Part shown: positions 1 to 64,000 of the stretch, piece by piece
Layout: every line of letters starts with the position of its first letter
How positions within the stretch are numbered: position 1 is the stretch's first letter
From: Haliotis rubra
Taxonomy: Eukaryota
Length of the DNA: 64,000 nt
Assembly: GCF_003918875.1 (NCBI RefSeq)
Contig: NW_025767080.1
Location: 2,666,001 to 2,730,000 of the forward strand
Direction of reading: 5' to 3'
Position numbers and translations under genes: made by a program
The notes under the pieces: model-generated
The model's input: the letters and a program-made list of their open reading frames with translations, nothing else
The model's database searches: none
Told to the model about the DNA's origin: nothing

Positions 1-154
1 GGCTGTACCCTCAAAGGGGGTTGAAGTAGCGTAAAATTATTGTCCTCCTGAGAGGGTACATAAGTCCCAAAAACTTTCCAAGTCAATTTTGCTGAACCAT
101 ACTTTTTAATCGTAGTATTTTTGTGAATTTAAATTTCGGATAAACATCCCTACT

Positions 155-490
155 ATTGCCAGCGGCTGAAGGGATGGTGTAAATCCAACTAGGGTCCATG
201 CAGGTAGCAAAAGTAATGTAAGTCCCCATGGTTCCTAGTTTGGTGATCTACCTTCAGTTGTTGGCAATATATAGCCCGTATTTTATATTGTATTGTCTTC
301 TTTAATTGGAATGTTTTAGCTTTGTTCGCTAGTTTTATAATTCATCTGTGATTATCTAGTATTTTTACAGTCCATCGTCGACAGGTTTTAATCTTCAAAA
401 TATTTTCACTTTTTATTGTATAAATTGTTTTCGTCACGATATGGCTGAGATATTGCCGATGTGACGTTAAATATTAACTCACTCACTCAC
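155..490 (+). mobile_element. SINE-like retroposon with (ACTC)n tail in intron 1 of copy A; relative at ~52645-52955
   Basis: Shared gccagc(g/c)gctgaag...taagtccccatgg...gtcacgata..gctga...aactcactcac between the two sites. Confidence 0.55.
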
Positions 491-539
491 TAAAACACAA
501 CTACCTAAGATATGAATGTCGTTACTATCTTCTACTCAC

Positions 540-582
540 CAATAACGGCGCTGACAATGACGATAAACAGTGTAACTTTCAT
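540..582 (-). CDS. Copy A, exon 1 only (signal peptide MKVTLFIVIVSAVI) of cvSI-2-like secreted Cys-rich protein; rest of gene lies left of the window
   Basis: ATG at 582, 43 nt, phase-1 donor G|GTGAGT, TATA box at 636-645; same layout as the other exon-1 copies. Confidence 0.8.
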
Positions 583-1619
583 TTTCTGTGGGTTGAGCGA
601 AATGCTTTCAGAGTAATGCCTTCATTCTGTTGATCCTCTTATATACTTTTGCTTCCCGTGATGCTAACACCAATCCCGTGAGCCAGAGTCACGATTTTGT
701 GATTCCATGTACAGCAGCTGCATGCAAGACTTATAATTATCTCCCTGTGGGTGGTCACATCATAACATGTAGATAACTAAGACATGGAGTGCCAAGGTTA
801 CATTGCTTTGATTCATTTGGTTGGATCTGATAACCCAATAGGGAAATGTCTTGTCATGTTTGCTGTTAAAATTAAACGTTTCCACAAATACATAAACAAC
901 ACATTCAAGATTGATTTGTTTTCTCATTTACAATGGGTTAGAAACGGTTACAAAATCAGCATTATTTAAGTCATACCCAGGGCTATACTTCAGACGCCAT
1001 AAAGCTGAAGGCAATGCCACAAAGTTGCGTTACAACACTGCGTTTTTCGTAAATATGGATGAAGAGAGGAAACGTGAGTTTTAAAGCTGTCCATCTTTCA
1101 AATCATGAGCTGAAAAACCTGATACGACTGTACAGTGTTGCGTGGTGAATGAAAGGAACAGAAAACTGTGTTGAGTATACAACTTGAATGTTCAAAACCT
1201 CAGTAAACCTTTCTGCTTGAGATTGGAGGGTATTTCGAAATTTGACGCCTATCTCACAAAACTGAAATTTGATGTAATTTCTTTGTAATTGTTTTTACCT
1301 GTAATATGTGTTCGTGTGGGTTATTCAGGGGAACAATTACTGTTTTGCAACGGGTGCCTCCGGTGCGACATGATAGCGAACACTATTTGACAGTGATTCA
1401 AAAATACAGGCTCATGACTGTATATCTAATCACTGTAATGTTTGACGGGTAAGATTTTCTTATTGACTTCGTGATAATATTGTTATCTTTGTACATTCTC
1501 CCACCATGCGTATGTTCTATCTACATATATTCACTCTGTGCATTGACTGAGCATTCACCTCGTGAAGGAGCAAGAATTAGTTCCAATTATATCGTAAAAA
1601 GGCCCACGTACAATTAAAA

Positions 1620-2815
1620 ACCTTGTAAGGTAGATGCAATTGACAATCAGATTCATACGCATAAAGAACGCAGTGGCAATGCTTCATTAATGTAATTAGA
1701 ACAATTTGTTGCTGTTGAAAACTTGCTACATGATAATGTGTTCAAAACATATTGCTGATCAATGTAATATGGTAATGCTTTAAAGTACAGCGCAAATCAT
1801 GATAAACCTTACATTCAAATAGGAAATGAAATTCATTTTCTTCAAAGTTATCATTACAAATATTACAAAGTCTTTGGTGCCTTGGAACTCCATCAAATCT
1901 ACCGGTATTTATAGATATTGGAAACGCACCGATTTTTAACATTGTTATTCAACGCCTCGCATCTTTACATTTCAATAAAGTTAAATATGATTCAATGCAA
2001 AATACATTTTTGATACTTGACTGAACATAAAGCGATGAACATTTTTGCCCTTCTGAAAATATGAATTGCTTTTGACAATCACTAACTCTTTCATGGAAAT
2101 CTTTCAAAAACTGTTCCTCGTTGCCGCCTTGAGCTTCCCACACAAAAACAAAACCATAATTGAACAAAGAATTTCTGACAAAATATGCCCACGTTTTCCT
2201 ACTAACTTTGTATAAATGGTGTAACATAATATAGCACCGCTTAGGGTTTCTTTCCTTTGGTATGTGTAAAAGTTTGAACCAATACTTCAAAACACGTAAT
2301 AAACATTTATCAACATAAATATACTTTCTACAACATTCCGAAAAAAAGCAGCGTTAGAGCATTTATAACTTACATCGAACACATACTTACAAAACCTAAC
2401 GTGAAACTGTTCAATAACATGCCATTTCTGAAAACCCCATATTTCCTGAAGACAAGGCGTTATTCACTTTACTTTCCAGATTTCAGATTTTGAACCGATT
2501 TAGACCATGAACGTCGATTTGAAAACAGTGAACCCAAATAATTATAATACATGTATGTTGAAACGTTTAACCTATGATCACCAAAGTACCATGATCCATA
2601 TCGCCTTAATTTACCACCATTTCTAAAGACTAACACCTCTGTTTTCTCAAAATTTCCAGACATACAAAAACTCTAATGATACATTGATCTTTCTCTGAAG
2701 GCTGATGACAGAATCTGCAAGCAGACATATAAATCATCTGCCAACAGAAGCTAAAACAATTCCATAAACCCTGGATCAGTAAATACGCCCCTATCACCAA
2801 GAGTAAATGCAGATG
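1620..2815 (-). mobile_element. Degenerate LINE ORF2 3' half (RT C-terminus and C-terminal Cys/His region); truncated duplicate at ~9880-10148
   Basis: Frameshifted segments LLLADDL, KTEVLVFRNGG...YNYLG, KYWFKLL, INTGRF...RLCNIC...ENEFHFLFECKVY. Confidence 0.8.
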
Positions 2816-3572
2816 TCTTTCTCCTCCTTTAATAATTGTTGATTCAGACCGTGGATTATCACCGAGAATTTCAATTTACTGTATACACTCCAATTTCCTC
2901 CATACACTCTGCTTCAACACTACAATGTGGCATGTAAACACTGAAGAACGGGGTGAAAACCAACGTCACTCCACCTCACATATAAGTATGCCTTTATGCC
3001 TTTGTGGAACCGTACCCTATTGTGTATTTAATGCTATTTATATCATGTATTATAAAAAGAAACAGAACTAATTGTTAACAATAGCTTGCATTTGGATAAT
3101 TCATAAGAGGCTACTTTCTTCTGTATTCACATTTATATGCTTAAAGAACCAAACGCGTCGCCAGTTTCCCAGGTTCCATGCCTGTACCCTGTTGCACCAT
3201 TGGACACCATGTTCCGACCAGTACCTGTTATCAGAGCTCTACACCTCCTTGGCACGAACTGATGAAGTGTACGTTCCGCCACATCCATTAATTTCACCAA
3301 GGGTCACGAGGGTCGCTAGTATGTGTAATGAAATGCACGTCAAACTAGCAAATCAAGATCCATATATCGTATCGTGATCCGATGAGGATGTGCTATAAAC
3401 CCGGAATGCCCATGGCATATCCCATGTCATATCCCATGGGTGTAAGCATGCTTCGAAATATTTCCATAAGCTGAAGCATGGAAACCAGTATCAAAACAAA
3501 CCAGTGAATTGTATTCGATTTATTATACACATGTACATGTATGTATACATCGTGATTTCCATGATTTCTCCT

Positions 3573-5749
3573 TTATTTCCCTCTGAAAGTAAAGATGTAA
3601 GTGATGAGTGACGTTTTCAATCTTCTTTTACCAGAAATTACACATTGAGTACGGACAGTAATATGGATATTAACGTTTGTATAATGACACGTCTACCCTG
3701 TGCGCAACCACCAGGTGTGCCTCCATATTGTGTCCCTACAATGAAATCTGTTTTAGCAGATAATCGAGACCTAATTACTCTTGCTGGGACTTACTTCGAA
3801 ACTAGCTTCAGCTGATGTGAATGTTAAATGTAAATACAGTATAAATGAAGAGTTTTGTATCTTTTTGTCACCAAGATGAAATAAAAGAAGCATACGAAGC
3901 AAACAAATTGATAGTCTAGTTTAACGTGATACACAGGCAGCCTTAATTTTGGTTGTATTTCTTATGTAAAAGAAACGTAAAACATAATCATTGTTCACTT
4001 TTCCACTTTCGTAAGAGCATCATTGTGTGATGGGCACAAACATGTTCTCCAAATGGTCAATCATGATGCTGAGAATAGTTACTTTCATGCCTGGTCTGGC
4101 CTGTTCATCACGACCAGACGAAGTCAATGAACAATTTAATGGCCATTTAACACACACACACACACACACACACCCCACCCCACCCCACACACCCCACCCC
4201 ACCCCTTTACTTACACGCCAAGTCCAAAACCACGTCCACAAAGACAGTGGGCGTCAAAGCAGTGGCGTTCTGAATGGCTGTCTCTACACTGACAGCTGCC
4301 GCAGTCAAAGCGGGCGGTACAAGCGGCTGAAATATGAACGTCCCTCTTGGTCACCATAGTACATATACAGCTCTCAGTGGTGTGATTCGTGAAGATTCCG
4401 TCGTATGCTGAGCCAATGAAGCCCTACAATTATCCAAACCGCCAGTATCATATCAAGCCACTCATGTTTGCACTTTGGGGACTTGGAGTAGTGACTTCCG
4501 CCGCACTCAGCAATATCCCACCTATATGGCGGCGGTCTGTAGATAATCGAGTCTGGACCAGACAATCCAGTGATCAACAACATGAGCATCGATCTGCGCA
4601 ATTGGGAACCGATGTGTCAACCAAGTCAGCGAGCCTGACCACCCGATCCCGTTAGTCGCCTCTTACGACAAGCATGGGTTACTGAAGATTATTTCTAACC
4701 CGGATCTTCACGGGTTAAGTAAGATCGTTTACTTTGTCTTCTTTGGTGCTTCAATCTGAGTGTGAGGGTTTGAATCTCGGATGTGACTCAACAGCGAAAA
4801 GGTATCAGAATTGTGTACTTTATTCAGAAAGTGTAATTCCATATGTATCACGTTACATTTGATCACTTTCTGAAAAGAATTGTGTTTACTTGTGGTTAGT
4901 TCTCTTTTTTCCTCTTTTTGGTATAGGCGAATCTTTCCTTAATAATACATTCACAGATGAAATTTGACGACTGTAGTAAATTTATGTTGTTGACTCACAT
5001 ACTTGAAAGGCAGGAACCAACATTGGCTGCAACCAGACAGGTGCATTGTCCATGTGAGCAGGCAAGCTTTGAGGAACTGTCACATGTCAGGTGATTACAG
5101 TCACCATCATCTGTACATTGCTCGCTGTAGATCACAGCTGATACAAAGAAAGGAACAACATCCTATCATTTACATTAACTTCAGGGCTGCGTGATCTCTG
5201 TAGCGCTCACGGCTTACTCTTTCAAACAACGTTTGTTGAGAGAGTCAGTCTAGTTTTACGGCGCTTTTAGCAATATTCCAGCAAATCATGGCAGGGACAC
5301 CAGAAATGGGCTTCACATATTGTACTCGTGTGGGGAATCGAACCCATGTCTCAGCGTGACGAGCGAACGCTTTAACCACTGGAATAACCCATCGCCCCCA
5401 CGTTTGTTCAATGGAGTGGATGCATGAGGTTTAACTCAAGTGGGTTTATTGGGCTACGCTCGTATCTCACACTACAGCCCATGAAGAACATGTGGTTTGT
5501 CAGTGGGCAAGTGAGGTGGGTATGGGACTGGGTTTCCGTTAGGGTGAGGTGGGTACGGGACTGGGTTCCCGTTAGGGTGAGGTTCATTCACTCACAGATA
5601 TAAAGCACGGAAAACGAGCAGTACAAATGCATTAATGTTGTATATTATGTTTAAATATTAAATGTCACAAACTAAGATATGAACGTGGTTACTGTCTTCT
5701 ACTCACCAACAGAGGCGCTGACAATGACGAGAAACAGTGTAACTTTCAT
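3573..5749 (-). CDS. Copy B (type 1), cvSI-2-like secreted Cys-rich protein, 99 aa: MKVTLFLVIVSASVAVIYSEQCTDDGDCNHLTCDSSSKLACSHGQCTCLVAANVGSCLSTACTARFDCGSCQCRDSHSERHCFDAHCLCGRGFGLGVGK
   Basis: Exons 5707-5749, 5003-5137, 4215-4326, 3573-3582; all GT-AG and phase-compatible; upstream TATA box; AATAAA at 3519-3524; Cys spacing recalls the cvSI/I84 family (recognition, not a search). Confidence 0.85.
4490..4715 (-). mobile_element. SINE-like repeat with Nin-like core (catgcttgtcgtaagaggcgactaa) in intron 2 of B; copies at ~29430-29660, 36600-36830, 43748-43977, 45378-45624, 46775-47938 (split), 54865-55104, 56660-57070 (split)
   Basis: Multiple dispersed homologous copies in both orientations, several ending in (ACTC)n-type tails. 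Confidence 0.8.
5240..5400 (-). mobile_element. tRNA-derived SINE in intron 1 of B; copies at ~48581-48745 (+) and ~57950-58096 (+)
   Basis: A-box and B-box (GTGGTTAAAGCG...GGTTCGAATCCC) followed by a shared body and short-repeat tail. Confidence 0.8.
5511..5583. repeat. 33-bp minisatellite, ~2.2 units
   Basis: gtgaggtgggta(t/c)gggactgggtt(t/c)ccgttagg repeated. Confidence 0.8.
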
Positions 5750-5800
5750 GTCTGAGAGTTGAGCAAATGCTTTCAGAGTAATGTCTTCATTCGGTTGATC

Positions 5801-5930
5801 CTCTTATATACCTCTTTTGCCCGTGATACCAACACCAATCCCGAGAGCCACAGCCACGATGTTGTGATTCTATGCACAGCAGCTGCATGCAAGACTTGTC
5901 TTCCCGTGGGCGGTTGTGTTATGACATGTA
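5801..5930 (-). promoter_or_regulatory. Conserved proximal promoter of the array genes (TATATAAGAG, CCAAT, CAGCTG, GC-rich box); also upstream of A, D, E, F, G
   Basis: ctcttatata...aacaccaatcccg...cagcagctgcatgcaag occurs ~50-170 nt upstream of every exon-1 ATG. Confidence 0.7.
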
Positions 5931-8288
5931 GATAAAGGACACATGCGGTATGCAGGTAACCTTCCACTATTGACCTCTCGGAGTGCAATCTAGCCATGTG
6001 TATTGTTATTGCATAAATATTATTCTTGAAGATCTAGAAACAGCACAAAGAATTGAATTGGATCTCCAGTTAGGAAGCATCCTCAAGATGACAATAAATA
6101 CACCACTAAAACAACGTTGACTCTTCTACGGAAATAGAATCCGTATGATCAATCCACGCAATAATTACATACACACCAAACGCAACATGTTTCTGTAAAA
6201 CCATATCGATCACGATAACCAATGAGAGAATAATGAAACATTTTATTGTATGGTTCTTCTTCATAGTTCACTGAAAGCAGCAGAATATAATAATTTAGAT
6301 GATTGCTCTTCTTATCATTGACATGTAAAATAAATGACAAGTACACACTCCAAGGTTGAACCCGAGATCACACATTTCAGGCTTTCGTGAATCATTTTTT
6401 TTTACGTCTCACATGAAATTTAAACGTTACAAAATCACTGTGAAATACAGTACATTTCAGTACAGGGTATTGCGTCGGGCATTTGATTATGTCGTTAATT
6501 ACCGGATTATCTGATCTTTTATGTCTTTAGTTACAAAGATTCCGCGTCATATAACAGGCATATCAAAAGTGTTCTGGGACACAATAAAAAGACTATTTTG
6601 TACCTCTGTGCATTGATCTAAAGATGATACTTATGAAGCTGTTTCACTGGTCGCATGTATTTCAAGTGAGTTAATCAGTGGAAGGGAATTGGTTTGGGAC
6701 CCATTATTGGACAATGTCACATCATTGATACACCAGAAGATAATGTAAACAGAGGCGGCACAACCTTTTTCCATATTCATAAGATATCTCTGCTAAAAGC
6801 AGAGTCGATTGTACAATTGCGACCATATCATGAGCATATGCTTGTTTCAGCAGTATTACAGCTGTATGATGTTGTTTGTATTCAGTGATTGTCACCATGC
6901 GATACGATGACAGTGCATGTATTTATGAATCACTATGAAATAATGATGATACCAGATGTTTGCGAAAAGGGGAGCGTACCCTGTCCCACCGGTGGCACCC
7001 GTCATAAACAGACTCCCGTATTTTCAAGCAGCAATGTTGCAGAAATTCATACCAAACAATTACTAGTACCCAGTAAGAAGTGCACATTTGGTTGCCATGG
7101 TGTTGCCAACTTCCTGACCCAACTTTTTATCCAAAAGGTTTCAATTTACCCTGAAATTCAGCATTCACTTAATGTTTTCATTGATATTTGCTTTCAGCTT
7201 GGGCAAATTGCCCTGAACTATAGTCATGGTCATTCATCACCACGTTTGGTTGATCAAGAAATGAAGTCTTTCCTTTGTAAACCTCTATATATTTGGTGCG
7301 TGAAAAAGACATGTTTAAAGTTGTCATCTAGCTAACAGAAATGTATCCCATTTTCAAAGGGATTATCATCGTATTTTACATGTTAGAATATATGTTTTGA
7401 TACCTACTTAATACCTGATTGCGACATAAAAATATTTCTAACTGATAATTTCATTTTGATCCTATTTCAATCCTATTTTAAGTCGAAATGTGTTGATACA
7501 TATGTTAAATTTGGGATTACACTTTCTCAGTAAAGTACCCATTCTAGGAGACAGCGATGGCTCAGTGGGTTAGATGGCTGACTTTGTGTGCTGGCAATTA
7601 GGTGCCTGACGCTGAGAGTATGGGTTTCAGTAGATGGCAGTTGTGTAATCTGAAAGGTTCTTCATCTTTAATTAGAAAGGAAACGCATCAGCACACTTTG
7701 AAACAATTTACTATATTCAGTTGAATGTGCATTTTCATTTAATTTGTTTAACACAAGGATGATACTTCCTACGCGACACATCATGCTCTCTGGACATAAA
7801 TTATGGTAATACTGATTGTCGAACGTTCATGAGGGGGACGTTCCGATCAAGCCCTGGCTTGACCACTGCTATCACAGCTCTACACCTTGACACAAACTCA
7901 GTATGTCTACGGGCCATCATACTCATTTATTCCCTCAGAGGTCGCTGCTGTAGCCAGATTGTGTAGTGAAATGCTATAGTCCCGTAAAACTAGCAAGTAC
8001 AAATCCATATATTGTATCGGGATCGTTGGAGGGTTGGCTACAAACCCGGAATACCCATGGGATATATTCTATAATTGGAAGCATGGAAACCAACACAAAC
8101 GAGTTAACTGTATTTGCAGATTTATTTTACATGTATACATGTATGGATCCACGTGATATGGAGTCTTTCCATGGGGTTTCTCATTTATTTCCCTCTGAAA
8201 GTGAACAGGCAAGTTCCTGTGAGGGGCATAACCATAACAAACATCACATAAGGTATTCATTGACATTTACTACTTAAGATTGTAAGTA

Positions 8289-8478
8289 TTTGGGAGTACA
8301 CTTTCACAATTAAGTACAGATTCTAGTACTTTTGTTGGGTTGCGTTCCATCCGGGATTCGAACCCACACCCTCAGTCAGGCACCTAATCGCCAGCACACA
8401 AAGTCAGCCGCCTAACCCACCCGCGGTGGCAATAAAGGTACTAGAATCTGTATTTTACTGGGAAAATGTAATCCCAAA
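8289..8478. mobile_element. ~190-bp element with ~41-bp TIRs around a tRNA-like head; copies ~24012-24201, 31491-31680, 38666-38855; partial at ~7510-7625 and ~23230-23345
   Basis: tttgggagtacactttc...agattctagtac is inverted at the right end; internal minus-strand B-box GGTTCGAATCCC. Confidence 0.65.
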
Positions 8479-8586
8479 CATGTGTTTCAATTGACCACTT
8501 TCTAAATGGCATTGTGTATTCATAAATGCTTAGTTATTTTGCAATTAATCGTTCCCGTTTGGAGTCAAACGGTCTATAGATGACTT

Positions 8587-8626
<40 letters not shown>

Positions 8627-8652
8627 TAGATAGATAGATAGATAGATAGATA
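8587..8652. repeat. (GATA)n microsatellite in intron 3 of type-2 genes (also ~24306-24360, 31786-31827, 38960-39003)
   Basis: Directly visible. Confidence 0.95.
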
Positions 8653-10573
8653 CTTTCATCCACAAATGACCCGTCCATAATGACGCTATACTTACACCCC
8701 TGGTCCACCAGGTCCCGATGGACCATGTCCACAAAGACAGTGGCCGTCAAAGCAATGACGTTCTTGATGGCTGTCTCTACAATTACAGCTGTCGCAGTCG
8801 GCGCGGGCGGTACATGTGGCTGAAATATGAACGTCCCTCTTGGTCACCACAGTACATATACAGCTCTCAGTGGTGTGATGTGATTAGATAGCTCCTGTCG
8901 TGTGCTTGGTCAATGAATTCCTACAATTATCTAAACCGTCGGTATCAAGCTTGCACAAAAAATGGACTTTTGCGATTTGGAATTGTGACTTCAACATTTG
9001 TTGAAGTCGTGGTGGCTGAGTGAATAGGTCGCTTATCTTGTGCACGTCTTAGGTGCCTCACTCTCTTCCAAACCACTCTCTAAAATCGTGTATACTTGCT
9101 GTCACACCTTTGGCAAAGTTTCTTATTGCAGTGTCTTTCCTAAATAATACCTTCACGGAAGAACTTTGCCGAGTTCAGTTATACAGACCGTTATTTTGTT
9201 AATTGACATACCTGAAAAGCAGGTACCAGCATTGGCTGCAACCAGACAGGTGCATTGTCCATGAGAGCAGGCCAGCTTTGAGGAACTGTCACATGTCACG
9301 TGAGTACAGTCACTATCATCCCTGCACCCCTCGCTGGATATCACCGCTGTATAACAAAAATACCTGGATCCGCCCATGTTGAGTGGCGAGAAAAAAGGAA
9401 TAGAGAACTGTGTTGAGTATACAAACTGAATATTCAAAACCTCAGTGAACCTTTCTGCTTGAGATTGGAGGGTATTTCCAAATTTGACGCCTATCTGACA
9501 AAACTGAAATTTGATGTAATTTCTTTGTAATTGTTTTTACCTGTAGTATGTGTGAACAATTACTGTTTTGCAACGGGTGCCTCCGGTGCGACATGATAGC
9601 GAACACTATTTGACAGTGATTCATAAATACAGGCTCATGACTGTATACCTAATCACTGTAATGTTTGACGGGTAAGATTTTCTTATTGGCTTCGTGATAA
9701 TATTGTTATCTTTGTACATTCTCCTACCATGCGTTGTGTAAGTATGTTCTATCTACATATATTCACTCTGTGCATTGACTGAGCATTCACCTCGTGAAGA
9801 AGCAAGAATTAGCTCGGATTATTTCGTAAAAAGGCTCACGTACAATTAAAAAAATTAAAAACTTGTGTTATTATAAGATAGATGCAATTGACAATCAGAT
9901 TCATATGTATAAATAACGCAATGGCAATGCTTCCTTAACATAATTAGAACAATTTGTTGCTGTTGAAAAATTGCTACATTATAATGTGTTCAAAACATAT
10001 TGCTGATCATTGTAATATGGTAATGCTTTAAAATACAGCGCACGTCATGATAAACTTTACGTTTAAATAGGAAATGAAATTCATTTTCTACAAAAATATC
10101 ATTACAAATATTACAAAGTCTTTGGTGCCTCGGAACTCCATCAAATCTCACACATAAATGTCGTTTGCTGATTTGTTGAGCGCCCTTCTATTATGTTCAA
10201 TGTACCCCGCTTTACAAGCGACTAACATTTCGTAGTAGTAATTTCTTTATCTCGAATAACTTTGAATCACGTATGATGTACGTAAATTGCCGGTGTTTTG
10301 CGAATGCAAATCGATGGAAGGGAGATAATTCTAAATTTGTTTTTCTTGTCGTCTGGTACTCCATACTATGATCCGATACCCATGCTTCAAACAGTTCAAA
10401 ATTACCATTGAGGTGATTGCTCTTTTTTCCACTCACATGCAAAATAGCTGACGCATAAACAGAATGCACAAGGACAAGTGTAATACCCATATCACATGCA
10501 CAGTCAAGTTAATTTCAGGCTTTTATGCAGCCTTTTTGTACTTGTTCTTTTTTTATTAACGTCTCACGTTAAA

Positions 10574-12328
10574 GTATGTCTGAGGAAAAATTGCCGGTAT
10601 AACGATTTTTCCACGCATCTTGCGAATCTCCTCCACTTGGTCTTGAGATAGTTGTCTTTTCAGAGGCATTTTGTTTGTACTATATCTCTGCATTCGCACA
10701 GTTGTCTATATGGAAAACTAGTCAGAACCTAGGCGGACTAGGCACACTAGGCAAATTAGGTACAAACTAGGTGCAAACTTGGTACAAACTAGGTGCGAAC
10801 TAGGCAGAACCTAGGCAAACTAGGTAGAAACTAGTTCTGTGGAATAGGAATCCAACGCCTTGTTTTCCATATAAACAATTGTGCGAATGCAGATATATAG
10901 TACAACACAATGCCTCCGAAAGGACAACTATCGCAAGACCAAGTGGAGGAGATTCGCAAGATGCGTGGAAAAATCTCTGCACAAGAAACAACGATTTGGA
11001 ATCGGTTCCAATCGACTACGCAAAATATGGAATACAGAAGAAGATATGCAGACAGCTACAAAGCACATTTCTTCCTCCCCCGCTACAAATCCGAACTCCA
11101 GCACATCCATATTGCCAACCGCAGAACCGTCTACCAACACCCTCTTGCCCGCTAGCGAGACAGCTCCAAATCCGACTTCTACCTCCAGCACAACCTCGTT
11201 GCCTGCTGCAGATCCGTCGACTGCGCCCACCGTCCAGGACTTCTACGACCGCTTGGGGAGGCTCGAGGCTCGCGTGGAGCAAAACGCGATGATGTTGTCG
11301 GCTCGTGTGGAGCAAACCGCGACGATGTTGTCAGTTCGTGCGGAGCAAACCATGAATTTGTTGGTGGACGTCTTGTGTAGGCAGGACAAGGACGACGATG
11401 ACGAAGAACTACGGGAGAAAATAGAAAGCGTCGAGGAGGAACAAGAAGAGACCCGTCTGGATATCGAGAAGGTGTGGCAGATGGTAGAATCGGCCCAAAG
11501 GTGGACCACCCTTTCACTAGTGTTTCTCTGAATGGTCGTCCACAAGAACTGGAAGCACAGCACACAGGCCCACATACCAGTCGACGAGAAGACAGAAACG
11601 CTCATACCAGTTTCCACGGCCAAACCCGGGGATCCCCACTATATGGAGTAGAGAAGTCGATGTGTGGAAAAAAGTATTGTAGGTATACGAACCTTGAGTT
11701 TGTTTTTTTCGTCCGGGCGCGTGCCCTACTTTCCGTACTACGAATTCCACGAAAAGCAGTTGGAATGCGAAAACGGGCCTCGACAAGTCTACAAATCCAT
11801 TCGTCCTTTGCAACCCCAAGCCCGCGACTGTGCATCTGCAAAAATACTAGACGAGCTGTCGGAGGGTTTGTCTAGAAAACTATACAATTGGGGCAAGACT
11901 AGACTATTTGCTGTCGGCTATGGAAACAGTCTGTGTGGTGCCAGTTTTTTTGCATACCTGTCTTGGTATCGGGTCGAATATGGGGTTTGTGGTTGCTGAA
12001 AAAATGGGTAGCCCTAGCGAAAAGGAGATTCTTATAATAATTCGAGTGCACCTTCGCCGATGGAGAAACAACACGAGAGTGGTCCAAACCCCATCGACAC
12101 ACTGTTGTTGTTTTTCTGCGCTGGACTCAAATTTTGCTTTCCGTATACCTGTCTTGGGGTTGGATGGACTACTGGATCACGAAGAAAAAAACAATGCAAA
12201 CAAAATGTGTTCCTATATACTCAAATGTTGAGGGGAGGTGCACCCTTGGCTTTTTTCCTTCTTATTTTTTCATTATTTTTGCTTTGCGGTCCCGTACCAT
12301 CATTCCCTATACTACTTAAGATGATACA
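10574..12328 (+). mobile_element. GC-rich inserted island with inverted-repeat head and decayed ORFs (possible Polinton/virus-derived fragment)
   Basis: Compositional jump; replaces ~800 nt of flank seen at 6420-7190; arms 10604-10718 and 10862-10975; overlapping long ORFs. Confidence 0.5.
10910..11531 (+). pseudogene. Frameshifted ORF: HTH-like N-terminus, S/T/P-rich linker, coiled coil, hydrophobic end
   Basis: MPPKGQLSQDQVEEIRKMRGKISAQE continues after a frameshift near 10988 as KQRFGIGSNRLRKIW...VQDFYDRLGRLEARVEQ...EELREKIESVEEEQEE. Confidence 0.5.
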
Positions 12329-12611
12329 TGCTTTCATCTTGGGCAAATTGCCCTGAATAACATTCATGGTCATTCACCTCCAAGTTTAGTTGATCAAGAA
12401 ATGAATTGTTTCCTTGATATTTCCTTTGTAATATCTTGAAAAAAGACATGTTCAAATTTGTTATCTAGCTAACAGAAATGTATCCAATTTTCACATGTTA
12501 GAATATAACTACTTAATACCTGATTGCGACATAAAAAAACATTCCAAGTGATAATAAGTTGATACTTCCTTCCAGTTTTCTACTGGAATAAAGTAACTGT
12601 GCATTATTTAG

Positions 12612-13176
12612 AGAATAACCAACAAGGTACGAGTGATTACGGGAAATATGTCCGAGTTGAAACAATGTTCACAGTGCCGAGCCTTGGCGAGGCACTGAAC
12701 ATTATTTTAACAAGGGCATATTTCCCGTAATCACTCGTACCTTGTTGGTTATTCTATTTATTACCAATAATGTAATTCAAAAAGAAGAACCATGAAATAA
12801 AAAACACCCTGAGACAGGACTTGAGACCTCAAACAGCTGATTCGTATTCATGCGCGTATTAAACCTAACTTCTCCGGCGGTAATAACATAACTACATTAT
12901 GGAATATAGTACCTCGTAAAATCGCTTTAAAATACAACAAAAATATTTTTTTTATGGAAGAATTTATTAACATTTGTTAATATCATAACAATGATCTTTT
13001 AAATGCAACATCATTGAACTTAATAATAGCTCAAACGTTATTTGATCAAGTCAGTGGGCCGGAACATCGTTCATTCCCGACTGACGTGTGTATAGTGACA
13101 GGTGACGGTGTTATTATCCCTTTGCATAAAAATGGCATAACATCAATTATGCCATTTTTAATGCAAAGGGATAATA
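12612..13176. mobile_element. Non-autonomous element starting with a ~144-bp hairpin (12612-12755)
   Basis: agaataaccaacaaggtacgagtgattacgggaaatatg...catatttcccgtaatcactcgtaccttgttggttattct; right end approximate. Confidence 0.7.
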
Positions 13177-13299
13177 ACATGATTTTGTGGTGCTTGCCTT
13201 AATCATTGTGTAACTGTTGACTTGATAATATTGAAATCTGTATGTTTTGACACTAGGCATCGGGACACACCCTTGAAAAGATGTGGTCTCAAATGTCAG

Positions 13300-13660
13300 T
13301 TCACAAATTTAATATCGTGTGTGTCCACCATTGGCGTTGATGTATCCTTGACAACGACACTAAGTGACTGAAGAAAGCTTTGGGAATGTTGTCCCATGTC
13401 GGAACAGTATACCGTTCACTGCGCCGTGTGGACACTCTTGCCCTGCCATCTGAGCTGTACAGATGAAATCTGGACTCGTCAGTGAACAAAACATCATCCC
13501 AATCTTGTCTCCTGTATCGATGCTGTCTGCACCAGGCAAGACGTGCCTGTCGGTGACGTTGGAACACAATGGGGCGCATTGCAGGCCACCGGGGCCTGAT
13601 GTTGTGCTCCCTCAGTCGGTTTCGTACAGATTCACAGGGTGGAAGCACTGTCCACATTTC
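13300..13660 (-). mobile_element. Tc1-family transposase fragment, internally deleted
   Basis: VRNRLREHNIRPR...HRQARLAWCRQH...VLFTDESRF and C-terminal NANGGHTRY*. Confidence 0.85.
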
Positions 13661-13661
13661 C

Positions 13662-16328
13662 TCGCTGGACAGTAAAAGGACAACACGTGGCGCAAGAGTA
13701 ATGGTAAGTTTTCCCTCGCATTTTCAATATTTCCCAAGTATATCAGGTTTTGCCATTTGGCAGACGGGTCTAGAAATTTACAGATCTGTCTGTAATAGAT
13801 TGACACCCTCTATATTTATTGCAATTGCGCGTTAAGCGTAGGCCCCCCATGAGTGTTGAAACAAGATCGCGGAAAAAGATCGTTTCAACACGAAATATGA
13901 CATTCTCATCTGCAGACACGCCTTTTGGGGGCTGTCTATTCTTAGATATAGTTATTTTAGGTCTCCATTCACAGATAAGGATTTAATGCATCAGTAATTT
14001 TGCAATTATCGTCGAAAAATGAAACTGTACATTTTACATGGAGTTATGTTGAAACTGTCCATTGCTTTGAATGTTTACGTTGAAGTAACTGTCCATGTAG
14101 TTGCATGGATTTTAGAGCATTAACTGTCCATGGAGTTATATGACGTTTACTCAGCCCTCAATAATTGAGGATATTTCGATTAGGTATAATGTGTTCATTT
14201 TCAGTGTAGTCTACACATGGTAGAAATACATTTTTATGACAACTTGTAAGGCATTTTACACATGTGACGTTACCATGTCGATACAAACACAGTTTTCAAG
14301 CACTGTTCTATTAAACGGCATGTGTTTCAACATAGAAACGTTGGATGTGAAATTGCCTCACAAGTTTTGAATCATAAGATATTCCTACTTATAAAAGTAT
14401 CAGTTTCTAAATTTCTATTTATAGAGATAATCTACACACTTTACTTATAGCTGGTGTGTGAATATGCTAAAAGTGCGAGACATTCTTCGACAACACATAA
14501 GATACGCTTTGTTCTGCAATAATTTGCTATGTAAGTCCCCATGAGCTACTATCCCCTCCCAACATCATATTGATATAAGTCAACAACCACGTGCTTATAG
14601 ATGACAGGATTTACCTGTTCTTATTTAGGGTCGCCCAATCAGATCACAGGCAAATGTTCTCGCCTGTCATCATTTGTATAAATTTGTTACATAAATACTG
14701 CCACATCCTTTGTTGATAGCAAAATAATGCATTTTGCAGGGATCATCATTTTGATTCATCTACACGCTGCAAGCGGAAGCCTAAGCGGAAAAGTGCAGCG
14801 ATACATGGGCCAAGGTAGTGTGCTACGGGTTGCCAACCTGTCAGACAACATCACAAATGTGACCAGTCGAAAATACTGCCTCACAAGAAGCATGGAGTGG
14901 AACTTAATGATTGACCATTACTGACATTCATATCATTCCCGCAGGATATATTGGTTGTATTAAATAAATGTACATATGGGCTGATTTATGCGTTTATATC
15001 ATGGACATGCATGATTTGAATGACTTAAAGCTAACAGAATGTTTCATGATTCCGTTGACATGTCTTGTGTGCTCCATCTTCCACATGGACTGTATATCAA
15101 TATAGGAAACAATAAAGGAAGTTGCATGTCAAGTTCCAAGTTTTATTTGTTATAGGGCAAATATAAGTATGGGGATATTATAACACAACTTTTAAAATGA
15201 AAATAATAATGATATCACAGAACAAACATGGAACTCTCTTCCTGAGAAAATTAAACACTTTGGCTTTGCATTTCAAGTTCCAGTTCCAAGATTTATGTGT
15301 TACATGACAAACGTATGATCGTGAAATCAATCGTCCTTATGGGCATTCTGGGCATGCCACCGAAGTGATGAACGCCATTTATAGGTCTTGTAACAAATCT
15401 TGCATCTGTACTGCTCCCCCTGGTGAGTCGTCTTCACGTGTTCATGCCAGTAGGACTTGGCCACCTTCATTCCACAGTGTGGACATTTCTTTATCCGGCT
15501 TTGAGCATGTGGGCCTATGGAGATCCTTCTTAGATTTGTATCAACAACCACATTGTTTACAATTATATGGTGTGATATTGTGGTGCTTATTAATATGGCT
15601 TTCGAAATCCCACTTTGCTGATATCTTTGTCCACAGACTTGGCAATGGAAACGGTAGTTGTTTTAATGGATCCCCTTGACATGCAGTCTGAGGCCATATG
15701 ACGACCAAACGACTGGTGTTGAACGATATGCGAGACTCGCCTACTGCTTCAGCTTCAGAATTCATTTCCTGAAACTATAAACATATCAAACTAATGCATA
15801 TATTACCCACAAACTACAACATTGAACAAAACATTCTTCTTCACAGCAAATACCTCTAGAATAACGTTTGATGACATGACGGTTAAAACTAAAAAACTGT
15901 CAACTCCATGGACAGTAAAATAATGTAAAACTCCATGTAAAATGTACAGTTTCATTTTTCGACGATAATTGAAAATTTACTGATGCATTAAAGTCTAAAC
16001 TGTGAATGAAAACCTAAAATAACTATATCTAAGAATTAACAGCCCAAAAAAGGCGTATCTGCAGGTGAGAATGTCATATTTCGTGTTGAAACGATCATTT
16101 TTCGCGATCTTGTTTCGACACTCTGGGGTGGGGGGTGGGGGGGTTTGCCCTCGCTTAACGCGCAAAAGCAATAAATATAGAGGGTGTTAAGCTATTACAG
16201 ACACATCTGTAAATTTCTAGACCCGTCTGCCAAATGGCAAAACCTGATATACTTGAGAAATATTGAAAATGCGAGGGAAAACTTACCATTACTCTTGGGC
16301 CACGTGTTGTCCTTTTACTGTCCAGCGA
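13662..16328. mobile_element. 2.67-kb non-autonomous DNA transposon with ~400-bp TIRs and subterminal (AACTGTCCATGGAGTT)-type repeats
   Basis: 13662-~14060 is the reverse complement of ~15925-16328; mirrored ORFs appear in the ORF track. Confidence 0.85.
15327..15767 (-). pseudogene. Decayed four-finger C2H2 zinc-finger exon inside the long-TIR element
   Basis: FHCQVCGQRY/AKWDFESHINKHH; YNCKQCG*YKSKKDLHR; KCPHCGMKVAKSYWHEHVKTTH; YRCKICYKTYKWRSSLRWHAQNAH; tttcag acceptor upstream; two frameshifts and a stop. Confidence 0.8.
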
Positions 16329-17601
16329 CAGGTTTCCAAACCTGGCATTCTCGGGGACGAACGTCTTACCGCGCTTATGGCCGTTTGAGATTCTGTTGTC
16401 AAACATCAGACCTCTCTCACGATTAGAGTGAGCCACGTTGTTGTCAAACTCCAGGATGGGTGTGTGTCTGGTCTGGAACTTTGTGACAGCTGGCTGGTTG
16501 TTGGCCAACTTCTCTGCTTGACGAGCAGCTGATGGTCCGAGTGGGAGCATTTCGTGTGGAATCGCTTCCACCCTGTGAGATTTAAAGTAATCTAGCCCAT
16601 TTGAACCCTTATTATGGCATGTGTAGACATGTATAATTATATACATATGGTTCACATTTGCGCAGTTGACGACATTCTCTGTTTGCACATTAGTATGAAT
16701 CATAGTAGACTCGAAATATTGCACAAGGACTTCCAAACACATTTTCCCCTCTCTCTTACTAACAGCGTCAATTCAATTCGTGAGGAATTGACAGGTGGGC
16801 AAACACGTAGATCCAAGCAACCCATGCCATCCATGCTGAGACCTTACACAGATTATGGTGTTTGTATCACAATTCAAAGTCACAATTAAACGGAACCTCC
16901 CTCTAGTATTAATAGCGTCAATTACCTCGAGGGGATTTGGCAGGTGTGCAAGAACGGGGGGTGTGCGCTGATAAACAGGACATAACTTTCACTTGGGTTT
17001 AATGATGGGGTGGAATAGTACGGGGTGGCATAGAAAGGCGTTTAATAGGACGGGATGGGATCACAGGCCCTCGTGTCTTTGCGAGGATTAAATATTTTTA
17101 AAAATGAGATGACCCCCGACTCGAAATGCTACACAGTACAATACTGGATGGGATAGGATAGGGTTGCTCTGGATAGGATGCAAGGTCCAGGTGGTTTAGA
17201 GAGGTGTACACACGGATGACCTTGCGACGCGAAGGGGCGGGGTGATATAGAGGGGAAGGACGGGACTGCTTGGAACTGGATGGTACTGAGCCTTCCGACC
17301 AGTACATGTTATCACAGCTCTACACCTCCTTGGCACGGACTGATAAAGTTTACGGACCACATTCATGAATTTCACCAAGGGTAGCTAGTTTGTTTAGTGA
17401 ATACAATAGTCATGTAAAACTAGCAAGATCCATATATTATCTCGTGCTTTTATGAGGATAGGCTATAAACCCGGAATAAGTGTAAGATATATCCCACAGA
17501 CTGAAGCGTGTAAACCAACATCAAAACAAACCATTTAGTTGTATCAAAAATTTATTTTACACATGTATAAGGTATGAATTCTTTCCAAGAGAGTCTCTCC
17601 T

Positions 17602-20600
17602 TTATTTTCCGCTGAAAGTAAAAAGTAAGTGATGAGAGACAATATGAAATTTCTTTTGCCAGAAATTGAGCATTCAGTAAAAACTGTAATATGGAGCAAT
17701 TAACTTTTGTAAAATGACAATCCTACCCTATCCGCAAACACCAGGTGTCAATTACCTATTTATATCATGTGCCTGTATTATATTTTATCCCTCCAATGAA
17801 ATCTGTTTCGACAGATAATCGAGACCTAATTACATTTGCTGAGATTTACTTTGGAACACCAAGACATAGCTGATGCGAACGTAAAAATGTGAATACAGGC
17901 TTAAAGACACTATGTCACACATTTTCGACTATATTTTGGCCTGTATTATACATATGGGGCATATGCACTCACTTTAGCTTCCTATTGATGCAATAAAAGA
18001 TGTATTATCCCTTACGACTTGCTGATAAGTGAAACTTCGAGGCGAATACCTTCCAAACAGATAACACTTGCCATATAGGGAATGTAAACAGTTGCTCTGT
18101 ACATCGAAAACTGTCGCACGCGGTTTTGTTGTGTATGCCCAACTGGTTTCTGTGTCCAAAGGAGCTATAGGATATTCGTAGAGAGCGCTCCAAGGGGACA
18201 TAACTCTTTAGGGTTCGCTTGAAATAATGTTCGGCCGGTAGAGGGTGTTGCATTATTCATTCGAACTTTTTAATTTAATATTGTAATCTAATACGTATTT
18301 TTTTCAAAACATAAATTATATTGTAGCTTCCCTGAGGGCTGATAGTATTATTGAGAGAAATGCATTATTTATTTTCTAGAGAAGCGTGGTGTGCATAGTG
18401 CCTTTAATGAAGAGTTTTGCATTTAAAGTGATACACAGAAAGAAATTGTTTTGATTGTATTTATCATGTCAAGGAAACGTAAAACGTAATCGTTGTTCAC
18501 TTTTATACTGTCGTAAAAGTATCAGTGTGTGATAGGCACAAACATGTTCTCCAACTGGTCTAAGTGACCCGTCAATCATGACGCTGAGCACAGTTACTTT
18601 CATGCCTGATCTGCCGTGTCCACCACGACCAAATGAAATCAGTGAACAATTTATTAATGGCCATTGCTCAAAAAGGAAGGACACTCCCCTTTACTTACAC
18701 GCCAGGTCCAAACCCATGTCCACAAAGACAGTGGCCGTCGAAGCAATGACGTTCTGCATGGCTGTCTCTACACTGACAGCTGTCGCAGTCGGCGCGGGCG
18801 GTACATGTGGCTGAAATATGAACGTCCCTCTTAATTTGAGCACCACAAATGACACATAGATTCTGTCGTACGCTTGGTCAGTGATTCCCTGCAAACCGTT
18901 AAGTTCATGTCAAGCCACCGAAGTTTCCACAAAAATGGACTTAGCAAATTGGAATATTGACTTTCATTTTTATTAAAGCCTCGGTTGCTGAGTGAGAAAG
19001 TCGATTACTTTAGGGCCTCAATCTGAATGTGTGGGTTCAAGTGTGACACAACACAAAAACTAAAATTTTGAAGTTTACTAAGAAAGTGTAATTATCACAT
19101 TACATTTCATCACTTGCTGAAAGGCAGTGTGTATACTTGTGGTCATTCTGTTTGCCTCTTTCTGGTATAGGCGAATCTTACGTGAATAATACGCTGATGA
19201 ATGAAAATTGCCGATTGTAGTTATTAAGACTGTTATTTTGTTAATTGGCATACCTGAAAAGCAGGAACCAGCATTAGCTGCAACCAGACAGGTGCATAGT
19301 CCATGAGAGCAGGCAAGTCTCGAGGAACTGTCACAGGTCACGTGAGTACAGTCACTATCATCCCTACAGGACTCGCTGTAGATCACAGCTGGTGTAAAGA
19401 AAGAAACCACATGTCATTAACAACTGGTACACGTGCTCCTCTGTGGAGGTCACGACTCAGACATTTCAGCAACATTTGTAGAAGCGAGTAAGTTGATGGA
19501 TGAGCATGTTTGGCAAGTACAAGTTCAAACTATATACCCCACTTCCGGTCTCATTGCCATGGTTTCGAATGTTTAAAGGGTAGGTGCATTGGCTGATACA
19601 CCAACACATTTTATCAAAAAGAGAGTTTTACTTTTACAAACGGATTATAACAGGCACAGTACACGAGTGTTTCCATACTAATCAATCTGAAGATATATAC
19701 TGGTACAAACTATGGACTGAAATATATCCCACTCCAACTCACGTTCTCCAATTGAGCTTCCATGAACAGTTCAAATAACATTGTTCAGTGGAATTGTAGA
19801 GGACTGAAGAATAATTTCTATGATTTGAAGTTACTAAAGTTACAATATTTTAGGCCAACGGCATTTTGTTTGCAGCAAACATATCTTAAAGACACAGATC
19901 TTATTTACAGAAGACAAAATGAATTATATAACTTCTTTCTTCCTGCAGGACCTAGAGCTACTGGAGGATCTTCAATTTTGATGAGACAGAATGTTATACA
20001 TACATGTAGCAGTATTCCCTTATAAAAATACATGTCGTCAAGCTGTTGCTATCCGACTTTGGGGTAATCCACTTTGGGATAGTTCTGATACAATCAGAAA
20101 TGGGAAGACACTAGACGGTTATATTTCTAACAACGATCTGTGTATCTTTAATGATAATTCGAAAACATATTCACATCCCGGTACAGGTACATGCCCTTGC
20201 CTAGATTTATCTCTCTCACACAGATCTGTTGATTGAATTTCAGTGGTCAGTCCACAACGACCTTTGTGGCAGGAATCATTGTCCGACCATTCTTCAAGCA
20301 ATAACTCCAGCTGATGTGTGTTCCTCCATCATCAAGATGGAAATATCTACATTACGTTCTAATGAATTAAATGCTGACTATAACCTGTGTTTTTCATCAT
20401 CTTTTTAAATAACTATATTTCACCACTTGGAATAAGAATACAATCCGCTATTTCTGCAGCTAACATCGATCTTGAAAATACAGCCCTAACCCACCTTTTC
20501 TCTTCTCCACCGTGGCAATTGGTAACGCTAGAGGTGGAGGTGACGTAAAATGTTCACTCACTCACAGATATATAGCACGGAAAACGAGCAGTACAAATAC

Positions 20601-20719
20601 ACTAACATTGTATATTACTTTTAAATATTAAATCTCACTAACTAAAATATGGTCTCAGTTACTGTCTTCTACCCACCAACAGAGACACTGACAATGACGA
20701 GAAACAGTGTAGCTTTCAT
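17602..20719 (-). CDS. Copy D (type 1), 99 aa: MKATLFLVIVSVSVAVIYSESCRDDSDCTHVTCDSSSRLACSHGLCTCLVAANAGSCFSATCTARADCDSCQCRDSHAERHCFDGHCLCGHGFGPGVGK
   Basis: Exons 20677-20719 (donor GTGGGT), 19254-19388, 18699-18810, 17602-17611; TATA 20771-20780; AATAAA 17551-17556. Confidence 0.85.
17905..18403. mobile_element. TTAA-targeting MITE (Kolobok-like) in intron 3 of D
   Basis: TTAA on both sides, TIR ag(a/g)cactatg(t)cacac; absent at the paralogous site near 3840 in B. Confidence 0.75.
19775..20520 (+). mobile_element. Degenerate LINE (I/Nimb-like) APE endonuclease fragment, antisense within intron 1 of D
   Basis: IVQWNCRGL, CLQQTYLK, NPLW, FNDNSKTYSHPGTGT..LDLSL, HNDLCG motifs. Confidence 0.75.
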
Positions 20720-23700
20720 GTCTGAGGGTTGAGGAAATACTTTCAGAGTAATGTCTTCATACGGTTGATCCTCTTATATACTTCTTTTGCCCGTGATACC
20801 AACACCAATCCCGAGATCCACAGTCACGATGTTGTGATTCTATGCACAGCAGCTGCATGCAAGATTTGTCTTCCCGTGGGCGGTTGTGTCATGACATGTA
20901 GATAAAGGACACATGTGGTATGCAGGTAACCTTCCACTATTGGGTAATTTATCTGATGACCTCTCGGAGTGCAATCTAGTCACATCTGTTGTTATTGCAT
21001 ATATATTATTCTTGAAGATCTACAAACAGCACAAAGAACTGAATTGGATCCCCAAGTAGGAAGCATCCTCAAGATGACGTATTTACAATAAATACCCAAC
21101 GAAAACAACTCTTCCACGGAAATCTAATATCCGCATGAGCAAGCCACGCAACAATTACATTCCTGCTTGACAACGGTACAAGAATCTGAATCGAGACGTC
21201 GCATTCGCGAAATAAAGAAATTGTTATCCATGAAGTTTTTCAATATTTGCTCAACTTCTAAAATGCCACTCAAACAAGTTAACAAACAATCACATACACA
21301 ACAAATGTAACATGTTCTGTAAAACCATATCAATCACGATAACCAATGGTTCTTCTTCATTGTTCACTGAAAGCAGCAGAATATTTTACATGGTTGTTCT
21401 TTTTTCTACTGACAAGCAAAGTAAGTAACAAGTATACAGAATGCACAAGGGCAAGATTGGAACCGATATCACACATGCACAGTCAAGTTAAATTCAAGCT
21501 TTTATGCAATCTTTTTATATTTTTAACTCCGTCTGTGTGTCCGTGCGTTTTATTTCCATGGCAACAACGTTGGCTTCGACTGAAAATTGGTGGTATTGCT
21601 CTCTTCCGGAGCAGAACTTAAAAAAACGTCAATGTTTCTTCAATAAACTTGGTGGTGAACTGGTGCCTTTAGGTAGTTTTGGATTTCCATGGCAACAAAT
21701 TTTACTTGACTGAAATTGGTGGTAGTACTCCTTTCCGGAGGAGAACTTAAAAACCTTTCAATACTTTCCTTCCACTTGGAGGGTATTTAGCAACCTAATG
21801 ACATAAATCAACAGTAGCAATCCATTTTCAGTATCAACATTACTGAGGTAACTCAAACCGTGGAAGCACCCAGGTAGTCTGTTGTTGGTACACGCATGAT
21901 AGTATAAATTACGAATAGTTTACATATGTATGTGTTTATGAAGAACAATGCAACATTTGACATGGTGATAACTAGCTGACATATTCATGAATTTATTTTA
22001 CCTATGCGGGGGGTATTAATGACTTTTCCTTTTTGTTTATACTTGTTTTGTTTTTTATTTAAGTCTCACGTTCAATGTAAACGTTATAAAAGCACTGTGA
22101 AATACAGAGTACCGTTGGGTACAAGATCTTGCATCGGACTTTTGAGGATGTCGTTAATTACTGGATTGTGTGATTTTTTATGTCTTTAGTTACAAAGATT
22201 CAGCGTCATATAACAGTCAAATAAGAGTGTTCTCGGAAACAATAAAAAAGAATATTTTATACATCTATGCATTGATTAAAATGTGATACTTATGAAGCTT
22301 TTTCACTGTCACATTTGTTTCAAGCGGGAAGGAAACTGGTTTGGGACCATTATTGGACAATGTTACCTCATGGATACGCCAAAAGTTATTGTAGAGCTTC
22401 TTTCTCACAGACTTCTGCATGTTCATTTTGAACTCCCAAGCAGCAACTTTGCAGAAATTCATACCAAACAAATACCTAATAAGGAGTGCACATTTGGTTG
22501 CATGGTGTTGCCAACTTTCAGACCCTTTTTCCATTCAAAAGGATTCCCATGTACCCTGACGTTCAGCATTTACATAATGTTTCATTGTAAACCTCAGATG
22601 ATTCTTGTTTTCAGCTTGGGCAAAGAGCCCTGAACAATATTCATAGTCATTCATCCCCAAGTTGGTTGATCAAGAAATGAAGTGTTTCCTTCATACTTTC
22701 TTTTTCATATCTTGAAAAAGACATGTTCAAATTTGACATCTAGCTAACAGAAATGTATCCAATATTCACAGTGATTATCAACGTTTCTTTACATGTTAGA
22801 ATATCATTTTTAATAACTACTTAATACCTGATTGCGACATAAAATATTTCTAAGTGATGATTTCATATTTATCCTAATTTAATCCCATTTTCTCATGTGT
22901 AGAAATGTGTTGTTACATATGTTCCAGAATTGTTGCAACTGACCACGCACTCTATTAATATGGATCACAGTAGAAGACAAATACCTATTGCACCAGGATC
23001 TGCAAACAAATTACCCTCCCTCTGTACTAAAAGCTTCAATGGTAGACAAGAACGCATATCCAAGCAACCCAAACTATCCATGCTTTGGCGTTTTGAATAA
23101 TACCGTTTTTTATCATAAACATTAGTCACATTATGATTATATAACTCGTGTTGTGTGGCACTATCTTTCCTTGTAAAAGAATGAATACCCAATGTCATTT
23201 AGAAAGTGGTGAATTTCAAGTTGTTATATGTGGGATTACACTTTCTCAGTAAAGTAACGATTTTAGTACGCCACGGTGGCTGAGTGGGTTAGATGGCTGA
23301 CTTTGTGTGCTGGCGATTAGAGTGTGGGTTTGAATCCCTGGAAAGTTTAATCCCGACAATAACATATGTTGTTGAACAGTGTTGCAGTAGCGTACATTTT
23401 TCAGTCAAGATTTCAGTTCAGTTGTATATGCATTTACATTTAATTTGTTTAACACAAGGATGATACTTCCTACGCGACACCTCATGCTCTCTGGACATAA
23501 ATTATGGTAATACTGATTGTCGAACGTTCATGAGGGGGACGTTCCGATCAACCCCTGGCTTGACCACCGTCGGCTTCTATCACAGCTCTACACATCCTTG
23601 ACAAAAATTCAATAAGTCTACGAACCACCATATTTCTTTATTCCATCAAGTGTCACGACTGTCGCTAGACTGTGTAGTGAAAAGCAATAGTCACGTAAAA

Positions 23701-23895
23701 CTAGCAAATACAGATCCATATATTGTATCGGGATCGTTTGAGGGTTGGCTACAAACCCGGAATACCCATGGAATATATTCCGTAATTGGAAGCATGGAAA
23801 CCAACACAAACGAGTTAACTGTTTTAGCAGATTTATTTTACATGTATATATGTATGGATCCACATAATATCGAGTCTTTCCATGGGGTTTCTTCT

Positions 23896-25440
23896 TTATT
23901 TCCCTCTGAAAGTAAACAGGTAGGTTCCAGTGATGGGTATGCAATAACAAACATCAGATAAGGTATTCATTCACATTTACTACTTTGGATTGTGAGTTAA
24001 CACATGTTATATTTGGGAGTACACTTTCTCAATTAAGTACAGATTCTAGTACTTCTGTTGGGTTGCGTTCTATCCGGGATTCTAACCCACACCCTCAGTC
24101 AGGCACCTAATCGCCAGCACACAAAGTCAGCTGCCTAACCCATCCGCTGTGGCAATAAAGGTACTAGAATCTGTAATTTACGGTGAAAATGTAATACCAA
24201 ACATAATACGTGTTTCAATTGACCACTTTCTTAATGGCATTGTGTATTCATAATGTTTTAATTATTTTGCAATTAATCGTTCCAGTTCAGAGACAAACGG
24301 TGACCGATAGATAGACAGACAGACAGACAGACAGATAGATAGATAGATAGATAGATAGATCACGCTACTAGTTACTTACACGCCTGGTCCACCAGGTCCA
24401 GTTGGACCATGTCCACAAAGACAGTGGCCGTCAAAACAGTGACGTTCGTCGTGGCTGTCTCTACAATTACAGCTGTCGCAGTCGGCGCGGGCGGTACATG
24501 TGGCTGAAATATGAACGTCCCTCTTGGTCACCACAGTACATATACAGCTCTCAGTGGTGTGACGTGATTAGATAGCTCCTGTCGTGTGCTTGGTCAATGA
24601 ATCCCTACAATTATCTAAACCGTCGGTATCAAGCTTGCACAAAAATGGACTTTTGCGATTTGGAATTGTGACTTTCACATTTGTTGAAGTCGTGGTGGCT
24701 GAGTGAATAGATCGCTTATCTTGTGCACGTCTTAGGTGCCTCACTCTGTTCCAAACCACTCTCTATAACCGTGTATACTTGTTGTCGCACCTTTGGCAAC
24801 GTTTGTTATTGCAGTGTCTTTCCTAAATAATACCTTCACGGAAGAACTTTGCCGAATACAGTTATAGACGTTAGTTAATTATACAGACCGTTATCAACTT
24901 GAAAGGCAGTGTGTTAATTGACATACTGACGAATGAAAATTGCCGATTGTAGTTATTAAGACTGTTATTTTGTTAATTGGCATACCTGAAAAGCAGGAAC
25001 CAGGATTGGCTGCAACCAGACAGGTGCATTGTCCATGAGAGCAGGCAAGCCTTGAGGAACTGTCACATGTCACGTGAGTACAGTCACTATCATCCCTGCA
25101 CCCCTGGCTGGATATCACCGCTGTATAACAAAAATATATACCATTTCATTAAAATTCGGGCTACCCGATGTACAGGGCACAGGTCACACTTTTGTTGAAT
25201 GTAGCAAGTGGATGGATGAGCATATTTTGCAGGTTTGACTCCAGAGGGTTTCAGACTTCGGTCTCTCACATATCCAGCTTTGAAAAGTGCCATTGCAACA
25301 CAAATTATGTATAGGTGCTGTTTTATATCATTTAAATACTAAAACCTAATATCTAAAATCATGAATGTCGTTACTATCTTCTACTCAAAACCAATAACAG
25401 AGCTGAACAGAGCAATGACGAGAAATAGTGTAAGTTTCAT
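23896..25440 (-). CDS. Copy E (type 2), cvSI-2-like; exon 1 has a 6-nt insertion and a degraded donor (G|GTTTTGAG); possible pseudogene or assembly error
   Basis: Exons 25392-25440 (MKLTLFLVIALFSSVI), 24986-25120, 24380-24503 (...DSHDERHCFDGHCLCGHGPTGPGGPGV), 23896-23905; TATA 25493-25502; AATAAA 23832-23837. Confidence 0.65.
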
Positions 25441-26474
25441 GTCTGTTGGATGAACGAAATGCTTTCAGAATAATGTCTTCATTCGGTTGATCCTCTTATA
25501 TACTTATCCTTCCCGTGATACCAACACCAATCCCGTGAGCTAGAGTCACGATGTTGTGATTCTATGTACAGCAGCTGCATGCAAGACTTATCTTCTTGTG
25601 GGCGGTTACGTCATGACATTGAGATAATACATGCAGCACATAGGTTACATTGCTTTGATTTATTTGGTTGGATCTGAAACCCAATAGGGCAATGTCTTGT
25701 CATATTTACGGTTAAAATTAAACGTTCCTACAAGTGAATAAACAACACATACAAAGTTAATTTGTTTTCTCATTTACAATGGGTTAGAAACGGTTACAAA
25801 ATCGGTATTATTTCAGTCATTCTGAGGGCTATATTTTCAGACATCATAAAACTGAAGGCAATGTCACTCAGTTGCCTTACAAAACTGTATCCCCGTGAAT
25901 AAGAATGAAGAGTGGAGATGTGAGCTTTAAAGCTTTCCATATTACAAATCAAGAGTAGGAAAACTGACATGGCAGTGCTGTGTTAGGTCATGTAGCGTTC
26001 ATAGTTTAATTGAGAGTGTGAAAACGTAATAGAGAACTGTGTTGAATGTAAACTATTCAAAACTCAGTAAACCTTTCCAAAGGTTTATAGTTGAGATTGG
26101 AGGGCATTTTCAAATTTGACGCGTAACTGACAAAAGTGACGTTTGATGTAATTTTTACCTGTAGTATGTGTTCCTGTGTGTTATTCAAGGGAACTTTTAC
26201 TGGTTTGCAGCGGGTGCCTCCGGTGCGGCACGATAGCAAACACTATTTGGGAGTGATTCCAAAACACAGGTTCATGACTGTATATCTAATCAAAGTAATG
26301 TTTGATAGGTAACATTTTCTATCTAATATCTATCGTGATTATATTGATATCTTTGTATATTCTCCCACCATGCGCTGAGTAAGCATGTTCTGTCTACATA
26401 TATTCACCCTGTTCATTGACTCAGCATTCACTTCCTAAAGGAGCAAGAATTAGCTCTGAAACGTCGCATAAAGA

Positions 26475-26867
26475 ATAAATAGAGAATCTCACCCAAGTGT
26501 CTTCTGATATCAATTATATCAACACGAGTTGATAAAGTTACAAATATCCGAGGCTTGCCGAGGATATTTTTACTTTATCGACGAGTGTTGATATATTTGA
26601 TATCAGAAGACACGAGGGTGAGATTCTATTTATCATCCAAAATCACTCTTCATTAATTCTCAATGAAAAATGTACATCTCTGAACATGGTACTGCCATTA
26701 CACTTGCAGTGCAGCGATGTCATAGCATTGTGACGTCATCAAGTACATGACGTCATAGCATTGTCAGGGCATTGTACAAAATCTACTGTCAAAACGATAT
26801 CTCCTAGGAGATATCGTTTGATCTCACACAAGCGATATCTCCTGTGGAACACAGTTTTGAATGATAA
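26475..26867. mobile_element. Hairpin-headed element (hairpin 26483-26627) present only in the first triplication unit
   Basis: Long palindrome; empty site at ~41190. Confidence 0.75.
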
Positions 26868-26870
26868 TAT

Positions 26871-27262
26871 ACAATTATAGACTCTTGTAGAGGTCGATAT
26901 CAGTTTTTATTGACCTGAGTAAAACAATATCGACCGAGCTTGCGAGGTCGATATTGTTTTTCTCAGGTCAATAAAAACCGATATCGACCTCTACAAGAGT
27001 CTATAATTGTTTTATTATATAATGAAAGAGAAACGGGTTTTAACATAAACTTTTAATGCACACATTGTGCCATCTATCCGAGTGATCTGATTGGCTGAAA
27101 AGCGGGGGAAGCCCCTTCTTACGGGATTCCTTGTCTATTTTTAGTAACCCAAGTCAATATCGTAATTTATCAGAAAACTCAAGTCAATATCATGTTTTGT
27201 AGTCAATCATGTGACGGTATTTTGACCAATCGTGGTACAGGAAAAATACTACCTATATAATA
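26871..27262. mobile_element. Hairpin-headed element (hairpin 26871-27010); apex-deleted copies at ~34040-34430 and ~41200-41580
   Basis: acaattatagactcttgtagaggtcgatatc...gatatcgacctctacaagagtctataattgt. Confidence 0.75.
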
Positions 27263-29797
27263 AAAGCCGTTATCCATAAAACATGGCATGCGTTCATGTT
27301 CGTGCAACTTTTAAATGCCTTTTAAGACCTTCGTGTCATTAGATACAGACGTGGATTTTCACCGAGAATTCCTTTATTTCAATTTAATCAAATTTCCTCT
27401 ATACACCCTGCTTCAACATTGCAATGTGGCATGTAAACACAGAAGAACGGGGTGGATACCAACGTCACTCCACTGCACATACAAGGTATGCCTTTGGGGA
27501 ACCGAACCCCTATTGTGTATTAATATCATGTATTTTATTAACAAACAGAACTCCTTGTTAACAAGCGTTTGCATTTTGGAAACCACTTTCTTCTGTATTC
27601 AGATTCACATGCATAAAGAAACTGCTCATGGAGAAGGAGAGCACAACTGGTGCTCCTGGGGATGCCTCCGTCCTGTGTGAATATCTTGCCTCCAAATGTT
27701 ATTGCAAATCAAAGAACAAGAGATTTGCATTTTCAAGAAGGTAGGAAAACCTCAACTCATTTTGAAAGGTCAAAGATGTGTGCGTATGATTCAAAATACG
27801 GCTTTGTGCCGTGCAACTACCGCGCGTTCTGTTAGACAATAAATGCATAGATAAGACTTTGGTAATCAGTAAATATGCTATCGTGGGACTGACCCTGACA
27901 TCTGGCCACCAGGTTTTTCGAAACATGAGACTAGCAACAAGTTTTAACAGGAATTTACCATACTTGTTGCGTCAAAGATGACACTCATCGACGACTTCTT
28001 GTTGGATCGAGATTCCAACAGTTTTTATTATTATTTCACTTTTCTTGTTGTACAGCAACTCATATAATATGTCATTTAACATATGTTTCATTAAAAAAAT
28101 TCAGATAATTTAGTACATCAGTAAACTAAGTTTCATCGAAAAGGATACTTCAATAAAATGGTTCAAAGCATACAGCTTATGGCAACCAATGTCATACATC
28201 GATAAAACAAAGTTTCATCAAAAAGGGTATTTGAATAGAATGGAGACTTCAACATGCAGTTGGACAATTGTTCTAACGCTTCTCAATTCAGTGATCCTAC
28301 AAAAAAATAAACTTTCAACAACACACATATGAACTTATTCACACAAGTGACCATACCTTGCATTTTGTTTATTTCAAGACGTGATGAACAAACAGCCAAA
28401 TCCATAGGTGTGACAAATCATATGATATCCAATCAGACTGTGTTTTGGGAGCAAACGGACTGATGTAAAGCTTTCCCTAGTTTCAATCATGTCAAACTAT
28501 TTGTGTTATATTTTATTGCTGCGTTTCTTATCAGTTTCTATCCCACTCCAGATAGCCACGATCGTATTGTTAGATAGAAAATCTCTTGTTGTGAGTACGT
28601 TTGGATAATTGTGGTTGTGGGCATATAGCATGACTGGTGTATTTGCAGAGATATTTTACACTCTGTTATCGTGGAAAGGAAAACTAGGCTGCAAAATTGA
28701 CGATTATCTTGGACAATAGGATTTTGTTGTGTTTCATCGTGAATCATTCTTTGTTTGTATAGATTCATATATAAAGTACTTGGCTATAGCTCGATATATG
28801 TGTCACCATTTGCCTGTTGTCTTAATTTGCTAATTTGTTAACAATCTGGATATAGATTATAATTTGTCATCTTACATGCAAATACTTTGACGAAATGGGA
28901 AACACAATGCTGCAGTCTTCTTACAAGTACAATGGGCCAAAGGCTATGAATATACAAGTAGGAAAATTAAGTCGCAAATATTCAAGTAAACAATCTGTGG
29001 AGAGGTCAATCAATGGCTGTCAAGTTTCAATACTGTTTCCTCTTATATATAAGAATAAACACCGTAGATGGGATGAAACATTACAAATTCAAAAAGATTG
29101 TCTTTTCTGTCTTCTTTTTGTTAATACCCCAAAAGCGTTACGACATTTAAACCCTCTCCAATATTACTGCTGTGTGTTTTAAAAGGTGGAGTTTTTCAGA
29201 CATTTCAACCCACGTGGTTCCTGGATATAGGTCAGCACCTATACGGCACTGTGATCACAATGTGCTGATTCTACAGCGTAAACAGCGTGAAAAACGTGTT
29301 GAGATCATTTCAGCTGTTTATCGGTATTCCAGGCCATACGGACTTGCTGTGGCCAGATCGTGATTTGGGTGCTTTGGACTAGTTTTTGTGAAATGTCGGG
29401 ATTGTTGTCATTTCATTACAGATATACACGACCCGCTAAGATCGGGGTTAAAACTGAGCAAGCATGAGAACTGAGCAACCTATGCTTGTCGTAAGAGGCG
29501 ACTAACGGGATGGACAGGTTCGCTGACCTGGTTGACGCATGTCATCGCATCGCAGTTCGAAGCTCATGGTGTAATTCCCTGGCTTGTCTGGTCCAGATTA
29601 TTTACCGGTGCCATATAGCTGGGATATTGCTACGTTCGGCATTAAACAATAAACAAACAACAGATGTAAAGATGTTTGGAAGGGAATTTTCAGGGTTGAC
29701 GTTCTCTATTACTTCAATCACTATAAAATGTCAAGCTTAATCCGACATGCTGTGACGGGTCGGCTTCTGTGTAAACAGAATATCGAAATATAATTTA

Positions 29798-30445
29798 CAC
29801 AAGAACTTAATTAAGCACCCCTGTACATTTGCAATGATATGTTTTCAACACGTACATAAAACTTCTCGTGGTGCCCACGATTGAGTGTTTCTGACCCGTA
29901 TGATCCTTTGAAAAAACGACAAAATGATTGTAATCCATGTTGATTTTATGNNNNNNNNNNNNNNNNNNNNNNNNNNNNNNNNNNNNNNNNNNNNNNNNNN
30001 NNNNNNNNNNNNNNNNNNNNNNNNNNNNNNNNNNNNNNNNNNNNNNNNNNNNNNNNNNNNNNNNNNNNNNNNNNNNNNNNNNNNNNNNNNNNNNCTGGAA
30101 TGTTTAATGGTGAATTTATTGGTGAATGTAAACAAGTCATTCAAAATGTCATTTTGCGTGTCTTACACGATTCAAGGTCAATACCGAGTGCAACCTCCTT
30201 GTGACTGTATGACAGTCAGCACTCTCCCCCTCATACCCCCATCATGTCAACCTCCTGATCCTCTGAAGGGGCAGTCTACGCCATTCCTCGTGTAAAGCAG
30301 CATCCAGTTAGGCCAAGTTCTGTACAGGAGGATCCCTTTGTTAAAGACGACGCCCAATCATGTCCCAGATGTGCTCCAAAGGGTTTAGATCGGGACTCAT
30401 TCAATCGTGAGATATGTCAGGTGGTGCTTAACTAAGTTCTTTGTG
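29798..30445 (-). mobile_element. Non-autonomous Tc1 derivative (~650 bp) with TA TSD; copies 36968-37620 and 44115-44733
   Basis: TIR caca(a)agaactta(a/g)ttaagcacc; internal SPDLNPLEHIWD...HEEWRRLP...QGGCTRY* remnant. Confidence 0.85.
29951..30094. other. N run (144 nt); second N run at 37117-37270
   Basis: The equivalent position in unit 3 is the (CA)n tract. Confidence 0.95.
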
Positions 30446-31374
30446 TAATACTTTACTGACATGCTTCACAAGAGACTCATCACACGCGAAAACGTAGACA
30501 ATAGAATTCTGTCATAATTGGTACATCAAATCTACTGAGGGAAGGAGACAGGTTGGTACTATTTTCTGACACGATTCTTCGTGTGAGGGTTTTAATACCC
30601 TAATTGTCTTGTTTCCTCGAATCAACAATGTCAGCAAATAAGAAAGGACAAATATAGCATTGGTACCAATGGCTTTGACTTTGATACGTGGTCTGCAGTA
30701 TGTTGGACCTATTCAACCGTGAATTTGCATCATGAGCTACCAAGACCATATTCTCCGCATGTATGAAAAACGCATAACTGATATTTTATAATATATGAAA
30801 CTGACGATTGTTCTTCAGATTTGAAATATTGCTGAACATACAGCGAAACGTTTTGACTGACAAGTACGGCAAAAAACATAATGTGAACGGGTACGGTGCT
30901 GACATTCCTAAATCTGATATTCGTTCCCAAGAATAGCATTCTGATACGCCAAAAAGGGACACAACTCTGCATAGGGAATTAGAGCGTCTAAGACACCTCA
31001 TCGTATCTCAAATCGTGTAGCTAGGTTGTGAGGTTCAGGCTCACATTGTACATGTTTCTCCATAGAATCATCATCTTTGACACAAATTCAATAAGTCTAC
31101 GAACCACCATATTCCTTTATTCCATCAAGTGTCACGACTGTCACTAGACTGTGTAGTGAAAAGCAATAGTCACGTAAAACTAGCAAATACAGATCCATAT
31201 ATTGTATCGGGATCGTTTGAGGGTTGGCTACAAACCCGGAATACCCATGGAATATATTCCGTAATTGGAAGCATGGAAACCAACACAAACGAGTTAACTG
31301 TTTTAGCAGATTTATTTTACATGTATATATGTATGGATCCACATAATATCGAGTCTTTCCATGGGGTTTCTTCT

Positions 31375-32983
31375 TTATTTCCCTCTGAAAGTAAACAGGT
31401 AGGTTCCAGTGATGGGTATGCAATAACAAACATCAGATAAGGTATTCATTCACATTTACTACTTTGGATTGTGAGTTAACACATGTTATATTTGGGAGTA
31501 CACTTTCTCAATTAAGTACAGATTCTAGTACTTCTGTTGGGTTGCGTTCTATCCGGGATTCTAACCCACACCCTCAGTCAGGCACCTAATCGCCAGCACA
31601 CAAAGTCAGCTGCCTAACCCATCCGCTGTGGCAATAAAGGTACTAGAATCTGTAATTTACGGTGAAAATGTAATACCAAACATAATACGTGTTTCAATTG
31701 ACCACTTTCTTAATGGCATTGTGTATTCATAATGTTTTAATTATTTTGCAATTAATCGTTCCAGTTCAGAGACAAACGGTGACCGATAGATAGACAGATA
31801 GACAGACAGATAGATAGATAGAATAGATCACGCTACTAGCTACTTACACGCCTGGTCCACCAGGTCCAGTTGGACCACGTCCACAAAGACAGTGGCCGTC
31901 AAAACAGTGACGTTCGTCGTGGCTGTCTCTACAACCACAGCTGTCGCAGTCGGCGCGGGCGGTACATGTGGCTGAAATATGAACGTCCCTCTTGGTCACC
32001 ACAGTACATATACGGCTCTCAGTGGTGTGATGTGATTAGATAGCTCCTGGCGTATGCTTGCTCAATGAATCCCTACAATTATCTAAACCGTCGGTATCAA
32101 GCTTGCACAAACATGGACTTTTGCGATTTGGAATTGTGACTTTCACATTTGTTGAAGTCGTGGTGGCTGAGTGAATAGATCGCTTACCTTGTGCACGTCT
32201 TAGGTGCCTCACTCTGTTCCAAACCACTCTCTATAGCCGTGTATACTTGTTGTCGCACCTTTGGCAACGTTTGTTATTGCAGTGTCTTTCCTAAATAATA
32301 CCTTCACGGAAGAACTTTGCCGAATACAGTTATACAGACGTTATTTGGTTAATTGACATACCTGAAAAGTTTACTAAGAAAGTGTAATTATCACATTACA
32401 TTTCATCACCTGCTGAAAGGCAGTGTGTATACTTGTGGTCATTCTGTTTGCCTCTTTCTGGTATAGGCGAATCTTACGTGAATAATACGCTGACGAATGA
32501 AAATTGCCGATTGTTAGTTATTAAGACTGTTATTTTGTTAATTGGCATACCTGAAAAGCAGGTACCAGGATTGGCTGCAACCAGACAGGTGCATTGTCCA
32601 TGAGAGCAGGCAAGCCTTGAGGAACTGTCACATGTCACGTGAGTACAGTCACTATCATCCCTGCACGCCTGGCTGGATATCACCGCTGTATAACAAAAAT
32701 ATATACCATTTCATTAAAATTCGGGCTACCCGATGTACAGGGCACAGGTCACACTTTTGTTGAATGTAGCAAGTGGATGGATGAGCATATTTTGCAGGTT
32801 TGACTCCAGAGGGTTTCAGACTTCTCTCACATATCCAGCTTTGAAAAGGAGCAACACAAATTATGTATAGCTGTTTTATATCATTTAAATACTAAAACCT
32901 AATATCTAAAATATGAATGTCGTTACTATCTTCTACTCACCAATAACAGAGCTGACAATGACGAGAAATAGTGTAAGTTTCAT
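31375..32983 (-). CDS. Copy F (type 2), 103 aa: MKLTLFLVIVSSVIAVISSQACRDDSDCTHVTCDSSSRLACSHGQCTCLVAANPGTCFSATCTARADCDSCGCRDSHDERHCFDGHCLCGRGPTGPGGPGVGK
   Basis: Exons 32941-32983, 32551-32685, 31848-31971, 31375-31384; TATA 33036-33045; AATAAA 31311-31316. Confidence 0.85.
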
Positions 32984-35900
32984 GTCTGTGGGATGAACGA
33001 AATGCTTTCAGAATAATGTCTTCATTCGGTTGATCCTCTTATATACTTATCCTTCCCGTGATACCAACACCAATCCCGTGAGCTAGAGTCACGATGTTGT
33101 GATTCTTTGTACAGCAGCTGCATGCAAGACTTATCTCCTTGTGGGCGGTTACGTCATGACATTGAGATAATACATGCAGCACATAGGTTACATTGCTTTG
33201 ATTTATTTGGTTGGATCTGATACCCAATAGGGCAATGTCTTGTCATATTTACGGTTAAAATTAAACGTTCCTACAAGTGAATAAACAACACATACAAAGT
33301 TAATTTGTTTTCTCATTTACAATGGGTTAGAAACGGTTACAAAAATCGGTATTCTTTCAGTCATTCTGAGGGCTATATTTTCAGACTTCATAAAACTGAA
33401 GGCAATGTCACTCAGTTGCCTTACAAAACTGTATCCCCGTGAATAAGAATGAAGAGTGGAGATGTGAGCTTTAAAGCTTTCCATATTACAAATCAAGAGT
33501 AGGAAAACTGACATGGCAGTGCTGTGTTAGGTCATGTAGCGTTCATAGTTTAATTCAGAGTGTGAAAACGTAATAGAGAACTGTGTTGAATGTAAACTAT
33601 TCAAAACTCAGTAAACCTTTCCAAAGGTTTATAGTTGAGATTGGAGGGCATTTTCAAATTTGACGCGTAACTGACAAAAGTGACGTTTGATGTAATTTTT
33701 ACCTGTAGTATGTGTTCCTGTGTGTTATTCAAGGGAACTTTTACTGGTTTGCAGCGGGTGCCTCCGGTGCGGCACGATAGCAAACACTATTTGGGAGTGA
33801 TTCCAAAACACAGGTTCATGACTGTATATCTAATCAAAGTAATGTTTGATAGGTAACATTTTCTATCTAATATCTATCGTGATTATATTGATATCTTTGT
33901 ATATTCTCCCACCATGCGCTGAGTAAGCATGTTCTGTCTACATATATTCACCCTGTTCATTGACTCAGCATTCACTTCCTAAAGGAGCAAGAATTAGCTC
34001 TGAAACGTCGCATAAAGAATGAAAAGAATGATATATACGAGTTATAGATCCGAGGCTTCTTGTAGAGTGTTGTCGATATCGGTTTGTATTGACCTGAGTA
34101 AAACAATATCGACCGACCTGATAATATTTTCTCAGGTCAATAAAACCGATATCGACCTCTACAAGAGTCTATAATTGTTTTATTATATAATGAAAGAGAA
34201 ACGGGTTTTAACATAAACTTTTAATGCACACATTGTGCCATCTATCCGAGTGATCTGATTGGCTGAAAAGCGGGGGAAGCCCCTTCTTACGGGATTCCTT
34301 GTCTATTTTTAGTAACCCAAGTCAATATCGTAATTTATCAGAAAACTCAAGTCAATATCATGTTTTGTAGTCAATCATGTGACGGTATTTTGACCAATCG
34401 TGGTACAGGAAAAATACTACCTATATAATAAAAGTCGTTATCCATAAAACATGGCATGCGTTCATGTTCGTGCAACTTTTAAATGCCTTTTAAGACCTTC
34501 GTGTCATTAGATACAGACGTGGATTATCACCGAGAATTCCTTTATTTCAATTTAATCAAATTTCCTCTATACACCCTGCTTCAACATTGCAATGTGGCAT
34601 GTAAACACAGAAGAACGGGGTGGATACCAACGTCACTCCACTGCACATACAAGGTATGCCTTTGGGGAACCGAACCCCTATTGTGTATTAATATCATGTA
34701 TTTTATTAACAAACAGAACTCCTTGTTAACAAGCGTTTGCATTTTGGAAACCACTTTCTTCTGTATTCAGATTCATATGCATAAAGAAACTGCTCATGGA
34801 GAAGGAGAGCACAACTGGTGCTCCTGGGGATGCCTCCGTCCTGTGTGAATATCTTGCCTCCAAATGTTATTGCAAATCAAAGAACAAGAGATTTGCATTT
34901 TTCAAGAAGGTAGGAAAACCTCAACTCATTTTGAAAGGTCAAAGATGTGTGCGTATGATTCAAAATACGGCTTTGTGCCGTGCAACTACCGCGCGTTCTG
35001 TTAGACAATAAATGCATAGATAAGACTTTGGTAATCAGTAAATATGCTATCGTGGGACTGACCCTGACATCTGGCCACCAGGTTTTTCGAAACATGAGAC
35101 TAGCAACAAGTTTTAACAGGAATTTACCATACTTGTTGCGTCAAAGATGACACTCATCGACGACTTCTTGTTGGATCGAGATTCCAACAGTTTTTATTAT
35201 TATTTCACTTTTCTTGTTGTACAGCAACTCATATAATATGTCATTTAACATATGTTTCATTAAAAAAATTCAGATAATTTAGTACATCAGTAAACTAAGT
35301 TTCATCGAAAAGGATACTTCAATAAAATGGTTCAAAGCATACAGCTTATGGCAACCAATGTCATACATCGATAAAACAAAGTTTCATCAAAAAGGGTAAT
35401 TGAATAGAATGGAGACTCCAACATGCAGTTGGACAATTGTTCTGACGCTTCTCAATTCAGTGATCCTACAAAAAAGTTTAAACTTTCAACAACACACATA
35501 TGAACTTATTCACACAAGTGACCATACCTTGCATTTGTTTATTTCAAGACGTGATGAACAAACAGCCAAATCCATAGGTGTGACAAATCATATGATATCC
35601 AATCAGACTGTGTTTTGGGAGCAAACGGACTAATGTAAAGCTTTCCCTAGTTTCAATCATGTCAAACTATTTGTGTTATATTTTATTGCTGCGTTTCTTA
35701 TCAGTTTCTATCCCACTCCAGATAGCCACGATCGTATTGTTAGATAGAAAATCTCTTGTTGTGAGTACGTTTGGATAATTGTGGTTGTGGGCATATAGCA
35801 TGACTGGTGTATTTGCAGAGATATTTTACACTCTGTTATCGTGGAAAGGAAAACTAGGCTGCAAAATTGACGATTATCTTGGACAATAGGATTTTGTTGT

Positions 35901-38549
35901 GTTTCATCGTGAATCATTCTTTGTTTGTATAGATTCATATATAAAGTACTTGGCTATAGCTCGATATATGTGTCACCATTTGCCTGTTGTCTTAATTTGC
36001 TAATTTGTTAACAATCTGGATATAGATTATAATTTGTCATCTTACATGCAAATACTTTGACGAAATGGGAAACACAATGCTGCAGTCTTCTTACAAGTAC
36101 AATGGGCCAAAGGCTATGAATATACAAGTAGGAAAATTAAGTCGCAAATATTCAAGTAAACAATCTGTGGAGAGGTCAATCAATGGCTGTCAAGTTTCAA
36201 TACTGTTTCCTCTTATATATAAGAATAAACACCGTAGATGGGATGAAACATTACAAATTCAAAAAGATTGTCTTTTCTGTCTTCTTTTTGTTAATACCCC
36301 AAAAGCGTTACGACATTTAAACCCTCTCCAATATTACTGCTGTGTGTTTTAAAAGGTGGAGTTTTTCAGACATTTCAACCCACGTGGTTCCTGGATATAG
36401 GTCAGCACCTATACGGCACTGTGATCACAATGTGCTGATTCTACAGCGTAAACAGCGTGAAAAACGTGTTGAGATCATTTCAGCTGTTTATCGGTATTCC
36501 AGGCCATACGGACTTGCTGTGGCCAGATCGTGATTTGGGTGCTTTGGACTAGTTTTTGTGAAATGTCGGGATTGTTGTCATTTCATTACAGATATACACG
36601 ACCCGCTAAGATCGGGGTTAAAACTGAGCAAGCATGAGAACTGAGCAACCTATGCTTGTCGTAAGAGGCGACTAACGGGATGGACAGGTTCGCTGACCTG
36701 GTTGACGCATGTCATCGCATCGCAGTTCGAAGCTCATGGTGTAATTCCCTGGCTTGTCTGGTCCAGATTATTTACCGGTGCCATATAGCTGGGATATTGC
36801 TACGTTCGGCATTAAACAATAAACAAACAACAGATGTAAAGATGTTTGGAAGGGAATTTTCAGGGTTGACGTTCTCTATTACTTCAATCACTATAAAATG
36901 TCAAGCTTAATCCGACATGCTGTGACGGGTCGGCTTCTGTGTAAACAGAATATCGAAATATAATTTACACAAGAACTTAATTAAGCACCCCTGTACATTT
37001 GCAATGATATGTTTTCAACACGTACATAAAACTTCTCGTGGTGCCCACGATTGAGTGTTTCTGACCCGTATGATCCTTTGAAAAAACGACAAAATGATTG
37101 TAATCCATGTTGATTTNNNNNNNNNNNNNNNNNNNNNNNNNNNNNNNNNNNNNNNNNNNNNNNNNNNNNNNNNNNNNNNNNNNNNNNNNNNNNNNNNNNN
37201 NNNNNNNNNNNNNNNNNNNNNNNNNNNNNNNNNNNNNNNNNNNNNNNNNNNNNNNNNNNNNNNNNNNNNNCTGGAATGTTTAATGGTGAATTTATTGGTG
37301 AATGTAAACAAGTCATTCAAAATGTCATTTTGCGTGTCTTACACGATTCAAGGTCAATACCGAGTGCAACCTCCTTGTGACTGTATGACAGTCAGCACTC
37401 TCCCCTCATACCCCCATCATGTCAACCTCCTGATCCTCTGAAGGGGCAGTCTACGCCATTCCTCGTGTAAAGCAGCATCCAGTTAGGCCAAGTTCTGTAC
37501 AGGAGGATCCCTTTGTTAAAGACGACGCCCAATCATGTCCCAGATGTGCTCCAAAGGGTTTAGATCGGGACTCATTCAATCGTGAGATATGTCAGGGGGT
37601 GCTTAACTAAGTTCTTTGTGTAATACTTTACTGACATGCTTCACAAGAGACTCATCACACGCGAAAACGTAGACAATAGAATTCTGTCATAATTGGTACA
37701 TCAAATCTACTGAGGGAAGGAGAGAGGTTGGTACTATTTTCTGACACGATTCTTCGTGTGAGGGTTTTAATACCCTAATTGTCTTGTTTCCTCGAATCAA
37801 CAATGTCAGCAAATAAGAAAGGACAAATATAGCATTGGTACCAATGGCTTTGACTTTGATACGTGGTCTGCAGTATGTTGGACCTATTCAACCGTGAATT
37901 TGCATCATGAGCTACCAAGACCATATTCTCCGCATGTATGAAAACGCATAACTGATATTTTATAATATATGAAACTGACGATTGTTCTTCAGATTTGAAA
38001 TATTGCTGAACATACAGCGAAACGTTTTGACTGACAAGTACGGCAAAAAACATAATGTGAACGGGTACGGTGCTGACATTCCTAAATCTGATATTCGTTC
38101 CCAAGAATAGCATTCTGATACGCCAAAAAGGGACACAACTCTGCATAGGGAATTAGAGCGTCTAAGACACCCTCATCGTATCTCAAATCGTGTAGCTAGG
38201 TTGTGAGGTTCAGGCTCACATTGTACATGTTTCTCCATAGAATCATCATCTTTGACACAAATTCAATAAGTCTACGAACCACCATATTCCTTTATTCCAT
38301 CAAGTGTCACGACTGTCACTAGACTGTGTAGTGAAAAGCAATAGTCACGTAAAACTAGCAAATACAGATCCATATATTGTATCGGGATCGTTTGAGGGTT
38401 GGCTACAAACCCGGAATACCCATGGAATATATTCCGTAATTGGAAGCATGGAAACCAACACAAACGAGTTAACTGTTTTAGCAGATTTATTTTACATGTA
38501 TATATGTATGGATCCACATAATATCGAGTCTTTCCATGGGGTTTCTTCT

Positions 38550-40157
38550 TTATTTCCCTCTGAAAGTAAACAGGTAGGTTCCAGTGATGGGTATGCAATA
38601 ACAAACATCAGATAAGGTATTCATTCACATTTACTACTTTGGATTGTGAGTTAACACATGTTATATTTGGGAGTACACTTTCTCAATTAAGTACAGATTC
38701 TAGTACTTCTGTTGGGTTGCGTTCTATCCGGGATTCTAACCCACACCCTCAGTCAGGCACCTAATCGCCAGCACACAAAGTCAGCTGCCTAACCCATCCG
38801 CTGTGGCAATAAAGGTACTAGAATCTGTAATTTACGGTGAAAATGTAATACCAAACATAATACGTGTTTCAATTGACCACTTTCTTAATGGCATTGTGTA
38901 TTCATAATGTTTTAATTATTTTGCAATTAATCGTTCCAGTTCAGAGACAAACGGTGACCGATAGATAGACAGATAGACAGACAGATAGATAGATAGAATA
39001 GATCACGCTACTAGCTACTTACACGCCTGGTCCACCAGGTCCAGTTGGACCACGTCCACAAAGACAGTGGCCGTCAAAACAGTGACGTTCGTCGTGGCTG
39101 TCTCTACAACCACAGCTGTCGCAGTCGGCGCGGGCGGTACATGTGGCTGAAATATGAACGTCCCTCTTGGTCACCACAGTACATATACGGCTCTCAGTGG
39201 TGTGATGTGATTAGATAGCTCCTGGCGTATGCTTGCTCAATGAATCCCTACAATTATCTAAACCGTCGGTATCAAGCTTGCACAAACATGGACTTTTGCG
39301 ATTTGGAATTGTGACTTTCACATTTGTTGAAGTCGTGGTGGCTGAGTGAATAGATCGCTTACCTTGTGCACGTCTTAGGTGCCTCACTCTGTTCCAAACC
39401 ACTCTCTATAGCCGTGTATACTTGTTGTCGCACCTTTGGCAACGTTTGTTATTGCAGTGTCTTTCCTAAATAATACCTTCACGGAAGAACTTTGCCGAAT
39501 ACAGTTATACAGACGTTATTTGGTTAATTGACATACCTGAAAAGTTTACTAAGAAAGTGTAATTATCACATTACATTTCATCAACTGCTGAAAGGCAGTG
39601 TGTATACTTGTGGTCATTCTGTTTGCCTCTTTCTGGTATAGGCGAATCTTACGTGAATAATACGCTGACGAATGAAAATTGCCGATTGTAGTTATTAAGA
39701 CTGTTATTTTGTTAATTGGCATACCTGAAAAGCAGGAACCAGGATTGGCTGCAACCAGACAGGTGCATTGTCCATGAGAGCAGGCAAGCCTTGAGGAACT
39801 GTCACATGTCACGTGAGTACAGTCACTATCATCCCTGCACGCCTGGCTGGATATCACCGCTGTATAACAAAAATATATACCATTTCATTAAAATTCGGGC
39901 TACCCGATGTACAGGGCACAGGTCACACTTTTGTTGAATGTAGCAAGTGGATGGATGAGCATATTTTGCAGGTTTGACTCCAGAGGGTTTCAGACTTCTC
40001 TCACATATCCAGCTTTGAAAAGGAGCAACACAAATTATGTATAGCTGTTTTATATCATTTAAATACTAAAACCTAATATCTAAAATATGAATGTCGTTAC
40101 TATCTTCTACTCACCAATAACAGAGCTGACAATGACGAGAAATAGTGTAAGTTTCAT
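38550..40157 (-). CDS. Copy G (type 2), 103 aa; same as F except GSCFS for GTCFS
   Basis: Exons 40115-40157, 39725-39859, 39023-39146, 38550-38559; TATA 40210-40219; AATAAA 38486-38491. Confidence 0.85.
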
Positions 40158-43100
40158 GTCTGTGGGATGAACGAAATGCTTTCAGAATAATGTCTTCATT
40201 CGGTTGATCCTCTTATATACTTATCCTTCCCGTGATACCAACACCAATCCCGTGAGCTAGAGTCACGATGTTGTGATTCTTTGTACAGCAGCTGCATGCA
40301 AGACTTATCTCCTTGTGGGCGGTTACGTCATGACATTGAGATAATACATGCAGCACATAGGTTACATTGCTTTGATTTATTTGGTTGGATCTGATACCCA
40401 ATAGGGCAATGTCTTGTCATATTTACGGTTAAAATTAAACGTTCCTACAAGTGAATAAACAACACATACAAAGTTAATTTGTTTTCTCATTTACAATGGG
40501 TTAGAAACGGTTACAAAAATCGGTATTCTTTCAGTCATTCTGAGGGCTATATTTTCAGACATCATAAAACTGAAGGCAATGTCACTCAGTTGCCTTACAA
40601 AACTGTATCCCCGTGAATAAGAATGAAGAGTGGAGATGTGAGCTTTAAAGCTTTCCATATTACAAATCAAGAGTAGGAAAACTGACATGGCAGTGCTGTG
40701 TTAGGTCATGTAGCGTTCATAGTTTAATTCAGAGTGTGAAAACGTAATAGAGAACTGTGTTGAATGTAAACGATTCAAAACTCAGTAAACCTTTCCAAAG
40801 GTTTATAGTTGAGATTGGAGGGCATTTCCAAATTTGACGCGTAACTGACAAAAGTGACGTTTGATGTAATTTTTACCTGTAGTATGTGTTCCTGTGTGTT
40901 ATTCAAGGGAACTTTTACTGGTTTGCAGCGGGTGCCTCCGGTGCGGCACGATAGCAAACACTATTTGGGAGTGATTCCAAAACACAGGTTCATGACTGTA
41001 TATCTAATCAAAGTAATGTTTGATAGGTAACATTTTCTATCTAATATCTATCGTGATTATATTGATATCTTTGTATATTCTCCCACCATGCGCTGAGTAA
41101 GCATGTTCTGTCTACATATATTCACCCTGTTCATTGACTCAGCATTCACTTCCTAAAGGAGCAAGAATTAGCTCTGAAACGTCGCATAAAGAATGAATAT
41201 ACAGTTATAGACTCTTGTAGAGGTCGATATCGGTTTGTATTGACCTGAGTAAAACAATATCGACCGACCTGTTTTTCTCAGGTCAATAAAAACCGATATC
41301 GACCTCTACAAGAGTCTATAATTGTTTTATTATATAATGAAAGAGAAACGGGTTTTAACATAAACTTTTAATGCACACATTGTGCCATCTATCCGAGTGA
41401 TCTGATTGGCTGAAAAGCGGGGGAAGCCCCTTCTTACGGGATTCCTTGTCTATTTTTTAGTAACCCAAGTCAATATCGTAATTTATCAGAAAACTCAAGT
41501 CAATATCATGTTTTGTAGTCAATCATGTGACGGTATTTTGACCAATCGTGGTACAGGAAAAATACTACCTATATAATAAAAGTCGTTATCCATAAAACAT
41601 GGCATGCGTTCATGTTCGTGCAACTTTTAAATGCCTTTTAAGACCTTCGTGTCATTAGATACAGACGTGGATTATCACCGAGAATTCCTTTATTTCAATT
41701 TAATCAAATTTCCTCTATACACCCTGCTTCAACATTGCAATGTGGCATGTAAACTCAGAAGAACGGGGTGGATACCAACGTCACTCCACTGCACATACAA
41801 GGTATGCCTTTGGGGAACCGAACCCCTATTGTGTATTAATATCATGTATTTTATTAACAAACAGAACTCCTTGTTAACAAGCGTTTGCATTTTGGAAACC
41901 ACTTTCTTCTGTATTCAGATTCATATGCATAAAGAAACTGCTCATGGAGAAGGAGAGCACAACTGGTGCTCCTGGGGATGCCTCCGTCCTGTGTGAATAT
42001 CTTGCCTCCAAATGTTATTGCAAATCAAAGAACAAGAGATTTGCATTTTTCAAGAAGGTAGGAAAACCTCAACTCATTTTGAAAGGTCAAAGATGTGTGC
42101 GTATGATTCAAAATACGGCTTTGTGCCGTGCAACTACCGCGCGTTCTGTTAGACAATAAATGCATAGATAAGACTTTGGTAATCAGTAAATATGCTATCG
42201 TGGGACTGACCCTGACATCTGGCCACCAGGTTTTTCGAAACATGAGACTAGCAACAAGTTTTAACAGGAATTTACCATACTTGTTGCGTCAAAGATGACA
42301 CTCATCGACGACTTCTTGTTGGATCGAGATTCCAACAGTTTTTATTATTATTTCACTTTTCTTGTTGTACAGCAACTCATATAATATGTCATTTAACATA
42401 TGTTTCATTAAAAAAATTCAGATAATTTAGTACATCAGTAAACTAAGTTTCATCGAAAAGGATACTTCAATAAAATGGTTCAAAGCATACAGCTTATGGC
42501 AACCAATGTCATACATCGATAAAACAAAGTTTCATCAAAAAGGGTAATTGAATAGAATGGAGACTCCAACATGCAGTTGGACAATTGTTCTGACGCTTCT
42601 CAATTCAGTGATCCTACAAAAAGTTTAAACTTTCAACAACACACATATGAACTTATTCACACAAGTGACCATACCTTGCATTTGTTTATTTCAAGACGTG
42701 ATGAACAAACAGCCAAATCCATAGGTGTGACAAATCATATGATATCCAATCAGACTGTGTTTTGGGAGCAAACGGACTAATGTAAAGCTTTCCCTAGTTT
42801 CAATCATGTCAAACTATTTGTGTTATATTTTATTGCTGCGTTTCTTATCAGTTTCTATCCCACTCCAGATAGCCACGATCGTATTGTTAGATAGAAAATC
42901 TCTTGTTGTGAGTACGTTTGGATAATTGTGGTTGTGGGCATATAGCATGACTGGTGTATTTGCAGAGATATTTTACACTCTGTTATCGTGGAAAGGAAAA
43001 CTAGGCTGCAAAATTGACGATTATCTTGGACAAAAGGATTTTGTTGTGTTTCATCGTGAATCATTCTTTGTTTGTATAGATTCATATATAAAGTACTTGG

Positions 43101-44287
43101 CTATAGCTCGATATATGTGTCACCATTTGCCTGTTGTCTTAATTTGCTAATTTGTTAACAATCTGGATATAGATTATAATTTGTCATCTTACATGCAAAT
43201 ACTTTGACGAAATGGGAAACACAATGCTGCAGTCTTCTTACAAGTACAATGGGCCAAAGGCTATGAATATACAAGTAGGAAAATTAAGTCGCAAATATTC
43301 AAGTAAACAATCTGTGGAGAGGTCAATCAATGGCTGTCAAGTTTCAATACTGTTTCCTCTTATATATAAGAATAAACACCGTAGATGGGATGAAACATTA
43401 CAAATTCAAAAAGATTGTCTTTTCTGTCTTCTTTTTGTTAATACCCCAAAAGCGTTACGACATTTAAACCCTCTCCAATATTACTGCTGTGTGTTTTAAA
43501 AGGTGGAGTTTTTCAGACATTTCAACCCACGTGGTTCCTGGATATAGGTCAGCACCTATACGGCACTGTGATCACAATGTGCTGATTCTACAGCGTAAAC
43601 AGCGTGAAAAACGTGTTGAGATCATTTCAGCTGTTTATCGGTATTCCAGGCCATACGGACTTGCTGTGGCCAGATCGTGATTTGGGTGCTTTGGACTAGT
43701 TTTTGTGAAATGTCGGGATTGTTGTCATTTCATTACAGATATACACGACCCGCTAAGATCGGGGTTAAAACTGAGCAAGCATGAGAACTGAGCAACCTAT
43801 GCTTGTCGTAAGAGGCGACTAACGGGATGGACAGGTTCGCTGACCTGGTTGACGCATGTCATCGCATCGCAGTTCGAAGCTCATGGTGTAATTCCCTGGC
43901 TTGTCTGGTCCAGATTATTTACCGGTGCCATATAGCTGGGATATTGCTACGTTCGGCATTAAACAATAAACAAACAACAGATGTAAAGATGTTTGGAAGG
44001 GAATTTTCAGGGTTGACGTTCTCTATTACTTCAATCACTATAAAATGTCAAGCTTAATCCGACATGCTGTGACGGGTCGGCTTCTGTGTAAACAGAATAT
44101 CAAAATATAATTTACACAAAGAACTTAATTAAGCACCCCTGTACATTTGCAATGATATGTTTTCAACACGTACATAAAACTTCTCGTGGTGCCCACGATT
44201 GAGTGTTTCTGACCCGTATGATCCTTTGAAAAAACGACAAAATGATTGTAATCCATGTTGATTTTATGATGATAATTGTCATTTAAA

Positions 44288-44309
44288 CACACACACACAA
44301 ACACACACA

Positions 44310-44363
<54 letters not shown>
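44288..44363. repeat. (CA)n microsatellite
   Basis: Directly visible. Confidence 0.95.
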
Positions 44364-46149
44364 ACTGATTATGTGTATGGCCCTGGAATGTTTAATGGTG
44401 AATTTATTGGTGAATGTAAACAAGTCATTCAAAATGTCATTTTGCGTGTCTTACACGATTCAAGGTCAATACCGAGTGCAACCTCCTTGTGACTGTATGA
44501 CAGTCAGCACCCTCCTCCTCATACCCCCATCATGTCAACCTCCTGATCCTCTGAAGGGGCAGTCTACGCCATTCCTCGTGTAAAGCAGCATCCAGTTAGG
44601 CCAAGTTCTGTACAGGAGGATCCCTTTGTTAAAGACGACGCCCAATCATGTCCCAGATGTGCTCCAAAGGGTTTAGATCGGGACTCATTCAATCGTGAGA
44701 TATGTCAGGTGGTGCTTAACTAAGTTCTTTGTGTAATACTTTACTGACATGCTTCACAAGAGACTCATCACACGCGAATACGTAGACAATAGAATTCTGT
44801 CATAATTGGTACATCAAATCTACTGAGGGAAGGAGAGAGGTTGGTACTATTTTCTGACACGATTCTTCGTGTGAGGGTTTTAATACCCTAATTGTCTTGT
44901 TTCCTCGAATCAACAATGTCAGCAAATAAGAAAGGACAAATATAGCATTGGTACCAATGGCTTTGACTTTGATACGTGGTCTGCAGTATGTTGGACCTAT
45001 TCAACCGTGAAATTGCATCATGAGCTACCAAGACCATATTCTCCGCATGTATGAAAAACGCATAACTGATATTTTATAATATATGAAACTGACGATTGTT
45101 CTTCAGATTTGAAATATTGCTGAACATACAGCGAAACGTTTTGACTGACAAGTACGGCAAAAACATAATGTGAACGGGTACGGTGCTGACATTCCTAAAT
45201 CTGATATTCGTTCCCAAGAATAGCATTCTGATACGCCAAAAAGGGACACAACTCTGCATAGGGAATTAGAGCGTCTAAGACACCTCATCGTATCTCAAAT
45301 CGTGTAGCTAGGTTGTGAGGTTCAGGCTCACACTGTACATGTTTCTCCATAGAATCATCATCTCCCACCATAAATTATGAGTGAGTGAGTGAGTTTAGGT
45401 TTGCACCGCACTCGCAATATTCCAGCTATATGGCGGCGGTCTGTTATTAATCGAGTCTGGACCAGACAATCCAGTGATCAACAGCATGAGCATCGATCTG
45501 CGCTATTGGGATACGTGACATGTGTCAACCAAGTCAGCGAGCCTGACCACCCGATCCCGTTAGTCGCCTCTTAAGACAGGCATGGGTTACTGAAGGCCAA
45601 ATCTAACCCGGGACCTTAACGGGTTCCATAAATTACGAATGAATCCTAGGTGAATGTGGTGTTCAACAAAACAAATATATGAGAGAAATATTTCGGGAAC
45701 TTGCATTTCATTTTGTAGTGTCGCCTTATTTTTCTGTCCTCTATTAACGACCTTGAGTTGTCATAAAAATAGAGCTGTGTTTACATTGCAGAAATTGTAA
45801 TTGTAAACAAGGACATTTACATGGTGAGAAAGCTCGAGATGATAATATGTCGTGATCTAAATATATATATGTTTTTGCTCTTATCAGAGAATCACGATAC
45901 AATGGTCACGATTCTATTTGTGTACGAATGTCGGACATTCAAACGGAAAAGTAGGTTAAGGTTTGGTTTGTGTTTCTTGAAAGATATACTCGAAGACACA
46001 CGTTATTGTGACACACAAACAGAATCACCGTTACTTTACTGCGGAAACCTTACTCCACGAATGAAAGGCCATAACAAGGAAAAACAAATGTTCAAAGTAT
46101 GGTAATAGTCTAAAGTGCATGAGAACAGCAAACCTGACATTCAGTTGAG

Positions 46150-46420
46150 TTCATCCAGTAAAGAGTGACGAGTGTGACCAGCTTGTGTATTGATGCACGC
46201 CTGCCATCTTTGCCTTATTGGGGATACTTAACGTAGACGGGGAAGTCATGGGAAAGATCATTCTAGATCCGAGGAAGGATTTGGCGTTGCTTCTGTAGCG
46301 TTGTTGTAGGATTCGGGGGAATCGCGCTATTTCAGTGAGTGATAGATCAGGGGATCTTGTGGGCCAGAGTAGCACATTAGCATTGTGTTGATACTGCTGT
46401 ACAACTCGAGCAAAGTCTGG
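46150..46420 (-). mobile_element. Old Tc1 transposase C-terminal remnant
   Basis: LLWPTRSPDLSLTE resembles the Tc1 WPxxSPDLNPIE motif. Confidence 0.5.
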
Positions 46421-46817
46421 TATGGCGTTATCGTGCAGAAAGTCACGCCATTGACGTCTATTGTAAACACGGTATAGTGGTCATTTGCAAAATCTCGTCC
46501 CGCTACCTCATTCAAGTTCCCCGCAGTCACAACCATTGGCGTCCTTGCTGCAACTGTTATCCAGCTTTATACTTTCGATATAATATATAATCATATGTTA
46601 TCAACGTATTGCGAAGTTTCCGATTGAGATACATGTACCTACTGAACGCAACACTTGACTTCAACTGGGCAGTGTCACAGAATAGTCCTCAGATAGTTTC
46701 AGGTTACAACGCAAATCGAGTCTTTTCTGCTGTTTATTTCATTTGCACTTATGGAACAACTCTCCTTTTCACTTAGACCCGTGAAGATCCGGGTTAGAAT
46801 TGGTCTTCAGTAACCTA

Positions 46818-47735
46818 CGGGGGCGTTCATTAAAGATTTCCCCTGACCCACTTCTGGTTTTCACATGTGGTTGAAACTTCATGTGAGTAATGACACATAT
46901 GTCTATGGGTCCTGTGGAAAATTTCAGCATTGAACTATTAAAGCTATTTCTTTGACAAGCGTTATATTGAAGTAAGGTGTGACAATGGAGCCAGTTGAGT
47001 ACCGAGCAGTGATCAAGTTTTTGTACTTGATAGGTCGCACGCCAAAAGAGACTTTTGATGAAATGAAAGCAACCTATGGGGAGGATGCCCCATCGTATGA
47101 CGTAGTTAAACACTGGCATCGCCAGTTGAAATGTTGTCGGAAATCTGTGGAAACTGCTCCATTCCTGGTCGACCCCTTTCAGCCATTGATGAAGACACTG
47201 TCCGTAAAGTGGAGACTGCCATTTTGGAAGACTGACGTGTAACTGTTCGCCAGTTAGCACATGATGTCAAGTTCAGTGTAGGGTCTGTGGAAAAAAATCA
47301 TTCATGACAATTTGCACATGCATAAAGTGTCTGCACGATGGATTCCCAGGCTGCTCACATTTTTCAGAAGCAGGAACGAGTCATTTGCTTAAAGGCTCTT
47401 TTGGACATGTACCCAAAAAAAACAGGCAAACTTTTTCGACAGATTTATCACACACCATGCACCATGTGACTTCCATATCTTTCCAACTATGAAGTCCTTT
47501 TTGAAAGTACCACGCTTCCCAGATGATGAAATACTGATTTCGGAAGTCAAGTCATGGTTTGGTACGCAACCTACTGACGTTTTCAAGCAAGGTCTTTATA
47601 GTTGCACAAAACGATGGGAGAAGTGTGTAACTCTTGGTGGTTGCTATGTAGAGAAGGACTAATAACTGTTCTAAGTTTCGTTCCAAGAAGTCCACTGCAA
47701 GTGGGTCAGGGGAAATCTTTAATGAACGCCCCTCG
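46818..47735 (+). mobile_element. Internally deleted mariner transposon (918 bp) inserted in a SINE
   Basis: ~36-bp TIRs cg(a)ggggcgttcattaaagatttcccctgacccactt, TA TSD; MEPVEYRAVIKFL HTH, ARWIPRLL, APCDF, KRWEKCV..GG.YVEK motifs with frameshifts. Confidence 0.92.
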
Positions 47736-49149
47736 TATGCTTGTCGAAAGAGGCGACTGACGGGATCGGGTTGTCAGGCTCGCTGACTTGGTTGACACAT
47801 GTCATCGCATCCCAGCTGCGTAGATCGATACTCATGCTGTTGATCACTGGATTGTCTGCTCCAGACTCGATTATTAACAGCCGCCATATAGCTAGAGTAT
47901 TGCTGAGTGCGGCGTAAAACTAAACTCACACACTCACTCCTTTTCACTTACGTTTACCATTCACCATCCTGTAGATCCTGTGACTGTTTGTATTGATTTC
48001 CATCAATTCAAAAAAATTATAAAGTGTCTGAATGATAACATCCTCTTTTGTCAAGAGATGTATTTCCATTCTATCTGATAAAGACCCTGAGCTCAGTGTG
48101 ACACAATAGCCTTCCAGTCAAATGGGTAGATGTGATGGGCTCATTCAGAGATGGAGATCACTTCCAAAACATAACTTAGTTGGGAAATGGATCCAGAGTA
48201 TTTACCAAGTAGAAAGAGATATTATACCTTGGGTAACCGTGGAGTCAGTAAGACATGTACAGTAAATGCATGTGGTCCAATATACGAACCTGATATCGAC
48301 TTGCTTACACTGAGATTACCACGCGTCGATGGGCTGAGTCGATGCCGTATGAAATATTTTATGTCTGTTTCAGTTACTTGTACAACAGATGTTTGGGTGG
48401 GGTGGGGGTTATAATTCACGACAAACACGGGGCAGTGGGGTGGGGTGGGGTGAATTTGAGGAGGGCTCGAACGTGTCATTTGGGTCCTCATGTAATTCTC
48501 AAAATGTTTAGGAGGAATGTTCACATGAATTAACTCAAAAGTCAGCAACGTTTCAACCATATGATGGTTTGTAAATAACCGGGGCGGTGGGGTAGCCTAG
48601 TGGTTAAAGCGTTGGCTCGTCACGCCGTCACGGGGTTCGAATCCCCACATGGGTACAATGTGTGAAGCCCATTTCAAGTGTCCCCCCGCCATAATGTTGC
48701 TGGAATATTGCTAAAAGCTGCGTAAAACCAACCTCAGTCAGTCAGTCGTAAATAACCGCGTTCCAACGAAAACATGCACAGTCAAGGTAGGACGACAAGA
48801 CACAGAGACTGTCCGACCTTTCATCTGCAGACGGATCATACCAGCACGAATATACCACTGACAAGCTCTGTCCCTGAGACCCCTCACACTGAAGTTGTAC
48901 TGAACTGTATGAAATTGTTTGCTGATCTTCCCCAGTATGTAAAAAAAGCAGTTTCCAGTGAAAATAAGAATAAAGTGGCTTGGGGTTTACATTAGACATT
49001 GTAACATTTTCTGAAAAGGATGTTTTCTTTAAAACTTCAAAGGAGAGAGAAAATCTTAGCTCAAGTGCCATTTGGCTCAAGAGTTTACTCAATAGCTGAA
49101 TAGCTTAGGCCAAAGAATGTGTGCTTTCGGTGTAGATTATTTAACTGAG

Positions 49150-49221
49150 GTCCGTGCTGGGATTCGAACCACGGACCTTCTAAACCGAAGTCGGACGCCT
49201 TGTCCACATGACCAAAGAGGT
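49150..49221 (-). pseudogene. tRNA-Arg(TCG)-derived pseudogene or SINE head
   Basis: TGGACAAGGCGTCCGACTTCGG...GGTTCGAATCCC; acceptor stem does not pair. Confidence 0.55.
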
Positions 49222-50189
49222 TAACCCTGTCAGCAAGATGACTAGGATTTTTAACAATTGCCTAAATAACACAGGGACTGAGAGCACATTTGACTTTGTT
49301 GGGCTTACAAATACAGCCTCGCTGCGCAAGATGTTATGACGCAGATGTTGCGCATCCATTTTGACCACAATTGATGCAAGAAAACTGACAAACACTGAGG
49401 GGAGTGTGTAACCCGCTGCTTGCAAGTCGCATGAACATCACTCTGGAAATACAATTACCAGCTTGAAAACCAAACATATTCATAACATCTGACAATGTGG
49501 CAAAGCAATATCGCGTTTCATGAGGTAATATTATTTCATAAACTTGCTCAATATTTAAAACTGAAATACCACAAGGACCACATACTCGTCATTTCACTCC
49601 CACGTGTACGTCATACACCTTTGATCAACTTGATCAAAACAGAAAATACTGGTAACCAGAAGTAATCTATTCCATATATTTCGAATACTTTTAAATAATC
49701 AAAATCTGATTTGAGAATATTTTGCTCTCAGTGCCATGTACTTCCTGTTATCAAATGACGTAGAAATACTAACGTAAAAGTCATTCACTTTTTGGAAAAA
49801 CAATGCTCCGATACAATTTACCACAAATACACACTTAAAAATAGATCCACATATATTTTTTTTCAACGAACTTCTTCTATTCGTGTATTGAGTAGATGTA
49901 CATATCATGAACACACATGAAGCATTTCATTCTTATCTCGCATATTCCTCTGACCATCTGTCCCACAGGGAGGCATTCCCATTCCTCGGCTTCAGCATAG
50001 CTATAGTGTTTGTTTGTGTTAAACATATTTTATTCACAGAGAAAAAGGATTAGGAATAAGTTCTCCAACTTAGAATACCCTCTCCTCGGTATGTACATAG
50101 GTAATTTAGATTCCCGCAACTAAAGATGACAGATAGTGGACAAGAAAGTAGTTTAAGTAAAAAAGAGATAGAGCTTATACAGAATAATA

Positions 50190-51560
50190 TCAATATGCAA
50201 AACAAATCGTTTTCTCTCACTAAGAACGAGTGCACTAACTTGAATACATTTGTATTTTCACATGATGATAGGTCTGCAATTCCTTCTCGCACAGTTTAAG
50301 GTCAACTGAAATTTATCATTGGATAAAAAAGAAAGGTTTTCTATGGTATTTTGCAATATATCAAACGCATTTGATCGTGTCTGGCACAGTGGATTACTGT
50401 TGAAACTTGAAAACTATGGTGTAAGCGGACAGCTGTTGGGATGGTTAGCTAGTTACATAAGTAATCGCAGTCAGAGTGTATTTGTCAATGGGTCAGCTGT
50501 TTCTAAGCTGAGGACTCTAAGCACTGTTGTCCCACAGGGGTCAGTGCTTGGCCCTTTTTTATTCATTGTATACATTAATGATATAACAGATGAATTAGAT
50601 GGCTTAAGGCGTCTTTGGGTTACTCATCACCAGATAGCAGGATTATTGAAATGAATCTAAATGCTTATTTATGTAAGTTAAATATTTTGGGTAAAAGATG
50701 ACGTATTAAGTACAATCCAGAAAAGACGGAAGCTGTCCTATTCTCGATGAAAAATGATATCGATGTACCACATCTTTACTTTGATGGTGTTGAAATGAAA
50801 TTGTTGATAACCATAAACCTTTGAAGTTAACCTTTACCACAATGGAAAATGGGCTGGCCATATTCAAAATATGATACTAAAAGTTTCAAAAATGGTTACC
50901 TCCATGCGACTATTGAAATATGTATTGTGTAGGGGTACTCTTAATAAGATCTATAACATGTTCATTCGGCCGCATCTTGAATACGCATGTGAAATCTGGG
51001 ACGGTCGTACTCTTGAACAAATAAGTAAGTTGGAACAGATTCAATTACAAGCAGCGAGAATAGTTACTCGTTTACCAAAATATACATCACGTGAACTTCT
51101 TTATTTTGAAACTGGATGGGAAACATTACAAGATCGTCGTAGAAAACAAAAACTATGTTTGATGTATTAAATTCAAAATGAAATGGCTCCTCCATATCTA
51201 AAAGAACTGCTTCCCTTGAATGTTGGTTCTAAATCAAAGTATAATCTATGCAGTTCTCTAAACATATCGATTCCTATTTCAAGACTTTTAAAAACATTCA
51301 AAAGAATCCTTCTTTCCATCTACAATATGCTCTTGGAACAATTTACCAACCACCGTTCGTAATTCAAAAAGTGTTTCAACATTTAAATCATGCATAACTG
51401 ATAACCATGCATATACACCTCAGTATTATTCGTGTGGTAAAAGTATTTATTTAGTATTATTCATACCAAGTTGTGTTATGCTGTTAGTTGTTTGAACTTT
51501 GATTTGTACAGAGCTGAATTGAAAACTGATCCCATTTGTATATGTGGTGATTTTATTGAG
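50190..51560 (+). mobile_element. Degenerate CR1/L2-type LINE reverse transcriptase 3' half
   Basis: AFDRVWHSGLLLKL, VPQGSVLGPFLFIVYINDI, IRPHLEYACEIW, LEQIQLQAARIVT, GWETLQDRR. Confidence 0.92.
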
Positions 51561-51603
51561 GACTCGTCAACGCTTCTGTCGCCCATGTCTGTTGAACTGG
51601 GTA

Positions 51604-51810
51604 TCCATCCATCCATCCATTCCCATATCCACCATCCTTCTCACACCCGTCCATCCATCTATCTGTCAATCCATCCACCCTTCTGTCGGCCATCTATCCT
51701 TGGACACAGTCACCAGCCCACCTAAGCATCAATATGTCTGTCTATCTACCAATCCATAATGCCATCCATCCACCAATTTACCCATCCACCGATCCATCTA
51801 TCCATCTACA
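51604..51810. repeat. Degenerate (CCAT)n microsatellite
   Basis: Directly visible. Confidence 0.85.
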
Positions 51811-54800
51811 TTTTGATGAGTGCATTAGCCTTGCTTATACACGTGACGTGGATGGTTGCAATTGCATGCTGGTCGTAACTGGTTGTCCTAGGATCGGTGG
51901 TCTCAGGAACTCGGCTAATTACGTGTCATTGTATCACACTGGCTCAGTAGCTAGATCATTGGTTTGTCCGTCTTTACCATCGAGGTCTCATCATCGATGT
52001 CCCGAGAGACCACTACAAGCACGATACAAAACGGAAAACGACAACGGTGACCCAAAGATGTTGTCGATAATGCATTTCAGTGCCCACATACGCGACCTCA
52101 AACTTGAGGTCATGGTACGGTCCCTCTGTTGAGACGTCAACGTCTGAAGGAATCCGGATTCAGTTTTGGGAATTACAAGACTGATCGCTCAAAAGGCTTT
52201 AAAGAACATAACCACACACATTTTCTTACAAGAACAAAGTTAAAATAGCTTTATCTTTTTCTTTAAGTACCACAATCTGATCTGTTCTGATAAGATGTTT
52301 TATACTTGCTTGACCCTTCCAATGTGACCTTAGCTGACATAACAGAGTTAGATCTCGACAGCCATGAAGGTTCTTGTGTTCTGTCTGTGTATGGTCGTTG
52401 CCTTTGGTGAGTTACTTGGGATTTCAGAAATTATTGTATTAATTGAAGTAAATCCTCCATATGATACAAGACATACCTTACACACAGAAACAGAAACGAT
52501 CCCTTAGATTCATAATTGTGTGGTCAATTTTGAACAGCCTGGTACTACCGCCGAGGGCTCATGTTCGATTTCCTACGTGGGAATAGAGTGTGAAGCCTTT
52601 ACTGGCGTCACCAGTGAGAGGGTGTTTGGTGGCTAAATTTGAGTACAATCGCCAGCCGCTGAAGAGATGGTTTAAATCCAGATAGGCTCTATGCATATAA
52701 GTCCCCATGGACACTGGTGTTTTAGCTTCAGTCGCTGGCGATCAGTAGCCTGTTTTTATATTTTATTGGTTTCAACAATGGTATCATTGTTGTTGTGGTA
52801 TGTCAGTTTTAAATCTATGTATGTGGTACTGTAGCTGTTTTAGTGTCCTTTTTTGACAGAAATTTATATCGTTAAGTTATATAAGTATATACATTTCGTA
52901 GTCACGATACGGCTGAAATGCTGCTGATGTAACTTAATATGTTAACTCACTCACTTAAAATATTTTCACAGTAAAATATCTCAGTTACGTGGTCTTATAT
53001 TAGGCATTATTCATATTCAGGGTACTTCTGAACTAGACAACGTGACTTTTGTGTGCCACATGATGACGAATACGTTTTATCTATAGGTCATCATACCACA
53101 GATTAAAACTCCACCAGACATGAAAGATAAAACACCACTTTGTGAAAAACGTATTTTTATTGTATAGGTTTTGATTCACCAACAAATTTGTATTAATAAT
53201 GTTTTTCAGTAAATGAAATAAAGGATAAAATTACAAATAAACCGATTTCTTGATAGAAAGATTGGTAAAATAAAACAATTAGGGCGTTTATAGTTTTTAC
53301 CCTTATAGAGATAAACAGTAGATTCAAACAAACAGATTCAGCTTGTAGATCAAATTTTACTCACAAATGGACAGTTGTGAATAACCGAAAAAGGTAAACG
53401 AACTGAGGACCCGCTAATAACGGTGTTTCGAAGGTTAGATAGGATCGACTACAAACACACATACAGTATATTACAGATATACCGAACTCAAAGTGACACC
53501 TCATTTTAGGTCGTTATAACCGTAGTTACGAATAACCGTCATAGGTATTTCGACTCAAATATGAAGCACGTGGCCGGGATCAATATAACCAGTTCGTTAC
53601 AAGCGTGGTTTACTGACGCTAAAGCACACTTCACCTCATCACCAATGAATTAATGATATCCCTTTTCATGAGTACACATTTCGACTTAAATTCCCAGGCA
53701 TCGTCAGCAGCGAACTGTGCAGCGGCAATGACGCCAGCACTTGTTCCCGAGAGAAGTGCGACACCAACTACCAGCTAGCATGCGTCAAGAGCGAATGTAC
53801 GTGTCTCGTCTCAGCGTGCTTCACCGGACAGGGTGAGGCGTTATACACCTTACTCACAGATATAATACAACGAATCCTCTTTACTCGAAGTCCATTTATT
53901 CATCATTGTAGAACTGCTATTGGCTTTAGCATTCGCCTCTCAGAACAACATCATCGCTATATGGCCGAAATATTGCCTATGCGACATTAAATTTAAACCA
54001 CTCACCGTCGGTGCTACGGTTAACTCGATATGTGTTTTGATGCAATGTTTCTCAGTTTATTCCTCGTTTTTTCCTGAGTGGCTGTGTTGCTCCTGTACAA
54101 TATTCTGTGTGGTTATATCTGCACCTTTCCCGTCCGTATAAGAATCGTGCCACGCCCACGCCGACCACTGCCTCCATGCTGCCGCTGCTGTTGGATGCCG
54201 TTGTCAGCACAACTGGCACTGTATAAACCACCGTTGTTACTGTGGAGGAAGGTGAGAATATTACTTTTAATGATTCAAATTTAAAAATAACGCTTTGTTG
54301 TTAGGCCACAGTAAAGCAACGTGATGTTTATTAGCAATCTAACTATAGACAGCCCTACGACATTTACTTAGAAATAACAAATCAACTGTACATGTGATTT
54401 GAATTTCATGTCATGTAATAGTAGTCGGATGATACTGACACACAAACATCTGTTACTTTGATGTGTTTAAAAAGGTATATTTGTGTTTGGTCCTTAAGTT
54501 ACGGCGATTGTTTTAAGCCCAGTAACGTTTTGAGTCAAATCCAGATTTGAACTGTATACTGTGTTTTGCCTCGCACATTTGTCGGTGGTTTTCACGAACC
54601 TCTGGAAGTCTGACAATAAGGGGCATGAGTTTCTGTAATATGTTTACTATTTGGTTGAATTACATGAAAATACCTCCGACTAAAACTACATATTTTACGT
54701 GCGCTTTGCTCAGTTATTAAGCTCATTATTTAACTTTGTTTCGTTCGCAGGACTTGATCAAGACAAAAGCTGATCACGAGATAACTTGCTGTTTTTCATA

Positions 54801-56030
54801 TGATAGTAAAAAAATGAATGTTTAGACGCTTATCTTGTTATTCATCACGGTATGTTCGGTACTCAGTGAGTTGGTTTTGCTTGTTGTTTAACGCCTCACT
54901 CAGCAATATTCCAGCTTATATTGTGGCGTCCTGTAAATATTCCAGTCCTGACTAGACAATCCAGTGATCACATCGATCTGCGCAATTGGAATACGATGTC
55001 ATGTGTCAACCAAGTCAGCGAGCTTGACCACCCGATCCTGTTAGTCACCTCTTACGACAAGCAAGGGTAACTGAAAACCAATTCTAACCAGAATCTTCAC
55101 GGGTTCGATCCTCTGTTTTTTGGGAAGAGAAGATGACGATATCCGTTCGCATTGTATCCGGAAAAACATGAGTTTTCACTTGGTACAAGAGTGTTTGGGG
55201 CAAAGGTGACGACGTAGTCTGTGGCGTCAGAATTCTCTGTGCAGAATATGCTGTTGCATCCTGCATCGCTGATTGACCCTTTTGTCGACACCAATGATCC
55301 TAGTTAGAAAAGATTACAACTGTTTGTGGTCTGCTTTCCTTCAAATTGGAACACTCTCTATAGTTTGGCATGAAATGCATGTGGACCCGTTTTTTTGTAA
55401 ATATCTCTTCATCTAATGACCCAATCGATCTCAAACTGAGCAAGTGGATGTTTTGTCAGACAACCTAATCACATTGTAAATCACCGATGTTAAGCATTTG
55501 TATTAAAGAATCTGTCTATGTAACTGTCAACAAAATAAACAGCAGAACGCAGACTGCTTGCAGAGGGAGGGAGCCAATGACCTGTAACAGCGGCAGTGTT
55601 GGGTCATAAAGGTAAATGCACGTGCAGTTCATGATAGTTACCTGTGCACTGCACAGTGATAGACCGTTTGGATCATTCACATTGACTACTAACTGTCATC
55701 ATGAAAGCTTATTCAGATGATGCTAAACGTTTAATTAGAAATGTGTTGAATTTTTTTTTTTAAAAAGCAAACGTAGCAAACCGATTTATAAGGTGTCGGA
55801 TTACATGAAACGTACATACCTGACCTACATTGACGAACATTGACCTTTATGACACAACTACATTGCGATAGACACACAGGTGCAAATATAAAATCAACGC
55901 TTCCCATACACAAAGAATCACCCGTAAAATGTACATTTTGCACTTACTGTCCCTGCAATAGGTTATGCTGTTATCGTTATTTGAAATACTCAGTATATAG
56001 TTCCAGTCCAGTCAGTTTATTGCATGAAGG

Positions 56031-56335
56031 TCATAGGCTCATATGCAAAATAAATAAATATGCATAATATGTACAACATATACAACATACGTTACAGTGA
56101 ATAACAAATAGAGCTACCGTACAAGGATGCTTTACAAGAAGTGTTGAATTCAGTTTTGTAGCATAAATATTTGATTGTAGCCATTGTGGAAAATACATTT
56201 GCCTTAAATCATTATATACAGGACAAAGATTCATTCTCCACAGTATTACAAAATGGTAGAACCTTTGTAATTTTACAATTATACAACGGAATGTATTCTA
56301 CATGTGTTGCACACAAGTCACAAGTATATCTGCGT
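56031..56335 (-). mobile_element. LINE 3'-end remnant
   Basis: NLCPVYNDLRQMY, similar to the C-terminal region of the LINE at 1742-1942. Confidence 0.55.
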
Positions 56336-59300
56336 AGGTTGTCCGTTTGCTATTGTCCGCACCCAGGAATATTCCCGTTACAGGACAATGGTCTCTAATC
56401 GAATCTGGACCGGACAATCCAGTGATTCCAGTGTATGTGCGTACACAGTATCACCTCTGCAATGTTGTGTACATGTTAGCGTAAACAGTGCATAATAAAC
56501 GTAGTCTCACGACAACAAAACATCAAGGGTATTCATGAAAAAGTTGGGAATGGCAATTGTCATAATTTTGGTTACTGAGTCGTCAGACCCCGAAACTTTT
56601 CTCCACATGTCTCAACTAAAATATTTTGACGGTCTTGTGTGTTGTGGATGCTGTAACTCCACAGGCACGGGTGTTAAAAGTGCCCAGTGACCAACGCTTG
56701 TCATAAAAGGCGACTGAATGGTTTAGTTGGTCAGGTTCGCTGACTTGGCTGTTGCATGTCATCGTATCTGAGACATCGACAGATCTTAAGATGTCCAATA
56801 TATTATTTTATGGACTTCTGCTTCTTTATGCTTTAACTTTATGCTTTATGCTTTAACACACACCGTTTCGGGACCATTACACATCCATTTATCAGGTGAA
56901 CTCCTAAAGCATAAAGTTAACGCATAAAGAAGCTGAAATCTTGGACATTTATATATAACTTCTAAATGCCGCTAAAAGACAAGATCCTAAAATGTCAATC
57001 ACTGGATTGTCTGACTCAGTTACTATTTGATATTAATCGACTTATATTACTGAGTACGGTGTTTTATAAAACAACAAAACAAATGTAACCAGGAAACATT
57101 CGATTTGAGCAAGAGTTTTATGACTGAAGATTTTTTAGAAAGATCATGCTAGAAGTATATCAACAGTTATATATAATTGTTACACTTAACGCCGGAGCTG
57201 CTAGAATATTGCTCGACATAAAGGGAAACTTTACTTTTAGAAAGTTAAAACTCATCTCTCTTATCTTAGAGTCTTGTGGACAAGCATTTCCATTACTGCG
57301 ATTCCTTAGCATAAGAATACGAGCAAGGCCGTGTTTAGGAACATAGCAAAGCAATAAATGAAACCTTAAATGTTTAAAAAGGAGTTCATACATAAACAAG
57401 TATTTCGGAAATGTTAAATTAAAAAAAAATTTAAAAAATAACTTACAAATAGTCTTAGTACCGTCCGCAGATACAGTATTATCTCCAAACAAGACATGCT
57501 GGATGCATGTACGAGGGGAGAATACTCGTTAATTCAGTCAACAAACCCGTTGTGCTATGACTCACACAAAGTTAATGATACACATAGTTAACTGATTTGG
57601 ACCTCTGATAAACCAACTAAGTTATATGGATTATTACATACAAACGTAATTACCTCTGCTGTGTTTGGCTTCGATATTAAAGCTTAGTAAAGAAATTAAT
57701 TGCTGGTAGCACGGCTCCCTACAACACACCGTTATGAGTGAATCAGTTGGAGTTAACGCCGCTCGGAATAGTATTTTTATTCCTGGAATAGTATTTTTTT
57801 CCCTGGAATAGTATTTATGTAACGTGAAGGGCTGCTTCTGTTGGTGTTTCTAATTGACGATGTGTAATAAATTACCTGGTACTACCGAGGATATTAATTA
57901 AAGTTCATGCTAAAGATCAGCACTGTGTTGTGGAGTAGTTAAAGATCCCGTGTAGTAGCCCAGTGGTTAAAGCGTTCGCTCGTCACTCCGAGGGCCTGGG
58001 TTCGATTTCTCATATGGGAACGCCGTTTGAAACCCGTTTCTGGTGTCGTTGATATTGTGTGGATATTACTGAAAGCGGAGTAAACCCAACTCACTAATGA
58101 CTAGCAGCTCCTCACAGTGAATTGTACCACGTGATGGATCACTGAAACGTGTGTGTCCCGACACTAGCTTGGTTTCACCTTACAACTGTTACACCAACAA
58201 TCATTGAAACGAATGTTAGTCAATGGCACATGTTGGGCGAGACAGGTAGAATGTGATTTACTTCGGACAGTCACGGAAGCGTTCTCTAGGCATACAACAC
58301 CCCCTGAATTTGGAATAAAATTATTGTTTTTCACGAAAATGGTGAATGAATGAGTTTGGGTTTCACCGCTTTGGCAATGATTTTGAAGAACTATGTCGGA
58401 GACACAAGAAGCTGCACAATATACCTTATAGGGAATCAAACGTGGCGTGGCGAGCCAACTGTTTAACCATTAAGCTGTCGGTAAAAGAAATCGCCCTGAT
58501 ATATTATGTTTCTAGGTTTATCAACAACAAACCCATGGTCTCGGGGCTCATCGAATATTCGAACTTTGAAAATTTACGCCAATGCGGGTTTTTTCTACCA
58601 CGTGGCACTAAGACCAATACATGTAAATACTGTTCAAACCAAAACCTGCACTTCACTCACTCATAACATTCCGCACGTTTTTGATAGGATTGCAAAATCA
58701 TTACTTATCAATCTCCAATCGGACTGATATATATGGAAGGATGAAATGGAACCCTGTTTATGTCCCGTGACAATGCCTTGATATTGTGAAATGGAAACAC
58801 ATAGATTGTTTTATTCAATGATCATGGGATAAAGGTAAACCATGTGATCTGTTGCTGGTATTCAGCCCCCCTCCCAACAGGGTAATAAACCCTATGACCC
58901 ATCGCAGCAACCTACACCGCGATCATCTCCCGTGGTGCCTCTCTCTGAAACATGGAGCCCCTCGCGGTTCTAATTCCACGCCAGCTTCTATTAGCACCGG
59001 GAGGCTAATTAATTGTGTTATTTAAATATAGAGCAGAGTCGAGTACTTAGCACGTGGGATACATGTACCGCTTGCATTATGGGAGATCACTGTTGTTGAC
59101 TTAGGCGCGGCTGTTAGGATCGATAATATTTCAGTTGCTTCCCATTTGTTTACGAGTTTAGTTCAGTTTTCTGACTATAGGCGGCGATTCTAGCCTGGGG
59201 AACCAATCAGCTGTTGAATAATCGATTGGCGCTAATTGTATTCAATATGGAGGTCGGTAGTGACTATTTGTCATATGTCAGATCAGCACTGCTAGTGTTT

Positions 59301-60238
59301 CTTTGGTATTAGTTCCTATCTGAACATGCTCTGTCCGCAAATTGATTGATAGCAAGAAATTCGAAGCATTCCTCAAAAGAGGTACAACGTAATGTCGCGG
59401 TAATTTATCCAGGGCTTGTGTTGGAAACACGACCGTGGATGTTGGAACTGAGCTGGGTTGGAGCAGCGCGAGAGAGGGGAGATACGTCTCAAGGCTCATG
59501 GCCAGGTTATTTTACTAAGATGTCGGTACCGGGGTTGAAGATGCGCTCGGACTGAAGTGGGTCAAGCCAGCTAGGTAGTCTTTGTGTTTCAAGTGTGGAC
59601 ATTGTGCTGGGCCATTCCCCCAGGGCGCAGGGACCGCTGTCAAGAATATGTGATGCTATAAGAACTCAGCTGCAAGATTCCTTGCCAGGCGTCAAAAATC
59701 TTTGCGCCCAAAAGTGTCTAGATTTTTATTACGCACCATGCCGAACAGTTTGAAGGAATTAGAGGTGGAATGGCGTTGCTAAATATCTAATTAACTCTAT
59801 TTGATGTTCAAAGCGAATCTGTCGAGCGAAAGCAGGCACGGTTTCAGCGATAGGGACACGAGAACGGTTGGTTCCATGCTACCAGTGCACGGGATGTAAT
59901 GTTCGTAAAGCAAGCATTGATTTTCTAGGATTTTCGCCCGCCTCAAAGTCTTTAAACAGCGGGCATATCTACATGGACAGTGTGTGTTTCTGAGGAATCA
60001 AATTTTAACGGATGGAATGGGGTATGGGTGAAAATACATGCCGGTAGAACGCATGGCTAAATCCATGCATGAGATTGTATATTGATTGGGACTGTGAATT
60101 GGTCGATTGGCACATGTCTTGGTGGATGACCAAGAGGAGGGCTCGCTCGCCTTGTTGTCGCTGGTACTCTGTTTGGGGAGGGTTACGCCTTCAGACACAG
60201 ATTTCAAAGGCTGTTAAAGAAATTAACTCGTGATTGTA

Positions 60239-60361
60239 ATGATGGCTCACCGAAACAGCACGAAGCGGTCGGAATCCCTGCCGAACACTTTACCAGGTGC
60301 AATGTTTGGAAACGGACAACACAGCGCCGAGGATAACCCAAACTACTTGGTGTATAAGAAG
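60239..60361 (+). CDS. Candidate first coding exon of an unidentified gene (MMAHRNSTKRSESLPNTLPGAMFGNGQHSAEDNPNYLVYKK)
   Basis: ATG after a CpG-richer, TE-poor block, phase-0 donor AAG|GTTCGT, then a shift to AT-rich sequence; no recognised homology. Confidence 0.3.
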
Positions 60362-62764
60362 GTTCGTAATCTCATAGACAGTTATAGTCCGTTTCCTATA
60401 ATCACCGCTTCCTTGTTTCAGTATCACTTGTAGAAAGAACGTTTTTTGGCACCTGTTGCAGGAATCAAAGAAATTAATTTGGAGTTCCACTTATTTCTCC
60501 TTTAGGATGTTCGTGTTTTACCATTATTTGTTGGGTACCCATGTTTATTCCTTGTTTCAAAGAATGGAATCATTTGTTTTATTTCCAGAGAATAAGGTGT
60601 GTGTTAGAAATGCTTATGTTTTCATATATTTTGCTTATTCAGCAGTTTGTGACAGGACCTTCTGTTATTTTAAACATTTTTTGTGCTGACATTCCACATA
60701 TACTGCTCATAGTTAAATATTTTAGTTTTAAAATGTCTTACATTTGAAATGCATGTTTTCATAAATTCACTTTGACTACTTTCCATGAATGACTCAACAA
60801 CATTAATTGACTTTTTTATCATGTGTTTAGAAATGCATGTACTCTAGGGTTTTGGGGTTTGTTTGTTTCCACGATAAGAAGAACCTGGCAAATGTAAGGG
60901 ACACAACTCTACAGCAAATGGAAGTGTGTTAAATATCATATCGATCCAGATATCAATAGGAGCTTTTAGCCATAACCTGTCAATTCAATCATTAAAAAGG
61001 TGAAATCACAAATTACAAACCTACTGAGACCTTAAGAAAATAAAATGCTGCCATTTGTTAACGTTTTACTGTATGCTGGAAAAGATCTCCCAAACAAGAC
61101 AATCTTTCACACATCTTGCAATGTAAATGGATTTATCACTTGACCATGTTGACCACTGTGGTAATATCATAATATCCCCATTTGACTGTGGTTTAAATCT
61201 TGGTAAGTGATCCAAGGAACACAAGACACCGACAGCTGCCATATTTCTCTTAAGGAACCTCTTGAGTTCTGTAATGAGATGAGGATGGTTGAAGCATAAG
61301 AGAGTGATTTTATTACCCCATGCTCATGTTTACATGGTTTATATGTCTGGCCTTTGCCCACATTGAAAGGGAAGGTGGCAGAGTAGACAAGGTGGCAGGT
61401 TTTAACCAAGTGGAATATGACAGCACTTCACATGCTTCTGTCGACATGGCTGAAATAATACTGATGTCACTATAAGTCTTAACTCACTCGCTCATATACC
61501 TGTGTCAATAATTGTGTTGGGTGACCCCTATTGAATACCCTAGAATGCACTAGTGTATGTCAATCAAGTATCAGGTTTAATTCCCCTTCAGTCATACATG
61601 GCTTACCTGTGCCTCTAATACTGCAGTTTTCAGAGATCAGACCTTTTTCTGTTGTTTTGATATAATGAATTATGATCTTTTGTATGTGACATTAAGTATT
61701 GAGAAAAGAAATTATACATATGATATATTGTCTGATTTATATTGGAAATCTGCGGAGCAAATGAGATGAAGAGAAGGGCTAATCACAAATTTCAGTGATT
61801 TACAGTTTGTTCACACAGTTTATGAGAATTTAAGAGACATCATCATTATGTAACACATGTGGTATTCCTGACAACTTTTCAATTATGTTCTTTACCTCAT
61901 ACTGTGGACAATTGCTCCATTGTGGGTGTGGCCTGATACTATCATGTTGACAACTGATCCAATATTGGTCTGGCCCTATTCCATATTCTTCACAACTGCT
62001 CCAGTGGTTGTCTAGTTATATACTATTTTCGTGATAACTGATTCAGTATTATGCTACACAATACTACTATGTGTAATACTTTATTCTTCACAAATGCTCA
62101 AGTTTTGCACTGGTCTAGTACTATAATTATTACAACTTATACATTGTAAGCCTGACAATGTTATGACAACTGACAAGTATGGGCCTGGTTGTGTGCTGTA
62201 TTCATGACAACTGTTTCAAAATTGGCCTGCTCTAATACTACATTCTAGAATACTCGCCAACTTCTGGACACTAGACATAATCTTCAGTGTAATGTTGTAG
62301 GTTTGTTGTCATTTTGAACTGCGAGACAGTGCTCTCTGGAAAGTTGTTGGGATCAAGCACTTTTTGTAATTTCTGCTGAACATTTGTGATGCACAACAGT
62401 TTTGAGGATGTAAAAACTTGTGGGGAGTTTTCAATTAAAATATATCATAGACCACTCTTGATCTGATGTAACTAAAGTGTTCTTAGGACTACACCTGTGG
62501 TAAGCCTGTGTTGAAGTATGGGAGTATGGGAAAGAACTGTGACTTTCTTTTCTTATTAATAAGGATTTTCATGAGACAATTCTTAAAACAAGACCATCTC
62601 TCTCAGTGGAGACCCAGATTAGACATTTGTAATATTGCAGGCATCCGGATCTGAAATCATTATTTTTAGGATTTTTGCAATGTTTCTATATTTTAAAAAA
62701 ATGATTTTTGCATTAGGCAACCTAAAGAAAACTAATATTTCTCTCTGTCTTTACTGTCAGTTTA

Positions 62765-63090
62765 GGCCAAACAAAAACAATGTTGTGGTTCCGATAACAC
62801 CTCTTTAAAATTTAGGGTAGGTAGGTAGGAATTTTTTGTTTTTTTACATTCTTTTTAGAACTAGAATTAAAGTACAAACTAATAACATATTTATCAATGT
62901 GCAATTGTTTATTCAATCAAGCTTGCGGCCATCATGTCGACTTTCTTTATCAGAATGACCAATGTCCGTCGGTGCCATGAAAAAACAATGTTATCTGAAA
63001 GCTTATTTTATTCATACCACTAAACAACTAGAGTCAGCACCAGAATTCAAGGGTCGGGTAATCAGAACCACAACAAAAAAACTTTAGGCC
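62765..63090. mobile_element. PIF/Harbinger-type (Tourist-like) MITE
   Basis: GGCC termini flanked by TTA/TAA; inverted tgttgtggtt(c/t).gat.ac subterminal sequence. Confidence 0.6.
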
Positions 63091-64000
63091 TAAAGGAGTA
63101 ACATCCTTTAATGAAATAATTTGAAGCTTGTATTTTCCCAAATACGTTTATATAGTATGTTTTCGTGTGTAATTCTGTGAACTGAAATAGAAAGTTTGTT
63201 ATGCAAAATAAGCAGCCATTAGAAAATGAAACTTGAGAATATGCTACTCAAATATGGCCAAGGATTTTCCAATGGCTGTATTAATCTGTTTCCCTATCAA
63301 AAGTTTAGTAATATATTTGTATTCCAGAATGAAAACATTGGAAGCTTTTAGTTGTTGAAAGCCTATCTTTAACCTGTTTTGTATAGATTAGGTGTAATTC
63401 TTTCTCTAAATAATAAATGAATATTATGTTTTAAGATATTTCTTGAACAAACAATTTGTATTGAATTTAAAAAGCAATGAATGAATGTACTACATGGATA
63501 TGGATGTATTCTGAAAGTGTAAGTGGAAAGTAAATAGATCCATTGCAGATAACAAACCATGACATATAATACTGTTGTTGTTTTTGTGGCTTATTAGCGC
63601 TGTACAATCAGTATTAAATACTTTTATATTAATAGGGCATATACCACTCAACATGTTCATTGTAACATTGACAAGTATCTTTCAATATTTATAAACTGAA
63701 AACATTGCAGTTGTTTTGCATAATGTACAGACATACATAGGCATAAACTAATTACATTGTACTCAAAAAGTATTGTGATTTTTTTATGGACTTAAATACT
63801 TGTGGTTTAGAATTTTATGTTAAATTTTAATTAAGAGTAAATTTAAAGTCTGTTTAATTTACTTCTATCAAAATAACTTGGCTCAAAATCAACACATGTA
63901 TAAAGAATACATAAAACCAGAATTTGTATGCCTTAGGAATATATAATGTGAGTCTTGTGATACTTGTGTTGGTGTTGTAATTATTGTCTGTTATTAATGC

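What the first reader, a model, noticed from the sequence alone, without database searches (positions are those of the whole stretch)
540..40157. Expanding tandem array of seven cvSI-2-like secreted inhibitors in two subtypes
Seen: seven same-strand paralogs. Type 1 (B, D) has VIYS-E and a GFG(L/P)GV tail. Type 2 (C, E, F, G, and A by its flank) has VISS-E/Q and a longer GP(S/T)GPGGPGV tail. The order 2-1-2-1-2-2-2 implies an older two-gene duplication plus a recent single-gene triplication. Established: oyster cvSI proteins (I84) inhibit subtilisin-like pathogen proteases. Inference: a birth-and-death defence locus that ORF callers miss.
Basis: partly seen in the sequence, partly recalled or inferred. 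Interest (0 to 1): 0.7.

Follow-up and report, generated by a model that had tools for sequence, protein, structure and literature searches.

The report
Abalone cvSI-like protease inhibitor gene cluster
This stretch of the blacklip abalone genome holds part of a large tandem cluster of small secreted, cysteine-rich genes related to the oyster cvSI (MEROPS I84) serine-protease inhibitors; the genes are real, but they are already in the public annotation under that name, so the finding is correct and fairly ordinary.

Summary
Seven minus-strand paralogs lie at 540-40157 in the order and subtypes described.

What the copies are:
- B, D, E, F and G are intact four-exon genes. Spliced, they equal RefSeq Haliotis rubra proteins of 99, 99, 105, 103 and 103 aa, all named "serine protease inhibitor Cvsi-2-like".
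- C has lost its promoter and signal-peptide exon.
- A has only exon 1 in the window. Its body lies 5.5 kb outside, with a conserved Cys changed to Phe and a lost splice donor.

The array is larger than seven. At least 16 genes span about 150 kb of this contig, and a divergent eighth member sits on the + strand at 52.4-54.3 kb.

The family call is supported. An abalone-only profile reaches the cluster holding oyster cvSI-3 (E 5e-6 among 1.8 billion proteins; hhalign 98%). The published I84 cysteine pattern, gene layout, size and pI all fit. There are two extra cysteines and a mini-exon that adds Gly-Lys.

The duplication history is supported. Three collinear two-gene units are followed by a 7.17-kb unit repeated three times.

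Both gaps are intergenic and sit at the same junction of units 1 and 2. No reading frame crosses them, but the number of units is not proven.

No RNA data were found and inhibition is untested. "ORF callers miss it" is wrong.

The parts
540..582 (-). Gene A, exon 1 (43 nt, signal-peptide start MKVTLFIVIVSAVI). Its promoter block lies just upstream, at 583-800. Exons 2-3 are outside the window, 5.5 kb away. There the copy carries a Cys-to-Phe change (RHFFDGNC) and an exon-3 donor changed from GT to AT.
3573..5749 (-). Gene B (short-tail type, 99 aa). Exons: 5749-5707, 5137-5003, 4326-4215, 3582-3573 (coding part of exon 4). All introns are GT-AG.
   Evidence: Spliced product is identical to RefSeq protein P0004 (XP_046579912.1):
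8185..9346 (-). Copy C (long-tail type). Only exons 2-4 are present: 9346-9212, 8819-8696, 8194-8185. Exon 1, intron 1 and the core promoter are deleted. The sequence just upstream (9377-10148) matches the region beyond A's promoter (1136-1900). Probably a pseudogene.
17602..20719 (-). Gene D (short-tail type, 99 aa). Exons: 20719-20677, 19388-19254, 18810-18699, 17611-17602.
   Evidence: Spliced product is identical to P0039 (XP_046579907.1):
23896..25440 (-). Gene E (long-tail type, 105 aa). Exons: 25440-25392 (49 nt, with a 6-nt insert in the signal peptide and a weak donor GTTTTG), 25120-24986, 24503-24380, 23905-23896.
   Evidence: Spliced product is identical to P0035 (XP_046579901.1):
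31375..32983 (-). Gene F (long-tail type, 103 aa). Exons: 32983-32941, 32685-32551, 31971-31848, 31384-31375. It differs from G by one residue (Thr for Ser in PG(T/S)CFS).
   Evidence: Spliced product is identical to P0036 (XP_046579906.1):
38550..40157 (-). Gene G (long-tail type, 103 aa). Exons: 40157-40115, 39859-39725, 39146-39023, 38559-38550. A TATA block lies at 40203-40220.
   Evidence: Spliced product is identical to P0001 (XP_046579932.1):
23593..45363 (.). Three tandem units of about 7.17 kb, each with one gene (E, F, G). Unit 1 runs from 23593 to gap 1 and on through 31071. Unit 2 runs from 31072 to gap 2 and on through about 38246. Unit 3 runs from about 38247 to 45363.
   Evidence: Self-comparison: F vs G 99.3% identical; E vs F and G 97.7-99%
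29951..30094 (.). Assembly gap 1. It is intergenic and sits at the same point of the repeat unit as gap 2. It was not filled.
37117..37270 (.). Assembly gap 2. It is intergenic. Together with gap 1 it bounds a contig (30095-37116) that is exactly one repeat unit.
52364..54251 (+). The last exon was not located.

Best explanation
The window covers the right-hand part of the main family-I84 (cvSI-like) gene cluster of the blacklip abalone, Haliotis rubra.

Gene and protein layout. Each intact gene has four exons:
- a 43-nt exon with the start of a signal peptide;
- a 135-nt exon with the first cysteine module (C-x5-C-x4-C-x7-C-x4-C-T-C plus one extra Cys);
- a 112- or 124-nt exon with the second module (plus one extra Cys) and a Gly/Pro-rich tail;
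- a mini-exon that adds Gly-Lys and the stop.

The products are about 85-aa acidic peptides with 14 cysteines.

Mechanism (inferred from homology with oyster cvSI-1 and cvSI-2). The peptides are secreted into plasma or digestive fluid. There they bind and block subtilisin-type serine proteases of pathogens.

How the locus grew. It grew by unequal crossing-over: a two-gene unit (short-tail gene + long-tail gene) now present three times, then a 7.17-kb one-gene unit present three times in the assembly. Other copies decayed.

What is shown and what is inferred:
- Shown: the gene models, the homology and the duplication structure.
- Inferred: secretion, inhibition and the defence role.
For: - Organism and annotation. 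The exon-2 search and the profile search return H. rubra RefSeq proteins named Cvsi-2-like, on a contig of 3,450,661 bases, the length of the window's contig.
- Gene models. My spliced models of B, D, E, F and G equal those proteins residue for residue, and all introns are GT-AG.
- Family link. A profile of nine abalone mature peptides, searched against 1.84 billion proteins, gives 9 hits. Every named hit is molluscan and most are named Cvsi-1/2-like. They include the cluster with cvSI-3, AQM52281.1 (E 5.2e-6). hhalign of the abalone profile against cvSI-3 gives 98% probability, E 1.6e-13 and 45% identity over 69 columns.
- Published features. The cysteine pattern of PMC9198434 matches all five proteins. 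Size is 8.8-9.0 kDa and pI 5.7-5.9, both inside the published ranges.
- Exon layout. It matches the published one: a signal-peptide exon, then six conserved Cys per exon, with phase-1 introns.
- Promoter. A 150-bp block with an exact 18-mer TATA box lies before A, B, D, E, F and G, and not before C.
- Duplication structure.
- Related arrays. Black abalone has an even denser array, with identical genes every 3.54 kb.
Against: - No protein from this locus has been assayed.
- Identity to the nearest named oyster member is only about 43-45%.
- The type member cvSI-2 itself was not retrieved, so it was not aligned directly.
- Pfam has no model for the family. The only sub-threshold hit is Nodulin_late.
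- The AlphaFold model is weak (pLDDT 65) and matches no solved fold.
- No RNA run was available, so expression and the exon 3 to exon 4 splice rest on the RefSeq models.
- The count of 7.17-kb units rests on a scaffold with gaps at two of the three junctions.
Confidence: 0.85

Rival explanations
1. The proteins share ancestry with I84 but do something else in abalone. They might be antimicrobial or signalling peptides of the defensin or nodule-cysteine-rich kind, and not protease inhibitors.
For: - Sub-threshold matches of the first module to Pfam Nodulin_late (E 0.006, below the cut-off) and to PDB NCR13 (E 0.2).
- Each half of the model is a short helix plus a beta hairpin. The best, non-significant, half-length fold matches include scorpion toxins and a knottin.
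- The C-terminal Gly-Lys looks like an amidation signal, which is common in bioactive peptides (the reading is my own knowledge).
- There are two extra cysteines compared with assayed members.
Against: - None of those matches is significant.
- The significant relatives that carry a name are I84-type proteins.
- The peptides are acidic (pI 5.7-5.9), unlike most cationic antimicrobial peptides.
- The only members of the family with measured activity are protease inhibitors (PMC9198434, introduction).
Confidence: 0.12
2. F is not a separate gene. The 7-kb contig between the two gaps would be a redundant assembly of G, either an allele or a re-assembled copy, so the recent event was a duplication (E, G) and not a triplication.
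For: - F is exactly one repeat unit, bounded by N gaps on both sides.
- F and G differ by only 17 substitutions plus small indels in 7 kb, less than typical allelic divergence in such animals (the comparison with allelic divergence is my own knowledge).
- At three F-versus-G differences (30549, 32514, 35470), contigs from two samples carry G's letter only.
Against: - F's private letter at 33387 is present in contigs of two different samples (X1 record 6, X3 record 13). G's private form at 35470 is present too, so two distinct F/G-like sequences exist.
- The gap estimates (144 and 154) are close to the 118 bases read through at the same junction of the third unit.
- A long-read assembly of a related abalone shows much larger arrays of identical units, so such repeats are real in this family.
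- Contigs cannot give copy number, and there was no single-copy baseline.
Confidence: 0.25

Closest known systems
[quoted passage not shown]
   Same: - A signal peptide followed by a small acidic mature peptide.
- The 12 conserved cysteines in the same register, including the C-T-C centre and the H-C-x-D-G-x-C-x-C end.
- Restricted to molluscs.
- Significant profile match to cvSI-3.
   Different: - 14 cysteines, not 12: one extra in each module.
- A longer Gly/Pro-rich tail ending in Gly-Lys.
- About 43-45% identity.
- No activity data.
- Not aligned directly to cvSI-1 or cvSI-2.
Razor clam scSI-1 to scSI-14 tandem clusters (Liu et al. 2022, PMC9198434)
   Same: - The same exon logic: a signal-peptide exon, then six Cys per exon.
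- Tandem clusters with very young pairs beside non-functional copies, one without a signal sequence and one truncated.
- Pairwise Ka/Ks of 0.16-0.57 there against 0.18-0.66 here.
   Different: - A fourth mini-exon here.
- A larger single cluster: at least 16 genes in about 150 kb, against 7 in 52 kb.
- A strongly conserved proximal promoter among seven copies. No shared promoter motif was found in the clam.
Abalone hdhSI-1 and hdhSI-2 of Haliotis discus hannai (Lu et al. 2021, cited in PMC9198434), and the RefSeq Cvsi-2-like genes of H. asinina, H. cracherodii and H. rufescens
   Same: The same genus-level subfamily, at 58-88% identity in the BLASTP column. Black abalone also has it in tandem arrays.
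   Different: The Lu et al. paper is not in the library, so hdhSI-1 and hdhSI-2 could not be compared. The array periods differ: 7.17 kb here against 3.54 kb in H. cracherodii.

Membership tests
MEROPS I84 (cvSI-type serine protease inhibitors) | Significant sequence similarity to a recognised member | tested here: met
   The abalone-only profile finds the cluster containing cvSI-3, AQM52281.1, at E 5.2e-6 in a library of 1.84 billion proteins. hhalign gives 98% probability and E 1.6e-13. cvSI-2 itself was not retrieved.
MEROPS I84 (cvSI-type serine protease inhibitors) | Twelve conserved cysteines in the array C-x5-8-C-x4-5-C-x7-9-C-x4-C-T-C-x6-23-C-x5-7-C-x3-6-C-x5-8-C-x4-C-x-C (PMC9198434) | tested here: met
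   The pattern matches B, D, E, F and G. Each has two further cysteines, 14 in all.
MEROPS I84 (cvSI-type serine protease inhibitors) | N-terminal signal peptide and a mature peptide of about 7-9 kDa with an acidic pI | tested here: met
   N-terminus is M-K followed by 13 hydrophobic or small residues (mean Kyte-Doolittle 2.5-2.7). Mature part is 8.8-9.0 kDa with pI 5.7-5.9. No signal-peptide predictor was available, so the cleavage site is not fixed.
MEROPS I84 (cvSI-type serine protease inhibitors) | Gene layout: a first exon with part of the signal peptide, a second exon with the first six conserved Cys, a third exon with the last six, and phase-1 introns | tested here: met
   In addition there is a mini-exon 4 (10 coding nt) that is not described for clam or oyster genes.
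MEROPS I84 (cvSI-type serine protease inhibitors) | Slow, tight inhibition of subtilisin-family serine proteases | not testable with these tools
   Needs protein and enzyme assays.
MEROPS I84 (cvSI-type serine protease inhibitors) | Found only in molluscs | tested here: met
   All named hits of three searches are from Haliotis, Crassostrea, Saccostrea, Mytilus, Dreissena, Ruditapes or Mactra. A few unnamed hits come from metagenomes or sequencing runs.

The most novel reading that the evidence does not exclude
Abalones carry a distinct I84 subfamily. Its marks would be a seventh disulfide and a C-terminal Gly-Lys (possible amidation signal), encoded by its own mini-exon whose stop codon lies inside the AATAAA signal. 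This subfamily would be under current selection for copy number and surface variation. Separate species have amplified different units (3 x 7.17 kb here; at least 7 identical genes at 3.54 kb spacing in black abalone). The youngest copies here differ by 4-5 amino-acid changes and no silent change. The drivers could be pathogen proteases such as those of Perkinsus olseni or Vibrio (that link is my own knowledge and was not tested).
Probability: 0.25. Interest if true: 0.45.

Novelty: already known. Interest (0 to 1): 0.2.

Why it matters
I84 inhibitors are among the few mollusc immune effectors with a measured activity against a parasite protease (cvSI-1 against perkinsin). A full map of the abalone cluster shows which copies are intact and which are decayed or doubtful. 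It also shows a shared promoter block. Together these give a ready list of targets for expression and resistance studies in a farmed species. It does not change what is known about the family. The genes are already annotated, and tandem expansion with pseudogene by-products has been described in clams and oysters.

Tried and rejected
- Pfam scan of the exon peptides: no family above cut-off, only Nodulin_late and EGF_2 below it.
- PDB sequence search with the profile: only NCR13, at E 0.2.
- AlphaFold2 with an 18-row alignment: pLDDT 65, pTM 0.49. Foldseek against PDB gave no match at E <= 0.001. I therefore draw nothing on fold or reactive site.
- Exon 2 against exon 3 of G by BLASTP: no significant similarity. 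A weak match (E 4e-5) appears only with the black-abalone copies.
- Sequencing runs: nine holders, all DNA-like and all kept as contigs, none RNA. Laying four of them gave variant letters but no usable depth, no splice joints and no single-copy baseline. Expression and copy number stay open.
- Looking for C's exon 1: no exon-1 match, no TATA block and no promoter block upstream of 9346.
- An 11-mer resembling the TATA block recurs once per 7.17-kb unit (29049, 36219, 43366). Alignment shows it is not a promoter relic.
- The last word-index search, made to fetch cvSI-2 itself, returned other mollusc members but not cvSI-2.
- Lu et al. 2021, on abalone hdhSI-1 and hdhSI-2, is not held in the library.
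- Large ORFs between the genes have no Pfam family.
- The tree of coding sequence alone resolves the long-tail clade (A, C, (E, (F, G))). It does not resolve a short-tail clade. The two-gene-unit history rests on collinearity of the flanks instead.
Full report
**What is in the sequence**

Reading gene G base by base gives these features:
- a TATA box;
- an ATG at 40157;
- a 43-nt first exon that ends G|GTGAGT;
- a 135-nt second exon;
- a third exon with the second cysteine block.

BLAST of these three pieces against the window finds six exon-1 copies (A, B, D, E, F, G) and six copies of exons 2 and 3 (B to G). All have AG and GT at their borders.

Database proteins end in ...GV-GK, not ...GV. 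Exon 3 therefore really ends two bases into the Val codon, at GT|gtaagt. A mini-exon (A GGG AAA TAA, or C GGA AAA TAA in D) lies 456-1,080 bases downstream in all six copies.

With four exons, the spliced products of B, D, E, F and G are 99, 99, 105, 103 and 103 aa. They are identical to five RefSeq proteins.

That joining was done only inside a local script, as an identity check. Searches used single exons by reference, or proteins that the databases returned.

**The gaps**

The N runs are at 29951-30094 and 37117-37270. Both are intergenic:
- each lies about 1.3 kb beyond the last coding base of the gene on its right (F, G);
- each lies more than 4 kb before the ATG of the gene on its left (E, F).

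No exon, intron or frame crosses them.

Self-comparison shows a 7.17-kb unit present three times between 23593 and 45363. Both gaps fall at the same point of units 1 and 2. The third unit is read through at that point, with 118 bases, close to the gap estimates of 144 and 154.

The piece between the gaps (30095-37116, carrying F) is exactly one unit.
- F and G differ at 17 substitutions plus small indels.
- They share 61 substitutions against E. F is therefore G-like throughout and not a mosaic of E and G.

Contigs of four public DNA runs were laid on the F unit.
- At three F-versus-G differences (30549, 32514, 35470), two samples show only G's form. Those F letters look like consensus errors.
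- F's private letter at 33387 is present in two samples, and G's private form at 35470 is present as well.

So two distinct F/G-like sequences exist. Contigs cannot say whether they are neighbours or alleles, and there was no single-copy baseline for depth. I put the chance that F is redundant at about one in four.

**Which copies are intact**

- B, D, F and G have clean models.
- E has a 6-nt insert in the signal-peptide exon and a poor donor (GTTTTG), but RefSeq accepts it.
- C lacks exon 1, intron 1 and the core promoter. The sequence just upstream of its exon 2 (9377-10148) matches the region that lies beyond A's promoter (1136-1900). The two exact promoter blocks occur six times in the window, never near C.
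- A has its promoter and exon 1 in the window. About 5.3 kb of extra DNA sits in intron 1. Its body lies outside the window, with a conserved Cys replaced by Phe and the exon-3 donor changed from GT to AT.
- No protein corresponding to A or C turned up among the database proteins retrieved.

**The array is larger than seven**

The window is G000:C2190:2666001-2730000. Exon searches over the genome, and over 120 kb fetched to the left of the window, show the following:
- four plus-strand genes at 2,558.8-2,590 kb (P1-P4);
- five more minus-strand copies (M1-M5);
- then A to G.

Among the copies to the left:
- M1 has a frameshift in exon 3.
- M2 and M3 have identical coding exons.
- M5 has lost its exon-1 donor.
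- There is also a truncated exon-2 fragment.

It has the same 43-nt and 135-nt exons and the same intron phases.

Elsewhere in the genome only three further matches appear, one on a 38-kb contig and two weak ones.

**Duplication history**

- [B-C] and [D-E] are collinear over about 6.6 kb, at 69-87% identity.
- [M5-A] is collinear with [D-E] too, up to and including the exon-1 region.
- So a short-tail + long-tail pair exists three times, followed by the threefold E unit.
- A tree of the coding exons supports (A, C, (E, (F, G))). It leaves the short-tail genes unresolved.
- Over the whole cluster, the Y/S motif and the tail length are not strictly linked. M4 has LIYS with a long tail, and P1-P4 have LISS with a short tail.
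- Older pairs have dN/dS of 0.18-0.66.
- E, F and G differ by 1-5 amino-acid changes and no silent change. That is too few to test.

**What family it is**

Pfam has nothing above threshold. The word-index search with exon 2 returns H. rubra proteins named "serine protease inhibitor Cvsi-2-like", on a contig of the same length as the window's. This identifies the genome.

Those names are automatic, so I tested the link myself.
- A profile of nine abalone mature peptides was run against 1.84 billion representative proteins. It gave nine hits. All the named ones are molluscan, and most are called Cvsi-1-like or Cvsi-2-like.
- One hit cluster contains AQM52281.1, which PMC9198434 lists as cvSI-3 of Crassostrea virginica.
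- hhalign of the abalone profile against that protein gives 98% probability and E 1.6e-13.
- The cysteine pattern, size, pI and exon layout published for I84 all fit.

There are two differences from the published family: two extra cysteines, one per module, and the Gly-Lys mini-exon. cvSI-2 itself could not be fetched, so that direct alignment is missing.

**How it probably works**

This is inferred from the family. PMC9198434 summarises that cvSI-1 and cvSI-2 are plasma proteins that inhibit subtilisin-type proteases, including perkinsin.

By homology, the abalone peptides would be secreted, folded by seven disulfides into two modules, and would bind such proteases.

The two modules each model as a short helix plus a hairpin. 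The model is weak and matches no solved fold. I therefore cannot name a reactive loop.

The VIYS/VISS motif sits at the end of the signal peptide and may not be part of the mature protein. The tail difference (GFGxGV against GPxGPGGPGV) is the clearer subtype mark.

**Novelty**

- The five intact genes are in RefSeq under the family name.
- Abalone members are cited in the literature.
- Tandem growth with dead copies is described for the razor clam and for oysters.
- A black-abalone assembly shows identical family genes every 3.54 kb.

The finding is right and ordinary.

Noticed in passing
window 52364-54251 (+): A divergent eighth I84-like gene (H), head-to-head with G. Exon 1 is 43 nt (MKVLVFCLCMVVAF, donor GTGAGT), exon 2 is 135 nt and exon 3 is 109 nt ending in the same phase as the others. 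hhalign of exon 2 against the family profile gives 96% probability, E 3e-9. The last exon was not found.
   Followed up: partly
genome C2190:2558825-2666000 (loci L021-L032), left of the window: Ten more family copies: P1-P4 on the + strand, M1-M5 and the body of A on the - strand. M1 has a frameshift in exon 3. M2 and M3 have identical coding exons. M5's exon-1 donor is lost. There is a lone truncated exon-2 fragment at 2647147-2647245.
   Followed up: partly
RefSeq proteins P0038 and P0037 against window exons: Two annotated 'isoforms' mix neighbouring genes. P0038 has the exon-1 peptide of F/G joined to exons 2-4 of D. P0037 has exon 1 of B joined to exons 2-4 of M5. They are either real read-through splicing or an artefact of reads that map to several paralogs.
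   Followed up: no
window 3573-3582, 8185-8194, 17602-17611, 23896-23905, 31375-31384, 38550-38559 (-): In all six copies the stop codon of the mini-exon lies inside an AATAAA hexamer (AAATAAA), so the last exon may be very short. The encoded C-terminal Gly-Lys also ends relatives in Ruditapes and H. rufescens, and Dreissena ends in Gly-Arg-Lys. It looks like an amidation signal.
   Followed up: no
window 583-800, 5750-5967, 20720-20937, 25441-25658, 32984-33201, 40158-40375 (-): The proximal promoter is better conserved than the coding sequence. Long invariant blocks (TCTTGCATGCAGCTGCTGT, CGGGATTGGTGTT, GTATATAAGAGGATCAAC) are shared by both subtypes. The 18-mer TATA block is exact in A, B, D, E, F, G and M5 and occurs nowhere else in the 184 kb examined.
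   Followed up: partly
L034 and L035 (Haliotis cracherodii, JAJLRC010000005.1:13922323-13951399): Identical 105-aa family genes repeat every 3.54 kb, seven per 22-kb locus. Their 90% cluster holds 19 sequences. This is an independent and larger amplification in another abalone.
   Followed up: partly
L034 and L035, exon-3 modules: The exon-2 peptide of G aligns weakly (E 4e-5, 35% identity) to the exon-3 module of the black-abalone genes. This hints that the two cysteine modules arose by an old internal duplication. Within G itself the similarity is not significant.
   Followed up: no
window 30095-30494, 31295-31894, 33895-34494: Summed contig depth is 10,000 to 600,000 in all four runs, against about 700 around them in run X1. 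These are dispersed repeats inside the 7.17-kb unit, one of them in intron 3 of F. Loose-end consensus carries a tRNA-like GGTTCGAACCC box, which suggests a SINE.
   Followed up: no
window 32112: E has a different letter here from F and G, which both read C in the assembly. Contigs from two samples read A at this place. It is a likely consensus error or a polymorphism, in intron 2 of F.
   Followed up: no

What the first reader, a model, noticed from the sequence alone, without database searches (positions are those of the whole stretch)
3573..39146. Hidden 10-nt terminal exon adds a GK amidation signal; the stop codon inside the donor allows an amidated/non-amidated switch
Seen: in all six copies with a 3' end, exon 3 reads GT|GTAAGTA, so the apparent Val-stop (GTG TAA) overlaps a perfect 5' splice site. 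About 0.46-1.1 kb downstream each has ACTTTCAG|A GGG AAA TAA, then AATAAA and a GT-rich tract. Copy D has C GGA AAA TAA instead, two synonymous changes that still give V-G-K-stop, which suggests selection. Established: a C-terminal Gly-Lys is trimmed by carboxypeptidase E and amidated by PAM. Inference: spliced mRNA gives a Val-amide terminus, while retaining intron 3 gives the same chain ending in free Val.
Basis: partly seen in the sequence, partly recalled or inferred. Interest (0 to 1): 0.8.

Follow-up and report, generated by a model that had tools for sequence, protein, structure and literature searches.

The report
Abalone protease-inhibitor genes ending in Gly-Lys micro-exon
Six tandem blacklip-abalone genes for small cysteine-rich (family I84) protease inhibitors do end in a tiny last exon that adds Gly-Lys, a likely amidation signal. 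Public annotation already has that exon, and the proposed amidated/non-amidated "switch" has no support.

Summary
All six minus-strand copies end exon 3 with GT|GTAAGT. After 463-1087 nt each has TTTCAG|(A/C)GG(G/A)AAATAA, then AATAAA and a GT-rich tract. The N gaps lie in intergenic spacers, outside every gene.

The genes are Haliotis rubra "serine protease inhibitor Cvsi-2-like" genes of MEROPS family I84. My conceptual splicing of copies A, C, D, E and F reproduces five RefSeq proteins exactly, terminal VGK included. The exon is therefore real but not hidden.

In H. rubra, H. asinina, H. rufescens and H. cracherodii the 10 coding bases vary only at silent positions (GGG/GGA/GGC, AAA/AAG, TAA/TAG/TGA). 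Dreissena relatives end in GGGK or GGRK; the GGGK gene (P0011), the only one whose DNA was read, encodes it with no intron. This supports selection on a C-terminal Gly-basic end. Val-amide (Phe-amide in H. rufescens and H. cracherodii) is the most likely product, but it is untested.

The switch idea is weak:
- Any phase-2 intron with a GTRAGT donor automatically reads TAA or TGA in frame.
- The splice sites are strong.
- No RefSeq isoform ends in free Val.
- In H. rufescens, retaining the intron would change the last residue from Phe to Leu.

No RNA runs were available. The scan had not noted this elsewhere.

The parts
3519..5749 (-). Copy A, complete 4-exon gene (ATG 5749 to AATAAA 3519-3524). 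Exon 1 is 5707-5749, exon 2 is 5003-5137, exon 3 is 4215-4326.
   Evidence: The spliced product is identical to P0020 (XP_046579912.1, H. rubra Cvsi-2-like isoform X1).
3573..3582 (-). Copy A terminal-exon coding part, A GGG AAA TAA. It completes Val, then Gly-Lys-stop. The acceptor is TTTCAG at 3583-3588.
3583..4214 (-). Copy A intron 3 (632 nt, phase 2). The donor is GT|GTAAGT, so the unspliced frame reads GTG TAA.
8121..9346 (-). Copy B. Exon 2 is 9212-9346, exon 3 is 8696-8819, terminal coding part is 8185-8194, AATAAA is 8121-8126. No exon 1 was found.
17551..20719 (-). Exon 1 is 20677-20719, exon 2 is 19254-19388, exon 3 is 18699-18810, AATAAA is 17551-17556.
   Evidence: The product is identical to P0022 (XP_046579907.1).
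17602..17611 (-). Copy C terminal coding part, C GGA AAA TAA. It still gives Val-Gly-Lys-stop. The same variant sits in the H. asinina gene for P0025, at the same place.
23832..25440 (-). Copy D. Exon 1 is 25392-25440 with an unusual GTTTTG donor, exon 2 is 24986-25120, exon 3 is 24380-24503, terminal coding part is 23896-23905, AATAAA is 23832-23837.
   Evidence: The product is identical to P0028 (XP_046579901.1/02.1).
31311..32983 (-). Copy E. Exon 1 is 32941-32983, exon 2 is 32551-32685, exon 3 is 31848-31971, terminal coding part is 31375-31384, AATAAA is 31311-31316.
   Evidence: The product is identical to P0029 (XP_046579906.1).
38486..40157 (-). Copy F. Exon 1 is 40115-40157, exon 2 is 39725-39859, exon 3 is 39023-39146, terminal coding part is 38550-38559, AATAAA is 38486-38491.
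   Evidence: The product is identical to P0019 (XP_046579932.1).
540..582 (-). Exon 1 of a seventh copy (MKVTLFIVIVSAVI...). Its later exons lie beyond the start of the window.

Best explanation
The window is a tandem array in the blacklip abalone (Haliotis rubra) of genes for secreted family-I84 serine protease inhibitors, named 'Cvsi-2-like' in RefSeq. The precursors are about 99-105 aa.

Gene layout:
- Exon 1 encodes most of the signal peptide.
- Exon 2 encodes the first cysteine module.
- Exon 3 encodes the second module plus a Gly/Pro-rich tail.
- A third intron, in phase 2, splits the final Val codon.
- A short terminal exon supplies the last base of Val, then Gly-Lys-stop, about 50 nt of 3'UTR and the poly(A) signal.

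This last exon is the normal, constitutive end of the gene and is already in RefSeq. The Gly-Lys end is kept by purifying selection. It most likely acts as a processing signal: a carboxypeptidase removes Lys, and peptidylglycine alpha-amidating monooxygenase converts Val-Gly to Val-NH2 on a flexible, exposed tail. In the H. rufescens lineage the product would be Phe-NH2.

The stop codon inside the donor is a by-product of intron phase plus a consensus donor, not a built-in switch. Any unspliced mRNA would simply yield a minor form ending in free Val.

Shown: the exon structure, the identity to RefSeq models, family membership and the silent-only variation. Inferred: that splicing is constitutive, and the amidation itself.
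For: Exon structure and splice motifs in all six copies.

Spliced products of A, C, D, E and F are identical to H. rubra RefSeq proteins ending in GVGK.

All 16 intact Haliotis models that were read (12 H. rubra, 4 H. asinina) end GVGK, and the frameshifted P0001 model still ends in GK. The three H. rufescens and H. cracherodii models end GFGK.

In H. rufescens and H. cracherodii the last exon reads C GGA AAG TGA after a TT|GTAAGT donor. In a further H. rubra copy it reads A GGC AAA TAG. In H. asinina it reads A GGG AAA TAA and C GGA AAA TAA.

Every difference is silent or stop-to-stop. Only 9 of 30 possible single changes are silent. That gives p of about 0.008 for the 4 changes among intact genes and about 7e-4 for 6 changes when two decaying copies are included.

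The 3'UTR directly after the stop differs freely.

The Dreissena relative P0011 ends GGGK and encodes it in exon 3 with no intron. Its relative P0004 ends GGRK, but its DNA could not be fetched.

Similarity between the two intron types in the window begins only about 25 nt before the AG and runs on through AATAAA.

The AlphaFold model puts the last 11 residues below pLDDT 50, consistent with a flexible tail.

Family membership: 39% identity to oyster cvSI-3 at pairwise E 4e-18, a fit to the published I84 cysteine array (PMC9198434), and two phase-1 introns as in bivalves.

From my own knowledge: -Val-Gly is the classic substrate of the amidating enzyme, gastropods have the enzyme, and many mollusc peptides end in -Gly-Lys or -Gly-Arg before amidation.
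Against: No RNA reads, cDNA or mass-spectrometry data were available. Splicing rests on RefSeq models and on conservation.

Amidation of an ~80-residue (78-82 aa), probably seven-disulfide protease inhibitor would be unusual.

The tissue of expression and its co-expression with the amidating enzyme and a carboxypeptidase are unknown.

Oyster family members (the cvSI-3 cluster) end in TRI or TRF with no Gly-basic end, so the feature is not needed for the family's basic function.

The I84 paper I could read never mentions amidation.

Selection on Gly-Lys could serve another purpose.
Confidence: 0.6

Rival explanations
1. The terminal exon is real and constitutive, but Gly-Lys is not an amidation signal. 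The mature inhibitor keeps ...GVGK, or loses only Lys. The conserved basic C-terminus then serves another role, such as charge, binding, or a substrate-like tail for a basic-specific carboxypeptidase.
For: The exon and the selection evidence are the same as for the best explanation. No direct evidence of amidation exists. The I84 literature that was read does not mention it. The top Foldseek row is a carboxypeptidase inhibitor, but at E 1.5, so it is not significant.
Against: X-Gly-Lys-stop or X-Gly-Arg-Lys-stop on a secreted protein is the textbook amidation signal. It recurs in distant relatives (Haliotis VGK and FGK, Dreissena GGGK and GGRK). The conserved residue is the Gly, not only the basic one.
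Confidence: 0.3
2. One reading: regulated retention of intron 3 uses the in-donor stop codon to produce a non-amidated proteoform alongside the amidated one, as a selected mechanism.
For: In H. rubra and H. asinina the unspliced frame reads Val-stop, giving the same chain without GK. A retained last intron would not trigger nonsense-mediated decay (general knowledge). ATTAAA or AATAAA hexamers occur inside some of the introns.
Against: The in-frame TAA or TGA is automatic for a phase-2 GTRAGT donor. The donors match GTAAGT fully and the acceptors have long pyrimidine tracts. Intronic poly(A)-like hexamers are not conserved in position and copy B has none. All members of the four RefSeq clusters that were listed end in VGK. 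In H. rufescens and H. cracherodii, retention would give Leu-stop in place of Phe-Gly-Lys.
Confidence: 0.08
3. There is no functional last exon. The protein ends at Val with TAA, the downstream motif is conserved only because the copies duplicated recently, and the RefSeq models are over-predictions.
For: D, E and F are 98-100% identical units, so their agreement carries no weight. No RNA reads were seen here.
Against: The same phase-2 split with X-Gly-Lys-stop is present in paralogues only about 51% identical in protein, and in four species, with silent-only differences and unalignable flanks. The only conserved AATAAA lies 34-67 nt after the acceptor. From my own knowledge, multiple RefSeq isoforms at these loci imply transcript support.
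Confidence: 0.04

Closest known systems
MEROPS family I84 serine protease inhibitors (oyster cvSI-1, -2, -3; razor clam scSI-1 to -14; abalone hdhSI-1, -2)
   Same: Both have a signal peptide and a small secreted two-module cysteine-rich protein. Both have the CX5CX4CX7CX4CTC...CX4CXC array, with module 1 in exon 2 and module 2 in exon 3. Both have two phase-1 introns and sit in tandem clusters. Copy F is 39% identical to cvSI-3.
   Different: The abalone genes have 14 cysteines rather than 12, a Gly/Pro-rich tail, a third (phase-2) intron and a fourth exon that supplies Gly-Lys-stop. All 14 razor clam genes have three exons. Oyster cvSI-3 has no Gly-basic end.
C-terminal amidation signals of secreted mollusc peptides (conotoxins, neuropeptides, some antimicrobial peptides ending -Gly, -Gly-Lys or -Gly-Arg)
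   Same: A secreted precursor that ends X-Gly-Lys-stop, with a hydrophobic X (Val or Phe) on an exposed tail.
   Different: Here the carrier is an ~80-residue, disulfide-rich protease inhibitor rather than a short peptide, and processing has not been shown. This comparison rests on my own knowledge, not on a tool.
RefSeq gene models of Haliotis rubra (XP_046579901-932), H. asinina, H. rufescens and H. cracherodii 'serine protease inhibitor Cvsi-2-like'
   Same: The proteins are identical to those predicted here, including the terminal VGK. The exon is therefore already in public annotation.
   Different: The annotation carries no note on amidation or on the split Val codon. It merges neighbouring copies into loci with chimeric 'isoforms'.

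Membership tests
MEROPS I84 protease inhibitors | N-terminal signal peptide and a small secreted mature chain (about 70-90 aa) | tested here: met
   The hydrophobic N-terminus MKxTLFLVIV... is modelled as a helix over residues 3-16. The mature chain is about 78-82 aa. No dedicated signal-peptide predictor was available.
MEROPS I84 protease inhibitors | Twelve conserved cysteines in the published array CX5-8CX4-5CX7-9CX4CTCX6-23CX5-7CX3-6CX5-8CX4CXC | tested here: met
   All five complete window proteins match the array as a regular expression (array from PMC9198434). They carry two extra cysteines, 14 in total.
MEROPS I84 protease inhibitors | Sequence similarity to characterised members | tested here: met
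   Copy F against C. virginica SI-3 gives 39% identity over 92 aa at pairwise E 4e-18. An exon-2 profile found the cvSI-3 cluster at E 7.8e-4 in 1.8 billion proteins.
MEROPS I84 protease inhibitors | Gene structure: exon 1 for the signal peptide, exon 2 for module 1, exon 3 for module 2, and two phase-1 introns | tested here: met
   The abalone genes add a third intron and a fourth exon.
MEROPS I84 protease inhibitors | Inhibition of subtilisin-type serine proteases | not testable with these tools
   This needs recombinant or purified protein and an enzyme assay.
C-terminally alpha-amidated secreted peptides | Precursor ends X-Gly followed by basic residue(s) and stop, on a protein of the secretory pathway | tested here: met
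   VGK-stop in all six copies. FGK, GGGK and GGRK in relatives.
C-terminally alpha-amidated secreted peptides | Mature product carries a C-terminal amide, and the amidating enzyme and a carboxypeptidase are present in the secreting cell | not testable with these tools
   This needs mass spectrometry and expression data. No RNA runs were found.
Regulated intron-retention switch | Measurable, regulated retention of intron 3, with weak or regulated splice sites and a conserved alternative product | tested here: not met
   The sequence features do not fit: consensus donors and acceptors, no retained-intron isoform in RefSeq, and an alternative product that is not conserved in H. rufescens. Retention levels themselves could not be measured.

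The most novel reading that the evidence does not exclude
Abalone I84 protease inhibitors, and perhaps those of Dreissena, are made as C-terminally amidated proteins. The efficiency of splicing the last intron, whose donor carries the alternative stop codon, sets the ratio of amidated to free-acid inhibitor in different tissues or during infection. That would be a post-translational modification controlled at the level of splicing.
Probability: 0.08. Interest if true: 0.65.

Novelty: new variant of a known kind. Interest (0 to 1): 0.3.

Why it matters
Family I84 inhibitors are thought to be mollusc-specific immune effectors against pathogen proteases such as perkinsin in oysters. If the abalone members are amidated, that would be a new modification for this family. 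It could change their stability or potency, which matters for anyone who expresses them recombinantly or studies disease resistance in abalone.

The case also teaches a general point. A stop codon 'hidden' in a splice donor is automatic for phase-2 introns and should not be read as a switch. As it stands, the exon is already annotated and the amidation is only a well-supported prediction.

Tried and rejected
- Pfam scan of the exon-2 and exon-3 peptides: nothing significant, only a weak late-nodulin row at E 0.011, below the cut-off.
- Word search with the exon-2 peptide: no candidates, because the length filter excludes the full-length proteins.
- ESM Atlas by features: no score above 0.79, so leads only.
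- The look-up of sequencing runs for RNA: no RNA holder. The three runs found are genomic DNA contigs about 4% diverged from the window. Laying them showed repeats and intergenic coverage but no exon 3 to exon 4 joint, so they say nothing about splicing.
- The look-up of encoding contigs: only genome contigs carry these proteins, no transcript contigs. P0004 and P0007 are not on record.
- Foldseek against the PDB with a moderate model (mean pLDDT 66): no match at E 0.001 or better.
- Paper searches for the peptide sequences, 'Cvsi-2-like' with Haliotis, and hdhSI: nothing on the abalone exon or on amidation.
- Perlinhibin lead. Perlinhibin is a 41-aa Cys/His/Arg-rich nacre miniprotein of H. 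laevigata, and the abalone second module from its first Cys to Val is also 41 aa with 8 Cys. This could not be tested because the paper and the sequence are not held.
- A full-length spliced protein was not typed into any search. The exons were searched by reference, and the full-length RefSeq hits were used afterwards.
Full report
**What is in the sequence.** Reading copy A in full and locating the homologous exons by BLAST gives a four-exon gene:
- A TATA box and exon 1 (ATG, 43 nt, most of a signal peptide). Its donor is GTGAGT and the intron is in phase 1.
- Exon 2 (135 nt), followed by a second phase-1 intron.
- Exon 3 (112 or 124 nt), which ends GGC GT|GTAAGT.
- Intron 3, 463-1087 nt, in phase 2.
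- A terminal exon that begins TTTCAG|A GGG AAA TAA. AATAAA follows 45-58 nt after the stop, and then a GT-rich tract.

Spliced, every copy ends Val-Gly-Lys-stop. Unspliced, every copy reads Val-stop.

**Gaps and independence.** The N runs at 29951-30094 and 37117-37270 lie about 1.2 kb beyond the poly(A) signals of copies E and F. No gene span contains an N, so the gaps do not touch the finding. The six copies are not independent. E and F are 99.3-100% identical over a 7.2-kb unit and D is about 98% identical to E. Copy B has no recognisable exon 1. A seventh exon 1 sits at 540-582.

**What the genes are.**
- Pfam and the word search gave nothing.
- A profile of the six exon-2 peptides, run against 1.8 billion representatives, found seven proteins.
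- Cluster look-ups named the mollusc ones among them 'serine protease inhibitor Cvsi-2-like', from Haliotis rubra, H. rufescens, H. cracherodii, Dreissena and Crassostrea. The Crassostrea cluster contains C. virginica SI-3.
- A search with the H. rubra hit returned RefSeq proteins identical to my spliced predictions:
  - copy A = XP_046579912.1
  - copy C = XP_046579907.1
  - copy D = XP_046579901.1/02.1
  - copy E = XP_046579906.1
  - copy F = XP_046579932.1
- The window is therefore H. rubra contig QXJH01000040.1. The 'hidden' exon is already in public annotation.
- Copy F is 39% identical to cvSI-3 at pairwise E 4e-18.
- The proteins fit the published I84 cysteine array and add two extra cysteines (PMC9198434).
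- They share the two phase-1 introns and the one-module-per-exon layout described for bivalve I84 genes.
- The razor clam genes all have three exons. The fourth exon is therefore a feature of the abalone genes. Other gastropods could not be checked.

**Is the Gly-Lys end selected?** I fetched the loci of relatives.
- H. rufescens (two genes) and H. cracherodii: exon 3 ends GGA TT|GTAAGT and the last exon reads C GGA AAG TGA, giving Phe-Gly-Lys-stop.
- H. asinina: A GGG AAA TAA in one gene, and C GGA AAA TAA in the gene for P0025 (GHGFGPGVGK tail, like copy C).
- Two decaying copies: a frameshifted H. rubra copy has A GGC AAA TAG. A stop-containing H. asinina copy has A GGG AAG TAG.

All variation is silent or stop-to-stop, while only 9 of 30 possible single changes are silent. 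Four silent changes among intact genes give p of about 0.008. Six changes, counting the decaying copies, give about 7e-4. The 12 bases after the stop differ freely between the same genes.

Within the window, similarity between the A/C-type and B/D/E/F-type introns begins only about 25 nt before the AG. The Dreissena relative P0011 ends GGGK and encodes this in exon 3 with no intron. Its relative P0004 ends GGRK, but its locus was not on record. Oyster cvSI-3 has no such end. The C-terminal Gly-basic motif is thus a conserved coding feature of part of the family, and it does not depend on the intron.

**How it most likely works.** The sequence shows a secreted inhibitor whose last 11 residues are modelled as disordered (pLDDT below 50) and end -Val-Gly-Lys. 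From established knowledge (my own, not a tool), a carboxypeptidase of the secretory pathway removes C-terminal Lys. Peptidylglycine alpha-amidating monooxygenase then converts X-Gly to X-amide. -Val-Gly is its classic test substrate. Gastropods have the enzyme, and many mollusc peptides end in Gly-Lys or Gly-Arg before amidation. Val-NH2 (Phe-NH2 in the H. rufescens lineage) is therefore the most likely mature end. This step is inference only. I put it at roughly even-to-good odds, and the reality of the exon itself above 0.9.

**The switch.** For any phase-2 intron the frame reads NN|G and then the donor's positions +2 to +4. With GTAAGT or GTGAGT that codon is TAA or TGA. The in-donor stop follows from intron phase and a consensus donor, and it appears equally as TAA and as TGA in the relatives. 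Other points also count against a selected switch:
- The donors match GTAAGT fully and the acceptors have long pyrimidine tracts.
- Intron GC content (0.37-0.39) is like that of the surroundings.
- Poly(A)-like hexamers inside the intron are not conserved, and copy B has none.
- Every member of the four RefSeq clusters that were listed ends in VGK.
- In H. rufescens and H. cracherodii, retention would end the chain in Leu rather than Phe.

Some unspliced mRNA would still be translatable to a free-Val form, so a minor by-product cannot be excluded. Its level could not be measured. The run search found no RNA library, and the three runs it found are genomic contigs of a relative about 4% diverged.

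**Novelty and verdict.** The family, its tandem expansion and the exon itself are known or annotated. Three things are not in the literature I could search:
- the abalone-type four-exon structure;
- the split Val codon;
- the conserved X-Gly-Lys end as a probable amidation signal of an I84 inhibitor.

This is a modest new variant of a known kind. The scan had not noted this gene family elsewhere.

Noticed in passing
window 540-582 and 3519-40157; RefSeq XP_046579906-08 and XP_046579912-13: RefSeq seems to merge neighbouring tandem copies into one locus with chimeric 'isoforms'. XP_046579908 (P0021) has the exon-1 peptide of copies E/F joined to exons 2-4 of copy C. XP_046579913 (P0030) has copy A's exon-1 peptide joined to exons of a copy outside the window. 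This points either to read-through splicing between copies or to mis-assigned reads.
   Followed up: partly
window 9350-17550: Copy B has no detectable exon 1. The 8-kb spacer up to copy C holds large inverted repeats (13662-14045 against 15929-16328, 90-95% complementary) that look like a transposon with terminal inverted repeats. It also holds the smaller palindrome at 10604-10975 that another note flagged.
   Followed up: partly
window 28800-43200: Units E and F (period about 7.17 kb) are 99.3-100% identical, and each has an assembly gap at the same relative place. This is either a very recent duplication or an assembly duplication of one unit.
   Followed up: partly
window 25392-25440: Exon 1 of copy D has a 6-nt insertion in the signal peptide and an unusual GTTTTG donor. 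RefSeq still models it as a 105-aa protein.
   Followed up: no
L001 7060-7200 (H. rubra, same contig); L007 about 14500-14600 (H. asinina): Two family copies look decayed. One has a frameshift in exon 3: RefSeq XP_046579921 reads on in the wrong frame and still ends in GK by using a shifted donor. The other has an in-frame stop. Both keep the Gly-Lys-stop micro-exon.
   Followed up: partly
window 4450-4850, 5250-5450, 7450-7650, 8250-8650: The introns and spacers contain very high-copy tRNA-derived SINE-like elements. Contig depth there runs into the millions in the related DNA runs.
   Followed up: no
exon 3 products of all copies: The second cysteine module of the abalone proteins (8 Cys; 41 aa from its first Cys to Val in copies A and C) recalls the reported size and composition of perlinhibin, a nacre miniprotein of H. 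laevigata.
   Followed up: no
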